Below, one piece after another: positions 1-64,000 of a DNA stretch of 64,000 nucleotides; the stretch's first letter is position 1, and the number at the start of each line of letters is the position of its first letter. The notes beneath the pieces were generated by a model. It did no database searches, had not been told where the DNA came from, and saw only the letters and a list, made by a program, of their open reading frames with translations. The position numbers were made by a program, and so were the translations under genes. Origin of the DNA: Epithemia pelagica (taxonomy: Eukaryota > Protista > Bacillariophyta); NCBI GenBank assembly GCA_946965045.2, contig OX337234.1, forward strand, positions 806,001-870,000, read 5' to 3'.

Positions 1-216
1 CTGCTTCTGTCGTTGTCGCTTGCATATTCCATGACTGAATGGGCTTGATGCATGCTCTCACTCTTTCAGGTGCAACGACCAAAAGGTCTTTGCTGTTCAA
101 CGTCAGTCCGTCGTCTCGGCTTTAGTAATCCAACTGTAACTGTGGGCAATGAGATATTCTTGATTGGAGCAAGGACAATGATCAACAGCAAACGTCGGTC
201 ACGCAGTGATCATAAC

Positions 217-1190
217 GATAGCCCAGGTGCGTTGAAGAAAGATAGTCGGTTTGGAAAGTATTACAAAATGAAGTCTGTTGGTCTATACCTGAAGGAGCCC
301 TTCGCAATGTCATGACTCGAGACAGTGTAGACCTTGATTGGGAGAAGAACTATGAAGACCACATATCGAAGCCCGCATGTGATTCCATGGATGGTCCTGC
401 CTAAAAGATAACGAATGATTCTCAAAGTTAATCTGTAGGTTTACCGGACGGTGCCGCAATTAACGCAATGACAAGGGAAGATGTTGACCCGAGGGCTCTG
501 GAATTAGACTGGGACAAGAAATATGAAGCAAAACACTGGAAGAGGAAATCTGTTGGCTTACCCGACGGATGTTGTGATATGAGAGAGCTTGGATTTAGAA
601 CGTCAATTCTAGGCGACAGCGTTGGAGAAAAAGACCAGTGTGCTACAATATTTGGTCAAGTTGGGATGAAAAACGATGAAGAGCTCCTCAAGTTCAGGAA
701 AGATCTAGAGCATGCGAAAAAAACCCAAGTCTGTACTCATGGCAGCGATTTCATCGAAGGCTGAGACACAATAAGATGCTTCAAACAACGGAAAGCCGGA
801 TTGATGGCTGCAAAAGCATCTAAAGGGCAACCCAAAGATGTCAAGCCCTCCGATGGGGAAAATCCGGATTGATGGCAGCGATTGCTGCAAAAAGGTCCCA
901 AAACGACAATGACTCTAACGACTAAGGAGGGAGATCTGGATTGATGGTGGCCATTGCCGTCTTGGTGCCGAAGAATGACACCGCAGATGCTAACAATGAT
1001 GGAGCAGGATTGGTTGGCTGCAAATGCCGCCAGAGCGCCATATCATGAGAGCACCAAGAATGACAAAGCGGGATTGATGGCCGCGATTTCCAACAAGGCA
1101 CCGAAAAATACCAGTAACTCGAATGACAGAGGAGGAAGAGCTGCCTTAGTGGCCACCAAGGGGCCGAAGAATGAAATGTTCCAGTCTTAG
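217..1190 (+). pseudogene. Decayed fragment of a repeat protein (CCDC53/WASHC3-like KYxKM-GLP repeats followed by GLMAAI WH2-like repeats; formin/actin-regulator-like). Present in all 12 units at the same offset.
   Basis: Joining frames across stops and shifts gives ALKKDSRFGKYYKMKSVGL-PEGALRNVMTRD..LDWEKNYE, then DGPA.KDNERFSK..SVGLPDGAAINAMTREDVDPRALELDWDKKYE, then ~7 repeats such as KSVLMAAISSK, KAGLMAAKASK, KSGLMAAIAAK and KAGLMAAISNK. Multiple in-frame stops and frameshifts. Confidence 0.6.
727..1160 (+). repeat. Degenerate ~64-72 bp internal repeat (core GGATTGATGG) encoding GLMAAI-like motifs
   Basis: GGATTGATGG at 798, 866, 938 and 1071, an imperfect copy at 1007, and weaker copies near 727 and 1138. 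Confidence 0.8.
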
Positions 1191-1802
1191 TTAACCAACT
1201 ACTTGGAGAAACTCGTGTTGTAACTCCATCGTTTTGTTCAAAGATAGAGCCACTTGCTATTCACACTATTGTTAGAACTTGACGCAGTAGGCAGTTCCAG
1301 TCAAACTGTGATAGTGGACAGCTACTACCGGCAACAAGAATAGCAACAAGTCGGTCACCATTCGGTCCAACTATAGTGACCTGGGTATGCGTGATTTGCC
1401 GATGCTCATGGCGGACACTCAATCGGCACGTCGTCCACTACGGGGTTGGGCGTCACATTCACCAAGGAAGCAGGGTCAGGAGAAGCCTGGATTGAAGCCG
1501 GACCCCCGAATCGAGGTGCCAGTTCTTCGAGATCGACCCTTCCTTGGCCAAGCTAGGATTCAATCAAGCTACCTAGGTAGTATCCATGCCCAGATAGGGG
1601 GGATTGAGGTCTTTTGATTCCTTCATTACAATCGATTTCAGTGTTTTGAGTACATAGGCCAATTTTATTACCGAAATAGTGGGAACTTGATCTAACGACC
1701 CGGATACGTCGAACCAATTTATCATTTTGCGTTCCAACGGCCACTACATGTAGAGAACTGCAATCTGCATTCTTGCCCTCAGTAGAGAAGCTGCTGCTAC
1801 TA

Positions 1803-3206
1803 CTAGGAACGAATCGATCCACCTCGTCTTGCATAAATGGTAAAGTAACCCTCTGGAATACCATTCTGTTGCTGCTTTGATGATCTCTTGTGGTTATCCA
1901 CTCGCTTTGGAGCTTCTTCGTCGTAGAAGACAACCCGCCTGGGACTCCCGCTGGTCAACGACCCCAAGAAAGGCTCTTCTTCAAATCGGACGAGCTCGCA
2001 TGGACTAAAACAAACAGTTTCCTCAATGCCATAGAGATGTCGAATTCCCATTGATTTCAAAGTAGTGAGACTTACAACAAAGAATGGCTTGTGTTCCCAA
2101 GAGTTTTGGATGAGAAACTCTAAATCTCCATTCACGAGACGAGCGCCCACGACAAGAACGGCATGGTTGGGGTTGAGAAACTGTGCGGACTGTTCCTCAT
2201 GCCACGGCGCGCGAAATAGCAAATCGTCACTGTCGATAAGCTCTTGTGTGACCTTCAATCCCTCAATCATGTATGCACCGTTTGTCTGCAGTGTCTCTGA
2301 GAAAATGTCAAAGAGCGTACGAGCTCTGAGACAGGAAATTGGAATTTTGTGGTTGACTTCTATCTCGGGATTCTGTTCCTGCAGGAGTCTTTTGGCATGA
2401 GGCTCTAAATGGCCACCGTCGCCGCGAAAGATATTGGAAAAGATCTCTTTGGGGGAGAATCTGTTCCGCATGTACCGACACACATTGATGTGTTTGTACT
2501 TTGGCTCTTTCTCCACAACATCATCCGAGGAGCTAGTTCTTTTCTTTACTCGTTGAAGTTCGCCCAAGTAGTAAATGGCGTTCGCCACCACGACAGCGTA
2601 GCAGATCGTTGAGTCTTGTCGCTGGTATCGGAGAAAGGGTTTGACACCTTCATCAAAAAGGGTTACCTTGGTTTCGGATTTTTCGGTACCCCATTCTGGA
2701 TGGCGTTGAAGAAAGTCTGCAAATTTCGAATGACCAGAATCACCAGAGTCTTCTTCGTCGCCTTTCTTCCGGACAAAGGCATCAAGTCTCTTTCCAAATG
2801 CAGACTCGGGATCCATTACAGCGTCGATGAGATTTTGGAATATACAGTTTGGGTCTTTTTGAACTAGTTCAGGCTGCTTCTTGAGCAGGAGGAACGCTGC
2901 CTTGACCTTTTGGATTCCGGTGAGTGTGCTCCATTCATGGCGACTAGCAAGAGAATTCCATTCGACAGCTATAGCGTGAATAGGACGGTCCGATAACTTT
3001 GCTTGGGGAGGTGTACATTTGTTCTGCTGAAAGAGGTCGTGGACCGTCTTTAGTCGAGTCTTTGGAGACTGAATACTTCCCGTCGTCTCTTCTTCCTCGT
3101 CAGCCTCGGTGGACGCCGTTACACTTTGAAGATCGGGAATATCCTCAAACTTGCTCCAGTCCATACTCTCAACAGTCTCGTGATTGTTGATGGCTTCTTG
3201 ACTCAT
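1803..3206 (-). CDS. Papain-fold (clan CA, C1-like) cysteine protease, 467 aa, type A, unit 1
   Basis: Single-exon ORF. Motifs: Q..STICYA (oxyanion Gln plus catalytic Cys), GDGG, NHAVLVVG (catalytic His) and IQNSW (catalytic Asn), in papain order and spacing. Acidic N-terminus with no hydrophobic signal peptide. Confidence 0.88.
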   Translation of the reverse strand: MSQEAINNHETVESMDWSKFEDIPDLQSVTASTEADEEEETTGSIQSPKTRLKTVHDLFQQNKCTPPQAKLSDRPIHAIAVEWNSLASRHEWSTLTGIQKVKAAFLLLKKQPELVQKDPNCIFQNLIDAVMDPESAFGKRLDAFVRKKGDEEDSGDSGHSKFADFLQRHPEWGTEKSETKVTLFDEGVKPFLRYQRQDSTICYAVVVANAIYYLGELQRVKKRTSSSDDVVEKEPKYKHINVCRYMRNRFSPKEIFSNIFRGDGGHLEPHAKRLLQEQNPEIEVNHKIPISCLRARTLFDIFSETLQTNGAYMIEGLKVTQELIDSDDLLFRAPWHEEQSAQFLNPNHAVLVVGARLVNGDLEFLIQNSWEHKPFFVVSLTTLKSMGIRHLYGIEETVCFSPCELVRFEEEPFLGSLTSGSPRRVVFYDEEAPKRVDNHKRSSKQQQNGIPEGYFTIYARRGGSIRS

Positions 3207-3541
3207 TGTGTAATACTTTCGGTCCTGATCAATATATGAAAAGCAAGAACTCAGACCGTGGACAAAGTTCTACCTTAGTTGTCTTCTTGTGATTTTGGGA
3301 CTGTGAGAGGCGTTTCGCAGTTTCGTTTTCGATCGTGGAGGAACACATTGCGCTGCGGGATTAGACTCTCGGAATCGAACGACGTGCAGGCGCGTTTACG
3401 CTCCCCCTTTTGTTGTTGTGAGCCACACAAAACGGCGATCGATTTCCTAGTAAAGGTAGATCCATGGAACGCTAGGCGGACCTGACTGGAATTTTCAAAG
3501 CAATAAAAGGTATACTGTAGCGGTCCATTCCTTTGCTGTTT

Positions 3542-4195
3542 TTATGTTGTTTCCTGTTCTTCTTCTTCTTCTTGTGATTGTTTGCATTGGGCCAGATGCT
3601 CTTGCAACTTCACGAGGCAATTGGCGGCCTGGAGATAGGATTGCAAACACGCACGAGCCTCTTGTTGCGCCCGATGCAATTCCTTGGGTGGCAAAGCTCC
3701 CGCCAACAATTCCAAAGGATCCATCAAGCCATTGGGAGAAAAAGAGGAAGCCAATGACGACGACGACGACACGGGTGGTTGAGACTCGGACTTGGCGGGT
3801 TCTTCCTCTGTTTCAGTCACAACCAACATTATTCCAGGAGTGGTTGTAGTCTTGTGGTCCGTTGTGCCCTTGTTTCGTCGTCGTTGTCGCAATCCTGTTT
3901 GTTCGGTGGGAGCATGGATTCGTCGGCTTGGTTCGCTTCTTCTACTGCTTCTTCACGATGCAAGTCGGGAATGTCACCATCCGTTTTCGTTTGTTTCGTG
4001 GTTCGTTCCGCCTTGGTTACTGTGATTGTGGTTGTTTGAGTGGTGGTCGTTGGTCCAGATCAAGGAGACATGAGTCGTGGTGGTGCCTGGTGCGTCTTGT
4101 TGTGTATTATTCTTGTTGTGATCTGTAGTCGCACATGGAGGCGAGTGGACTTTCCCATCGTACATTGGAAGCGGTGCAGTAGGATTCCATGGCCA
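3542..4195 (-). pseudogene. Frameshifted 3' fragment of the VMA22/CCDC115-like gene. Also at 8482-9135, 13902-14555, 18833-19486, 23773-24426, 28704-29357, 33644-34297, 38582-39235, 43522-44175, 48462-49115 and 53400-54053.
   Basis: Homologous to 58338-59038 from AMESYCTASNVRWES to the stop, but broken into several frames by indels and lacking the 5' coding part. Confidence 0.9.
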
Positions 4196-6742
4196 ATAGT
4201 GCAGTAGCTGTAACCGAGAAAGACAGCACAGGTGTCGTTGATCTCCAAAGTTTTTTTCCCAATGAGCGTCTGTAGCCGACGGAAGTTTGAGTGTGGTGAT
4301 GGCTTATCGACTTGTGCACCCCAAAATACCGTCTTGAAATTCCGGTAATGTTGAGCAGAAAGATGTCAAGCCTGCGACAACACCCACAGTCAACAAGCGA
4401 TTTGACAGGCGTCAAAACACATGAGACAACCGCATCTCCAATGTCGTATAAGACATCCGGGCAAAATAATGCGTCTGGTCATGATCGCCTGTGTTTTGAC
4501 CCTCAAAGCCAACCCGAAATGCCCAGGTATCAAAAGCACTCGGTATCTTTAAATCATGGTTGAAAGCCTTTTTTCTCTTGAACTTCCTGTGGCCTTGTCG
4601 CTCGGGTAGGTGCCAGCTACAGTTAGGACGACAACAGCATGCGGAGAGCTGCAAATGTCCAATACGGTTAGCGTGGAGGCCTCAGAACCATTCTGTGCAC
4701 ACAAAATAGATGGCCTCCCGTTTCAAAATAGTGAAAACCGTCACCTAGAACGATTCTAATATCACAATTCGAAAATCAGCAACACAACCGATTGGAATAC
4801 CGCCTTCGTAGACTTGGCCAAACGCGTAGGGGAGCAAACAAGAGGAGCAAAGCTGCCAAACATTTTGTGGACCCTGATCGTTGCCCTCATCGCTGGATAG
4901 ATGCTTTGAGCAGATCGTGCATCTTTATTTCGGCACTCTGCTGCTTCTGTCGTTGTCGCTTGCATATTCCATGACTGAATGGGCTTGATGCATGCTCTCA
5001 CTCTTTCAGGTGCAACGACCAAAAGGTCTTTGCTGTTCAACGTCAGTCCGTCGTCTCGGCTTTAGTAATCCAACTGTAACTGTGGGCAATGAGATATTCT
5101 TGATTGGAGCAAGGACAATGATCAACAGCAAACGTCGGTCACGCAGTGATCATAACGATAGCCCAGGTGCGTTGAAGAAAGATAGTCGGTTTGGAAAGTA
5201 TTACAAAATGAAGTCTGTTGGTCTATACCTGAAGGAGCCCTTCGCAATGTCATGACTCGAGACAGTGTAGACCTTGATTGGGAGAAGAACTATGAAGACC
5301 ACATATCGAAGCCCGCATGTGATTCCATGGATGGTCCTGCCTAAAAGATAACGAATGATTCTCAAAGTTAATCTGTAGGTTTACCGGACGGTGCCGCAAT
5401 TAACGCAATGACAAGGGAAGATGTTGACCCGAGGGCTCTGGAATTAGACTGGGACAAGAAATATGAAGCAAAACACTGGAAGAGGAAATCTGTTGGCTTA
5501 CCCGACGGATGTTGTGATATGAGAGAGCTTGGATTTAGAACGTCAATTCTAGGCGACAGCGTTGGAGAAAAAGACCAGTGTGCTACAATATTTGGTCAAG
5601 TTGGGATGAAAAACGATGAAGAGCTCCTCAAGTTCAGGAAAGATCTAGAGCATGCGAAAAAAACCCAAGTCTGTACTCATGGCAGCGATTTCATCGAAGG
5701 CTGAGACACAATAAGATGCTTCAAACAACGGAAAGCCGGATTGATGGCTGCAAAAGCATCTAAAGGGCAACCCAAAGATGTCAAGCCCTCCGATGGGGAA
5801 AATCCGGATTGATGGCAGCGATTGCTGCAAAAAGGTCCCAAAACGACAATGACTCTAACGACTAAGGAGGGAGATCTGGATTGATGGTGGCCATTGCCGT
5901 CTTGGTGCCGAAGAATGACACCGCAGATGCTAACAATGATGGAGCAGGATTGGTTGGCTGCAAATGCCGCCAGAGCGCCATATCATGAGAGCACCAAGAA
6001 TGACAAAGCGGGATTGATGGCCGCGATTTCCAACAAGGCACCGAAAAATACCAGTAACTCGAATGACAGAGGAGGAAGAGCTGCCTTAGTGGCCACCAAG
6101 GGGCCGAAGAATGAAATGTTCCAGTCTTAGTTAACCAACTACTTGGAGAAACTCGTGTTGTAACTCCATCGTTTTGTTCAAAGATAGAGCCACTTGCTAT
6201 TCACACTATTGTTAGAACTTGACGCAGTAGGCAGTTCCAGTCAAACTGTGATAGTGGACAGCTACTACCGGCAACAAGAATAGCAACAAGTCGGTCACCA
6301 TTCGGTCCAACTATAGTGACCTGGGTATGCGTGATTTGCCGATGCTCATGGCGGACACTCAATCGGCACGTCGTCCACTACGGGGTTGGGCGTCACATTC
6401 ACCAAGGAAGCAGGGTCAGGAGAAGCCTGGATTGAAGCCGGACCCCCGAATCGAGGTGCCAGTTCTTCGAGATCGACCCTTCCTTGGCCAAGCTAGGATT
6501 CAATCAAGCTACCTAGGTAGTATCCATGCCCAGATAGGGGGGATTGAGGTCTTTTGATTCCTTCATTACAATCGATTTCAGTGTTTTGAGTACATAGGCC
6601 AATTTTATTACCGAAATAGTGGGAACTTGATCTAACGACCCGGATACGTCGAACCAATTTATCATTTTGCGTTCCAACGGCCACTACATGTAGAGAACTG
6701 CAATCTGCATTCTTGCCCTCAGTAGAGAAGCTGCTGCTACTA

Positions 6743-8146
6743 CTAGGAACGAATCGATCCACCTCGTCTTGCATAAATGGTAAAGTAACCCTCTGGAATA
6801 CCATTCTGTTGCTGCTTTGATGATCTCTTGTGGTTATCCACTCGCTTTGGAGCTTCTTCGTCGTAGAAGACAACCCGCCTGGGACTCCCGCTGGTCAACG
6901 ACCCCAAGAAAGGCTCTTCTTCAAATCGGACGAGCTCGCATGGACTAAAACAAACAGTTTCCTCAATGCCATAGAGATGTCGAATTCCCATTGATTTCAA
7001 AGTAGTGAGACTTACAACAAAGAATGGCTTGTGTTCCCAGGAGTTTTGGATGAGAAACTCTAAATCTCCATTCACGAGACGAACGCCCACGACAAGAACG
7101 GCATGGTTGGGGTTGAGAAACTGTGCGGACTGTTCCTCATGCCACGGCGCGCGAAATAGCAAATCGTCACTGTCGATAAGCTCTTGTGTGACCTTCAATC
7201 CCTCAATCATGTATGCACCGTTTGTCTGCAGTGTCTCTGAGAAAAGGTCAAAGAGCGTATGAGCTTTGCCAAGGAAAATTGGAAACTCATGGACGACCTT
7301 TTTGTCGGGATTCTGTTCCTGCAGGAGTCTTTTGGCATGAGGCTCTAAATGGCCACCGTCGCCGCGAAAGATATTGGAAAAGATCTCTTTGGGGGAGAAT
7401 CTGTTCCGCATGTACCGACACACATTGATGTGTTTGTACTTTGGCTCTTTCTCCACAACATCATCCGAGGAGCTAGTTCTTTTCTTTACTCGTTGAAGTT
7501 CGCCCAAGTAGTAAATGGCGTTCGCCACCACGACAGCGTAGCAGATCGTTGAGTCTTGTCGCTGGTATCGGAGAAAGGGTTTGACACCTTCATCAAAAAG
7601 GGTTACCTTGGTTTCGGATTTTTCGGTACCCCATTCTGGATGGCGTTGAAGAAAGTCTGCAAATTTCGAATGACCAGAATCACCAGAGTCTTCTTCGTCG
7701 CCTTTCTTCCGGACAAAGGCATCAAGTCTCTTTCCAAATGCAGACTCGGGATCCATTACAGCGTCGATGAGATTTTGGAATATACAGTTTGGGTCTTTTT
7801 GAACTAGTTCAGGCTGCTTCTTGAGCAGGAGGAACGCTGCCTTGACCTTTTGGATTCCGGTGAGTGTGCTCCATTCATGGCGACTAGCAAGAGAATTCCA
7901 TTCGACAGCTATAGCGTGAATAGGACGGTCCGATAACTTTGCTTGGGGAGGTGTACATTTGTTCTGCTGAAAGAGGTCGTGGACCGTCTTTAGTCGAGTC
8001 TTTGGAGACTGAATACTTCCCGTCGTCTCTTCTTCCTCGTCAGCCTCGGTGGACGCCGTTACACTTTGAAGATCGGGAATATCCTCAAACTTGCTCCAGT
8101 CCATACTCTCAACAGTCTCGTGATTGTTGATGGCTTCTTGACTCAT
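6743..8146 (-). CDS. Papain-fold cysteine protease, 467 aa, type B, unit 2
   Basis: Intact ORF with the same catalytic motifs; carries the PDKKVVHEFPIFLGKAHTLFDL patch. Confidence 0.88.
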   Translation of the reverse strand: MSQEAINNHETVESMDWSKFEDIPDLQSVTASTEADEEEETTGSIQSPKTRLKTVHDLFQQNKCTPPQAKLSDRPIHAIAVEWNSLASRHEWSTLTGIQKVKAAFLLLKKQPELVQKDPNCIFQNLIDAVMDPESAFGKRLDAFVRKKGDEEDSGDSGHSKFADFLQRHPEWGTEKSETKVTLFDEGVKPFLRYQRQDSTICYAVVVANAIYYLGELQRVKKRTSSSDDVVEKEPKYKHINVCRYMRNRFSPKEIFSNIFRGDGGHLEPHAKRLLQEQNPDKKVVHEFPIFLGKAHTLFDLFSETLQTNGAYMIEGLKVTQELIDSDDLLFRAPWHEEQSAQFLNPNHAVLVVGVRLVNGDLEFLIQNSWEHKPFFVVSLTTLKSMGIRHLYGIEETVCFSPCELVRFEEEPFLGSLTSGSPRRVVFYDEEAPKRVDNHKRSSKQQQNGIPEGYFTIYARRGGSIRS

Positions 8147-11100
8147 TGTGTAATACTTTCGGTCCTGATCAATATATGAAAAGCAAGAACTCAGACCGTG
8201 GACAAAGTTCTACCTTAGTTGTCTTCTTGTGATTTTGGGACTGTGAGAGGCGTTTCGCAGTTTCGTTTTCGATCGTGGAGGAACACATTGCGCTGCGGGA
8301 TTAGACTCTCGGAATCGAACGACGTGCAGGCGCGTTTACGCTCCCCCTTTTGTTGTTGTGAGCCACACAAAACGGCGATCGATTTCCTAGTAAAGGTAGA
8401 TCCATGGAACGCTAGGCGGACCTGACTGGAATTTTCAAAGCAATAAAAGGTATACTGTAGCGGTCCATTCCTTTGCTGTTTTTATGTTGTTTCCTGTTCT
8501 TCTTCTTCTTCTTGTGATTGTTTGCATTGGGCCAGATGCTCTTGCAACTTCACGGGGCAATTGGCGGCCTGGAGATAGGATTGCAAACACGCACGAGCCT
8601 CTTGTTGCGCCCGATGCAATTCCTTGGGTGGCAAAGCTCCCGCCAACAATTCCAAAGGATCCATCAAGCCATTGGGAGAAAAAGAGGAAGCCAATGACGA
8701 CGACGACGACACGGGTGGTTGAGACTCGGACTTGGCGGGTTCTTCCTCTGTTTCAGTCACAACCAACATTATTCCAGGAGTGGTTGTAGTCTTGTGGTCC
8801 GTTGTGCCCTTGTTTCGTCGTCGTTGTCGCAATCCTGTTTGTTCGGTGGGAGCATGGATTCGTCGGCTTGGTTCGCTTCTTCTACTGCTTCTTCACGATG
8901 CAAGTCGGGAATGTCACCATCCGTTTTCGTTTGTTTCGTGGTTCGTTCCGCCTTGGTTACTGTGATTGTGGTTGTTTGAGTGGTGGTCGTTGGTCCAGAT
9001 CAAGGAGACATGAGTCGTGGTGGTGCCTGGTGCGTCTTGTTGTGTATTATTCTTGTTGTGATCTGTAGTCGCACATGGAGGCGAGTGGACTTTCCCATCG
9101 TACATTGGAAGCGGTGCAGTAGGATTCCATGGCCAATAGTGCAGTAGCTGTAACCGAGAAAGACGGCACAGGTGTCGTTGATCTCCAAAGTTTTTTTCCC
9201 AATGAGCGTCTGTAGCCGACGGAAGTTTGAGTGTGGTGATGGCTTATCGACTTGTGCACCCCAAAATACCGTCTTGAAATTCCGGTAATGTTGAGCAGAA
9301 AGATGTCAAGCCTGCGACAACACCCACAGTCAACAAGCGATTTGACAGGCGTCAAAACACATGAGACAACCGCATCTCCAATGTCGTATAAGACATCCGG
9401 GCAAAATAATGCGTCTGGTCATGATCGCCTGTGTTTTGACCCTCAAAGCCAACCCGAAATGCCCAGGTATCAAAAGCACTCGGTATCTTTAAATCATGGT
9501 TGAAAGCCTTTTTTCTCTTGAACTTCCTGTGGCCTTGTCGCTCGGGTAGGTGCCAGCTACAGTTAGGACGACAACAGCATGCGGAGAGCTGCAAATGTCC
9601 AATACGGTTAGCGTGGAGGCCTCAGAACCATTCTGTGCACACAAAATAGATGGCCTCCCGTTTCAAAATAGTGAAAACCGTCACCTAGAACGATTCTAAT
9701 ATCACAATTCGAAAATCAGCAACACAACCGATTGGAATACCGCCTTCGTAGACTTGGCCAAACGCGTAGGGGAGCAAACAAGAGGAGCAAAGCTGCCAAA
9801 CATTTTGTGGACCCTGATCGTTGCCCTCATCGCTGGATAGATGCTTTGAGCAGATCGTGCATCTTTATTTCGGCACTCTGCTGCTTCTGTCGTTGTCGCT
9901 TGCATATTCCATGACTGAATGGGCTTGATGCATGCTCTCACTCTTTCAGGTGCAACGACCAAAAGGTCTTTGCTGTTCAACGTCAGTCCGTCGTCTCGGC
10001 TTTAGTAATCCAACTGTAACTGTGGGCAATGAGATATTCTTGATTGGAGCAAGGACAATGATCAACAGCAAACGTCGGTCACGCAGTGATCATAACGATA
10101 GCCCAGGTGCGTTGAAGAAAGATAGTCGGTTTGGAAAGTATTACAAAATGAAGTCTGTTGGTCTATACCTGAAGGAGCCCTTCGCAATGTCATGACTCGA
10201 GACAGTGTAGACCTTGATTGGGAGAAGAACTATGAAGACCACATATCGAAGCCCGCATGTGATTCCATGGATGGTCCTGCCTAAAAGATAACGAATGATT
10301 CTCAAAGTTAATCTGTAGGTTTACCGGACGGTGCCGCAATTAACGCAATGACAAGGGAAGATGTTGACCCGAGGGCTCTGGAATTAGACTGGGACAAGAA
10401 ATATGAAGCAAAACACTGGAAGAGGAAATCTGTTGGCTTACCCGACGGATGTTGTGATATGAGAGAGCTTGGATTTAGAACGTCAATTCTAGGCGACAGC
10501 GTTGGAGAAAAAGACCAGTGTGCTACAATATTTGGTCAAGTTGGGATGAAAAACGATGAAGAGCTCCTCAAGTTCAGGAAAGATCTAGAGCATGCGAAAA
10601 AAACCCAAGTCTGTACTCATGGCAGCGATTTCATCGAAGGCTGAGACACAATAAGATGCTTCAAACAACGGAAAGCCGGATTGATGGCTGCAAAAGCATC
10701 TAAAGGGCAACCCAAAGATGTCAAGCCCTCCGATGGGGAAAATCCGGATTGATGGCAGCGATTGCTGCAAAAAGGTCCCAAAACGACAATGACTCTAACG
10801 ACTAAGGAGGGAGATCTGGATTGATGGTGGCCATTGCCGTCTTGGTGCCGAAGAATGACACCGCAGATGCTAACAATGATGGAGCAGGATTGGTTGGCTG
10901 CAAATGCCGCCAGAGCGCCATATCATGAGAGCACCAAGAATGACAAAGCGGGATTGATGGCCGCGATTTCCAACAAGGCACCGAAAAATACCAGTAACTC
11001 GAATGACAGAGGAGGAAGAGCTGCCTTAGTGGCCACCAAGGGGCCGAAGAATGAAATGTTCCAGTCTTAGTTAACCAACTACTTGGAGAAACTCGTGTTG

Positions 11101-11682
11101 TAACTCCATCGTTTTGTTCAAAGATAGAGCCACTTGCTATTCACACTATTGTTAGAACTTGACGCAGTAGGCAGTTCCAGTCAAACTGTGATAGTGGACA
11201 GCTACTACCGGCAACAAGAATAGCAACAAGTCGGTCACCATTCGGTCCAACTATAGTGACCTGGGTATGCGTGATTTGCCGATGCTCATGGCGGACACTC
11301 AATCGGCACGTCGTCCACTACGGGGTTGGGCGTCACATTCACCAAGGAAGCAGGGTCAGGAGAAGCCTGGATTGAAGCCGGACCCCCGAATCGAGGTGCC
11401 AGTTCTTCGAGATCGACCCTTCCTTGGCCAAGCTAGGATTCAATCAAGCTACCTAGGTAGTATCCATGCCCAGATAGGGGGGATTGAGGTCTTTTGATTC
11501 CTTCATTACAATCGATTTCAGTGTTTTGAGTACATAGGCCAATTTTATTACCGAAATAGTGGGAACTTGATCTAACGACCCGGATACGTCGAACCAATTT
11601 ATCATTTTGCGTTCCAACGGCCACTACATGTAGAGAACTGCAATCTGCATTCTTGCCCTCAGTAGAGAAGCTGCTGCTACTA

Positions 11683-13086
11683 CTAGGAACGAATCGATCC
11701 ACCTCGTCTTGCATAAATGGTAAAGTAACCCTCTGGAATACCATTCTGTTGCTGCTTTGATGATCTCTTGTGGTTATCCACTCGCTTTGGAGCTTCTTCG
11801 TCGTAGAAGACAACCCGCCTGGGACTCCCGCTGGTCAACGACCCCAAGAAAGGCTCTTCTTCAAATCGGACGAGCTCGCATGGACTAAAACAAACAGTTT
11901 CCTCAATGCCATAGAGATGTCGAATTCCCATTGATTTCAAAGTAGTGAGACTTACAACAAAGAATGGCTTGTGTTCCCAGGAGTTTTGGATGAGAAACTC
12001 TAAATCTCCATTCACGAGACGAACGCCCACGACAAGAACGGCATGGTTGGGGTTGAGAAACTGTGCGGACTGTTCCTCATGCCACGGCGCGCGAAATAGC
12101 AAATCGTCACTGTCGATAAGCTCTTGTGTGACCTTCAATCCCTCAATCATGTATGCACCGTTTGTCTGCAGTGTCTCTGAGAAAAGGTCAAAGAGCGTAT
12201 GAGCTTTGCCAAGGAAAATTGGAAACTCATGGACGACCTTTTTGTCGGGATTCTGTTCCTGCAGGAGTCTTTTGGCATGAGGCTCTAAATGGCCACCGTC
12301 GCCGCGAAAGATATTGGAAAAGATCTCTTTGGGGGAGAATCTGTTCCGCATGTACCGACACACATTGATGTGTTTGTACTTTGGCTCTTTCTCCACAACA
12401 TCATCCGAGGAGCTAGTTCTTTTCTTTACTCGTTGAAGTTCGCCCAAGTAGTAAATGGCGTTCGCCACCACGACAGCGTAGCAGATCGTTGAGTCTTGTC
12501 GCTGGTATCGGAGAAAGGGTTTGACACCTTCATCAAAAAGGGTTACCTTGGTTTCGGATTTTTCGGTACCCCATTCTGGATGGCGTTGAAGAAAGTCTGC
12601 AAATTTCGAATGACCAGAATCACCAGAGTCTTCTTCGTCGCCTTTCTTCCGGACAAAGGCATCAAGTCTCTTTCCAAATGCAGACTCGGGATCCATTACA
12701 GCGTCGATGAGATTTTGGAATATACAGTTTGGGTCTTTTTGAACTAGTTCAGGCTGCTTCTTGAGCAGGAGGAACGCTGCCTTGACCTTTTGGATTCCGG
12801 TGAGTGTGCTCCATTCATGGCGACTAGCAAGAGAATTCCATTCGACAGCTATAGCGTGAATAGGACGGTCCGATAACTTTGCTTGGGGAGGTGTACATTT
12901 GTTCTGCTGAAAGAGGTCGTGGACCGTCTTTAGTCGAGTCTTTGGAGACTGAATACTTCCCGTCGTCTCTTCTTCCTCGTCAGCCTCGGTGGACGCCGTT
13001 ACACTTTGAAGATCGGGAATATCCTCAAACTTGCTCCAGTCCATACTCTCAACAGTCTCGTGATTGTTGATGGCTTCTTGACTCAT
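11683..13086 (-). CDS. Papain-fold cysteine protease, 467 aa, type B, unit 3
   Basis: Intact ORF with the same protein as unit 2; TIR element 150 bp upstream of the ATG. Confidence 0.88.
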   Translation of the reverse strand: MSQEAINNHETVESMDWSKFEDIPDLQSVTASTEADEEEETTGSIQSPKTRLKTVHDLFQQNKCTPPQAKLSDRPIHAIAVEWNSLASRHEWSTLTGIQKVKAAFLLLKKQPELVQKDPNCIFQNLIDAVMDPESAFGKRLDAFVRKKGDEEDSGDSGHSKFADFLQRHPEWGTEKSETKVTLFDEGVKPFLRYQRQDSTICYAVVVANAIYYLGELQRVKKRTSSSDDVVEKEPKYKHINVCRYMRNRFSPKEIFSNIFRGDGGHLEPHAKRLLQEQNPDKKVVHEFPIFLGKAHTLFDLFSETLQTNGAYMIEGLKVTQELIDSDDLLFRAPWHEEQSAQFLNPNHAVLVVGVRLVNGDLEFLIQNSWEHKPFFVVSLTTLKSMGIRHLYGIEETVCFSPCELVRFEEEPFLGSLTSGSPRRVVFYDEEAPKRVDNHKRSSKQQQNGIPEGYFTIYARRGGSIRS

Positions 13087-13235
13087 TGTGTAATACTTTC
13101 GGTCCTGATCAATATATGAAAAGCAAGAACTCAGACCGTGGACAAAGTTCTACCTTAGTTGTCTTCTTGTGATTTTGGGACTGTGAGAGGCGTTTCGCAG
13201 TTTCGTTTTCGATCGTGGAGGAACACATTGCGCTG

Positions 13236-13712
13236 CTATGGGTCCCAACGCAGTAGAGCCTACGTAATTTTTCCTAGTACATGACGTCACGTTTGGCATC
13301 AAGTTTGTCGCGGTGTATCGTGGCTTCACCATGGCATGCCTTCCGTCAATCTGTTATGGTCCATAACTATCTTCGTTTTCTTATCCCTCGCAAAGATCCG
13401 TTCTATTCGTTCTATTTGTTTGATTGCTACGAGGGATAAGAAAAACTCCTTGTCCTTGTGCCACAAAGCCTGATCGTAAAAGGTCCCCTCGTCGTTGCTC
13501 TCAGAAGCGCAAGGAGCGCGCAACAACACCAATCGAGCGAACCGAGTCCCTAGCGCTAGTGACTAACCTAGATCTACCGTTGTAATAGAAATGGAGAGAT
13601 GAAAATCGTACAGAAAAATCCGCCATGGTCAAATTAGTCTGATGGTAACGTTCATTTGCACCAGTGCAATGGTTGAAATTCCACGTGTAAAGCACGGCGT
13701 TGGGACCCATAG
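13236..13712. mobile_element. Non-autonomous TIR DNA transposon (MITE-like, 477 bp), possibly PIF/Harbinger superfamily
   Basis: Perfect 15-bp TIRs CTATGGGTCCCAACG (13236-13250) and CGTTGGGACCCATAG (13698-13712). CTG is duplicated at 13233-13235 and 13713-13715. The empty site CGCTGCGGGA is present in all other units. Confidence 0.95.
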
Positions 13713-16700
13713 CTGCGGGATTAGACTCTCGGAATCGAACGACGTGCAGGCGCGTTTACGCTCCCCCTTTTGTTGTTGTGAGCCACACAAAACGGCGATC
13801 GATTTCCTAGTAAAGGTAGATCCATGGAACGCTAGGCGGACCTGACTGGAATTTTCAAAGCAATAAAAGGTATACTGTAGCGGTCCATTCCTTTGCTGTT
13901 TTTATGTTGTTTCCTGTTCTTCTTCTTCTTCTTGTGATTGTTTGCATTGGGCCAGATGCTCTTGCAACTTCACGAGGCAATTGGCGGCCTGGAGATAGGA
14001 TTGCAAACACGCACGAGCCTCTTGTTGCGCCCGATGCAATTCCTTGGGTGGCAAAGCTCCCGCCAACAATTCCAAAGGATCCATCAAGCCATTGGGAGAA
14101 AAAGAGGAAGCCAATGACGACGACGACGACACGGGTGGTTGAGACTCGGACTTGGCGGGTTCTTCCTCTGTTTCAGTCACAACCAACATTATTCCAGGAG
14201 TGGTTGTAGTCTTGTGGTCCGTTGTGCCCTTGTTTCGTCGTCGTTGTCGCAATCCTGTTTGTTCGGTGGGAGCATGGATTCGTCGGCTTGGTTCGCTTCT
14301 TCTACTGCTTCTTCACGATGCAAGTCGGGAATGTCACCATCCGTTTTCGTTTGTTTCGTGGTTCGTTCCGCCTTGGTTACTGTGATTGTGGTTGTTTGAG
14401 TGGTGGTCGTTGGTCCAGATCAAGGAGACATGAGTCGTGGTGGTGCCTGGTGCGTCTTGTTGTGTATTATTCTTGTTGTGATCTGTAGTCGCACATGGAG
14501 GCGAGTGGACTTTCCCATCGTACATTGGAAGCGGTGCAGTAGGATTCCATGGCCAATAGTGCAGTAGCTGTAACCGAGAAAGACAGCACAGGTGTCGTTG
14601 ATCTCCAAAGTTTTTTTCCCAATGAGCGTCTGTAGCCGACGGAAGTTTGAGTGTGGTGATGGCTTATCGACTTGTGCACCCCAAAATACCGTCTTGAAAT
14701 TCCGGTAATGTTGAGCAGAAAGATGTCAAGCCTGCGACAACACCCACAGTCAACAAGCGATTTGACAGGCGTCAAAACACATGAGACAACCGCATCTCCA
14801 ATGTCGTATAAGACATCCGGGCAAAATAATGCGTCTGGTCATGATCGCCTGTGTTTTGACCCTCAAAGCCAACCCGAAATGCCCAGGTATCAAAAGCACT
14901 CGGTATCTTTAAATCATGGTTGAAAGCCTTTTTTCTCTTGAACTTCCTGTGGCCTTGTCGCTCGGGTAGGTGCCAGCTACAGTTAGGACGACAACAGCAT
15001 GCGGAGAGCTGCAAATGTCCAATACGGTTAGCGTGGAGGCCTCAGAACCATTCTGTGCACACAAAATAGATGGCCTCCCGTTTCAAAATAGTGAAAACCG
15101 TCACCTAGAACGATTCTAATATCACAATTCGAAAATCAGCAACACAACCGATTGGAATACCGCCTTCGTAGACTTGGCCAAACGCGTAGGGGAGCAAACA
15201 AGAGGAGCAAAGCTGCCAAACATTTTGTGGACCCTGATCGTTGCCCTCATCGCTGGATAGATGCTTTGAGCAGATCGTGCATCTTTATTTCGGCACTCTG
15301 CTGCTTCTGTCGTTGTCGCTTGCATATTCCATGACTGAATGGGCTTGATGCATGCTCTCACTCTTTCAGGTGCAACGACCAAAAGGTCTTTGCTGTTCAA
15401 CGTCAGTCCGTCGTCTCGGCTTTAGTAATCCAACTGTAACTGTGGGCAATGAGATATTCTTGATTGGAGCAAGGACAATGATCAACAGCAAACGTCGGTC
15501 ACGCAGTGATCATAACGATAGCCCAGGTGCGTTGAAGAAAGATAGTCGGTTTGGAAAGTATTACAAAATGAAGTCTGTTGGTCTATACCTGAAGGAGCCC
15601 TTCGCAATGTCATGACTCGAGACAGTGTAGACCTTGATTGGGAGAAGAACTATGAAGACCACATATCGAAGCCCGCATGTGATTCCATGGATGGTCCTGC
15701 CTAAAAGATAACGAACGATTCTCAAAGTTAATCTGTAGGTTTACCGGACGGTGCCGCAATTAACGCAATGACAAGGGAAGATGTTGACTCGAGGGCTCTG
15801 GAATTAGACTGGGACAAGAAATATGAAGCAAAACACTGGAAGAGGAAATCTGTTGGCTTACCCGACGGATGTTGTGATATGAGAGAGCTTGGATTTAGAA
15901 CGTCAATTCTAGGCGACAGCGTTGGAGAAAAAGACCAGTGTGCTACAATATTTGGTCAAGTTGGGATGAAAAACGATGAAGAGCTCCTCAAGTTCAGGAA
16001 AGATCTAGAGCATGCGAAAAAAACCCAAGTCTGTACTCATGGCAGCGATTTCATCGAAGGCTGAGACACAATAAGATGCTTCAAACAACGGAAAGCCGGA
16101 TTGATGGCTGCAAAAGCATCTAAAGGGCAACCCAAAGATGTCAAGCCCTCCGATGGGGAAAATCCGGATTGATGGCAGCGATTGCTGCAAAAAGGTCCCA
16201 AAACGACAATGACTCTAACGACTAAGGAGGGAGATCTGGATTGATGGTGGCCATTGCCGTCTTGGTGCCGAAGAATGACACCGCAGATGCTAACAATGAT
16301 GGAGCAGGATTGGTTGGCTGCAAATGCCGCCAGAGCGCCATATCATGAGAGCACCAAGAATGACAAAGCGGGATTGATGGCCGCGATTTCCAACAAGGCA
16401 CCGAAAAATACCAGTAACTCGAATGACAGAGGAGGAAGAGCTGCCTTAGTGGCCACCAAGGGGCCGAAGAATGAAATGTTCCAGTCTTAGTTAACCAACT
16501 ACTTGGAGAAACTCGTGTTGTAACTCCATCGTTTTGTTCAAAGATAGAGCCACTTGCTATTCACACTATTGTTAGAACTTGACGCAGTAGGCAGTTCCAG
16601 TCAAACTGTGATAGTGGACAGCTACTACCGGCAACAAGAATAGCAACAAGTCGGTCACCATTCGGTCCAACTATAGTGACCTGGGTATGCGTGATTTGCC

Positions 16701-17102
16701 GATGCTCATGGCGGACACTCAATCGGCACGTCGTCCACTACGGGGTTGGGCGTCACATTCACCAAGGAAGCAGGGTCAGGAGAAGCCTGGATTGAAGCCG
16801 GACCCCCGAATCGAGGTGCCAGTTCTTCGAGATCGACCCTTCCTTGGCCAAGCTAGGATTCAATCAAGCTACCTAGGTAGTATCCATGCCCAGATAGGGG
16901 GGATTGAGGTCTTTTGATTCCTTCATTACAATCGATTTCAGTGTTTTGAGTACATAGGCCAATTTTATTACCGAAATAGTGGGAACTTGATCTAACGACC
17001 CGGATACGTCGAACCAATTTATCATTTTGCGTTCCAACGGCCACTACATGTAGAGAACTGCAATCTGCATTCTTGCCCTCAGTAGAGAAGCTGCTGCTAC
17101 TA

Positions 17103-18497
17103 CTAGGAACGAATCGATCCACCTCGTCTTGCATAAATGGTAAAGTAACCCTCTGGAATACCATTCTGTTGCTGCTTTGATGATCTCTTGTGGTTATCCA
17201 CTCGCTTTGGAGCTTCTTCGTCGTAGAAGACAACCCGCCTGGGACTCCCGCTGGTCAACGACCCCAAGAAAGGCTCTTCTTCAAATCGGACGAGCTCGCA
17301 TGGACTAAAACAAACAGTTTCCTCAATGCCATAGAGATGTCGAATTCCCATTGATTTCAAAGTAGTGAGACTTACAACAAAGAATGGCTTGTGTTCCCAG
17401 GAGTTTTGGATGAGAAACTCTAAATCTCCATTCACGAGACGAACGCCCACGACAAGAACGGCATGGTTGGGGTTGAGAAACTGTGCGGACTGTTCCTCAT
17501 GCCACGGCGCGCGAAATAGCAAATCGTCACTGTCGATAAGCTCTTGTGTGACCTTCAATCCCTCAATCATGTATGCACCGTTTGTCTGCAGTGTCTCTGA
17601 GAAAAGGTCAAAGAGCGTATGAGCTTTGCCAAGGAAAATTGGAAACTCATGGACGACCTTTTTGTCGGGATTCTGTTCCTGCAGGAGTCTTTTGGCATGA
17701 GGCTCTAAATGGCCACCGTCGCCGCGAAAGATATTGGAAAAGATCTCTTTGGGGGAGAATCTGTTCCGCATGTACCGACACACATTGATGTGTTTGTACT
17801 TTGGCTCTTTCTCCACAACATCATCCGAGGAGCTAGTTCTTTTCTTTACTCGTTGAAGTTCGCCCAAGTAGTAAATGGCGTTCGCCACCACGACAGCGTA
17901 GCAGATCGTTGAGTCTTGTCGCTGGTATCGGAGAAAGGGTTTGACACCTTCATCAAAAAGGGTTACCTTGGTTTCGGATTTTTCGGTACCCCATTCTGGA
18001 TGGCGTTGAAGAAAGTCTGCAAATTTCGAATGACCAGAATCACCAGAGTCTTCTTCGTCGCCTTTCTTCCGGACAAAGGCATCAAGTCTCTTTCCAAATG
18101 CAGACTCGGGATCCATTACAGCGTCGATGAGATTTTGGAATATACAGTTTGGGTCTTTTTGAACTAGTTCAGGCTGCTTCTTGAGCAGGAGGAACGCTGC
18201 CTTGACCTTTTGGATTCCGGTGAGTGTGCTCCATTCATGGCGACTAGCAAGAGAATTCCATTCGACAGCTATTGCGTGAATAGGACGGTCCGATAACTTT
18301 GCTTGGGGAGGTGTACATTTGTTCTGCTGAAAGAGGTCGTGGACCGTCTTTAGTCGAGTCTTTGGAGACTGAATACTTCCCGTCGTCTCTTCTTCCTCGG
18401 TGGACGCCGTTACACTTTGAAGATCGGGAATATCCTCAAACTTGCTCCAGTCCATACTCTCAACAGTCTCGTGATTGTTGATGGCTTCTTGACTCAT
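17103..18497 (-). CDS. Papain-fold cysteine protease, 464 aa, type B with 9-bp in-frame deletion, unit 4
   Basis: Intact ORF; TEADEEEE becomes TEEEE. Confidence 0.88.
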   Translation of the reverse strand: MSQEAINNHETVESMDWSKFEDIPDLQSVTASTEEEETTGSIQSPKTRLKTVHDLFQQNKCTPPQAKLSDRPIHAIAVEWNSLASRHEWSTLTGIQKVKAAFLLLKKQPELVQKDPNCIFQNLIDAVMDPESAFGKRLDAFVRKKGDEEDSGDSGHSKFADFLQRHPEWGTEKSETKVTLFDEGVKPFLRYQRQDSTICYAVVVANAIYYLGELQRVKKRTSSSDDVVEKEPKYKHINVCRYMRNRFSPKEIFSNIFRGDGGHLEPHAKRLLQEQNPDKKVVHEFPIFLGKAHTLFDLFSETLQTNGAYMIEGLKVTQELIDSDDLLFRAPWHEEQSAQFLNPNHAVLVVGVRLVNGDLEFLIQNSWEHKPFFVVSLTTLKSMGIRHLYGIEETVCFSPCELVRFEEEPFLGSLTSGSPRRVVFYDEEAPKRVDNHKRSSKQQQNGIPEGYFTIYARRGGSIRS

Positions 18498-21400
18498 TGT
18501 GTAATACTTTCGGTCCTGATCAATATATGAAAAGCAAGAACTCAGACCGTGGACAAAGTTCTACCTTAGTTGTCTTCTTGTGATTTTGGGACTGTGAGAG
18601 GCGTTTCGCAGTTTCGTTTTCGATCGTGGAGGAACACATTGCGCTGCGGGATTAGACTCTCGGAATCGAACGACGTGCAGGCGCGTTTACGCTCCCCCTT
18701 TTGTTGTTGTGAGCCACACAAAACGGCGATCGATTTCCTAGTAAAGGTAGATCCATGGAACGCTAGGCGGACCTGACTGGAATTTTCAAAGCAATAAAAG
18801 GTATACTGTAGCGGTCCATTCCTTTGCTGTTTTTATGTTGTTTCCTGTTCTTCTTCTTCTTCTTGTGATTGTTTGCATTGGGCCAGATGCTCTTGCAACT
18901 TCACGAGGCAATTGGCGGCCTGGAGATAGGATTGCAAACACGCACGAGCCTCTTGTTGCGCCCGATGCAATTCCTTGGGTGGCAAAGCTCCCGCCAACAA
19001 TTCCAAAGGATCCATCAAGCCGTTGGGAGAAAAAGAGGAAGCCAATGACGACGACGACGACACGGGTGGTTGAGACTCGGACTTGGCGGGTTCTTCCTCT
19101 GTTTCAGTCACAACCAACATTATTCCAGGAGTGGTTGTAGTCTTGTGGTCCGTTGTGCCCTTGTTTCGTCGTCGTTGTCGCAATCCTGTTTGTTCGGTGG
19201 GAGCATGGATTCGTCGGCTTGGTTCGCTTCTTCTACTGCTTCTTCACGATGCAAGTCGGGAATGTCACCATCCGTTTTCGTTTGTTTCGTGGTTCGTTCC
19301 GCCTTGGTTACTGTGATTGTGGTTGTTTGAGTGGTGGTCGTTGGTCCAGATCAAGGAGACATGAGTCGTGGTGGTGCCTGGTGCGTCTTGTTGTGTATTA
19401 TTCTTGTTGTGATCTGTAGTCGCACATGGAGGCGAGTGGACTTTCCCATCGTACATTGGAAGCGGTGCAGTAGGATTCCATGGCCAATAGTGCAGTAGCT
19501 GTAACCGAGAAAGACGGCACAGGTGTCGTTGATCTCCAAAGTTTTTTTCCCAATGAGCGTCTGTAGCCGACGGAAGTTTGAGTGTGGTGATGGCTTATCG
19601 ACTTGTGCACCCCAAAATACCGTCTTGAAATTCCGGTAATGTTGAGCAGAAAGATGTCAAGCCTGCGACAACACCCACAGTCAACAAGCGATTTGACAGG
19701 CGTCAAAACACATGAGACAACCGCATCTCCAATGTCGTATAAGACATCCGGGCAAAATAATGCGTCTGGTCATGATCGCCTGTGTTTTGACCCTCAAAGC
19801 CAACCCGAAATGCCCAGGTATCAAAAGCACTCGGTATCTTGAAATCATGGTTGAAAGCCTTTTTTCTCTTGAACTTCCTGTGGCCTTGTCGCTCGGGTAG
19901 GTGCCAGCTACAGTTAGGACGACAACAGCATGCGGAGAGCTGCAAATGTCCAATACGGTTAGCGTGGAGGCCTCAGAACCATTCTGTGCACACAAAATAG
20001 ATGGCCTCCCGTTTCAAAATAGTGAAAACCGTCACCTAGAACGATTCTAATATCACAATTCGAAAATCAGCAACACAACCGATTGGAATACCGCCTTCGT
20101 AGACTTGGCCAAACGCGAAGGGGAGCAAACAAGAGGAGCAAAGCTGCCAAACATTTTGTGGACCCTGATCGTTGCCCTCATCGCTGGATAGATGCTTTGA
20201 GCAGATCGTGCATCTTTATTTCGGCACTCTGCTGCTTCTGTCGTTGTCGCTTGCATATTCCATGACTGAATGGGCTTGATGCATGCTCTCACTCTTTCAG
20301 GTGCAACGACCAAAAGGTCTTTGCTGTTCAACGTCAGTCCGTCGTCTCGGCTTTAGTAATCCAACTGTAACTGTGGGCAATGAGATATTCTTGATTGGAG
20401 CAAGGACAATGATCAACAGCAAACGTCGGTCACGCAGTGATCATAACGATAGCCCAGGTGCGTTGAAGAAAGATAGTCGGTTTGGAAAGTATTACAAAAT
20501 GAAGTCTGTTGGTCTATACCTGAAGGAGCCCTTCGCAATGTCATGACTCGAGACAGTGTAGACCTTGATTGGGAGAAGAACTATGAAGACCACATATCGA
20601 AGCCCGCATGTGATTCCATGGATGGTCCTGCCTAAAAGATAACGAATGATTCTCAAAGTTAATCTGTAGGTTTACCGGACGGTGCCGCAATTAACGCAAT
20701 GACAAGGGAAGATGTTGACCCGAGGGCTCTGGAATTAGACTGGGACAAGAAATATGAAGCAAAACACTGGAAGAGGAAATCTGTTGGCTTACCCGACGGA
20801 TGTTGTGATATGAGAGAGCTTGGATTTAGAACGTCAATTCTAGGCGACAGCGTTGGAGAAAAAGACCAGTGTGCTACAATATTTGGTCAAGTTGGGATGA
20901 AAAACGATGAAGAGCTCCTCAAGTTCAGGAAAGATCTAGAGCATGCGAAAAAAACCCAAGTCTGTACTCATGGCAGCGATTTCATCGAAGGCTGAGACAC
21001 AATAAGATGCTTCAAACAACGGAAAGCCGGATTGATGGCTGCAAAAGCATCTAAAGGGCAACCCAAAGATGTCAAGCCCTCCGATGGGGAAAATCCGGAT
21101 TGATGGCAGCGATTGCTGCAAAAAGGTCCCAAAACGACAATGACTCTAACGACTAAGGAGGGAGATCTGGATTGATGGTGGCCATTGCCGTCTTGGTGCC
21201 GAAGAATGACACCGCAGATGCTAACAATGATGGAGCAGGATTGGTTGGCTGCAAATGCCGCCAGAGCGCCATATCATGAGAGCACCAAGAATGACAAAGC
21301 GGGATTGATGGCCGCGATTTCCAACAAGGCACCGAAAAATACCAGTAACTCGAATAACAGAGGAGGAAGAGCTGCCTTAGTGGCCACCAAGGGGCCGAAG

Positions 21401-22033
21401 AATGAAATGTTCCAGTCTTAGTTAACCAACTACTTGGAGAAACTCGTGTTGTAACTCCATCGTTTTGTTCAAAGATAGAGCCACTTGCTATTCACACTAT
21501 TGTTAGAACTTGACGCAGTAGGCAGTTCCAGTCAAACTGTGATAGTGGACAGCTACTACCGGCAACAAGAATAGCAACAAGTCGGTCACCATTCGGTCCA
21601 ACTATAGTGACCTGGGTATGCGTGATTTGCCGATGCTCATGGCGGACACTCAATCGGCACGTCGTCCACTACGGGGTTGGGCGTCACATTCACCAAGGAA
21701 GCAGGGTCAGGAGAAGCCTGGATTGAAGCCGGACCCCCGAATCGAGGTGCCAGTTCTTCGAGATCGACCCTTCCTTGGCCAAGCTAGGATTCAATCAAGC
21801 TACCTAGGTAGTATCCATGCCCAGATAGGGGGGATTGAGGTCTTTTGATTCCTTCATTACAATCGATTTCAGTGTTTTGAGTACATAGGCCAATTTTATT
21901 ACCGAAATAGTGGGAACTTGATCTAACGACCCGGATACGTCGAACCAATTTATCATTTTGCGTTCCAACGGCCACTACATGTAGAGAACTGCAATCTGCA
22001 TTCTTGCCCTCAGTAGAGAAGCTGCTGCTACTA

Positions 22034-23437
22034 CTAGGAACGAATCGATCCACCTCGTCTTGCATAAATGGTAAAGTAACCCTCTGGAATACCATTCTGT
22101 TGCTGCTTTGATGATCTCTTGTGGTTATCCACTCGCTTTGGAGCTTCTTCGTCGTAGAAGACAACCCGCCTGGGACTCCCGCTGGTCAACGACCCCAAGA
22201 AAGGCTCTTCTTCAAATCGGACGAGCTCGCATGGACTAAAACAAACAGTTTCCTCAATGCCATAGAGATGTCGAATTCCCATTGATTTCAAAGTAGTGAG
22301 ACTTACAACAAAGAATGGCTTGTGTTCCCAGGAGTTTTGGATGAGAAACTCTAAATCTCCATTCACGAGACGAACGCCCACGACAAGAACGGCATGGTTG
22401 GGGTTGAGAAACTGTGCGGACTGTTCCTCATGCCACGGCGCGCGAAATAGCAAATCGTCACTGTCGATAAGCTCTTGTGTGACCTTCAATCCCTCAATCA
22501 TGTATGCACCGTTTGTCTGCAGTGTCTCTGAGAAAAGGTCAAAGAGCGTATGAGCTTTGCCAAGGAAAATTGGAAACTCATGGACGACCTTTTTGTCGGG
22601 ATTCTGTTCCTGCAGGAGTCTTTTGGCATGAGGCTCTAAATGGCCACCGTCGCCGCGAAAGATATTGGAAAAGATCTCTTTGGGGGAGAATCTGTTCCGC
22701 ATGTACCGACACACATTGATGTGTTTGTACTTTGGCTCTTTCTCCACAACATCATCCGAGGAGCTAGTTCTTTTCTTTACTCGTTGAAGTTCGCCCAAGT
22801 AGTAAATGGCGTTCGCCACCACGACAGCGTAGCAGATCGTTGAGTCTTGTCGCTGGTATCGGAGAAAGGGTTTGACACCTTCATCAAAAAGGGTTACCTT
22901 GGTTTCGGATTTTTCGGTACCCCATTCTGGATGGCGTTGAAGAAAGTCTGCAAATTTCGAATGACCAGAATCACCAGAGTCTTCTTCGTCGCCTTTCTTC
23001 CGGACAAAGGCATCAAGTCTCTTTCCAAATGCAGACTCGGGATCCATTACAGCGTCGATGAGATTTTGGAATATACAGTTTGGGTCTTTTTGAACTAGTT
23101 CAGGCTGCTTCTTGAGCAGGAGGAACGCTGCCTTGACCTTTTGGATTCCGGTGAGTGTGCTCCATTCATGGCGACTAGCAAGAGAATTCCATTCGACAGC
23201 TATAGCGTGAATAGGACGGTCCGATAACTTTGCTTGGGGAGGTGTACATTTGTTCTGCTGAAAGAGGTCGTGGACCGTCTTTAGTCGAGTCTTTGGAGAC
23301 TGAATACTTCCCGTCGTCTCTTCTTCCTCGTCAGCCTCGGTGGACGCCGTTACACTTTGAAGATCGGGAATATCCTCAAACTTGCTCCAGTCCATACTCT
23401 CAACAGTCTCGTGATTGTTGATGGCTTCTTGACTCAT
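22034..23437 (-). CDS. Papain-fold cysteine protease, 467 aa, type B, unit 5
   Basis: Intact ORF with catalytic motifs. Confidence 0.88.
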   Translation of the reverse strand: MSQEAINNHETVESMDWSKFEDIPDLQSVTASTEADEEEETTGSIQSPKTRLKTVHDLFQQNKCTPPQAKLSDRPIHAIAVEWNSLASRHEWSTLTGIQKVKAAFLLLKKQPELVQKDPNCIFQNLIDAVMDPESAFGKRLDAFVRKKGDEEDSGDSGHSKFADFLQRHPEWGTEKSETKVTLFDEGVKPFLRYQRQDSTICYAVVVANAIYYLGELQRVKKRTSSSDDVVEKEPKYKHINVCRYMRNRFSPKEIFSNIFRGDGGHLEPHAKRLLQEQNPDKKVVHEFPIFLGKAHTLFDLFSETLQTNGAYMIEGLKVTQELIDSDDLLFRAPWHEEQSAQFLNPNHAVLVVGVRLVNGDLEFLIQNSWEHKPFFVVSLTTLKSMGIRHLYGIEETVCFSPCELVRFEEEPFLGSLTSGSPRRVVFYDEEAPKRVDNHKRSSKQQQNGIPEGYFTIYARRGGSIRS

Positions 23438-26400
23438 TGTGTAATACTTTCGGTCCTGATCAATATATGAAAAGCAAGAACTCAGACCGTGGACAAAGTT
23501 CTACCTTAGTTGTCTTCTTGTGATTTTGGGACTGTGAGAGGCGTTTCGCAGTTTCGTTTTCGATCGTGGAGGAACACATTGCGCTGCGGGATTAGACTCT
23601 CGGAATCGAACGACGTGCAGGCGCGTTTACGCTCCCCCTTTTGTTGTTGTGAGCCACACAAAACGGCGATCGATTTCCTAGTAAAGGTAGATCCATGGAA
23701 CGCTAGGCGGACCTGACTGGAATTTTCAAAGCAATAAAAGGTATACTGTAGCGGTCCATTCCTTTGCTGTTTTTATGTTGTTTCCTGTTCTTCTTCTTCT
23801 TCTTGTGATTGTTTGCATTGGGCCAGATGCTCTTGCAACTTCACGAGGCAATTGGCGGCCTGGAGATAGGATTGCAAACACGCACGAGCCTCTTGTTGCG
23901 CCCGATGCAATTCCTTGGGTGGCAAAGCTCCCGCCAACAATTCCAAAGGATCCATCAAGCCATTGGGAGAAAAAGAGGAAGCCAATGACGACGACGACGA
24001 CACGGGTGGTTGAGACTCGGACTTGGCGGGTTCTTCCTCTGTTTCAGTCACAACCAACATTATTCCAGGAGTGGTTGTAGTCTTGTGGTCCGTTGTGCCC
24101 TTGTTTCGTCGTCGTTGTCGCAATCCTGTTTGTTCGGTGGGAGCATGGATTCGTCGGCTTGGTTCGCTTCTTCTACTGCTTCTTCACGATGCAAGTCGGG
24201 AATGTCACCATCCGTTTTCGTTTGTTTCGTGGTTCGTTCCGCCTTGGTTACTGTGATTGTGGTTGTTTGAGTGGTGGTCGTTGGTCCAGATCAAGGAGAC
24301 ATGAGTCGTGGTGGTGCCTGGTGCGTCTTGTTGTGTATTATTCTTGTTGTGATCTGTAGTCGCACATGGAGGCGAGTGGACTTTCCCATCGTACATTGGA
24401 AGCGGTGCAGTAGGATTCCATGGCCAATAGTGCAGTAGCTGTAACCGAGAAAGACAGCACAGGTGTCGTTGATCTCCAAAGTTTTTTTCCCAATGAGCGT
24501 CTGTAGCCGACGGAAGTTTGAGTGTGGTGATGGCTTATCGACTTGTGCACCCCAAAATACCGTCTTGAAATTCCGGTAATGTTGAGCAGAAAGATGTCAA
24601 GCCTGCGACAACACCCACAGTCAACAAGCGATTTGACAGGCGTCAAAACACATGAGACAACCGCATCTCCAATGTCGTATAAGACATCCGGGCAAAATAA
24701 TGCGTCTGGTCATGATCGCCTGTGTTTTGACCCTCAAAGCCAACCCGAAATGCCCAGGTATCAAAAGCACTCGGTATCTTTAAATCATGGTTGAAAGCCT
24801 TTTTTCTCTTGAACTTCCTGTGGCCTTGTCGCTCGGGTAGGTGCCAGCTACAGTTAGGACGACAACAGCATGCGGAGAGCTGCAAATGTCCAATACGGTT
24901 AGCGTGGAGGCCTCAGAACCATTCTGTGCACACAAAATAGATGGCCTCCCGTTTCAAAATAGTGAAAACCGTCACCTAGAACGATTCTAATATCACAATT
25001 CGAAAATCAGCAACACAACCGATTGGAATACCGCCTTCGTAGACTTGGCCAAACGCGTAGGGGAGCAAACAAGAGGAGCAAAGCTGCCAAACATTTTGTG
25101 GACCCTGATCGTTGCCCTCATCGCTGGATAGATGCTTTGAGCAGATCGTGCATCTTTATTTCGGCACTCTGCTGCTTCTGTCGTTGTCGCTTGCATATTC
25201 CATGACTGAATGGGCTTGATGCATGCTCTCACTCTTTCAGGTGCAACGACCAAAAGGTCTTTGCTGTTCAACGTCAGTCCGTCGTCTCGGCTTTAGTAAT
25301 CCAACTGTAACTGTGGGCAATGAGATATTCTTGATTGGAGCAAGGACAATGATCAACAGCAAACGTCGGTCACGCAGTGATCATAACGATAGCCCAGGTG
25401 CGTTGAAGAAAGATAGTCGGTTTGGAAAGTATTACAAAATGAAGTCTGTTGGTCTATACCTGAAGGAGCCCTTCGCAATGTCATGACTCGAGACAGTGTA
25501 GACCTTGATTGGGAGAAGAACTATGAAGACCACATATCGAAGCCCGCATGTGATTCCATGGATGGTCCTGCCTAAAAGATAACGAATGATTCTCAAAGTT
25601 AATCTGTAGGTTTACCGGACGGTGCCGCAATTAACGCAATGACAAGGGAAGATGTTGACCCGAGGGCTCTGGAATTAGACTGGGACAAGAAATATGAAGC
25701 AAAACACTGGAAGAGGAAATCTGTTGGCTTACCCGACGGATGTTGTGATATGAGAGAGCTTGGATTTAGAACGTCAATTCTAGGCGACAGCGTTGGAGAA
25801 AAAGACCAGTGTGCTACAATATTTGGTCAAGTTGGGATGAAAAACGATGAAGAGCTCCTCAAGTTCAGGAAAGATCTAGAGCATGCGAAAAAAACCCAAG
25901 TCTGTACTCATGGCAGCGATTTCATCGAAGGCTGAGACACAATAAGATGCTTCAAACAACGGAAAGCCGGATTGATGGCTGCAAAAGCATCTAAAGGGCA
26001 ACCCAAAGATGTCAAGCCCTCCGATGGGGAAAATCCGGATTGATGGCAGCGATTGCTGCAAAAAGGTCCCAAAACGACAATGACTCTAACGACTAAGGAG
26101 GGAGATCTGGATTGATGGTGGCCATTGCCGTCTTGGTGCCGAAGAATGACACCGCAGATGCTAACAATGATGGAGCAGGATTGGTTGGCTGCAAATGCCG
26201 CCAGAGCGCCATATCATGAGAGCACCAAGAATGACAAAGCGGGATTGATGGCCGCGATTTCCAACAAGGCACCGAAAAATACCAGTAACTCGAATAACAG
26301 AGGAGGAAGAGCTGCCTTAGTGGCCACCAAGGGGCCGAAGAATGAAATGTTCCAGTCTTAGTTAACCAACTACTTGGAGAAACTCGTGTTGTAACTCCAT

Positions 26401-26973
26401 CGTTTTGTTCAAAGATAGAGCCACTTGCTATTCACACTATTGTTAGAACTTGACGCAGTAGGCAGTTCCAGTCAAACTGTGATAGTGGACAGCTACTACC
26501 GGCAACAAGAATAGCAACAAGTCGGTCACCATTCGGTCCAACTATAGTGACCTGGGTATGCGTGATTTGCCGATGCTCATGGCGGACACTCAATCGGCAC
26601 GTCGTCCACTACGGGGTTGGGCGTCACATTCACCAAGGAAGCAGGGTCAGGAGAAGCCTGGATTGAAGCCGGACCCCCGAATCGAGGTGCCAGTTCTTCG
26701 AGATCGACCCTTCCTTGGCCAAGCTAGGATTCAATCAAGCTACCTAGGTAGTATCCATGCCCAGATAGGGGGGATTGAGGTCTTTTGATTCCTTCATTAC
26801 AATCGATTTCAGTGTTTTGAGTACATAGGCCAATTTTATTACCGAAATAGTGGGAACTTGATCTAACGACCCGGATACGTCGAACCAATTTATCATTTTG
26901 CGTTCCAACGGCCACTACATGTAGAGAACTGCAATCTGCATTCTTGCCCTCAGTAGAGAAGCTGCTGCTACTA

Positions 26974-28368
26974 CTAGGAACGAATCGATCCACCTCGTCT
27001 TGCATAAATGGTAAAGTAACCCTCTGGAATACCATTCTGTTGCTGCTTTGATGATCTCTTGTGGTTATCCACTCGCTTTGGAGCTTCTTCGTCGTAGAAG
27101 ACAACCCGCCTGGGACTCCCGCTGGTCAACGACCCCAAGAAAGGCTCTTCTTCAAATCGGACGAGCTCGCATGGACTAAAACAAACAGTTTCCTCAATGC
27201 CATAGAGATGTCGAATTCCCATTGATTTCAAAGTAGTGAGACTTACAACAAAGAATGGCTTGTGTTCCCAGGAGTTTTGGATGAGAAACTCTAAATCTCC
27301 ATTCACGAGACGAACGCCCACGACAAGAACGGCATGGTTGGGGTTGAGAAACTGTGCGGACTGTTCCTCATGCCACGGCGCGCGAAATAGCAAATCGTCA
27401 CTGTCGATAAGCTCTTGTGTGACCTTCAATCCCTCAATCATGTATGCACCGTTTGTCTGCAGTGTCTCTGAGAAAAGGTCAAAGAGCGTATGAGCTTTGC
27501 CAAGGAAAATTGGAAACTCATGGACGACCTTTTTGTCGGGATTCTGTTCCTGCAGGAGTCTTTTGGCATGAGGCTCTAAATGGCCACCGTCGCCGCGAAA
27601 GATATTGGAAAAGATCTCTTTGGGGGAGAATCTGTTCCGCATGTACCGACACACATTGATGTGTTTGTACTTTGGCTCTTTCTCCACAACATCATCCGAG
27701 GAGCTAGTTCTTTTCTTTACTCGTTGAAGTTCGCCCAAGTAGTAAATGGCGTTCGCCACCACGACAGCGTAGCAGATCGTTGAGTCTTGTCGCTGGTATC
27801 GGAGAAAGGGTTTGACACCTTCATCAAAAAGGGTTACCTTGGTTTCGGATTTTTCGGTACCCCATTCTGGATGGCGTTGAAGAAAGTCTGCAAATTTCGA
27901 ATGACCAGAATCACCAGAGTCTTCTTCGTCGCCTTTCTTCCGGACAAAGGCATCAAGTCTCTTTCCAAATGCAGACTCGGGATCCATTACAGCGTCGATG
28001 AGATTTTGGAATATACAGTTTGGGTCTTTTTGAACTAGTTCAGGCTGCTTCTTGAGCAGGAGGAACGCTGCCTTGACCTTTTGGATTCCGGTGAGTGTGC
28101 TCCATTCATGGCGACTAGCAAGAGAATTCCATTCGACAGCTATTGCGTGAATAGGACGGTCCGATAACTTTGCTTGGGGAGGTGTACATTTGTTCTGCTG
28201 AAAGAGGTCGTGGACCGTCTTTAGTCGAGTCTTTGGAGACTGAATACTTCCCGTCGTCTCTTCTTCCTCGGTGGACGCCGTTACACTTTGAAGATCGGGA
28301 ATATCCTCAAACTTGCTCCAGTCCATACTCTCAACAGTCTCGTGATTGTTGATGGCTTCTTGACTCAT
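26974..28368 (-). CDS. Papain-fold cysteine protease, 464 aa, type B with 9-bp in-frame deletion, unit 6
   Basis: Intact ORF with the same deletion as unit 4. Confidence 0.88.
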   Translation of the reverse strand: MSQEAINNHETVESMDWSKFEDIPDLQSVTASTEEEETTGSIQSPKTRLKTVHDLFQQNKCTPPQAKLSDRPIHAIAVEWNSLASRHEWSTLTGIQKVKAAFLLLKKQPELVQKDPNCIFQNLIDAVMDPESAFGKRLDAFVRKKGDEEDSGDSGHSKFADFLQRHPEWGTEKSETKVTLFDEGVKPFLRYQRQDSTICYAVVVANAIYYLGELQRVKKRTSSSDDVVEKEPKYKHINVCRYMRNRFSPKEIFSNIFRGDGGHLEPHAKRLLQEQNPDKKVVHEFPIFLGKAHTLFDLFSETLQTNGAYMIEGLKVTQELIDSDDLLFRAPWHEEQSAQFLNPNHAVLVVGVRLVNGDLEFLIQNSWEHKPFFVVSLTTLKSMGIRHLYGIEETVCFSPCELVRFEEEPFLGSLTSGSPRRVVFYDEEAPKRVDNHKRSSKQQQNGIPEGYFTIYARRGGSIRS

Positions 28369-31300
28369 TGTGTAATACTTTCGGTCCTGATCAATATATG
28401 AAAAGCAAGAACTCAGACCGTGGACAAAGTTCTACCTTAGTTGTCTTCTTGTGATTTTGGGACTGTGAGAGGCGTTTCGCAGTTTCGTTTTCGATCGTGG
28501 AGGAACACATTGCGCTGCGGGATTAGACTCTCGGAATCGAACGACGTGCAGGCGCGTTTACGCTCCCCCTTTTGTTGTTGTGAGCCACACAAAACGGCGA
28601 TCGATTTCCTAGTAAAGGTAGATCCATGGAACGCTAGGCGGACCTGACTGGAATTTTCAAAGCAATAAAAGGTATACTGTAGCGGTCCATTCCTTTGCTG
28701 TTTTTATGTTGTTTCCTGTTCTTCTTCTTCTTCTTGTGATTGTTTGCATTGGGCCAGATGCTCTTGCAACTTCACGAGGCAATTGGCGGCCTGGAGATAG
28801 GATTGCAAACACGCACGAGCCTCTTGTTGCGCCCGATGCAATTCCTTGGGTGGCAAAGCTCCCGCCAACAATTCCAAAGGATCCATCAAGCCATTGGGAG
28901 AAAAAGAGGAAGCCAATGACGACGACGACGACACGGGTGGTTGAGACTCGGACTTGGCGGGTTCTTCCTCTGTTTCAGTCACAACCAACATTATTCCAGG
29001 AGTGGTTGTAGTCTTGTGGTCCGTTGTGCCCTTGTTTCGTCGTCGTTGTCGCAATCCTGTTTGTTCGGTGGGAGCATGGATTCGTCGGCTTGGTTCGCTT
29101 CTTCTACTGCTTCTTCACGATGCAAGTCGGGAATGTCACCATCCGTTTTCGTTTGTTTCGTGGTTCGTTCCGCCTTGGTTACTGTGATTGTGGTTGTTTG
29201 AGTGGTGGTCGTTGGTCCAGATCAAGGAGACATGAGTCGTGGTGGTGCCTGGTGCGTCTTGTTGTGTATTATTCTTGTTGTGATCTGTAGTCGCACATGG
29301 AGGCGAGTGGACTTTCCCATCGTACATTGGAAGCGGTGCAGTAGGATTCCATGGCCAATAGTGCAGTAGCTGTAACCGAGAAAGACGGCACAGGTGTCGT
29401 TGATCTCCAAAGTTTTTTTCCCAATGAGCGTCTGTAGCCGACGGAAGTTTGAGTGTGGTGATGGCTTATCGACTTGTGCACCCCAAAATACCGTCTTGAA
29501 ATTCCGGTAATGTTGAGCAGAAAGATGTCAAGCCTGCGACAACACCCACAGTCAACAAGCGATTTGACAGGCGTCAAAACACATGAGACAACCGCATCTC
29601 CAATGTCGTATAAGACATCCGGGCAAAATAATGCGTCTGGTCATGATCGCCTGTGTTTTGACCCTCAAAGCCAACCCGAAATGCCCAGGTATCAAAAGCA
29701 CTCGGTATCTTTAAATCATGGTTGAAAGCCTTTTTTCTCTTGAACTTCCTGTGGCCTTGTCGCTCGGGTAGGTGCCAGCTACAGTTAGGACGACAACAGC
29801 ATGCGGAGAGCTGCAAATGTCCAATACGGTTAGCGTGGAGGCCTCAGAACCATTCTGTGCACACAAAATAGATGGCCTCCCGTTTCAAAATAGTGAAAGC
29901 CGTCACCTAGAACGATTCTAATATCACAATTCGAAAATCAGCAACACAACCGATTGGAATACCGCCTTCGTAGACTTGGCCAAACGCGTAGGGGAGCAAA
30001 CAAGAGGAGCAAAGCTGCCAAACATTTTGTGGACCCTGATCGTTGCCCTCATCGCTGGATAGATGCTTTGAGCAGATCGTGCATCTTTATTTCGGCACTC
30101 TGCTGCTTCTGTCGTTGTCGCTTGCATATTCCATGACTGAATGGGCTTGATGCATGCTCTCACTCTTTCAGGTGCAACGACCAAAAGGTCTTTGCTGTTC
30201 AACGTCAGTCCGTCGTCTCGGCTTTAGTAATCCAACTGTAACTGTGGGCAATGAGATATTCTTGATTGGAGCAAGGACAATGATCAACAGCAAACGTCGG
30301 TCACGCAGTGATCATAACGATAGCCCAGGTGCGTTGAAGAAAGATAGTCGGTTTGGAAAGTATTACAAAATGAAGTCTGTTGGTCTATACCTGAAGGAGC
30401 CCTTCGCAATGTCATGACTCGAGACAGTGTAGACCTTGATTGGGAGAAGAACTATGAAGACCACATATCGAAGCCCGCATGTGATTCCATGGATGGTCCT
30501 GCCTAAAAGATAACGAACGATTCTCAAAGTTAATCTGTAGGTTTACCGGACGGTGCCGCAATTAACGCAATGACAAGGGAAGATGTTGACCCGAGGGCTC
30601 TGGAATTAGACTGGGACAAGAAATATGAAGCAAAACACTGGAAGAGGAAATCTGTTGGCTTACCCGACGGATGTTGTGATATGAGAGAGCTTGGATTTAG
30701 AACGTCAATTCTAGGCGACAGCGTTGGAGAAAAAGACCAGTGTGCTACAATATTTGGTCAAGTTGGGATGAAAAACGATGAAGAGCTCCTCAAGTTCAGG
30801 AAAGATCTAGAGCATGCGAAAAAAACCCAAGTCTGTACTCATGGCAGCGATTTCATCGAAGGCTGAGACACAATAAGATGCTTCAAACAACGGAAAGCCG
30901 GATTGATGGCTGCAAAAGCATCTAAAGGGCAACCCAAAGATGTCAAGCCCTCCGATGGGGAAAATCCGGATTGATGGCAGCGATTGCTGCAAAAAGGTCC
31001 CAAAACGACAATGACTCTAACGACTAAGGAGGGAGATCTGGATTGATGGTGGCCATTGCCGTCTTGGTGCCGAAGAATGACACCGCAGATGCTAACAATG
31101 ATGGAGCAGGATTGGTTGGCTGCAAATGCCGCCAGAGCGCCATATCATGAGAGCACCAAGAATGACAAAGCGGGATTGATGGCCGCGATTTCCAACAAGG
31201 CACCGAAAAATACCAGTAACTCGAATGACAGAGGAGGAAGAGCTGCCTTAGTGGCCACCAAGGGGCCGAAGAATGAAATGTTCCAGTCTTAGTTAACCAA

Positions 31301-31904
31301 CTACTTGGAGAAACTCGTGTTGTAACTCCATCGTTTTGTTCAAAGATAGAGCCACTTGCTATTCACACTATTGTTAGAACTTGACGCAGTAGGCAGTTCC
31401 AGTCAAACTGTGATAGTGGACAGCTACTACCGGCAACAAGAATAGCAACAAGTCGGTCACCATTCGGTCCAACTATAGTGACCTGGGTATGCGTGATTTG
31501 CCGATGCTCATGGCGGACACTCAATCGGCACGTCGTCCACTACGGGGTTGGGCGTCACATTCACCAAGGAAGCAGGGTCAGGAGAAGCCTGGATTGAAGC
31601 CGGACCCCCGAATCGAGGTGCCAGTTCTTCGAGATCGACCCTTCCTTGGCCAAGCTAGGATTCAATCAAGCTACCTAGGTAGTATCCATGCCCAGATAGG
31701 GGGGATTGAGGTCTTTTGATTCCTTCATTACAATCGATTTCAGTGTTTTGAGTACATAGGCCAATTTTATTACCGAAATAGTGGGAACTTGATCTAACGA
31801 CCCGGATACGTCGAACCAATTTATCATTTTGCGTTCCAACGGCCACTACATGTAGAGAACTGCAATCTGCATTCTTGCCCTCAGTAGAGAAGCTGCTGCT
31901 ACTA

Positions 31905-33308
31905 CTAGGAACGAATCGATCCACCTCGTCTTGCATAAATGGTAAAGTAACCCTCTGGAATACCATTCTGTTGCTGCTTTGATGATCTCTTGTGGTTATC
32001 CACTCGCTTTGGAGCTTCTTCGTCGTAGAAGACAACCCGCCTGGGACTCCCGCTGGTCAACGACCCCAAGAAAGGCTCTTCTTCAAATCGGACGAGCTCG
32101 CATGGACTAAAACAAACAGTTTCCTCAATGCCATAGAGATGTCGAATTCCCATTGATTTCAAAGTAGTGAGACTTACAACAAAGAATGGCTTGTGTTCCC
32201 AGGAGTTTTGGATGAGAAACTCTAAATCTCCATTCACGAGACGAACGCCCACGACAAGAACGGCATGGTTGGGGTTGAGAAACTGTGCGGACTGTTCCTC
32301 ATGCCACGGCGCGCGAAATAGCAAATCGTCACTGTCGATAAGCTCTTGTGTGACCTTCAATCCCTCAATCATGTATGCACCGTTTGTCTGCAGTGTCTCT
32401 GAGAAAAGGTCAAAGAGCGTATGAGCTTTGCCAAGGAAAATTGGAAACTCATGGACGACCTTTTTGTCGGGATTCTGTTCCTGCAGGAGTCTTTTGGCAT
32501 GAGGCTCTAAATGGCCACCGTCGCCGCGAAAGATATTGGAAAAGATCTCTTTGGGGGAGAATCTGTTCCGCATGTACCGACACACATTGATGTGTTTGTA
32601 CTTTGGCTCTTTCTCCACAACATCATCCGAGGAGCTAGTTCTTTTCTTTACTCGTTGAAGTTCGCCCAAGTAGTAAATGGCGTTCGCCACCACGACAGCG
32701 TAGCAGATCGTTGAGTCTTGTCGCTGGTATCGGAGAAAGGGTTTGACACCTTCATCAAAAAGGGTTACCTTGGTTTCGGATTTTTCGGTACCCCATTCTG
32801 GATGGCGTTGAAGAAAGTCTGCAAATTTCGAATGACCAGAATCACCAGAGTCTTCTTCGTCGCCTTTCTTCCGGACAAAGGCATCAAGTCTCTTTCCAAA
32901 TGCAGACTCGGGATCCATTACAGCGTCGATGAGATTTTGGAATATACAGTTTGGGTCTTTTTGAACTAGTTCAGGCTGCTTCTTGAGCAGGAGGAACGCT
33001 GCCTTGACCTTTTGGATTCCGGTGAGTGTGCTCCATTCATGGCGACTAGCAAGAGAATTCCATTCGACAGCTATAGCGTGAATAGGACGGTCCGATAACT
33101 TTGCTTGGGGAGGTGTACATTTGTTCTGCTGAAAGAGGTCGTGGACCGTCTTTAGTCGAGTCTTTGGAGACTGAATACTTCCCGTCGTCTCTTCTTCCTC
33201 GTCAGCCTCGGTGGACGCCGTTACACTTTGAAGATCGGGAATATCCTCAAACTTGCTCCAGTCCATACTCTCAACAGTCTCGTGATTGTTGATGGCTTCT
33301 TGACTCAT
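31905..33308 (-). CDS. Papain-fold cysteine protease, 467 aa, type B, unit 7
   Basis: Intact ORF with catalytic motifs. Confidence 0.88.
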   Translation of the reverse strand: MSQEAINNHETVESMDWSKFEDIPDLQSVTASTEADEEEETTGSIQSPKTRLKTVHDLFQQNKCTPPQAKLSDRPIHAIAVEWNSLASRHEWSTLTGIQKVKAAFLLLKKQPELVQKDPNCIFQNLIDAVMDPESAFGKRLDAFVRKKGDEEDSGDSGHSKFADFLQRHPEWGTEKSETKVTLFDEGVKPFLRYQRQDSTICYAVVVANAIYYLGELQRVKKRTSSSDDVVEKEPKYKHINVCRYMRNRFSPKEIFSNIFRGDGGHLEPHAKRLLQEQNPDKKVVHEFPIFLGKAHTLFDLFSETLQTNGAYMIEGLKVTQELIDSDDLLFRAPWHEEQSAQFLNPNHAVLVVGVRLVNGDLEFLIQNSWEHKPFFVVSLTTLKSMGIRHLYGIEETVCFSPCELVRFEEEPFLGSLTSGSPRRVVFYDEEAPKRVDNHKRSSKQQQNGIPEGYFTIYARRGGSIRS

Positions 33309-36300
33309 TGTGTAATACTTTCGGTCCTGATCAATATATGAAAAGCAAGAACTCAGACCGTGGACAAAGTTCTACCTTAGTTGTCTTCTTGTGATTTTGG
33401 GACTGTGAGAGGCGTTTCGCAGTTTCGTTTTCGATCGTGGAGGAACACATTGCGCTGCGGGATTAGACTCTCGGAATCGAACGACGTGCAGGCGCGTTTA
33501 CGCTCCCCCTTTTGTTGTTGTGAGCCACACAAAACGGCGATCGATTTCCTAGTAAAGGTAGATCCATGGAACGCTAGGCGGACCTGACTGGAATTTTCAA
33601 AGCAATAAAAGGTATACTGTAGCGGTCCATTCCTTTGCTGTTTTTATGTTGTTTCCTGTTCTTCTTCTTCTTCTTGTGATTGTTTGCATTGGGCCAGATG
33701 CTCTTGCAACTTCACGAGGCAATTGGCGGCCTGGAGATAGGATTGCAAACACGCACGAGCCTCTTGTTGCGCCCGATGCAATTCCTTGGGTGGCAAAGCT
33801 CCCGCCAACAATTCCAAAGGATCCATCAAGCCATTGGGAGAAAAAGAGGAAGCCAATGACGACGACGACGACACGGGTGGTTGAGACTCGGACTTGGCGG
33901 GTTCTTCCTCTGTTTCAGTCACAACCAACATTATTCCAGGAGTGGTTGTAGTCTTGTGGTCCGTTGTGCCCTTGTTTCGTCGTCGTTGTCGCAATCCTGT
34001 TTGTTCGGTGGGAGCATGGATTCGTCGGCTTGGTTCGCTTCTTCTACTGCTTCTTCACGATGCAAGTCGGGAATGTCACCATCCGTTTTCGTTTGTTTCG
34101 TGGTTCGTTCCGCCTTGGTTACTGTGATTGTGGTTGTTTGAGTGGTGGTCGTTGGTCCAGATCAAGGAGACATGAGTCGTGGTGGTGCCTGGTGCGTCTT
34201 GTTGTGTATTATTCTTGTTGTGATCTGTAGTCGCACATGGAGGCGAGTGGACTTTCCCATCGTACATTGGAAGCGGTGCAGTAGGATTCCATGGCCAATA
34301 GTGCAGTAGCTGTAACCGAGAAAGACAGCACAGGTGTCGTTGATCTCCAAAGTTTTTTTCCCAATGAGCGTCTGTAGCCGACGGAAGTTTGAGTGTGGTG
34401 ATGGCTTATCGACTTGTGCACCCCAAAATACCGTCTTGAAATTCCGGTAATGTTGAGCAGAAAGATGTCAAGCCTGCGACAACACCCACAGTCAACAAGC
34501 GATTTGACAGGCGTCAAAACACATGAGACAACCGCATCTCCAATGTCGTATAAGACATCCGGGCAAAATAATGCGTCTGGTCATGATCGCCTGTGTTTTG
34601 ACCCTCAAAGCCAACCCGAAATGCCCAGGTATCAAAAGCACTCGGTATCTTTAAATCATGGTTGAAAGCCTTTTTTCTCTTGAACTTCCTGTGGCCTTGT
34701 CGCTCGGGTAGGTGCCAGCTACAGTTAGGACGACAACAGCATGCGGAGAGCTGCAAATGTCCAATACGGTTAGCGTGGAGGCCTCAGAACCATTCTGTGC
34801 ACAAAATAGATGGCCTCCCGTTTCAAAATAGTGAAAACCGTCACCTAGAACGATTCTAATATCACAATTCGAAAATCAGCAACACAACCGATTGGAATAC
34901 CGCCTTCGTAGACTTGGCCAAACGCGTAGGGGAGCAAACAAGAGGAGCAAAGCTGCCAAACATTTTGTGGACCCTGATCGTTGCCCTCATCGCTGGATAG
35001 ATGCTTTGAGCAGATCGTGCATCTTTATTTCGGCACTCTGCTGCTTCTGTCGTTGTCGCTTGCATATTCCATGACTGAATGGGCTTGATGCATGCTCTCA
35101 CTCTTTCAGGTGCAACGACCAAAAGGTCTTTGCTGTTCAACGTCAGTCCGTCGTCTCGGCTTTAGTAATCCAACTGTAACTGTGGGCAATGAGATATTCT
35201 TGATTGGAGCAAGGACAATGATCAACAGCAAACGTCGGTCACGCAGTGATCATAACGATAGCCCAGGTGCGTTGAAGAAAGATAGTCGGTTTGGAAAGTA
35301 TTACAAAATGAAGTCTGTTGGTCTATACCTGAAGGAGCCCTTCGCAATGTCATGACTCGAGACAGTGTAGACCTTGATTGGGAGAAGAACTATGAAGACC
35401 ACATATCGAAGCCCGCATGTGATTCCATGGATGGTCCTGCCTAAAAGATAACGAACGATTCTCAAAGTTAATCTGTAGGTTTACCGGACGGTGCCGCAAT
35501 TAACGCAATGACAAGGGAAGATGTTGACCCGAGGGCTCTGGAATTAGACTGGGACAAGAAATATGAAGCAAAACACTGGAAGAGGAAATCTGTTGGCTTA
35601 CCCGACGGATGTTGTGATATGAGAGAGCTTGGATTTAGAACGTCAATTCTAGGCGACAGCGTTGGAGAAAAAGACCAGTGTGCTACAATATTTGGTCAAG
35701 TTGGGATGAAAAACGATGAAGAGCTCCTCAAGTTCAGGAAAGATCTAGAGCATGCGAAAAAAACCCAAGTCTGTACTCATGGCAGCGATTTCATCGAAGG
35801 CTGAGACACAATAAGATGCTTCAAACAACGGAAAGCCGGATTGATGGCTGCAAAAGCATCTAAAGGGCAACCCAAAGATGTCAAGCCCTCCGATGGGGAA
35901 AATCCGGATTGATGGCAGCGATTGCTGCAAAAAGGTCCCAAAACGACAATGACTCTAACGACTAAGGAGGGAGATCTGGATTGATGGTGGCCATTGCCGT
36001 CTTGGTGCCGAAGAATGACACCGCAGATGCTAACAATGATGGAGCAGGATTGGTTGGCTGCAAATGCCGCCAGAGCGCCATATCATGAGAGCACCAAGAA
36101 TGACAAAGCGGGATTGATGGCCGCGATTTCCAACAAGGCACCGAAAAATACCAGTAACTCGAATAACAGAGGAGGAAGAGCTGCCTTAGTGGCCACCAAG
36201 GGGCCGAAGAATGAAATGTTCCAGTCTTAGTTAACCAACTACTTGGAGAAACTCGTGTTGTAACTCCATCGTTTTGTTCAAAGATAGAGCCACTTGCTAT

Positions 36301-36842
36301 TCACACTATTGTTAGAACTTGACGCAGTAGGCAGTTCCAGTCAAACTGTGATAGTGGACAGCTACTACCGGCAACAAGAATAGCAACAAGTCGGTCACCA
36401 TTCGGTCCAACTATAGTGACCTGGGTATGCGTGATTTGCCGATGCTCATGGCGGACACTCAATCGGCACGTCGTCCACTACGGGGTTGGGCGTCACATTC
36501 ACCAAGGAAGCAGGGTCAGGAGAAGCCTGGATTGAAGCCGGACCCCCGAATCGAGGTGCCAGTTCTTCGAGATCGACCCTTCCTTGGCCAAGCTAGGATT
36601 CAATCAAGCTACCTAGGTAGTATCCATGCCCAGATAGGGGGGATTGAGGTCTTTTGATTCCTTCATTACAATCGATTTCAGTGTTTTGAGTACATAGGCC
36701 AATTTTATTACCGAAATAGTGGGAACTTGATCTAACGACCCGGATACGTCGAACCAATTTATCATTTTGCGTTCCAACGGCCACTACATGTAGAGAACTG
36801 CAATCTGCATTCTTGCCCTCAGTAGAGAAGCTGCTGCTACTA

Positions 36843-38246
36843 CTAGGAACGAATCGATCCACCTCGTCTTGCATAAATGGTAAAGTAACCCTCTGGAATA
36901 CCATTCTGTTGCTGCTTTGATGATCTCTTGTGGTTATCCACTCGCTTTGGAGCTTCTTCGTCGTAGAAGACAACCCGCCTGGGACTCCCGCTGGTCAACG
37001 ACCCCAAGAAAGGCTCTTCTTCAAATCGGACGAGCTCGCATGGACTAAAACAAACAGTTTCCTCAATGCCATAGAGATGTCGAATTCCCATTGATTTCAA
37101 AGTAGTGAGACTTACAACAAAGAATGGCTTGTGTTCCCAGGAGTTTTGGATGAGAAACTCTAAATCTCCATTCACGAGACGAACGCCCACGACAAGAACG
37201 GCATGGTTGGGGTTGAGAAACTGTGCGGACTGTTCCTCATGCCACGGCGCGCGAAATAGCAAATCGTCACTGTCGATAAGCTCTTGTGTGACCTTCAATC
37301 CCTCAATCATGTATGCACCGTTTGTCTGCAGTGTCTCTGAGAAAAGGTCAAAGAGCGTATGAGCTTTGCCAAGGAAAATTGGAAACTCATGGACGACCTT
37401 TTTGTCGGGATTCTGTTCCTGCAGGAGTCTTTTGGCATGAGGCTCTAAATGGCCACCGTCGCCGCGAAAGATATTGGAAAAGATCTCTTTGGGGGAGAAT
37501 CTGTTCCGCATGTACCGACACACATTGATGTGTTTGTACTTTGGCTCTTTCTCCACAACATCATCCGAGGAGCTAGTTCTTTTCTTTACTCGTTGAAGTT
37601 CGCCCAAGTAGTAAATGGCGTTCGCCACCACGACAGCGTAGCAGATCGTTGAGTCTTGTCGCTGGTATCGGAGAAAGGGTTTGACACCTTCATCAAAAAG
37701 GGTTACCTTGGTTTCGGATTTTTCGGTACCCCATTCTGGATGGCGTTGAAGAAAGTCTGCAAATTTCGAATGACCAGAATCACCAGAGTCTTCTTCGTCG
37801 CCTTTCTTCCGGACAAAGGCATCAAGTCTCTTTCCAAATGCAGACTCGGGATCCATTACAGCGTCGATGAGATTTTGGAATATACAGTTTGGGTCTTTTT
37901 GAACTAGTTCAGGCTGCTTCTTGAGCAGGAGGAACGCTGCCTTGACCTTTTGGATTCCGGTGAGTGTGCTCCATTCATGGCGACTAGCAAGAGAATTCCA
38001 TTCGACAGCTATAGCGTGAATAGGACGGTCCGATAACTTTGCTTGGGGAGGTGTACATTTGTTCTGCTGAAAGAGGTCGTGGACCGTCTTTAGTCGAGTC
38101 TTTGGAGACTGAATACTTCCCGTCGTCTCTTCTTCCTCGTCAGCCTCGGTGGACGCCGTTACACTTTGAAGATCGGGAATATCCTCAAACTTGCTCCAGT
38201 CCATACTCTCAACAGTCTCGTGATTGTTGATGGCTTCTTGACTCAT
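36843..38246 (-). CDS. Papain-fold cysteine protease, 467 aa, type B, unit 8
   Basis: Intact ORF with catalytic motifs. Confidence 0.88.
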   Translation of the reverse strand: MSQEAINNHETVESMDWSKFEDIPDLQSVTASTEADEEEETTGSIQSPKTRLKTVHDLFQQNKCTPPQAKLSDRPIHAIAVEWNSLASRHEWSTLTGIQKVKAAFLLLKKQPELVQKDPNCIFQNLIDAVMDPESAFGKRLDAFVRKKGDEEDSGDSGHSKFADFLQRHPEWGTEKSETKVTLFDEGVKPFLRYQRQDSTICYAVVVANAIYYLGELQRVKKRTSSSDDVVEKEPKYKHINVCRYMRNRFSPKEIFSNIFRGDGGHLEPHAKRLLQEQNPDKKVVHEFPIFLGKAHTLFDLFSETLQTNGAYMIEGLKVTQELIDSDDLLFRAPWHEEQSAQFLNPNHAVLVVGVRLVNGDLEFLIQNSWEHKPFFVVSLTTLKSMGIRHLYGIEETVCFSPCELVRFEEEPFLGSLTSGSPRRVVFYDEEAPKRVDNHKRSSKQQQNGIPEGYFTIYARRGGSIRS

Positions 38247-41200
38247 TGTGTAATACTTTCGGTCCTGATCAATATATGAAAAGCAAGAACTCAGACCGTG
38301 GACAAAGTTCTACCTTAGTTGTCTTCTTGTGATTTTGGGACTGTGAGAGGCGTTTCGCAGTTTCGTTTTCGATCGTGGAGGAACACATTGCGCTGCGGGA
38401 TTAGACTCTCGGAATCGAACGACGTGCAGGCGCGTTTACGCTCCCCCTTTTGTTGTTGTGAGCCACACAAAACGGCGATCGATTTCCTAGTAAAGGTAGA
38501 TCCATGGAACGCTAGGCGGACCTGACTGGAATTTTCAAAGCAATAAAAGGTATACTGTAGCGGTCCATTCCTTTGCTGTTTTTATGTTGTTTCCTGTTCT
38601 TCTTCTTCTTCTTGTGATTGTTTGCATTGGGCCAGATGCTCTTGCAACTTCACGAGGCAATTGGCGGCCTGGAGATAGGATTGCAAACACGCACGAGCCT
38701 CTTGTTGCGCCCGATGCAATTCCTTGGGTGGCAAAGCTCCCGCCAACAATTCCAAAGGATCCATCAAGCCATTGGGAGAAAAAGAGGAAGCCAATGACGA
38801 CGACGACGACACGGGTGGTTGAGACTCGGACTTGGCGGGTTCTTCCTCTGTTTCAGTCACAACCAACATTATTCCAGGAGTGGTTGTAGTCTTGTGGTCC
38901 GTTGTGCCCTTGTTTCGTCGTCGTTGTCGCAATCCTGTTTGTTCGGTGGGAGCATGGATTCGTCGGCTTGGTTCGCTTCTTCTACTGCTTCTTCACGATG
39001 CAAGTCGGGAATGTCACCATCCGTTTTCGTTTGTTTCGTGGTTCGTTCCGCCTTGGTTACTGTGATTGTGGTTGTTTGAGTGGTGGTCGTTGGTCCAGAT
39101 CAAGGAGACATGAGTCGTGGTGGTGCCTGGTGCGTCTTGTTGTGTATTATTCTTGTTGTGATCTGTAGTCGCACATGGAGGCGAGTGGACTTTCCCATCG
39201 TACATTGGAAGCGGTGCAGTAGGATTCCATGGCCAATAGTGCAGTAGCTGTAACCGAGAAAGACAGCACAGGTGTCGTTGATCTCCAAAGTTTTTTTCCC
39301 AATGAGCGTCTGTAGCCGACGGAAGTTTGAGTGTGGTGATGGCTTATCGACTTGTGCACCCCAAAATACCGTCTTGAAATTCCGGTAATGTTGAGCAGAA
39401 AGATGTCAAGCCTGCGACAACACCCACAGTCAACAAGCGATTTGACAGGCGTCAAAACACATGAGACAACCGCATCTCCAATGTCGTATAAGACATCCGG
39501 GCAAAATAATGCGTCTGGTCATGATCGCCTGTGTTTTGACCCTCAAAGCCAACCCGAAATGCCCAGGTATCAAAAGCACTCGGTATCTTTAAATCATGGT
39601 TGAAAGCCTTTTTTCTCTTGAACTTCCTGTGGCCTTGTCGCTCGGGTAGGTGCCAGCTACAGTTAGGACGACAACAGCATGCGGAGAGCTGCAAATGTCC
39701 AATACGGTTAGCGTGGAGGCCTCAGAACCATTCTGTGCACACAAAATAGATGGCCTCCCGTTTCAAAATAGTGAAAACCGTCACCTAGAACGATTCTAAT
39801 ATCACAATTCGAAAATCAGCAACACAACCGATTGGAATACCGCCTTCGTAGACTTGGCCAAACGCGTAGGGGAGCAAACAAGAGGAGCAAAGCTGCCAAA
39901 CATTTTGTGGACCCTGATCGTTGCCCTCATCGCTGGATAGATGCTTTGAGCAGATCGTGCATCTTTATTTCGGCACTCTGCTGCTTCTGTCGTTGTCGCT
40001 TGCATATTCCATGACTGAATGGGCTTGATGCATGCTCTCACTCTTTCAGGTGCAACGACCAAAAGGTCTTTGCTGTTCAACGTCAGTCCGTCGTCTCGGC
40101 TTTAGTAATCCAACTGTAACTGTGGGCAATGAGATATTCTTGATTGGAGCAAGGACAATGATCAACAGCAAACGTCGGTCACGCAGTGATCATAACGATA
40201 GCCCAGGTGCGTTGAAGAAAGATAGTCGGTTTGGAAAGTATTACAAAATGAAGTCTGTTGGTCTATACCTGAAGGAGCCCTTCGCAATGTCATGACTCGA
40301 GACAGTGTAGACCTTGATTGGGAGAAGAACTATGAAGACCACATATCGAAGCCCGCATGTGATTCCATGGATGGTCCTGCCTAAAAGATAACGAACGATT
40401 CTCAAAGTTAATCTGTAGGTTTACCGGACGGTGCCGCAATTAACGCAATGACAAGGGAAGATGTTGACCCGAGGGCTCTGGAATTAGACTGGGACAAGAA
40501 ATATGAAGCAAAACACTGGAAGAGGAAATCTGTTGGCTTACCCGACGGATGTTGTGATATGAGAGAGCTTGGATTTAGAACGTCAATTCTAGGCGACAGC
40601 GTTGGAGAAAAAGACCAGTGTGCTACAATATTTGGTCAAGTTGGGATGAAAAACGATGAAGAGCTCCTCAAGTTCAGGAAAGATCTAGAGCATGCGAAAA
40701 AAACCCAAGTCTGTACTCATGGCAGCGATTTCATCGAAGGCTGAGACACAATAAGATGCTTCAAACAACGGAAAGCCGGATTGATGGCTGCAAAAGCATC
40801 TAAAGGGCAACCCAAAGATGTCAAGCCCTCCGATGGGGAAAATCCGGATTGATGGCAGCGATTGCTGCAAAAAGGTCCCAAAACGACAATGACTCTAACG
40901 ACTAAGGAGGGAGATCTGGATTGATGGTGGCCATTGCCGTCTTGGTGCCGAAGAATGACACCGCAGATGCTAACAATGATGGAGCAGGATTGGTTGGCTG
41001 CAAATGCCGCCAGAGCGCCATATCATGAGAGCACCAAGAATGACAAAGCGGGATTGATGGCCGCGATTTCCAACAAGGCACCGAAAAATACCAGTAACTC
41101 GAATAACAGAGGAGGAAGAGCTGCCTTAGTGGCCACCAAGGGGCCGAAGAATGAAATGTTCCAGTCTTAGTTAACCAACTACTTGGAGAAACTCGTGTTG

Positions 41201-41782
41201 TAACTCCATCGTTTTGTTCAAAGATAGAGCCACTTGCTATTCACACTATTGTTAGAACTTGACGCAGTAGGCAGTTCCAGTCAAACTGTGATAGTGGACA
41301 GCTACTACCGGCAACAAGAATAGCAACAAGTCGGTCACCATTCGGTCCAACTATAGTGACCTGGGTATGCGTGATTTGCCGATGCTCATGGCGGACACTC
41401 AATCGGCACGTCGTCCACTACGGGGTTGGGCGTCACATTCACCAAGGAAGCAGGGTCAGGAGAAGCCTGGATTGAAGCCGGACCCCCGAATCGAGGTGCC
41501 AGTTCTTCGAGATCGACCCTTCCTTGGCCAAGCTAGGATTCAATCAAGCTACCTAGGTAGTATCCATGCCCAGATAGGGGGGATTGAGGTCTTTTGATTC
41601 CTTCATTACAATCGATTTCAGTGTTTTGAGTACATAGGCCAATTTTATTACCGAAATAGTGGGAACTTGATCTAACGACCCGGATACGTCGAACCAATTT
41701 ATCATTTTGCGTTCCAACGGCCACTACATGTAGAGAACTGCAATCTGCATTCTTGCCCTCAGTAGAGAAGCTGCTGCTACTA

Positions 41783-43186
41783 CTAGGAACGAATCGATCC
41801 ACCTCGTCTTGCATAAATGGTAAAGTAACCCTCTGGAATACCATTCTGTTGCTGCTTTGATGATCTCTTGTGGTTATCCACTCGCTTTGGAGCTTCTTCG
41901 TCGTAGAAGACAACCCGCCTGGGACTCCCGCTGGTCAACGACCCCAAGAAAGGCTCTTCTTCAAATCGGACGAGCTCGCATGGACTAAAACAAACAGTTT
42001 CCTCAATGCCATAGAGATGTCGAATTCCCATTGATTTCAAAGTAGTGAGACTTACAACAAAGAATGGCTTGTGTTCCCAGGAGTTTTGGATGAGAAACTC
42101 TAAATCTCCATTCACGAGACGAACGCCCACGACAAGAACGGCATGGTTGGGGTTGAGAAACTGTGCGGACTGTTCCTCATGCCACGGCGCGCGAAATAGC
42201 AAATCGTCACTGTCGATAAGCTCTTGTGTGACCTTCAATCCCTCAATCATGTATGCACCGTTTGTCTGCAGTGTCTCTGAGAAAAGGTCAAAGAGCGTAT
42301 GAGCTTTGCCAAGGAAAATTGGAAACTCATGGACGACCTTTTTGTCGGGATTCTGTTCCTGCAGGAGTCTTTTGGCATGAGGCTCTAAATGGCCACCGTC
42401 GCCGCGAAAGATATTGGAAAAGATCTCTTTGGGGGAGAATCTGTTCCGCATGTACCGACACACATTGATGTGTTTGTACTTTGGCTCTTTCTCCACAACA
42501 TCATCCGAGGAGCTAGTTCTTTTCTTTACTCGTTGAAGTTCGCCCAAGTAGTAAATGGCGTTCGCCACCACGACAGCGTAGCAGATCGTTGAGTCTTGTC
42601 GCTGGTATCGGAGAAAGGGTTTGACACCTTCATCAAAAAGGGTTACCTTGGTTTCGGATTTTTCGGTACCCCATTCTGGATGGCGTTGAAGAAAGTCTGC
42701 AAATTTCGAATGACCAGAATCACCAGAGTCTTCTTCGTCGCCTTTCTTCCGGACAAAGGCATCAAGTCTCTTTCCAAATGCAGACTCGGGATCCATTACA
42801 GCGTCGATGAGATTTTGGAATATACAGTTTGGGTCTTTTTGAACTAGTTCAGGCTGCTTCTTGAGCAGGAGGAACGCTGCCTTGACCTTTTGGATTCCGG
42901 TGAGTGTGCTCCATTCATGGCGACTAGCAAGAGAATTCCATTCGACAGCTATAGCGTGAATAGGACGGTCCGATAACTTTGCTTGGGGAGGTGTACATTT
43001 GTTCTGCTGAAAGAGGTCGTGGACCGTCTTTAGTCGAGTCTTTGGAGACTGAATACTTCCCGTCGTCTCTTCTTCCTCGTCAGCCTCGGTGGACGCCGTT
43101 ACACTTTGAAGATCGGGAATATCCTCAAACTTGCTCCAGTCCATACTCTCAACAGTCTCGTGATTGTTGATGGCTTCTTGACTCAT
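41783..43186 (-). CDS. Papain-fold cysteine protease, 467 aa, type B, unit 9
   Basis: Intact ORF with catalytic motifs. Confidence 0.88.
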   Translation of the reverse strand: MSQEAINNHETVESMDWSKFEDIPDLQSVTASTEADEEEETTGSIQSPKTRLKTVHDLFQQNKCTPPQAKLSDRPIHAIAVEWNSLASRHEWSTLTGIQKVKAAFLLLKKQPELVQKDPNCIFQNLIDAVMDPESAFGKRLDAFVRKKGDEEDSGDSGHSKFADFLQRHPEWGTEKSETKVTLFDEGVKPFLRYQRQDSTICYAVVVANAIYYLGELQRVKKRTSSSDDVVEKEPKYKHINVCRYMRNRFSPKEIFSNIFRGDGGHLEPHAKRLLQEQNPDKKVVHEFPIFLGKAHTLFDLFSETLQTNGAYMIEGLKVTQELIDSDDLLFRAPWHEEQSAQFLNPNHAVLVVGVRLVNGDLEFLIQNSWEHKPFFVVSLTTLKSMGIRHLYGIEETVCFSPCELVRFEEEPFLGSLTSGSPRRVVFYDEEAPKRVDNHKRSSKQQQNGIPEGYFTIYARRGGSIRS

Positions 43187-46100
43187 TGTGTAATACTTTC
43201 GGTCCTGATCAATATATGAAAAGCAAGAACTCAGACCGTGGACAAAGTTCTACCTTAGTTGTCTTCTTGTGATTTTGGGACTGTGAGAGGCGTTTCGCAG
43301 TTTCGTTTTCGATCGTGGAGGAACACATTGCGCTGCGGGATTAGACTCTCGGAATCGAACGACGTGCAGGCGCGTTTACGCTCCCCCTTTTGTTGTTGTG
43401 AGCCACACAAAACGGCGATCGATTTCCTAGTAAAGGTAGATCCATGGAACGCTAGGCGGACCTGACTGGAATTTTCAAAGCAATAAAAGGTATACTGTAG
43501 CGGTCCATTCCTTTGCTGTTTTTATGTTGTTTCCTGTTCTTCTTCTTCTTCTTGTGATTGTTTGCATTGGGCCAGATGCTCTTGCAACTTCACGAGGCAA
43601 TTGGCGGCCTGGAGATAGGATTGCAAACACGCACGAGCCTCTTGTTGCGCCCGATGCAATTCCTTGGGTGGCAAAGCTCCCGCCAACAATTCCAAAGGAT
43701 CCATCAAGCCATTGGGAGAAAAAGAGGAAGCCAATGACGACGACGACGACACGGGTGGTTGAGACTCGGACTTGGCGGGTTCTTCCTCTGTTTCAGTCAC
43801 AACCAACATTATTCCAGGAGTGGTTGTAGTCTTGTGGTCCGTTGTGCCCTTGTTTCGTCGTCGTTGTCGCAATCCTGTTTGTTCGGTGGGAGCATGGATT
43901 CGTCGGCTTGGTTCGCTTCTTCTACTGCTTCTTCACGATGCAAGTCGGGAATGTCACCATCCGTTTTCGTTTGTTTCGTGGTTCGTTCCGCCTTGGTTAC
44001 TGTGATTGTGGTTGTTTGAGTGGTGGTCGTTGGTCCAGATCAAGGAGACATGAGTCGTGGTGGTGCCTGGTGCGTCTTGTTGTGTATTATTCTTGTTGTG
44101 ATCTGTAGTCGCACATGGAGGCGAGTGGACTTTCCCATCGTACATTGGAAGCGGTGCAGTAGGATTCCATGGCCAATAGTGCAGTAGCTGTAACCGAGAA
44201 AGACGGCACAGGTGTCGTTGATCTCCAAAGTTTTTTTCCCAATGAGCGTCTGTAGCCGACGGAAGTTTGAGTGTGGTGATGGCTTATCGACTTGTGCACC
44301 CCAAAATACCGTCTTGAAATTCCGGTAATGTTGAGCAGAAAGATGTCAAGCCTGCGACAACACCCACAGTCAACAAGCGATTTGACAGGCGTCAAAACAC
44401 ATGAGACAACCGCATCTCCAATGTCGTATAAGACATCCGGGCAAAATAATGCGTCTGGTCATGATCGCCTGTGTTTTGACCCTCAAAGCCAACCCGAAAT
44501 GCCCAGGTATCAAAAGCACTCGGTATCTTTAAATCATGGTTGAAAGCCTTTTTTCTCTTGAACTTCCTGTGGCCTTGTCGCTCGGGTAGGTGCCAGCTAC
44601 AGTTAGGACGACAACAGCATGCGGAGAGCTGCAAATGTCCAATACGGTTAGCGTGGAGGCCTCAGAACCATTCTGTGCACACAAAATAGATGGCCTCCCG
44701 TTTCAAAATAGTGAAAACCGTCACCTAGAACGATTCTAATATCACAATTCGAAAATCAGCAACACAACCGATTGGAATACCGCCTTCGTAGACTTGGCCA
44801 AACGCGTAGGGGAGCAAACAAGAGGAGCAAAGCTGCCAAACATTTTGTGGACCCTGATCGTTGCCCTCATCGCTGGATAGATGCTTTGAGCAGATCGTGC
44901 ATCTTTATTTCGGCACTCTGCTGCTTCTGTCGTTGTCGCTTGCATATTCCATGACTGAATGGGCTTGATGCATGCTCTCACTCTTTCAGGTGCAACGACC
45001 AAAAGGTCTTTGCTGTTCAACGTCAGTCCGTCGTCTCGGCTTTAGTAATCCAACTGTAACTGTGGGCAATGAGATATTCTTGATTGGAGCAAGGACAATG
45101 ATCAACAGCAAACGTCGGTCACGCAGTGATCATAACGATAGCCCAGGTGCGTTGAAGAAAGATAGTCGGTTTGGAAAGTATTACAAAATGAAGTCTGTTG
45201 GTCTATACCTGAAGGAGCCCTTCGCAATGTCATGACTCGAGACAGTGTAGACCTTGATTGGGAGAAGAACTATGAAGACCACATATCGAAGCCCGCATGT
45301 GATTCCATGGATGGTCCTGCCTAAAAGATAACGAACGATTCTCAAAGTTAATCTGTAGGTTTACCGGACGGTGCCGCAATTAACGCAATGACAAGGGAAG
45401 ATGTTGACCCGAGGGCTCTGGAATTAGACTGGGACAAGAAATATGAAGCAAAACACTGGAAGAGGAAATCTGTTGGCTTACCCGACGGATGTTGTGATAT
45501 GAGAGAGCTTGGATTTAGAACGTCAATTCTAGGCGACAGCGTTGGAGAAAAAGACCAGTGTGCTACAATATTTGGTCAAGTTGGGATGAAAAACGATGAA
45601 GAGCTCCTCAAGTTCAGGAAAGATCTAGAGCATGCGAAAAAAACCCAAGTCTGTACTCATGGCAGCGATTTCATCGAAGGCTGAGACACAATAAGATGCT
45701 TCAAACAACGGAAAGCCGGATTGATGGCTGCAAAAGCATCTAAAGGGCAACCCAAAGATGTCAAGCCCTCCGATGGGGAAAATCCGGATTGATGGCAGCG
45801 ATTGCTGCAAAAAGGTCCCAAAACGACAATGACTCTAACGACTAAGGAGGGAGATCTGGATTGATGGTGGCCATTGCCGTCTTGGTGCCGAAGAATGACA
45901 CCGCAGATGCTAACAATGATGGAGCAGGATTGGTTGGCTGCAAATGCCGCCAGAGCGCCATATCATGAGAGCACCAAGAATGACAAAGCGGGATTGATGG
46001 CCGCGATTTCCAACAAGGCACCGAAAAATACCAGTAACTCGAATGACAGAGGAGGAAGAGCTGCCTTAGTGGCCACCAAGGGGCCGAAGAATGAAATGTT

Positions 46101-46722
46101 CCAGTCTTAGTTAACCAACTACTTGGAGAAACTCGTGTTGTAACTCCATCGTTTTGTTCAAAGATAGAGCCACTTGCTATTCACACTATTGTTAGAACTT
46201 GACGCAGTAGGCAGTTCCAGTCAAACTGTGATAGTGGACAGCTACTACCGGCAACAAGAATAGCAACAAGTCGGTCACCATTCGGTCCAACTATAGTGAC
46301 CTGGGTATGCGTGATTTGCCGATGCTCATGGCGGACACTCAATCGGCACGTCGTCCACTACGGGGTTGGGCGTCACATTCACCAAGGAAGCAGGGTCAGG
46401 AGAAGCCTGGATTGAAGCCGGACCCCCGAATCGAGGTGCCAGTTCTTCGAGATCGACCCTTCCTTGGCCAAGCTAGGATTCAATCAAGCTACCTAGGTAG
46501 TATCCATGCCCAGATAGGGGGGATTGAGGTCTTTTGATTCCTTCATTACAATCGATTTCAGTGTTTTGAGTACATAGGCCAATTTTATTACCGAAATAGT
46601 GGGAACTTGATCTAACGACCCGGATACGTCGAACCAATTTATCATTTTGCGTTCCAACGGCCACTACATGTAGAGAACTGCAATCTGCATTCTTGCCCTC
46701 AGTAGAGAAGCTGCTGCTACTA

Positions 46723-48126
46723 CTAGGAACGAATCGATCCACCTCGTCTTGCATAAATGGTAAAGTAACCCTCTGGAATACCATTCTGTTGCTGCTTTGA
46801 TGATCTCTTGTGGTTATCCACTCGCTTTGGAGCTTCTTCGTCGTAGAAGACAACCCGCCTGGGACTCCCGCTGGTCAACGACCCCAAGAAAGGCTCTTCT
46901 TCAAATCGGACGAGCTCGCATGGACTAAAACAAACAGTTTCCTCAATGCCATAGAGATGTCGAATTCCCATTGATTTCAAAGTAGTGAGACTTACAACAA
47001 AGAATGGCTTGTGTTCCCAGGAGTTTTGGATGAGAAACTCTAAATCTCCATTCACGAGACGAACGCCCACGACAAGAACGGCATGGTTGGGGTTGAGAAA
47101 CTGTGCGGACTGTTCCTCATGCCACGGCGCGCGAAATAGCAAATCGTCACTGTCGATAAGCTCTTGTGTGACCTTCAATCCCTCAATCATGTATGCACCG
47201 TTTGTCTGCAGTGTCTCTGAGAAAAGGTCAAAGAGCGTATGAGCTTTGCCAAGGAAAATTGGAAACTCATGGACGACCTTTTTGTCGGGATTCTGTTCCT
47301 GCAGGAGTCTTTTGGCATGAGGCTCTAAATGGCCACCGTCGCCGCGAAAGATATTGGAAAAGATCTCTTTGGGGGAGAATCTGTTCCGCATGTACCGACA
47401 CACATTGATGTGTTTGTACTTTGGCTCTTTCTCCACAACATCATCCGAGGAGCTAGTTCTTTTCTTTACTCGTTGAAGTTCGCCCAAGTAGTAAATGGCG
47501 TTCGCCACCACGACAGCGTAGCAGATCGTTGAGTCTTGTCGCTGGTATCGGAGAAAGGGTTTGACACCTTCATCAAAAAGGGTTACCTTGGTTTCGGATT
47601 TTTCGGTACCCCATTCTGGATGGCGTTGAAGAAAGTCTGCAAATTTCGAATGACCAGAATCACCAGAGTCTTCTTCGTCGCCTTTCTTCCGGACAAAGGC
47701 ATCAAGTCTCTTTCCAAATGCAGACTCGGGATCCATTACAGCGTCGATGAGATTTTGGAATATACAGTTTGGGTCTTTTTGAACTAGTTCAGGCTGCTTC
47801 TTGAGCAGGAGGAACGCTGCCTTGACCTTTTGGATTCCGGTGAGTGTGCTCCATTCATGGCGACTAGCAAGAGAATTCCATTCGACAGCTATAGCGTGAA
47901 TAGGACGGTCCGATAACTTTGCTTGGGGAGGTGTACATTTGTTCTGCTGAAAGAGGTCGTGGACCGTCTTTAGTCGAGTCTTTGGAGACTGAATACTTCC
48001 CGTCGTCTCTTCTTCCTCGTCAGCCTCGGTGGACGCCGTTACACTTTGAAGATCGGGAATATCCTCAAACTTGCTCCAGTCCATACTCTCAACAGTCTCG
48101 TGATTGTTGATGGCTTCTTGACTCAT
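46723..48126 (-). CDS. Papain-fold cysteine protease, 467 aa, type B, unit 10
   Basis: Intact ORF with catalytic motifs. Confidence 0.88.
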   Translation of the reverse strand: MSQEAINNHETVESMDWSKFEDIPDLQSVTASTEADEEEETTGSIQSPKTRLKTVHDLFQQNKCTPPQAKLSDRPIHAIAVEWNSLASRHEWSTLTGIQKVKAAFLLLKKQPELVQKDPNCIFQNLIDAVMDPESAFGKRLDAFVRKKGDEEDSGDSGHSKFADFLQRHPEWGTEKSETKVTLFDEGVKPFLRYQRQDSTICYAVVVANAIYYLGELQRVKKRTSSSDDVVEKEPKYKHINVCRYMRNRFSPKEIFSNIFRGDGGHLEPHAKRLLQEQNPDKKVVHEFPIFLGKAHTLFDLFSETLQTNGAYMIEGLKVTQELIDSDDLLFRAPWHEEQSAQFLNPNHAVLVVGVRLVNGDLEFLIQNSWEHKPFFVVSLTTLKSMGIRHLYGIEETVCFSPCELVRFEEEPFLGSLTSGSPRRVVFYDEEAPKRVDNHKRSSKQQQNGIPEGYFTIYARRGGSIRS

Positions 48127-51100
48127 TGTGTAATACTTTCGGTCCTGATCAATATATGAAAAGCAAGAACTCAGACCGTGGACAAAGTTCTACCTTAGTT
48201 GTCTTCTTGTGATTTTGGGACTGTGAGAGGCGTTTCGCAGTTTCGTTTTCGATCGTGGAGGAACACATTGCGCTGCGGGATTAGACTCTCGGAATCGAAC
48301 GACGTGCAGGCGCGTTTACGCTCCCCCTTTTGTTGTTGTGAGCCACACAAAACGGCGATCGATTTCCTAGTAAAGGTAGATCCATGGAACGCTAGGCGGA
48401 CCTGACTGGAATTTTCAAAGCAATAAAAGGTATACTGTAGCGGTCCATTCCTTTGCTGTTTTTATGTTGTTTCCTGTTCTTCTTCTTCTTCTTGTGATTG
48501 TTTGCATTGGGCCAGATGCTCTTGCAACTTCACGAGGCAATTGGCGGCCTGGAGATAGGATTGCAAACACGCACGAGCCTCTTGTTGCGCCCGATGCAAT
48601 TCCTTGGGTGGCAAAGCTCCCGCCAACAATTCCAAAGGATCCATCAAGCCATTGGGAGAAAAAGAGGAAGCCAATGACGACGACGACGACACGGGTGGTT
48701 GAGACTCGGACTTGGCGGGTTCTTCCTCTGTTTCAGTCACAACCAACATTATTCCAGGAGTGGTTGTAGTCTTGTGGTCCGTTGTGCCCTTGTTTCGTCG
48801 TCGTTGTCGCAATCCTGTTTGTTCGGTGGGAGCATGGATTCGTCGGCTTGGTTCGCTTCTTCTACTGCTTCTTCACGATGCAAGTCGGGAATGTCACCAT
48901 CCGTTTTCGTTTGTTTCGTGGTTCGTTCCGCCTTGGTTACTGTGATTGTGGTTGTTTGAGTGGTGGTCGTTGGTCCAGATCAAGGAGACATGAGTCGTGG
49001 TGGTGCCTGGTGCGTCTTGTTGTGTATTATTCTTGTTGTGATCTGTAGTCGCACATGGAGGCGAGTGGACTTTCCCATCGTACATTGGAAGCGGTGCAGT
49101 AGGATTCCATGGCCAATAGTGCAGTAGCTGTAACCGAGAAAGACAGCACAGGTGTCGTTGATCTCCAAAGTTTTTTTCCCAATGAGCGTCTGTAGCCGAC
49201 GGAAGTTTGAGTGTGGTGATGGCTTATCGACTTGTGCACCCCAAAATACCGTCTTGAAATTCCGGTAATGTTGAGCAGAAAGATGTCAAGCCTGCGACAA
49301 CACCCACAGTCAACAAGCGATTTGACAGGCGTCAAAACACATGAGACAACCGCATCTCCAATGTCGTATAAGACATCCGGGCAAAATAATGCGTCTGGTC
49401 ATGATCGCCTGTGTTTTGACCCTCAAAGCCAACCCGAAATGCCCAGGTATCAAAAGCACTCGGTATCTTTAAATCATGGTTGAAAGCCTTTTTTCTCTTG
49501 AACTTCCTGTGGCCTTGTCGCTCGGGTAGGTGCCAGCTACAGTTAGGACGACAACAGCATGCGGAGAGCTGCAAATGTCCAATACGGTTAGCGTGGAGGC
49601 CTCAGAACCATTCTGTGCACACAAAATAGATGGCCTCCCGTTTCAAAATAGTGAAAACCGTCACCTAGAACGATTCTAATATCACAATTCGAAAATCAGC
49701 AACACAACCGATTGGAATACCGCCTTCGTAGACTTGGCCAAACGCGTAGGGGAGCAAACAAGAGGAGCAAAGCTGCCAAACATTTTGTGGACCCTGATCG
49801 TTGCCCTCATCGCTGGATAGATGCTTTGAGCAGATCGTGCATCTTTATTTCGGCACTCTGCTGCTTCTGTCGTTGTCGCTTGCATATTCCATGACTGAAT
49901 GGGCTTGATGCATGCTCTCACTCTTTCAGGTGCAACGACCAAAAGGTCTTTGCTGTTCAACGTCAGTCCGTCGTCTCGGCTTTAGTAATCCAACTGTAAC
50001 TGTGGGCAATGAGATATTCTTGATTGGAGCAAGGACAATGATCAACAGCAAACGTCGGTCACGCAGTGATCATAACGATAGCCCAGGTGCGTTGAAGAAA
50101 GATAGTCGGTTTGGAAAGTATTACAAAATGAAGTCTGTTGGTCTATACCTGAAGGAGCCCTTCGCAATGTCATGACTCGAGACAGTGTAGACCTTGATTG
50201 GGAGAAGAACTATGAAGACCACATATCGAAGCCCGCATGTGATTCCATGGATGGTCCTGCCTAAAAGATAACGAACGATTCTCAAAGTTAATCTGTAGGT
50301 TTACCGGACGGTGCCGCAATTAACGCAATGACAAGGGAAGATGTTGACCCGAGGGCTCTGGAATTAGACTGGGACAAGAAATATGAAGCAAAACACTGGA
50401 AGAGGAAATCTGTTGGCTTACCCGACGGATGTTGTGATATGAGAGAGCTTGGATTTAGAACGTCAATTCTAGGCGACAGCGTTGGAGAAAAAGACCAGTG
50501 TGCTACAATATTTGGTCAAGTTGGGATGAAAAACGATGAAGAGCTCCTCAAGTTCAGGAAAGATCTAGAGCATGCGAAAAAAACCCAAGTCTGTACTCAT
50601 GGCAGCGATTTCATCGAAGGCTGAGACACAATAAGATGCTTCAAACAACGGAAAGCCGGATTGATGGCTGCAAAAGCATCTAAAGGGCAACCCAAAGATG
50701 TCAAGCCCTCCGATGGGGAAAATCCGGATTGATGGCAGCGATTGCTGCAAAAAGGTCCCAAAACGACAATGACTCTAACGACTAAGGAGGGAGATCTGGA
50801 TTGATGGTGGCCATTGCCGTCTTGGTGCCGAAGAATGACACCGCAGATGCTAACAATGATGGAGCAGGATTGGTTGGCTGCAAATGCCGCCAGAGCGCCA
50901 TATCATGAGAGCACCAAGAATGACAAAGCGGGATTGATGGCCGCGATTTCCAACAAGGCACCGAAAAATACCAGTAACTCGAATAACAGAGGAGGAAGAG
51001 CTGCCTTAGTGGCCACCAAGGGGCCGAAGAATGAAATGTTCCAGTCTTAGTTAACCAACTACTTGGAGAAACTCGTGTTGTAACTCCATCGTTTTGTTCA

Positions 51101-51662
51101 AAGATAGAGCCACTTGCTATTCACACTATTGTTAGAACTTGACGCAGTAGGCAGTTCCAGTCAAACTGTGATAGTGGACAGCTACTACCGGCAACAAGAA
51201 TAGCAACAAGTCGGTCACCATTCGGTCCAACTATAGTGACCTGGGTATGCGTGATTTGCCGATGCTCATGGCGGACACTCAATCGGCACGTCGTCCACTA
51301 CGGGGTTGGGCGTCACATTCACCAAGGAAGCAGGGTCAGGAGAAGCCTGGATTGAAGCCGGACCCCCGAATCGAGGTGCCAGTTCTTCGAGATCGACCCT
51401 TCCTTGGCCAAGCTAGGATTCAATCAAGCTACCTAGGTAGTATCCATGCCCAGATAGGGGGGATTGAGGTCTTTTGATTCCTTCATTACAATCGATTTCA
51501 GTGTTTTGAGTACATAGGCCAATTTTATTACCGAAATAGTGGGAACTTGATCTAACGACCCGGATACGTCGAACCAATTTATCATTTTGCGTTCCAACGG
51601 CCACTACATGTAGAGAACTGCAATCTGCATTCTTGCCCTCAGTAGAGAAGCTGCTGCTACTA

Positions 51663-53064
51663 CTAGGAACGAATCGATCCACCTCGTCTTGCATAAATGG
51701 TAAAGTAACACTCTGGAATACCATTCTGTTGCTGCTTTGATGATCTCTTGTGGTTATCCACTCGCTTTGGAGCTTCTTCGTCGTAGAAGACAACCCGCCT
51801 GGGACTCCCGCTGGTCAACGACCCCAAGAAAGGCTCTTCTTCAAATCGGACGAGCTCGCATGGACTAAAACAAACAGTTTCCTCAATGCCATAGAGATGT
51901 CGAATTCCCATTGATTTCAAAGTAGTGAGACTTACAACAAAGAATGGCTTGTGTTCCCAAGAGTTTTGGATGAGAAACTCTAAATCTCCATTCACGAGAC
52001 GAGCGCCCACGACAAGAACGGCATGGTTGGGGTTGAGAAACTGCGGACTGTTCCTCATGCCACGGCGCGCGAAATAGCAAATCGTCACTGTCGATAAGCT
52101 CTTGTGTGACCTTCAATCCCTGAATCATGTATGCACCGTTTGTCTGCAGTGTCTCTGAGAAAATGTCAAAGAGCGTACGAGCTCTGAGACAGGAAATTGG
52201 AATTTTGTGGTTGACTTCTATCTCGGGATTCTGTTCCTGCAGGAGTCTTTTGGCATGAGGCTCTAAATGGCCACCGTCGCCGCGAAAGATATTGGAAAAG
52301 ATCTCTTTGGGGGAGAATCTGTTCCGCATGTACCGACACACATTGATGTGTTTGTACTTTGGCTCTTTCTCCACAACATCATCCGAGGAGCTAGTTCTTT
52401 TCTTTACTCGTTGAAGTTCGCCCAAGTAGTAAATGGCGTTCGCCACCACGACAGCGTAGCAGATCGTTGAGTCTTGTCGCTGGTATCGGAGAAAGGGTTT
52501 GACACCTTCATCAAAAAGGGTTACCTTGGTTTCGGATTTTTCGGTACCCCATTCTGGATGGCGTTGAAGAAAGTCTGCAAATTTCGAATGACCAGAATCA
52601 CCAGAGTCTTCTTCGTCGCCTTTCTTCCGGACAAAGGCATCAAGTCTCTTTCCAAATGCAGACTCGGGATCCATTACAGCGTCGATGAGATTTTGGAATA
52701 TACAGTTTGGGTCTTTTTGAACTAGTTCAGGCTGCTTCTTGAGCAGGAGGAACGCTGCCTTGACCTTTTGGATTCCGGTGAGTGTGCTCCATTCATGGCG
52801 ACTAGCAAGAGAATTCCATTCGACAGCTATAGCGTGAATAGGACGGTCCGATAACTTTGCTTGGGGAGGTGTACATTTGTTCTGCTGAAAGAGGTCGTGG
52901 ACCGTCTTTAGTCGAGTCTTTGGAGACTGAATACTTCCCGTCGTCTCTTCTTCCTCGTCAGCCTCGGTGGACGCCGTTACACTTTGAAGATCGGGAATAT
53001 CCTCAAACTTGCTCCAGTCCATACTCTCAACAGTCTCGTGATTGTTGATGGCTTCTTGACTCAT
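51663..53064 (-). pseudogene. Papain-fold protease, type A, frameshifted, unit 11
   Basis: A 2-bp deletion (CTGTGCGGAC to CTGCGGAC, ~52043) shifts the frame just before NHAVLVVG, removing the catalytic His and Asn. Extra private changes E>Q and G>C. Confidence 0.88.
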
Positions 53065-56000
53065 TGTGTAATACTTTCGGTCCTGATCAATATATGAAAA
53101 GCAAGAACTCAGACCGTGGACAAAGTTCTACCTTAGTTGTCTTCTTGTGATTTTGGGACTGTGAGAGGCGTTTCGCAGTTTCGTTTTCGATCGTGGAGGA
53201 ACACATTGCGCTGCGGGATTAGACTCTCGGAATCGAACGACGTGCAGGCGCGTTTACGCTCCCCCTTTTGTTGTTGTGAGCCACACAAAACGGCGATCGA
53301 TTTCCTAGTAAAGGTAGATCCATGGAACGCTAGGCGGACCTGACTGGAATTTTCAAAGCAATAAAAGGTATACTGTAGCGGTCCATTCCTTTGCTGTTTT
53401 TATGTTGTTTCCTGTTCTTCTTCTTCTTCTTGTGATTGTTTGCATTGGGCCAGATGCTCTTGCAACTTCACGAGGCAATTGGCGGCCTGGAGATAGGATT
53501 GCAAACACGCACGAGCCTCTTGTTGCGCCCGATGCAATTCCTTGGGTGGCAAAGCTCCCGCCAACAATTCCAAAGGATCCATCAAGCCATTGGGAGAAAA
53601 AGAGGAAGCCAATGACGACGACGACGACACGGGTGGTTGAGACTCGGACTTGGCGGGTTCTTTCTCTGTTTCAGTCACAACCAACATTATTCCAGGAGTG
53701 GTTGTAGTCTTGTGGTCCGTTGTGCCCTTGTTTCGTCGTCGTTGTCGCAATCCTGTTTGTTCGGTGGGAGCATGGATTCGTCGGCTTGGTTCGCTTCTTC
53801 TACTGCTTCTTCACGATGCAAGTCGGGAATGTCACCATCCGTTTTCGTTTGTTTCGTGGTTCGTTCCGCCTTGGTTACTGTGATTGTGGTTGTTTGAGTG
53901 GTGGTCGTTGGTCCAGATCAAGGAGACATGAGTCGTGGTGGTGCCTGGTGCGTCTTGTTGTGTATTATTCTTGTTGTGATCTGTAGTCGCACATGGAGGC
54001 GAGTGGACTTTCCCATCGTACATTGGAAGCGGTGCAGTAGGATTCCATGGCCAATAGTGCAGTAGCTGTAACCGAGAAAGACGGCACAGGTGTCGTTGAT
54101 CTCCAAAGTTTTTTTCCCAATGAGCGTCTGTAGCCGACGGAAGTTTGAGTGTGGTGATGGCTTATCGACTTGTGCACCCCAAAATACCGTCTTGAAATTC
54201 CGGTAATGTTGAGCAGAAAGATGTCAAGCCTGCGACAACACCCACAGTCAACAAGCGATTTGACAGGCGTCAAAACACATGAGACAACCGCATCTCCAAT
54301 GTCGTATAAGACATCCGGGCAAAATAATGCGTCTGGTCATGATCGCCTGTGTTTTGACCCTCAAAGCCAACCCGAAATGCCCAGGTATCAAAAGCACTCG
54401 GTATCTTTAAATCATGGTTGAAAGCCTTTTTTCTCTTGAACTTCCTGTGGCCTTGTCGCTCGGGTAGGTGCCAGCTACAGTTAGGACGACAACAGCATGC
54501 GGAGAGCTGCAAATGTCCAATACGGTTAGCGTGGAGGCCTCAGAACCATTCTGTGCACACAAAATAGATGGCCTCCCGTTTCAAAATAGTGAAAGCCGTC
54601 ACCTAGAACGATTCTAATATCACAATTCGAAAATCAGCAACACAACCGATTGGAATACCGCCTTCGTAGACTTGGCCAAACGCGTAGGGGAGCAAACAAG
54701 AGGAGCAAAGCTGCCAAACATTTTGTGGACCCTGATCGTTGCCCTCATCGCTGGATAGATGCTTTGAGCAGATCGTGCATCTTTATTTCGGCACTCTGCT
54801 GCTTCTGTCGTTGTCGCTTGCATATTCCATGACTGAATGGGCTTGATGCATGCTCTCACTCTTTCAGGTGCAACGACCAAAAGGTCTTTGCTGTTCAACG
54901 TCAGTCCGTCGTCTCGGCTTTAGTAATCCAACTGTAACTGTGGGCAATGAGATATTCTTGATTGGAGCAAGGACAATGATCAACAGCAAACGTCGGTCAC
55001 GCAGTGATCATAACGATAGCCCAGGTGCGTTGAAGAAAGATAGTCGGTTTGGAAAGTATTACAAAATGAAGTCTGTTGGTCTATACCTGAAGGAGCCCTT
55101 CGCAATGTCATGACTCGAGACAGTGTAGACCTTGATTGGGAGAAGAACTATGAAGACCACATATCGAAGCCCGCATGTGATTCCATGGATGGTCCTGCCT
55201 AAAAGATAACGAACGATTCTCAAAGTTAATCTGTAGGTTTACCGGACGGTGCCGCAATTAACGCAATGACAAGGGAAGATGTTGACCCGAGGGCTCTGGA
55301 ATTAGACTGGGACAAGAAATATGAAGCAAAACACTGGAAGAGGAAATCTGTTGGCTTACCCGACGGATGTTGTGATATGAGAGAGCTTGGATTTAGAACG
55401 TCAATTCTAGGCGACAGCGTTGGAGAAAAAGACCAGTGTGCTACAATATTTGGTCAAGTTGGGATGAAAAACGATGAAGAGCTCCTCAAGTTCAGGAAAG
55501 ATCTAGAGCATGCGAAAAAAACCCAAGTCTGTACTCATGGCAGCGATTTCATCGAAGGCTGAGACACAATAAGATGCTTCAAACAACGGAAAGCCGGATT
55601 GATGGCTGCAAAAGCATCTAAAGGGCAACCCAAAGATGTCAAGCCCTCCGATGGGGAAAATCCGGATTGATGGCAGCGATTGCTGCAAAAAGGTCCCAAA
55701 ACGACAATGACTCTAACGACTAAGGAGGGAGATCTGGATTGATGGTGGCCATTGCCGTCTTGGTGCCGAAGAATGACACCGCAGATGCTAACAATGATGG
55801 AGCAGGATTGGTTGGCTGCAAATGCCGCCAGAGCGCCATATCATGAGAGCACCAAGAATGACAAAGCGGGATTGATGGCCGCGATTTCCAACAAGGCACC
55901 GAAAAATACCAGTAACTCGAATGACAGAGGAGGAAGAGCTGCCTTAGTGGCCACCAAGGGGCCGAAGAATGAAATGTTCCAGTCTTAGTTAACCAACTAC

Positions 56001-56600
56001 TTGGAGAAACTCGTGTTGTAACTCCATCGTTTTGTTCAAAGATAGAGCCACTTGCTATTCACACTATTGTTAGAACTTGACGCAGTAGGCAGTTCCAGTC
56101 AAACTGTGATAGTGGACAGCTACTACCGGCAACAAGAATAGCAACAAGTCGGTCACCATTCGGTCCAACTATAGTGACCTGGGTATGCGTGATTTGCCGA
56201 TGCTCATGGCGGACACTCAATCGGCACGTCGTCCACTACGGGGTTGGGCGTCACATTCACCAAGGAAGCAGGGTCAGGAGAAGCCTGGATTGAAGCCGGA
56301 CCCCCGAATCGAGGTGCCAGTTCTTCGAGATCGACCCTTCCTTGGCCAAGCTAGGATTCAATCAAGCTACCTAGGTAGTATCCATGCCCAGATAGGGGGG
56401 ATTGAGGTCTTTTGATTCCTTCATTACAATCGATTTCAGTGTTTTGAGTACATAGGCCAATTTTATTACCGAAATAGTGGGAACTTGATCTAACGACCCG
56501 GATACGTCGAACCAATTTATCATTTTGCGTTCCAACGGCCACTACATGTAGAGAACTGCAATCTGCATTCTTGCCCTCAGTAGAGAAGCTGCTGCTACTA

Positions 56601-58002
56601 CTAGGAACGAATCGATCCACCTCGTCTTGCATAAATGGTAAAGTAACCCTCTGGAATACCATTCTGTTGCTGCTTTGATGATCTCTTGTGGTTATCCACT
56701 CGCTTTGGAGCTTCTTCGTCGTAGAAGACAACCCGCCTGGGACTCCCGCTGGTCAACGACCCCAAGAAAGGCTCTTCTTCAAATCGGACGAGCTCGCATG
56801 GACTAAAACAAACAGTTTCCTCAATGCCATAGAGATGTCGAATTCCCATTGATTTCAAAGTAGTGAGACTTACAACAAAGAATGGCTTGTGTTCCCAAGA
56901 GTTTTGGATGAGAAACTCTAAATCTCCATTCACGAGACGAGCGCCCACGACAAGAACGGCATGGTTGGGGTTGAGAAACTGCGGACTGTTCCTCATGCCA
57001 CGGCGCGCGAAATAGCAAATCGTCACTGTCGATAAGCTCTTGTGTGACCTTCAATCCCTCAATCATGTATGCACCGTTTGTCTGCAGTGTCTCTGAGAAA
57101 ATGTCAAAGAGCGTACGAGCTCTGAGACAGGAAATTGGAATTTTGTGGTTGACTTCTATCTCGGGATTCTGTTCCTGCAGGAGTCTTTTGGCATGAGGCT
57201 CTAAATGGCCACCGTCGCCGCGAAAGATATTGGAAAAGATCTCTTTGGGGGAGAATCTGTTCCGCATGTACCGACACACATTGATGTGTTTGTACTTTGG
57301 CTCTTTCTCCACAACATCATCCGAGGAGCTAGTTCTTTTCTTTACTCGTTGAAGTTCGCCCAAGTAGTAAATGGCGTTCGCCACCACGACAGCGTAGCAG
57401 ATCGTTGAGTCTTGTCGCTGGTATCGGAGAAAGGGTTTGACACCTTCATCAAAAAGGGTTACCTTGGTTTCGGATTTTTCGGTACCCCATTCTGGATGGC
57501 GTTGAAGAAAGTCTGCAAATTTCGAATGACCAGAATCACCAGAGTCTTCTTCGTCGCCTTTCTTCCGGACAAAGGCATCAAGTCTCTTTCCAAATGCAGA
57601 CTCGGGATCCATTACAGCGTCGATGAGATTTTGGAATATACAGTTTGGGTCTTTTTGAACTAGTTCAGGCTGCTTCTTGAGCAGGAGGAACGCTGCCTTG
57701 ACCTTTTGGATTCCGGTGAGTGTGCTCCATTCATGGCGACTAGCAAGAGAATTCCATTCGACAGCTATTGCGTGAATAGGACGGTCCGATAACTTTGCTT
57801 GGGGAGGTGTACATTTGTTCTGCTGAAAGAGGTCGTGGACCGTCTTTAGTCGAGTCTTTGGAGACTGAATACTTCCCGTCGTCTCTTCTTCCTCGTCAGC
57901 CTCGGTGGACGCCGTTACACTTTGAAGATCGGGAATATCCTCAAACTTGCTCCAGTCCATACTCTCAACAGTCTCGTGATTGTTGATGGCTTCTTGACTC
58001 AT
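56601..58002 (-). pseudogene. Papain-fold protease, type A, frameshifted, unit 12
   Basis: Same 2-bp deletion (~56981) as unit 11. Confidence 0.88.
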
Positions 58003-58337
58003 TGTGTAATACTTTCGGTCCTGATCAATATATGAAAAGCAAGAACTCAGACCGTGGACAAAGTTCTACCTTGGTTGTCTTCTTGTGATTTTGGGACTGT
58101 GAGAGGCGTTTCGCAGTTTCGTTTTCGATCGTGGAGGAACACATTGCGCTGCGGGATTAGACTCTCGGAATCGAACGACGTGCAGGCGCGTTTACGCTCC
58201 CCCTTTTGTTGTTGTGAGCCACACAAAACGGCGATCGATTTCCTAGTAAAGGTAGATCCATGGAACGCTAGGCGGACCTGACTGGAATTTTCAAAGCAAT
58301 AAAAGGTATACTGTAGCGGTCCATTCCTTTGCTGTTT

Positions 58338-59255
58338 TTATGTTGTTTCCTGTTCTTCTTCTTCTTCTTCTTGTGATTGTTTGCATTGGGCCAGATGCTC
58401 TTGCAACTTCACGAGGCAATTGGCGGCCTGGAGATAGGATTGCAAACACGCACGAGCCTCTTGTTGCGCCCGATGCAATTCCTTGGGTGGCAAAGCTCCG
58501 GCCAACAATTCCAAAGGATCCATCAAGCCCGTGGGAGAACAAGAGGATGCCAATGGTGGTTGAGACTTGGACTTGGCTGGTTCTTGCTCTTGTTCAGTCA
58601 CGACCAGCATGGTTCCCGTAGTGGTTGAAGTCTGGTGGTCCGTAGCATCCTTGTTTCGTCGTCGTCGTTGTCGCAATCCTGTTTGTTCGGTAGGGAGCAT
58701 GGATTCGTCGGCTTGGTTCGCTTCGTTTGCTGTTTCTTCAGGATGCAAGTCGGGAATTTCATCATCCCGTTTCGTTGGTTCCGCTGTCGGTTCCGTCTTG
58801 TTGTGACTGTGGTTGTTTGAGTGGTGGTCGTTGGTCCAGACCAAGGAGAGATGAGTCGTCGTGGTGCCGTGTGTTGCTGCCTCTGCGGCGGCGGCGGCGT
58901 CGCGAGTCGTACTCGTTGGGGAGGGTGCTTCTTCTTCTTCTTCTTCTTCTTCTTCTTCTTGAACGTGTACTCGCACATGGGGTTCGAGTGGACTTTCCCA
59001 TCGGACATTGGAAGCGGTACAATAGGATTCCATGGCCACGGGCAATTCCATACTGGCATGTCGATGACGAGCCTTGGTGATATTCCAAAGACAGGCTTTC
59101 CAGTGGAAATGGGCGTGATTCACCAACTCTTGTTGATAGTCGTGCACCAATTGCAACACTTGAATCGAGCTGGAAGGGAGAGGAGGCACGGTCCTCATGG
59201 GTGCCGCCGCAGCGGCTCCCGTTGTAACAGCAATACTTGGGTCGTCCACCACCAT
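58338..59255 (-). CDS. VMA22: V-ATPase assembly factor Vma22/CCDC115-like protein (~305 aa from MVVDDPS)
   Basis: The N-terminal block VLQLVHDYQQELVNHAHFHWKACLWNITKAR and the C-terminal block DPLELLAGALPPKELHRAQQEARACLQSYLQAAN resemble the two conserved CCDC115/Vma22 blocks (..WLSLAKARY.. and DPL.WFG.L.P..LR.AQ..F), separated by a low-complexity linker. Recognised by motif memory, not by a search. ATG 59255 is preferred over the track's GTG at 59603. Confidence 0.72.
   Translation of the reverse strand: MVVDDPSIAVTTGAAAAAPMRTVPPLPSSSIQVLQLVHDYQQELVNHAHFHWKACLWNITKARHRHASMELPVAMESYCTASNVRWESPLEPHVRVHVQEEEEEEEEEEAPSPTSTTRDAAAAAEAATHGTTTTHLSLVWTNDHHSNNHSHNKTEPTAEPTKRDDEIPDLHPEETANEANQADESMLPTEQTGLRQRRRRNKDATDHQTSTTTGTMLVVTEQEQEPAKSKSQPPLASSCSPTGLMDPLELLAGALPPKELHRAQQEARACLQSYLQAANCLVKLQEHLAQCKQSQEEEEEEQETT
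58928..58960. repeat. (CTT)11 microsatellite encoding the poly-Glu tract of the VMA22-like gene
   Basis: Read directly from the sequence; translates on the minus strand as Q followed by 10 E. Confidence 0.95.
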
Positions 59256-59593
59256 GGTGTCACAGAGGTGTGGAGTGGCCTTTGTGTCTACTGTCTGTGT
59301 GCTGGTTTGGATGGAGGTGTGTGACGCAACAGAGAACGACAACAATAACTGAAATAGACTCGTGCGTGAGAGTCCTAGAAAGGAGCAATGGGAAATACTG
59401 CAAACAAAACACCCACAAGGTATTGGAGTTGCAGCAATGACAGGCTGAACGAATGAATGATGAATATGGCGGCGATGTTCGTCCAGGAAAGTGGTACCCC
59501 CAAGCATGGGGTGAGTCCAATCACGCGTGATTGAATGCACTTCGTGCATTCGTCTACTCGAAAGATATCCACAGCGGACGCTATTACTCACGG

Positions 59594-59771
59594 TGTAGTT
59601 CACAACGACAAGTTCAGAGCATTCAGCAGAAGAGTGAGCACCTCAAGGTGCGCTCCTCGCATAACGTTACACTAGGATACTTTATCGCTAAATACTGACT
59701 CGCCAACCTCTCATGCGCGCCAGTCGAACGCGTACAGGCGTGACCGGTACTCGCGCTACCACATTTATTCG
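59594..59771 (-). repeat. Putative 3' LTR (~178 bp)
   Basis: Follows the pol stop and a purine tract and ends ...GAACTACA on the minus strand. The 5' end reads CG rather than TG. There is no second LTR in the window to confirm it. Confidence 0.45.
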
Positions 59772-59772
59772 G

Positions 59773-59779
59773 TCTCCTC
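59773..59779 (-). promoter_or_regulatory. Putative polypurine tract (GAGGAGA)
   Basis: Purine run ~37 bp after the pol stop, directly before the putative LTR. Confidence 0.5.
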
Positions 59780-59815
59780 GGGGATTTTGCATTTCTTGAA
59801 TCAAAAGCCTCGACT

Positions 59816-61268
59816 TTAATAGGTGAAGCGCATCAACAAATAGTCGCGTCGTTTGTCTGGCAGAGGTTTGGTAAATAGGTCGGCAAGGTTAGTATGTGTG
59901 CCTTCTTTGGCCACTCTGATGGTGCCAGAAGCCACTGCTTCACGGGCACGATGGTAACTTATGCTCGTATGCTTCTTTCTCAGGGTCGAGTCAGGAATCG
60001 AGCTATTTTTGAAGACGGCATCATTGTCGCAGAACACGTCGGTCGGTCCCTCCAAAGGGACACCGAACATTCGTAGCTTATACCGCAGGCCTTCGATTTG
60101 CTCCACTGCGGTTTTCATCGCAATGAATTCGCTCCCGAAGGTACTGGTTTCCACGGTGTTCTGCCTCTTACTATACCACATAATTGGGGCACGATTGACG
60201 AATATGAGTATACCCGTCTGCGACCGTCTTGTGACTCTATCGCTTGCATGATCCGCATCAACGAAACAGTGCGTAGACACGGACTTCCCCCTCGGCTGTG
60301 GCATGTCTCCTGGAATGGATTCCCTTGCATCCCGATAGAAATCATGCCAATCAAAGGACTGAAATGACTTTTCACTGATCCTTGGGTATGTCGGGTCCAT
60401 CCATAGTCGACGCTTCGGGTTAGCTTTTAGGTATGCACAGATATGGTAGAGCTGCTCCAAATGACCTTGTCGTGGCATGGCCAAGAACGTCGACATCATG
60501 GCAGTCTCCAGGAGAATGTCAACACGACCCAACTCCACTGCCCATCGTAGGATACCGATCAGTTCTTGGTACCGCTGTAATCCGTCGGCCTTGAGCTCAG
60601 GACTCGTATCTTCTTCGGGCCTATATTTGTATTGAAGTGGAGTTTTCACTTTTAATGGCAATCGTTGATTCTTCTCAGCCAGTGATTTCTCAATATTCTC
60701 CAGTGCGGCTCGAACGTACTTCTCGGATGAGATGTACCATCCTTCTACGCCATCGAACTCCATCGTACCGAGCTGTGCTCCAAGATACATATCGGGAGGT
60801 TCGATCTTATCATCCTTGAGCTTGAAGACATGTTGAACGGATTTCAAGACTTCATCTGACTTCTGTGACAGCGCTAACAAGTCATCGACATAACAGAGGA
60901 CGTATTCATAATACTCCTCGCCATCTGACTTTACTGCCGGCCTCAACCACACATCGGGGTCGGCCTTTGAAGGTTTGAACCCGATATCATGGAGAGTCTC
61001 TGCGAGGTGGGCTCGAAATGCTGCCCCACTAGACTTGAGTCCATAGAGAGCTTTCTTAATGATCATGATAGTCCCTTCCTCAGACCCTAGCTCGGGTCCC
61101 GCAACGAACCATATCTTCTCTCGACAATTCGCAGTCAGGTACGCATTCTGTATGTCACACGCCGAAATCTTGAGACCGTTCAAGGCTGCAATGAGGAGGG
61201 CAATACGAACTGAGTCCCGCGAGACGACAGAAGAGTACGTCAACGAGGATGGTGTCTCCGTAAGATGG
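59816..61268 (-). CDS. Copia Pol C-terminal part: reverse transcriptase and RNase H
   Basis: HLTETPSSLTYSSVVSRDSVR, DIQNAYL, YALKSSG-like YGLKSSG, YVDDLL, CFVDADHASD, NLADLFTKPL. Continues the upstream ORF across a +1 frameshift at 61269-61274. Confidence 0.92.
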
Positions 61269-63959
61269 CCCCCCTGCCACGAATCTTGCCTTGCGCCGGA
61301 AGTTTTCCCCCATCTTGATGTCAAACACTATGTGACACTTTATTTGCTGATATCCGGGCGGCAATTCACTTGCTGGTTTCTCCCATGCCTCAAAGCCAGG
61401 CCTGACATTCTTCATTTCTTTACAAATGGCGTCCCACCATAATGTGTTGCCATTTTCTTTGTCCAGGGCGATTGCCTCTGCAACTGTCTTCGGCACCCGA
61501 ATGCCAAACTTGTGCGTACGGAGCCAATATTTGGATTTCACCTTTGCCAAGATACGGTTCCTCTTCTTGAGCACGTGGGGTACCCACCAAGCGAATGCGG
61601 GCTCCATGGCTATTCGTGAGCCGACCGCATATTCGGCCACTTGGACGGGGTAAGATTCTTTAATGTCCTTCAAAGCAATCCAATTGGTCGACCCGTCCTT
61701 CCATTGGACAAGCAATTCCCAACCAATGGTGGTTTGCCTCCGTCTCTTGGTCCCGGTGTTTGTGGTTACGAATGCATCCTGTTGCTTGACCTCTTTGCCG
61801 TTGGTCCGATGACCAATGATTTCCTCCATGAGTACTTGTCTGTTGCCATCATCATCTACTTGGGCAAACAGGTTCTCGGCAATGTAATTTGCAGCAAGTG
61901 CAACTTTGGTGCCGTCGGGGTATTCGACCTCGTACATACGAGTGTCGAGGATGGGGTTGTCATGTGCAACTCCAATGGGAATGCCATTTGCATCGCGGAG
62001 ACGCTTGGTGACTTTCGCAAACGCCGGATGGGCGTCATCACCACGTGGCAAAGCAAGTTCCATGTTGATGTACGTGTCGTCGTACACCTCAGGAGTGAAG
62101 TTAGTATCTGCCTCCTTGACCTCATCATTGGAGACTACGTCATGAAACTCAGCCGCGAAGTCGGCGTCATGTTCCAGGGGATCAAGGTCCCAGTCGTTGG
62201 GCCTAGTTTTGCCTCCGTGAGGGAGGAAATGCGCAGCGTCATTAAGCTGTTGTTGGATGTTGGTGTCGAAACGAGCGAGTCGTTCTTTGATGTCGGTGGT
62301 TTCCAGTTCCAAATTGGTAACACGGGAAACGGTGGTACGGGAAATCACGGTGCCTTGAGTGGTGAGCAACCAATAGGACATGAGACTACCGATCCTGTGA
62401 GAGACTCCGAGCCACCGGCCAAGCTTGGTTTCACCCAACCCAGCATTGTCGTTGTACCAACAAGGGTCGTAAAAGGAGAAATCAAGGTACTCGGAGATAT
62501 CAGGGGTCTCACCGGTAACGGCTTCAAGGCTGGTTCTGTCGTTGAGAGAGCCAGCTGAACTGGAAGTTCGTTGCATAATCTCACAGACCCATCTGAGCCC
62601 ATAGTCCCAGAGTCGACGTGGAACGCGGCGACGATGCATGATACGAAACCAGCGTTTTCGTGCTTCGCGAATAACGCCTTCAACCTTGGACTGGTTATGT
62701 CGATAGGGCTCGGCCTGTTGATGATCGATGTGATGTTTGCGGACCTGGTCCTGAAAGACCGTCCGTTTACCCGTTTGTTCTTGAGAACCATCGCTAATGA
62801 TGGTATCAGGCACTCCAAAATCAGCAATAAACCGTTTGAGGGCCTCTCCGGCATCAGTTTTTCTTTCCATGGGGTACGCGACAACGAAATTGTAAGACGT
62901 GGCAAATATCTGAGCGTGCCGGTTGCCGTCCAAAGTTTGATACCGACCATCCATGGTATCCGTGTAAACGATGCCGCGGACTCGCGGCCTTTCAAACATT
63001 CGATCTGCGCGGTACCGTCGCGCCAACGGGAGTATGGCGGACCGGACGACACGCTGTGTTGTCGCTTTCATTGTATTCTTGGCCTGAGCGATGCCAATGT
63101 GCCATCGCTCGCTGAGCATTGTTGCGGTCACGTCACCATGGCGATCTGTGGACTGAAAAGTCCTCTCGGATGGTATATCAAGACGTGGCAAGAACCGTCC
63201 ATCCACCTCGTCCACTTCGACAGCGCTAACAATACGATGAGCGATGTTCGAAGGGTGATACATCGTGGTATCGAGAACGTCGCTGGAGGCGATGGTTTGT
63301 ATGCTGTAATGTGGTTCTGCAACTCTTGTGACTGGGAATTGAACTGTTCTCGGATCCCAATCATGTGGTGAGGATAAGATGAGTCGAGGCAATTCCTCGA
63401 GCTCCTGTTGGGATGGCGTCCTGGATTCGAAGTATATCACAGTCCCAGCCGTTTGTAACGGGATGACAACATCCTCTGTTTCTATTTGAAGTGGTTTCTT
63501 GTCGTACGGATTGTCCTGTACGGTCACACCGTAATGTCTTGCTTGATTCTGATTGAGGAGGGTATGATCCAATCGATCACCCATCCAGAGTGCCTCATTG
63601 AACACGACAACGAACTCTTGCCCGTCGCCCTGCCTTGTCCAAACAGTGGCACCAGTGACAACGGGGACATTGGTGATTGCATCGTAGTCCTTTGAATACG
63701 GTGATACTTGGCATTCCTTGCCCGTGTATGACAATACACAACAATTTGCGCCGAGAACAATAGTGTCGGCGTGCGAATCAAGTTCAACTGTGCCATTGTG
63801 GATGCCATGATTTGGCTTGGCTTTCATACTGGAGGAAATGGTTCGGATACTGGACACGATCCTACAGATATATACTGGTCTCCCTACTCGATAATAGTCC
63901 ATAAGAAATCGACAGAGATAACTCACGATTCTTAATAAACATTCGAATAGGGAGGGCAA
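61269..63959 (-). CDS. Copia Pol N-terminal part: aspartic protease, integrase, chromodomain-like segment and start of RT
   Basis: ELDSHADT at ~63764-63787; DDE integrase core at ~62640-62990; IKCHIVFDIK..RRKARFVAGG just before the frameshift. The true start is uncertain because the track's start is TTG, immediately after TGA-CTG. Confidence 0.9.
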
Positions 63960-63962
63960 CAG

Positions 63963-64000
63963 TCAGTCCTTCTTAGACAAACGCTCACGGCGTCCTCCGA
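63963..64000 (-). other. Possible C-terminus of gag (GGRRERLSKKD*) in the pol frame
   Basis: Eleven open, basic/Gly codons ending in TGA at 63963-63965, in frame with pol. Too short to confirm. Confidence 0.35.

Follow-up and report, generated by a model that had tools for sequence, protein, structure and literature searches.

The 64,000-nucleotide stretch of DNA from the pennate diatom Epithemia pelagica analysed here (hereafter, the window) is largely occupied by a tandem gene array which, with a probability that we put at roughly three in four, is a young or continuously homogenised product of unequal crossing-over (non-allelic homologous recombination), and neither a mobile element nor a purpose-built system. 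Each unit of the array consists of a decayed formin-like fragment (X), a peptidase gene and a decayed copy (Y) of a 421-aa ORF that lies on the right flank. Both edges of the array fall in the same 12-bp interval of two older direct repeats, the pattern that unequal crossing-over leaves behind.

Structure of the array

Self-BLAST of the window, together with a BLAST search of a single unit against positions 746-880 kb of the contig (C7 of assembly G000), yielded 12 head-to-tail units with a period of 4,940 bp, mutually 99.2-100% identical (99.4-100% when compared with the reference unit) and starting at window positions 121, 5061, 10001, 15421, 20352, 25292, 30223, 35161, 40101, 45041, 49981 and 54919. 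The complete array extends to the left of the window and comprises 17 units, U01-U17 (G000:C7 about 773,740-864,500), amounting to 17.0 periods once two transposon insertions are subtracted. Its window part (positions 1-58,500) begins with the tail of U05 (1-120) and continues with U06-U17; U07 (5061-10000) serves as the reference unit, so that unit position 1 is window position 5061. The sequence-only reading of this DNA had counted 12 near-identical units, ten of them with an intact protease ORF, and had placed the end of the array at 58499; both BLAST searches agree with that number of units, and near-identity indeed stops at about 58,500. Tandem Repeats Finder did not detect the array, whose period is above the 500-bp limit of that program, neither the unit nor the window gave a match in Rfam or tRNA scans, and a literature search turned up no publication about either the array or the assembly accession.

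The passengers of the peptidase gene had been described as decayed in all copies, and so they are. Fragment X (5090-6202, plus strand, in U07), found in every unit, derives from a giant formin-like gene at C7:726-741 kb, whose C-terminal part it copies collinearly but with heavy deletions, and carries several in-frame stops and frame changes. We considered that X might be a processed retrocopy and rejected this, since the stretches absent from X lie inside the single long open frame of the parent and are therefore not introns. Fragment Y (8390-10000, minus strand, in U07) is a hybrid of two older Y repeats, shows 68% amino acid identity to the right-flank ORF and has two in-frame TGA codons in every unit. 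The parent-type, full-length copy of Y is the low-complexity 421-aa ORF itself (58338-59603, minus strand), which has no family match in Pfam, NCBIfam or PADLOC. A possible partner gene, for instance one for an inhibitor or an antitoxin, is absent from the unit, whose ORFs other than the peptidase are pseudogene debris.

Two insertions interrupt the array, and both postdate its amplification. U08 harbours a 475-bp MITE-like element (13237-13711) that has terminal inverted repeats of 14 bp and is flanked by a duplicated 5-bp target (GCTGC); at least 10 full-length copies of it exist elsewhere in the genome at 92-99% identity. U03, left of the window, contains a 6.3-kb LTR retrotransposon with two LTRs that are identical except at 1 of 461 bp. 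Retrotransposons also surround the locus; in the window, Copia-type pol ORFs of 934 aa and 502 aa (59816-63959, minus strand) border it outside the array.

The peptidase genes and their hypervariable patch

All peptidase copies are on the minus strand, and the ORF is intact in 10 of the 12 window units (eight of 467 aa and two of 464 aa) and in 15 of the 17 units of the whole array. The 467-aa copies are those of U06 (1803-3206), U07 (6743-8146), U08 (11683-13086), U10 (22034-23437), U12 (31905-33308), U13 (36843-38246), U14 (41783-43186) and U15 (46723-48126). The two 464-aa copies, in U09 (17103-18497) and U11 (26974-28368), share a 9-bp in-frame deletion at unit position 2975-2983. The remaining two copies, U16 (51666-53064) and U17 (56604-58002), are pseudogenes that have lost the same 2 bp at codon 342 (about window positions 52042 and 56980, respectively), which lies six codons ahead of the catalytic His; in U16 the frame is thus shifted before His348, and the ORF that remains in U17 is 393 aa long.

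Within this otherwise uniform gene there is a hypervariable patch of 59 bp, encoding aa 281-301 (2306-2364, minus strand, in U06), which comes in only two alleles. Type A, present in U07, U08, U10 and U12-U15, and type B, present in U06 and also in U01-U03, U16 and U17, differ by 18 nucleotides, resulting in 12 amino acid changes and one synonymous change. A donor or template for type B was found neither in the whole genome nor, on both strands, within 134 kb. Among the array gene (P) and its two paralogues at the locus (P2 and P3), dN/dS over the patch is 1.1-1.8, and the segment at aa 281-301 is the most variable and most indel-rich part of the family alignment. A patch with 18 changes, nearly all of them non-synonymous, and without a donor is not explained by simple neutral exchange, and could reflect diversifying selection.

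Probable origin by unequal crossing-over

The left proto-unit, which carries P2, matches the units at 100% identity once unit position 3570 is reached. The rightmost unit agrees with the other units at about 100% identity up to unit position 3580 and at 90% past it, so that the right edge maps to window positions 58490-58501 (unit position 3570-3580). Both edges therefore fall in one 12-bp interval within the homology between Y and its older counterpart, Y'. Variants are distributed among the units as a mosaic: unit sites 1005 and 4105 are found in each of the four possible allele combinations, U03 has a mosaic pattern at site 2186, and the type B units are non-contiguous, found at both array edges and in one interior unit.

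These observations fit a scenario in which an older duplication would have left the chromosomal order P2 - Y' - X - P - Y, where Y' and Y, about 90% identical direct repeats, bracketed X (the remnant of the formin gene) and P (the peptidase gene). A misaligned exchange between Y' and Y then probably gave rise to the 4,940-bp period, which later expanded to 17 copies, and ongoing exchange among the units keeps the copies 99.5-100% identical. Unequal crossing-over between older direct repeats amplifies whatever lies between them, and we infer that the amplification itself was neutral or nearly neutral.

The two ages proposed from the sequence alone hold up well: the older duplication has a dS of about 0.2 relative to P2, and the amplification is either very young or homogenised, with units that differ by 0.06-0.5%. 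The same is true of the suggestion that the passengers decayed before amplification while the protease frame was kept, as the coding DNA has retained 88-91% identity to the old copy and all its indels are in-frame, whereas the non-coding flanks are 57-79% identical with many gaps. The main interest of the locus is that it shows the birth of a gene array cleanly and in full: the older duplicates, the 12-bp crossover interval and the later transposon insertions are all still legible.

The encoded protein

The product of P begins with an acidic, disordered N-terminus (residues 1-50), which is followed by a helical domain specific to the family (about 55-180) and then by a papain-like catalytic domain (about 175-400). 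In the latter, Gln195, Cys202, His348 and Asn368 take the places of the oxyanion-hole Gln, the nucleophile, the general base and the orienting Asn/Asp, respectively. An AlphaFold2 model (pLDDT 82, pTM 0.80), in which Cys202 opens helix 202-225 and His348 opens strand 348-358, matched cathepsins S and K in Foldseek (probability 1.00, E 4e-7). Using VIA, residues 175-400 gave Z scores of 12-13.4 to Der f 1, Der p 1, SERA5 and cathepsins B and X, the best match being Der f 1 (Z 13.4, with 182 residues aligned at rmsd 3.5); the 14 highest-ranking entries were all C1-type or closely related enzymes. The family profile matches cathepsin C (E 0.0018), with the catalytic His and Asn motifs aligned. 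The protein is therefore a homologue of papain-like (clan CA, C1-like) enzymes, and its fold is not caspase-like, unlike that of the clan CD metacaspases.

While a word-based protein search retrieved only four relatives, a full HMMER scan, which was needed to recover the family, gave 89 representatives (clusters at 50% identity). Among 46 family sequences, Cys202 is conserved in all 46, His348 in 45, Asn/Asp368 in 45 and Gln195 in 43, and none has a signal-peptide-like hydrophobic N-terminus. The claim of an intracellular papain-like protease is consequently in line with fold, catalytic residues and lack of a signal peptide, and the product of P is probably an active, non-secreted Cys-His-Asn cysteine peptidase located in the cytosol. 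The peptidase and the 46 family members match no Pfam family at E 0.01, Peptidase_C1 (PF00112) included, so that in sequence terms the family stands apart and is unannotated; the peptidase has no NCBIfam match either. The family is a protist family outside Pfam coverage, with an N-terminal helical domain of its own that, when modelled alone (pLDDT 86.5), had no fold match above Z 3.8; neither an I29-type propeptide nor a death-fold, TIR or other signalling fold (best Z 3.8) could be recognised in it. A PADLOC scan had 0 matches, which is weak evidence for a eukaryote because PADLOC covers prokaryotic systems only. An ESM Atlas feature search returned fucose isomerase first, along with viral Peptidase_C1-bearing clusters at 0.91-0.92, scores that lie in the tool's own "weak" range.

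It had also been asked whether homologues are arrayed in related diatoms. On the three other eukaryotic contigs that we inspected they are single copy, with ordinary eukaryotic genes as neighbours (e.g. kinesin, phosphodiesterase and a TLC-domain gene), and a search for similar loci among metagenome contigs gave 599 pattern matches, 0 of which were confirmed. Beyond the array itself, these results flag a family of non-secreted papain-like enzymes with a conserved N-terminal domain that had so far gone unannotated.

Selection and constraint

The sequence-only reading had proposed dN/dS against an outgroup orthologue as a check. Computed against the paralogues P2 and P3, dN/dS does show constraint (0.65-0.75 overall), but only of moderate degree: pairwise values for P versus P2 and P3 are 0.68-0.75 overall, with 0.31-0.63 in the two core segments. 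The branch leading to the amplified copy has an overall value of 0.65 (p=0.04) and a core value of 0.45. Purifying selection before the amplification was thus moderate. Within the array, 7 sites vary per 1,345 coding bp (patch excluded) compared with 18 per 3,536 non-coding bp, a comparison of very low power in so young an array; indel density likewise does not differ between coding and non-coding DNA, and a copy with a frameshift has undergone duplication, the frameshift being shared by 2 of the 17 copies. On the other hand, the peptidase gene has been duplicated at least three times at this locus (P3, P2 and the array), and such repeated duplication of the same gene could hint at a recurrent benefit. 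The array gene could also be silent; if its copies are transcribed, the array would raise the dosage of the peptidase, which need not be adaptive.

Alternative explanations

One may consider that the array is kept because it provides a high dose or allelic diversity of an intracellular protease, serving in antiviral defence or programmed cell death or as a selfish, toxin-like locus, with the patch tuning recognition of a target or inhibitor. The intactness of 15 of the 17 copies, with their catalytic residues kept, seems to speak for such an adaptive amplification, yet at 0.1% divergence intact ORFs are expected by chance. The 12 amino acid changes against a single synonymous one in the patch, the dN/dS of 1.1-1.8 there, the variability of this segment in the family alignment and the repeated duplication of the gene at the locus also speak for it; however, there are only two patch alleles, coding and non-coding DNA have the same variant and indel densities, and a frameshifted copy was itself duplicated. 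Nor is there a PADLOC or NCBIfam match, a signalling fold in the N-terminal domain or an inhibitor- or antitoxin-type partner in the unit, and homologues on three other eukaryotic contigs are single copy. We therefore regard this explanation as unlikely, and the inference of selection on dosage or diversity that had been drawn from the two-age pattern is not supported, given edges that reflect plain unequal crossing-over, equal variant densities, a duplicated frameshifted copy and constraint that is only moderate. A slightly more doubtful version of it is that the locus is polymorphic and selected for dosage or diversity of a cytosolic protease (acting, e.g., against diatom viruses or in stress-induced death), with aa 281-301 as a recognition surface and unequal crossing-over allowing rapid change in copy number. 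If copy number does vary among strains and affects fitness, the locus would be a handy diatom model of adaptive gene amplification.

There may also in truth be few copies, a collapsed or ambiguous repeat having been over-expanded by the assembler: the 17-unit copy number rests on one assembly, and a draft assembly of the same organism (ERZ21939226) ends contigs in U02 and about 4.4 units from the right edge and has an intact type A copy in the second unit from the right, where G000 has a frameshifted type B copy. We nevertheless consider this improbable, as two draft contigs alone hold about 7 units, the left edge is 100% identical between both assemblies over 21 kb, and the units of G000 carry specific markers (the MITE-like element in U08, the LTR element in U03, the 9-bp deletions in U09 and U11, the 2-bp deletions in U16 and U17, and mosaic SNPs) that would not arise by artificial expansion. 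Least probable of all is that a mobile or selfish element (a transposon, a rolling-circle element or a virus-derived insert) with a viral-type papain-like protease has multiplied in place. The presence of retrotransposons around the locus, and of viral clusters among the nearest Atlas matches, could be taken to point that way, but those Atlas scores are weak, the unit has no transposase, integrase, reverse transcriptase or replication-protein gene, and the array starts and stops within homology that the chromosome already had, and not at the ends of an element. Moreover, genome-wide, the peptidase, X and Y sequences of the unit occur only in the array and in the parental genes, and homologues adjoin ordinary eukaryotic genes.

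Comparison with known systems

The peptidase resembles family C1 (cathepsins S, K, B, X and C, and Der f 1 / Der p 1) in the two-lobed fold of residues 175-400, in the order Gln...Cys...His...Asn with the Cys at the start of the central helix, and in the motifs H-A-x-L-x-V-G (catalytic His) and Q-N-S-W (Asn). It departs from C1 in being below every Pfam threshold, with about 14% identity to solved C1 enzymes, and in having Tyr or Phe, not Trp, after the catalytic Cys; unlike C1A cathepsins, it is without a signal peptide or I29-type propeptide and has instead the acidic disordered N-terminus and the conserved helical domain. The cytosolic clan CA enzymes bleomycin hydrolase / PepC (C1B) and the UFM1- or ubiquitin-specific proteases UfSP and ZUFSP are, like it, of non-secreted type and comparable size, and rank among the fold matches below the C1A enzymes (UfSP, Z 10.7-11.6; Gal6, Z 8.6), but no match to them was found at the sequence level. 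The catalytic order of UfSP is Cys...Asp...His, in contrast to Cys...His...Asn in the family of the array peptidase.

The SERA genes of Plasmodium form a tandem cluster. As in the array, a papain-like domain is there encoded by head-to-tail paralogues, and SERA5 is among the best fold matches (Z 12.9). The SERA paralogues, however, are old, diverged and secreted into the parasitophorous vacuole, several of them with Ser in place of the catalytic Cys, whereas the copies described here are 99.5-100% identical and non-secreted and keep the Cys. In genomic terms the array resembles the young tandem gene clusters, widespread in eukaryotes, that are formed by unequal crossing-over between flanking direct repeats, and with which it shares its constant period, head-to-tail orientation, edges in the same phase within older repeats, variants that are mosaic among units and edge units that differ most. 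Compared with ordinary clusters of this kind we detected nothing unusual in the array as such; what makes it special is its cargo, an unannotated peptidase with a hypervariable patch of two alleles.

Organization of the array

The locus, although well resolved, is structurally ordinary: it is a young tandem gene array that arose by unequal crossing-over. Our literature search found no paper on it. Its units lie head-to-tail with a period of 4,940 bp, as seen both in a self-BLAST of the window and in a BLAST search with one unit as query against 134 kb of sequence pieced together from the window (G000:C7:806001-870000) and adjoining DNA. There are 17 units in total (U01-U17, left to right), since the array extends leftward past the window edge; the window holds the final 120 bp of U05, followed by U06-U17. 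Units in the window are 99.4-100% identical to the reference unit (U07, window 5061-10000), and the minus-strand peptidase ORF is intact in 10 of them (467 aa in eight units and 464 aa in two), U16 and U17 having a common 2-bp deletion at codon 342 of the gene. BLAST and an ORF check thus bear out the 12 units, 10 intact ORFs and coordinates of the sequence-only reading.

That a multi-copy array exists is secure, while the exact number and order of units are those of the main assembly (G000) only. The draft assembly ERZ21939226, from the same organism, has one contig that stops within U02 and another whose end lies some 4.4 units in from the right edge. The left edge in the draft is 100% identical to that in G000 over 21 kb, and the right contig is identical across the flank, U17 and part of U16, beyond which the draft has an intact unit of type A where G000 has a frameshifted unit of type B (the types being two alleles of a hypervariable patch in the peptidase gene).

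Each unit contains, besides the peptidase gene (P; unit 1683-3086, minus strand), two decayed passengers, and scans of the unit revealed no RNA families or tRNAs. X (unit 30-1142, plus strand) consists of five collinear pieces of a giant formin-like gene, with 76-85% DNA identity; several kb of the parent are absent between the pieces, and the protein alignment crosses several stops and switches frame. The parent gene (G000:C7:726001-741200, plus strand) lies 35-48 kb left of the array's left edge and has open frames of more than 3,422 aa and of 1,472 aa, with a long internal array of ~135-bp (45-aa) repeats and recurring K-Y-W-K-M-K-S-V-G-L-P motifs; its haplotig counterpart has Pfam matches to FH2 and CCDC53. 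Y (unit 3330-4940, minus strand) is a copy, with 68% amino acid identity, of a 421-aa low-complexity ORF, and has two in-frame TGA codons common to all units and to the older copy on the left. Just after the stop of the Y ORF comes a (TTC)n microsatellite (window ~58355, unit 3436), which is longer by one TTC in the rightmost unit alone. The full-length 421-aa ORF (window 58338-59603) borders the array on the right. Its residues 16-40, a 25-residue stretch near the N-terminus, have about 10 dispersed matches on other contigs (86-95% identity), and the 5' part of the ORF may overlap a short dispersed repeat. Directly to its right is a copia-type retrotransposon (window 59816-63959, minus strand), whose pol is split into ORFs of 934 aa and 502 aa.

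Two older paralogues of the peptidase gene are found left of the array on the same contig, P2 (C7:771841-773250; 74% amino acid identity) and P3 (C7:753170-754573; 72%). Between P2 and P3, dS is 0.027 in codons 1-120 as against 0.15-0.25 in the rest of the gene, a difference suggestive of a gene-conversion tract between them. A 177-kb draft contig (ERZ21939226 ctg1199l) carries a second, non-identical version of P3 with the same neighbours; this is probably the other haplotype, so that allelic differences at the locus could be studied. A distant paralogue (30% identity) on another contig (L006:5212-6171 in G000:C13, minus strand) is apparently truncated, its frame stopping right at the catalytic His motif, either because it is a pseudogene or because an intron intervenes.

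Origin and age

In a sliding comparison of the unit with the diverged copy on the left, which comprises P2 and the DNA around it, identity is 57-91% as far as about unit position 3570; it then rises to 100% and stays there to 4940, where U01 starts. On the other side, U17 is essentially the same as the other units up to unit position 3580 and about 90% identical beyond, where it enters the full-length Y ORF. Both edges of the array therefore fall in a single 12-bp interval inside the homology that two older Y copies share, and the distance between them is 17.0 periods once two transposon insertions are subtracted. These edges and this period are what one expects when unequal crossing-over takes place between direct repeats, here Y' on the left and Y on the right, which flanked X and P. 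No element termini are involved at the array edges. Still older rounds of duplication are indicated by a more decayed Y copy (Y'') left of P2, and by P3, 17 kb further left.

The amplified gene differs from P2 or P3 by a dS of 0.20-0.24, whereas type A units differ from one another at only 3-5 sites per 4,940 bp. The sequence-only reading had proposed two ages, an older duplication and a young amplification, and these values confirm it. All four allele combinations are present at unit sites 1005 and 4105, U03 is a mosaic of variants, and type B units occur at both edges (U01-U03, U16 and U17) as well as once in the interior (U06). Since variants are combined across units in this mosaic manner, exchange among units is continuing, and recent amplification and uniformity by concerted evolution are indistinguishable from sequence alone.

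Two insertions are each confined to a single unit. An LTR retrotransposon of 6,296 bp (G000:C7:785425-791720, left of the window), with 461-bp LTRs that are one base apart and a 5-6-bp target duplication, is present in U03 only and was inserted after the amplification. A MITE-like element of 475 bp (window 13237-13711), found in U08 only, has terminal inverted repeats of 14 bp, which begin with TATGGGTCCCAACG, and is flanked by a 5-bp target duplication (GCTGC). Other contigs carry at least 10 full-length copies with 92-99% identity, and the family therefore looks recently active.

Selection before and after amplification

In comparison with the P2 copy, the coding DNA of the core has 88-91% identity and only indels that keep the frame, whereas identity in the flanks is 57-79% and gaps are many. 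When the gene is paired with P2 and P3, the overall dN/dS is 0.68-0.75, with 0.31-0.63 in the two core segments and a rise to 0.9-1.9 in the patch at aa 276-305 and the C-terminal tail; the branch to the amplified copy has an overall value of 0.65 (Fisher p 0.04) and a core value of 0.45 (p ~0.07). By these comparisons, the peptidase was under moderate selection before it was amplified.

Among the 17 units, in contrast, neither coding versus non-coding variants nor indels gave a signal of selection after amplification. With the patch set aside, 7 sites vary in 1,345 bp of coding DNA and 18 in 3,536 bp of non-coding DNA, and indel events are equally frequent in the two. Intact ORFs in 15 of 17 units are what chance predicts at 0.1% divergence. 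Moreover, the frameshift in U16 and U17 removes His348 and Asn368, and since these units are adjacent, a dead copy was itself copied. Thus, while the observation and the two ages of the sequence-only reading stand, its further step from the two-age pattern to selection on peptidase dosage, though possible, is not supported, given the equal variant density and the copied dead unit.

A hypervariable patch

Within the 59 bases of the patch (aa 281-301), 18 distinguish type A from type B, amounting to 12 amino acid changes and one synonymous change, whereas the rest of the gene has only two further differences between them. Over most of the patch type A resembles P2, and type B is therefore mostly derived. 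No donor for type B was found anywhere in the genome, nor was a direct or inverted template found nearby; the patch may owe its origin to a donor that was lost or lies on the other haplotype, or to a burst of changes under selection. In the structural model it spans a strand, a loop and the beginning of a helix, and it is the most variable and most indel-rich part of the family alignment. Only this patch, and the unannotated papain-like family itself, are worth following up.

The peptidase family

The peptidase had no Pfam match, and a sequence search of the PDB gave only weak cathepsin matches, at the His/Asn region. A word-based protein search retrieved three relatives besides the query (P2, an allele of P3 and one environmental protein with 33% identity). 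A full HMMER scan retrieved 89 cluster representatives, of which 52 had E<=1e-10. The available orthologues have 33-37% identity. None of the 46 family members that we aligned belongs to a Pfam family, and none has a signal-peptide-like N-terminus. Cys202 is present in all 46, His348 and Asn/Asp368 in 45 each and Gln195 in 43, and the His and Asn motifs of the family profile align with the catalytic motifs of cathepsin C (E 0.0018). Three homologues, found on eukaryotic contigs from the environment, are single copy within 7-31 kb of contig and adjoin kinesin, phosphodiesterase and TLC-domain genes.

The first 50 residues are acidic, with predicted disorder. The segment 45-185, within which a conserved helical domain (~55-180) lies, was modelled alone with a pLDDT of 86.5, and this model had no structural match above Z 3.8; the domain is not recognisable as a propeptide, death-fold or TIR domain. 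In the AlphaFold2 model of the peptidase (pLDDT 82, pTM 0.80), Cys202 begins a long helix and His348 opens a strand. To judge from sequence and model together, P probably encodes a C1-like cysteine peptidase, active and not secreted, from an unannotated family. With this model Foldseek matched cathepsins S and K (E ~4e-7), and an independent all-against-all structural search placed C1 enzymes at the top (Der f 1 with Z 13.4, Der p 1, SERA5, and cathepsins B and X), with UfSP, ZUFSP and bleomycin hydrolase ranking below them.

Follow-up and report, generated by a model that had tools for sequence, protein, structure and literature searches.

Organization of the tandem array

The window, the whole 64-kb stretch of Epithemia pelagica DNA analysed here, contains 12 head-to-tail units with a period of ~4940 bp (~4.94 kb), which occupy positions 1–58002. 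Every unit carries an intron-less gene on the minus strand with a 467-aa ORF, which is frameshifted in the copies of U11 and U12. Unit alignments showed near-identity from unit to unit over 4.94 kb, including the ~3.5-kb spacer. Besides the sites that distinguish the two gene types described below, a handful of variable sites per 4.94-kb unit were found among the 12 units of the window and six complete units of a second public assembly. Positions 58003–64000 form a unique (non-repeated) flank with long ORFs. The head-to-tail joint, which goes back 4940, was present in contigs from three public runs, indicating that the array is not peculiar to the assembly of the window.

The alignment of the 12 CDSs divided the copies into type A (U1, U11, and U12) and type B (U2–U10) on the basis of a short segment, hereafter the patch. 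U1 (1803–3206, 467 aa according to the ORF list and translation) is the sole intact type-A copy in the window, and its patch (EIEVNHKIPISCLRARTLFDI, codons 281–301) lies at 2306–2364. U2 (6743–8146) is of type B and has its patch (DKKVVHEFPIFLGKAHTLFDL) at 7246–7304. The eight other type-B copies, U3–U10, extend from 11683 to 48126, with patches at 12186–12244, 17606–17664, 22537–22595, 27477–27535, 32408–32466, 37346–37404, 42286–42344, and 47226–47284, respectively. The remaining type-A copies are U11 (51663–53064; patch, 52164–52222) and U12 (56601–58002; patch, 57102–57160), the latter being the last unit of the array. All these genes and patches are on the minus strand.

U11 and U12 share a 2-bp deletion at CDS nt 1022–1023 (near 52042 and 56980, respectively), which causes a frameshift and leaves ORFs of 393 aa. 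Since the frameshift precedes the catalytic His348, both of these copies, out of three of type A, are pseudogenes. Additionally, 9 bp of the acidic N-terminal tail are missing from U4 and U6 without loss of the reading frame. The original prediction, which was made from the letters of the window, had described the copies as identical outside the patch; these deletions refute that description.

Differences between type A and type B

The A and B patches differ at 18 of 59 bases without indels (CDS nt 843–901), resulting in 12 amino-acid changes in 21 codons. The alignments gave exactly the pattern that had been claimed, including the assignment of U1, U11, and U12 to type A. A His codon (CAC/CAT) had been reported as the single purely synonymous codon change. 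This is correct at the codon level, but the pathways of Nei and Gojobori give 3 synonymous and 15 non-synonymous steps.

Outside the patch, types A and B differ at nt 1064 (window 2143; GCT/GTT, Ala/Val355) and nt 1107 (window 2100; TCT/TCC, synonymous), two flanking sites on the minus strand that span 2100–2143. These had been described as two linked sites elsewhere in the CDS. Only two such sites indeed exist, but their linkage to the patch holds in the window only; the second assembly and an environmental contig have them shuffled. The rest of the 4.94-kb unit, including the spacer, showed zero other differences between A and B, and all 20 differences are confined to 265 bp. The probability that at least 18 of 20 differences fall within one 59-bp window is ~2e-29 after correction; therefore, the clustering in the patch is not due to chance.

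The second assembly and the wider locus

A second public assembly (ENA) contains the same gene set, and two of its contigs repeat the A and B patches, the frameshift, and the unit period. In one of them (ctg1319l), a flank with a weak RVT_2 (Copia-type) match is followed by one frameshifted type-A copy and then by type-B copies to the contig end. The lesion of this frameshifted type-A copy (P0091) is the one found in the window, where two such copies are present versus one in the second assembly. The other contig (ctg1302l) carries two intact type-A copies and then P0002, a diverged relative of 470 aa with 73% identity. Past P0002 lie a gypsy-type element, a PIF/Harbinger transposase, and, ~17 kb on, P0093 (69% identity). 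P0003 appears to be the allele of P0093 on a haplotig, judging from their common neighbouring genes. The homogenised zone ends ~480 bp upstream of P0002.

When the two assemblies are combined, the full array in gene orientation is likely [Copia], two frameshifted A copies, nine B copies, two intact A copies, P0002, and [gypsy]. Type A thus flanks the B block on both sides, as seen in the window and at locus L001, which reads A, A, P0002. This arrangement requires extra steps if type B is ancestral and fits less easily with the explanation that we favour below.

Because the array is long and highly repetitive, and the number of frameshifted A copies differs between the assemblies (two versus one), we considered an artefact of assembly or polishing in a collapsed or expanded repeat. 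However, the second assembly has the patch types, the frameshift, and the period as well, on two contigs, the public runs carry the tandem joint and the B patch, and one run and one environmental contig show A states at the flanking sites. An artefact is accordingly highly unlikely. Among the read variants listed for the public runs, the B patch and the tandem joint were present and the type-A patch was absent; support for the type-A patch therefore comes from the two assemblies, which may share raw data.

The retrotransposon reverse transcriptases that flank the array also brought to mind targeted hypermutation of the diversity-generating-retroelement type, driven by a neighbouring reverse transcriptase. 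In contrast to what such mutagenesis would leave, there are two discrete versions only. DGR-like mutagenesis was rejected: the unit has no template repeat, the differences occur at all four bases, and the reverse transcriptases are those of ordinary LTR elements. We give this explanation practically no credence.

Fold and family of the gene product

In Pfam, no matches were obtained for type A, type B, or any of 55 family members, including matches to PF00112 (Peptidase_C1) and I29. A protein atlas gave no family name and just weak clusters containing Peptidase_C1 (0.91–0.92). An exhaustive search retrieved about 87 clusters, all of which were metagenome-derived and, where named, were called "hypothetical protein". 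Our literature search found no description of this protease family or of such a patch in diatoms. Sequence matches in PDB were weak (phmmer E, 0.06–0.1), and the family profile matched dipeptidyl peptidase I with an E value of 0.005 over helix 295–309, strand 312–317, and the His/Asn region.

Gln195, Cys202, His348, and Asn368-Ser-Trp occur in the canonical order of papain, and alignments match the His/Asn region to NHAVL...KNSW of cathepsins. Conservation in the family reaches 90% or more for Q195, C202, and H348 and is complete for Q367, with QNSW as the consensus of the last motif. AF2 models of A and B (pLDDT, 82; pTM, 0.79) were compared with known structures. Foldseek gave an E value of 3e-7 to cathepsin S, with some pro-form structures among the matches. 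Residues 175–401 superposed on cathepsins X and B and Der f 1 (VIA-align Z, 13–14; ~180 residues; rmsd, 3.3 Å), with a Z of 13.9 and 181 aligned residues for cathepsin X (model residues 177–400). These models show a predicted two-lobed papain fold in which the catalytic residues are kept.

The protein thus resembles the papain family (MEROPS clan CA, C1; cathepsins X, B, S, K, and C, and Der p 1) in predicted fold and in catalytic order. In contrast to that family, it has no PF00112 match, shows 13–16% identity to solved structures, has a connector of just 16 residues between the third and fourth helices, and belongs to a family known from metagenome-derived "hypothetical proteins" alone. The model also predicts a helical domain of ~120 residues (55–170) ahead of the catalytic domain, where typical C1A enzymes carry an I29-type inhibitory propeptide; Pfam gave no I29 match. 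The N-terminus (1–45) is acidic, disordered (pLDDT <50), and without a hydrophobic signal-like stretch. Fold and Gln/Cys/His/Asn agree with a papain-like peptidase while the Pfam profile does not match, and we refer to the protein as a putative peptidase. The whole-gene omega between paralogues was ~0.7, indicating a fast-evolving family.

Position of the patch in the protein

The GDGG (262–265) and NGAY (309–312) motifs used as landmarks in the original prediction are correct. In the models, the patch comprises a loop (279–284), a strand (285–289), a second loop (290–294), and the start of helix 295–309. It thus lies between the GDGG loop with helix 267–278 and the helix preceding the NGAY strand, as had been proposed by alignment to papain. 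Its placement outside the catalytic residues was also borne out, and the segment is variable across the family. Structure prediction of A and B, suggested as a check, gave identical secondary structure for both, with pLDDT of ~95 in the patch.

Among 51 distant members, residues 281–300 had the highest entropy of the catalytic core, with indels present. In all paralogue comparisons except that of B with P0002, the patch was the most diverged 60-nt window apart from the indel-bearing 3' tail. Since the patch is the most variable connector, the densest differences would fall there at any exchange between diverged relatives. Of the 12 changes between A and B, 11 are at family-variable, mostly hydrophilic positions, and the changed residues are probably surface-exposed. 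The twelfth affects residue 288, a conserved hydrophobic position, and is conservative (Phe/Ile); the conserved hydrophobic positions 284, 290, 295, 298, and 299 are unchanged. Because these family constraints are respected, both versions look like products of functional genes and not like the result of a random mutation shower.

Surface loop 84–100 of cathepsin K is a site of protein-protein interaction distant from the active site (PMC5663397), and exosite (ectosteric) surfaces of cathepsins K and V are reported to mediate recognition of proteins or matrix substrates (PMC5663397, PMC10707025). By topological equivalence, as opposed to residue-level superposition, the patch would be in the same helix-to-helix connector as loop 84–100. 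It would share with the exosites of cathepsins K and V a connector site remote from the catalytic residues, but the connector is much shorter here. Because loop 84–100 of cathepsin K binds partners, a recognition role for the patch is conceivable by analogy.

Ancestry and source of the patch

To compare the patch (codons 281–301) with the other 446 codons, we calculated substitutions between A and B. The patch showed a dN of 0.39 and a dS of 0.26 (Nei-Gojobori), while the other codons showed 1 non-synonymous and 1 synonymous step with a dS of 0.003. Synonymous steps numbered 3 per 13.7 sites in the patch versus 1 per 290 in the rest (Fisher p, 3e-4), and the Poisson probability of at least 3 synonymous steps in the patch at the background rate was 2e-5. 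Outside the patch, the array genes differ from P0002 or P0003 by a dS of 0.21–0.25, which matches that of the patch. Since the synonymous sites of the patch have diverged to the level of old paralogues, the ancestry of the patch is older than that of its flanks. New point mutations under selection in a young array fail to explain the patch because synonymous divergence is also high. These results show that the patch has a different and older ancestry than the sequence around it.

With P0002 and P0003 as outgroups, the B patch had the P0002 state in 10 of the 13 codons that differ; for each flanking site, the B state was that of both P0002 and P0003, the A state being derived. By this sequence comparison, type B is the family-like and probably ancestral version and type A a derived or imported one. 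The B patch is closest to that of P0002. A recent donation from P0002 was nevertheless rejected, because the two patches differ at 7 of 59 nt; P0002 is also ~12% diverged in the stretch separating the patch from the flanking sites, over which A and B do not differ.

We searched for a donor or template of the patch. A blastn-short search of both versions against the window and four loci gave chance matches of 9–15 nt only, and tblastn with the protein as query detected no further family fragments in the window or in five loci. Among the proteins of the second assembly, four patch types were found (A, B, P0002-type, and P0003/P0093-type), none of which was a donor of the A patch. A scan of JGI metagenome contigs for environmental patch variants, using a flank-anchored DNA pattern and the protein, was blank in both modes. 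The A-patch donor was thus not found in the loci and collections searched, an observation that weighs against the explanation favoured below.

The confinement of all changes to the patch, the lack of an indel, and the lack of a donor would also fit clustered mutation in place in one step (for example, through error-prone repair synthesis or template switching) with subsequent copying of units. However, codon and fold constraints are respected, no stop codon is present, and the buried-type change is conservative. A mixed spectrum of 10 transitions and 8 transversions was counted from the alignment columns, direct or inverted templates nearby do not go beyond the chance matches above, and both versions resemble ordinary family sequence in the segment. 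We consider such a mutation quite improbable.

Exchange between copies

In the second assembly, nt 1064 and nt 1107 are in the A state in some B-patch units, and one unit is mixed. P0001 carries the B patch with Ala355, and site 234 and the patch occur in all four combinations (four gametes). An environmental biofilm contig of 572 bp likewise carries the B patch with A states at both flanking sites; it has an extra change at codon 292 (CTT to ATT; low depth), which is TGT in type A. One public run also shows A states at the two flanking sites. Since recombinants are present in the second assembly and in the environmental contig, the flanking sites are separable from the patch. In every copy observed, the patch itself was seen solely as an intact block. 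These results show that exchange between copies occurs.

P0002 and P0003 have ~97% identity in the first 420 nt and ~85% after that; both are thus mosaics, and this pattern is an independent sign of conversion in the family.

The two flanking differences form a "shoulder": 2 differences are located within 206 bp of the patch, compared with 0 in ~4.7 kb. This suggests some period of coexistence of A and B or a local obstacle to homogenisation posed by the diverged patch. The shoulder fits a long coexistence of A and B better than a single very recent import, and in this respect it speaks against the explanation favoured below.

Selection and number of patch versions

The original prediction had proposed strong diversifying selection on a recognition surface. 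The omega of the patch was ~1.5 and did not differ significantly from 1 (p, 0.74), which does not bear out this proposal. Contrasts of non-synonymous to synonymous changes between the patch and the rest among paralogues gave p values of 0.03–0.8, which are non-independent. Close paralogues in the P0012 and P0015 clusters of two other species had 0 differences in the segment, and the same hotspot was thus not seen there.

A protease family that changes specificity by swapping a short module had also been proposed. In two assemblies, four read sets, and a collection of 15 billion proteins, which represent a thin sampling, we found two patch versions and one single-base variant; the many further variants looked for did not turn up in assemblies, reads, or protein clusters. 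With so few versions, and with two-thirds of the type-A copies of the window being pseudogenes, the evidence does not support module swapping, and a role of such swapping in specificity is unproven.

A related explanation is that two old surface segments of exosite-like character have been held by balancing or diversifying selection amid concerted evolution, giving two partner or substrate preferences. Consistent with this, both versions are present in both assemblies or haplotypes, and the patch is as diverged as paralogues are, has abrupt borders, and is accompanied by a small linked shoulder. With the pair of B and P0002 set aside, paralogue comparisons gave the patch a non-synonymous divergence 3–6 times as high as that of the remaining codons, and omega was at least 1.0 in the patch versus ~0.7 elsewhere. 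Moreover, the changes between A and B are at variable, mostly hydrophilic positions with the net charge kept, and loop 84–100 of cathepsin K would provide a precedent if the connectors are equivalent (PMC5663397). On the other hand, omega was not significantly above 1 and the contrasts above were marginal at best, the versions found are few, most A copies of the window are frameshifted, the segment is invariant between close paralogues of two other species, and the whole-gene omega of ~0.7 fits a general weak constraint. A maintained functional dimorphism therefore seems somewhat unlikely. Its fuller form, in which an undescribed papain-fold family, apparently without a signal peptide, has two ancient exosite-like connectors kept by selection against homogenisation and conferring two specificities, is rather doubtful.

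Probable origin of the patch

We conclude that the patch is probably a short mosaic block of older ancestry, of the gene-conversion type, in a concertedly evolving array in which B is the family-like version and A the derived one. Gene conversion as the mechanism is inferred from homogenised units, a diverged and discrete tract, and recombinant haplotypes, all of which were found; an identifiable donor was not. Segmental gene conversion from a diverged donor, as originally proposed, thus gains from the older ancestry of the patch, the exchange between copies, and the mosaic paralogues, while no donor was found in the window, five loci, the proteins of the same assembly, or the JGI metagenomes. 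In the proposed course of events, the units of the array, spacer included, would have been homogenised by concerted evolution, and the type-A version would have come from a diverged relative through a short conversion tract. Alternatively, it may have been kept from an old copy while its surroundings were homogenised. Afterwards, the block would have passed among units only as a whole.

Microconversion mosaics occur in concertedly evolving tandem arrays such as the MHC, CYP21, globin, and opsin clusters. The array described here resembles them in its near-identical units and spacers, a short older block, four-gamete exchange, mosaic paralogues, and a diverged copy (P0002) at the array edge. 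It differs from them in that no donor was found in the loci searched, two forms only are present, A lies on both sides of a B core, and a block of just 59 bp shows divergence as high as 30%. RXLR effector paralogues of Phytophthora ramorum offer a further comparison as gene-conversion mosaics (PMC3820680).

If the mosaic reading is true, the array would offer a small and clean case, in a diatom, of tandem families shaped by concerted evolution together with short conversion tracts; it would be useful for annotation and for estimates of conversion tract length, and would not be surprising. Selective maintenance of both versions, if it occurs, would give the array more weight: a connector far from the active site would then be a candidate for recognition, within a protease family that databases leave unnamed. 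With a predicted papain fold, kept catalytic residues, no Pfam match, and ~87 clusters without a name in databases, this putative protease family merits an entry of its own.

Degenerate copies and unit-specific changes in the array

Both type-A copies at the end of the array, U11 and U12, carried a 2-bp deletion in the protease CDS (window ~52042 and ~56980, respectively), in which one CA of CACA was lost (CDS nt 1022-1023). This deletion shifted the reading frame ahead of catalytic His348, and the identical lesion was found in P0091, the first array copy in the second assembly. Therefore, U11 and U12 are real pseudogenes.

Other changes were confined to particular units. U4 and U6, which are not adjacent, both lacked 9 bp of the sequence encoding the acidic N-terminal tail (equivalents of window 3100-3108). 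This in-frame deletion is another marker of exchange between units or duplication. Additionally, only the spacer of U4 contained a 480-bp insertion (window 13232-13711), which has perfect 15-bp terminal inverted repeats and is flanked by GCTGC on each side. This insertion looks like a young MITE that entered one array unit; no further copies of it were found in the window or the fetched loci.

Degenerate ~68-bp repeats were present on the plus strand at window ~5400-6130 and at the corresponding place in every unit. These repeats encode GLMAAI...K..PK-like motifs with a shifting frame, and are adjoined by 87- and 98-aa ORFs, in which an LDW(D/E)KxYE segment is duplicated. The repeat region and ORFs may represent a second gene per unit, either decayed or intron-containing.

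Array boundary and diverged paralogues

The homogenised zone ended in L001, within the spacer immediately upstream of the diverged paralogue P0002 (L001:10001-11413). The final ~480 bp of this spacer (4458-4940 of the unit starting at 5054) contained ~30 substitutions absent in all other units. The interval between P0002 and another paralogue, P0093 (L005:10001-11410), contained a transposase of the PIF/Harbinger type (DDE_Tnp_4) as well as a gypsy-type LTR element (L005:6099-7763 and L001:16614-20504). The other haplotig (L002) seems to lack the PIF insertion.

P0002 and the diverged paralogue P0003 (L002:10001-11410) shared ~97% identity in the first 420 nt and only ~85% beyond. This mosaic pattern points to gene conversion between the two paralogues. 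P0003 is apparently the haplotig allele of P0093. Compared with P0093, P0003 has Tyr203Asn, beside the catalytic Cys, and Asn368Asp, inside the QNSW motif. Judging from these substitutions, loss of activity may be under way in one allele of the pair.
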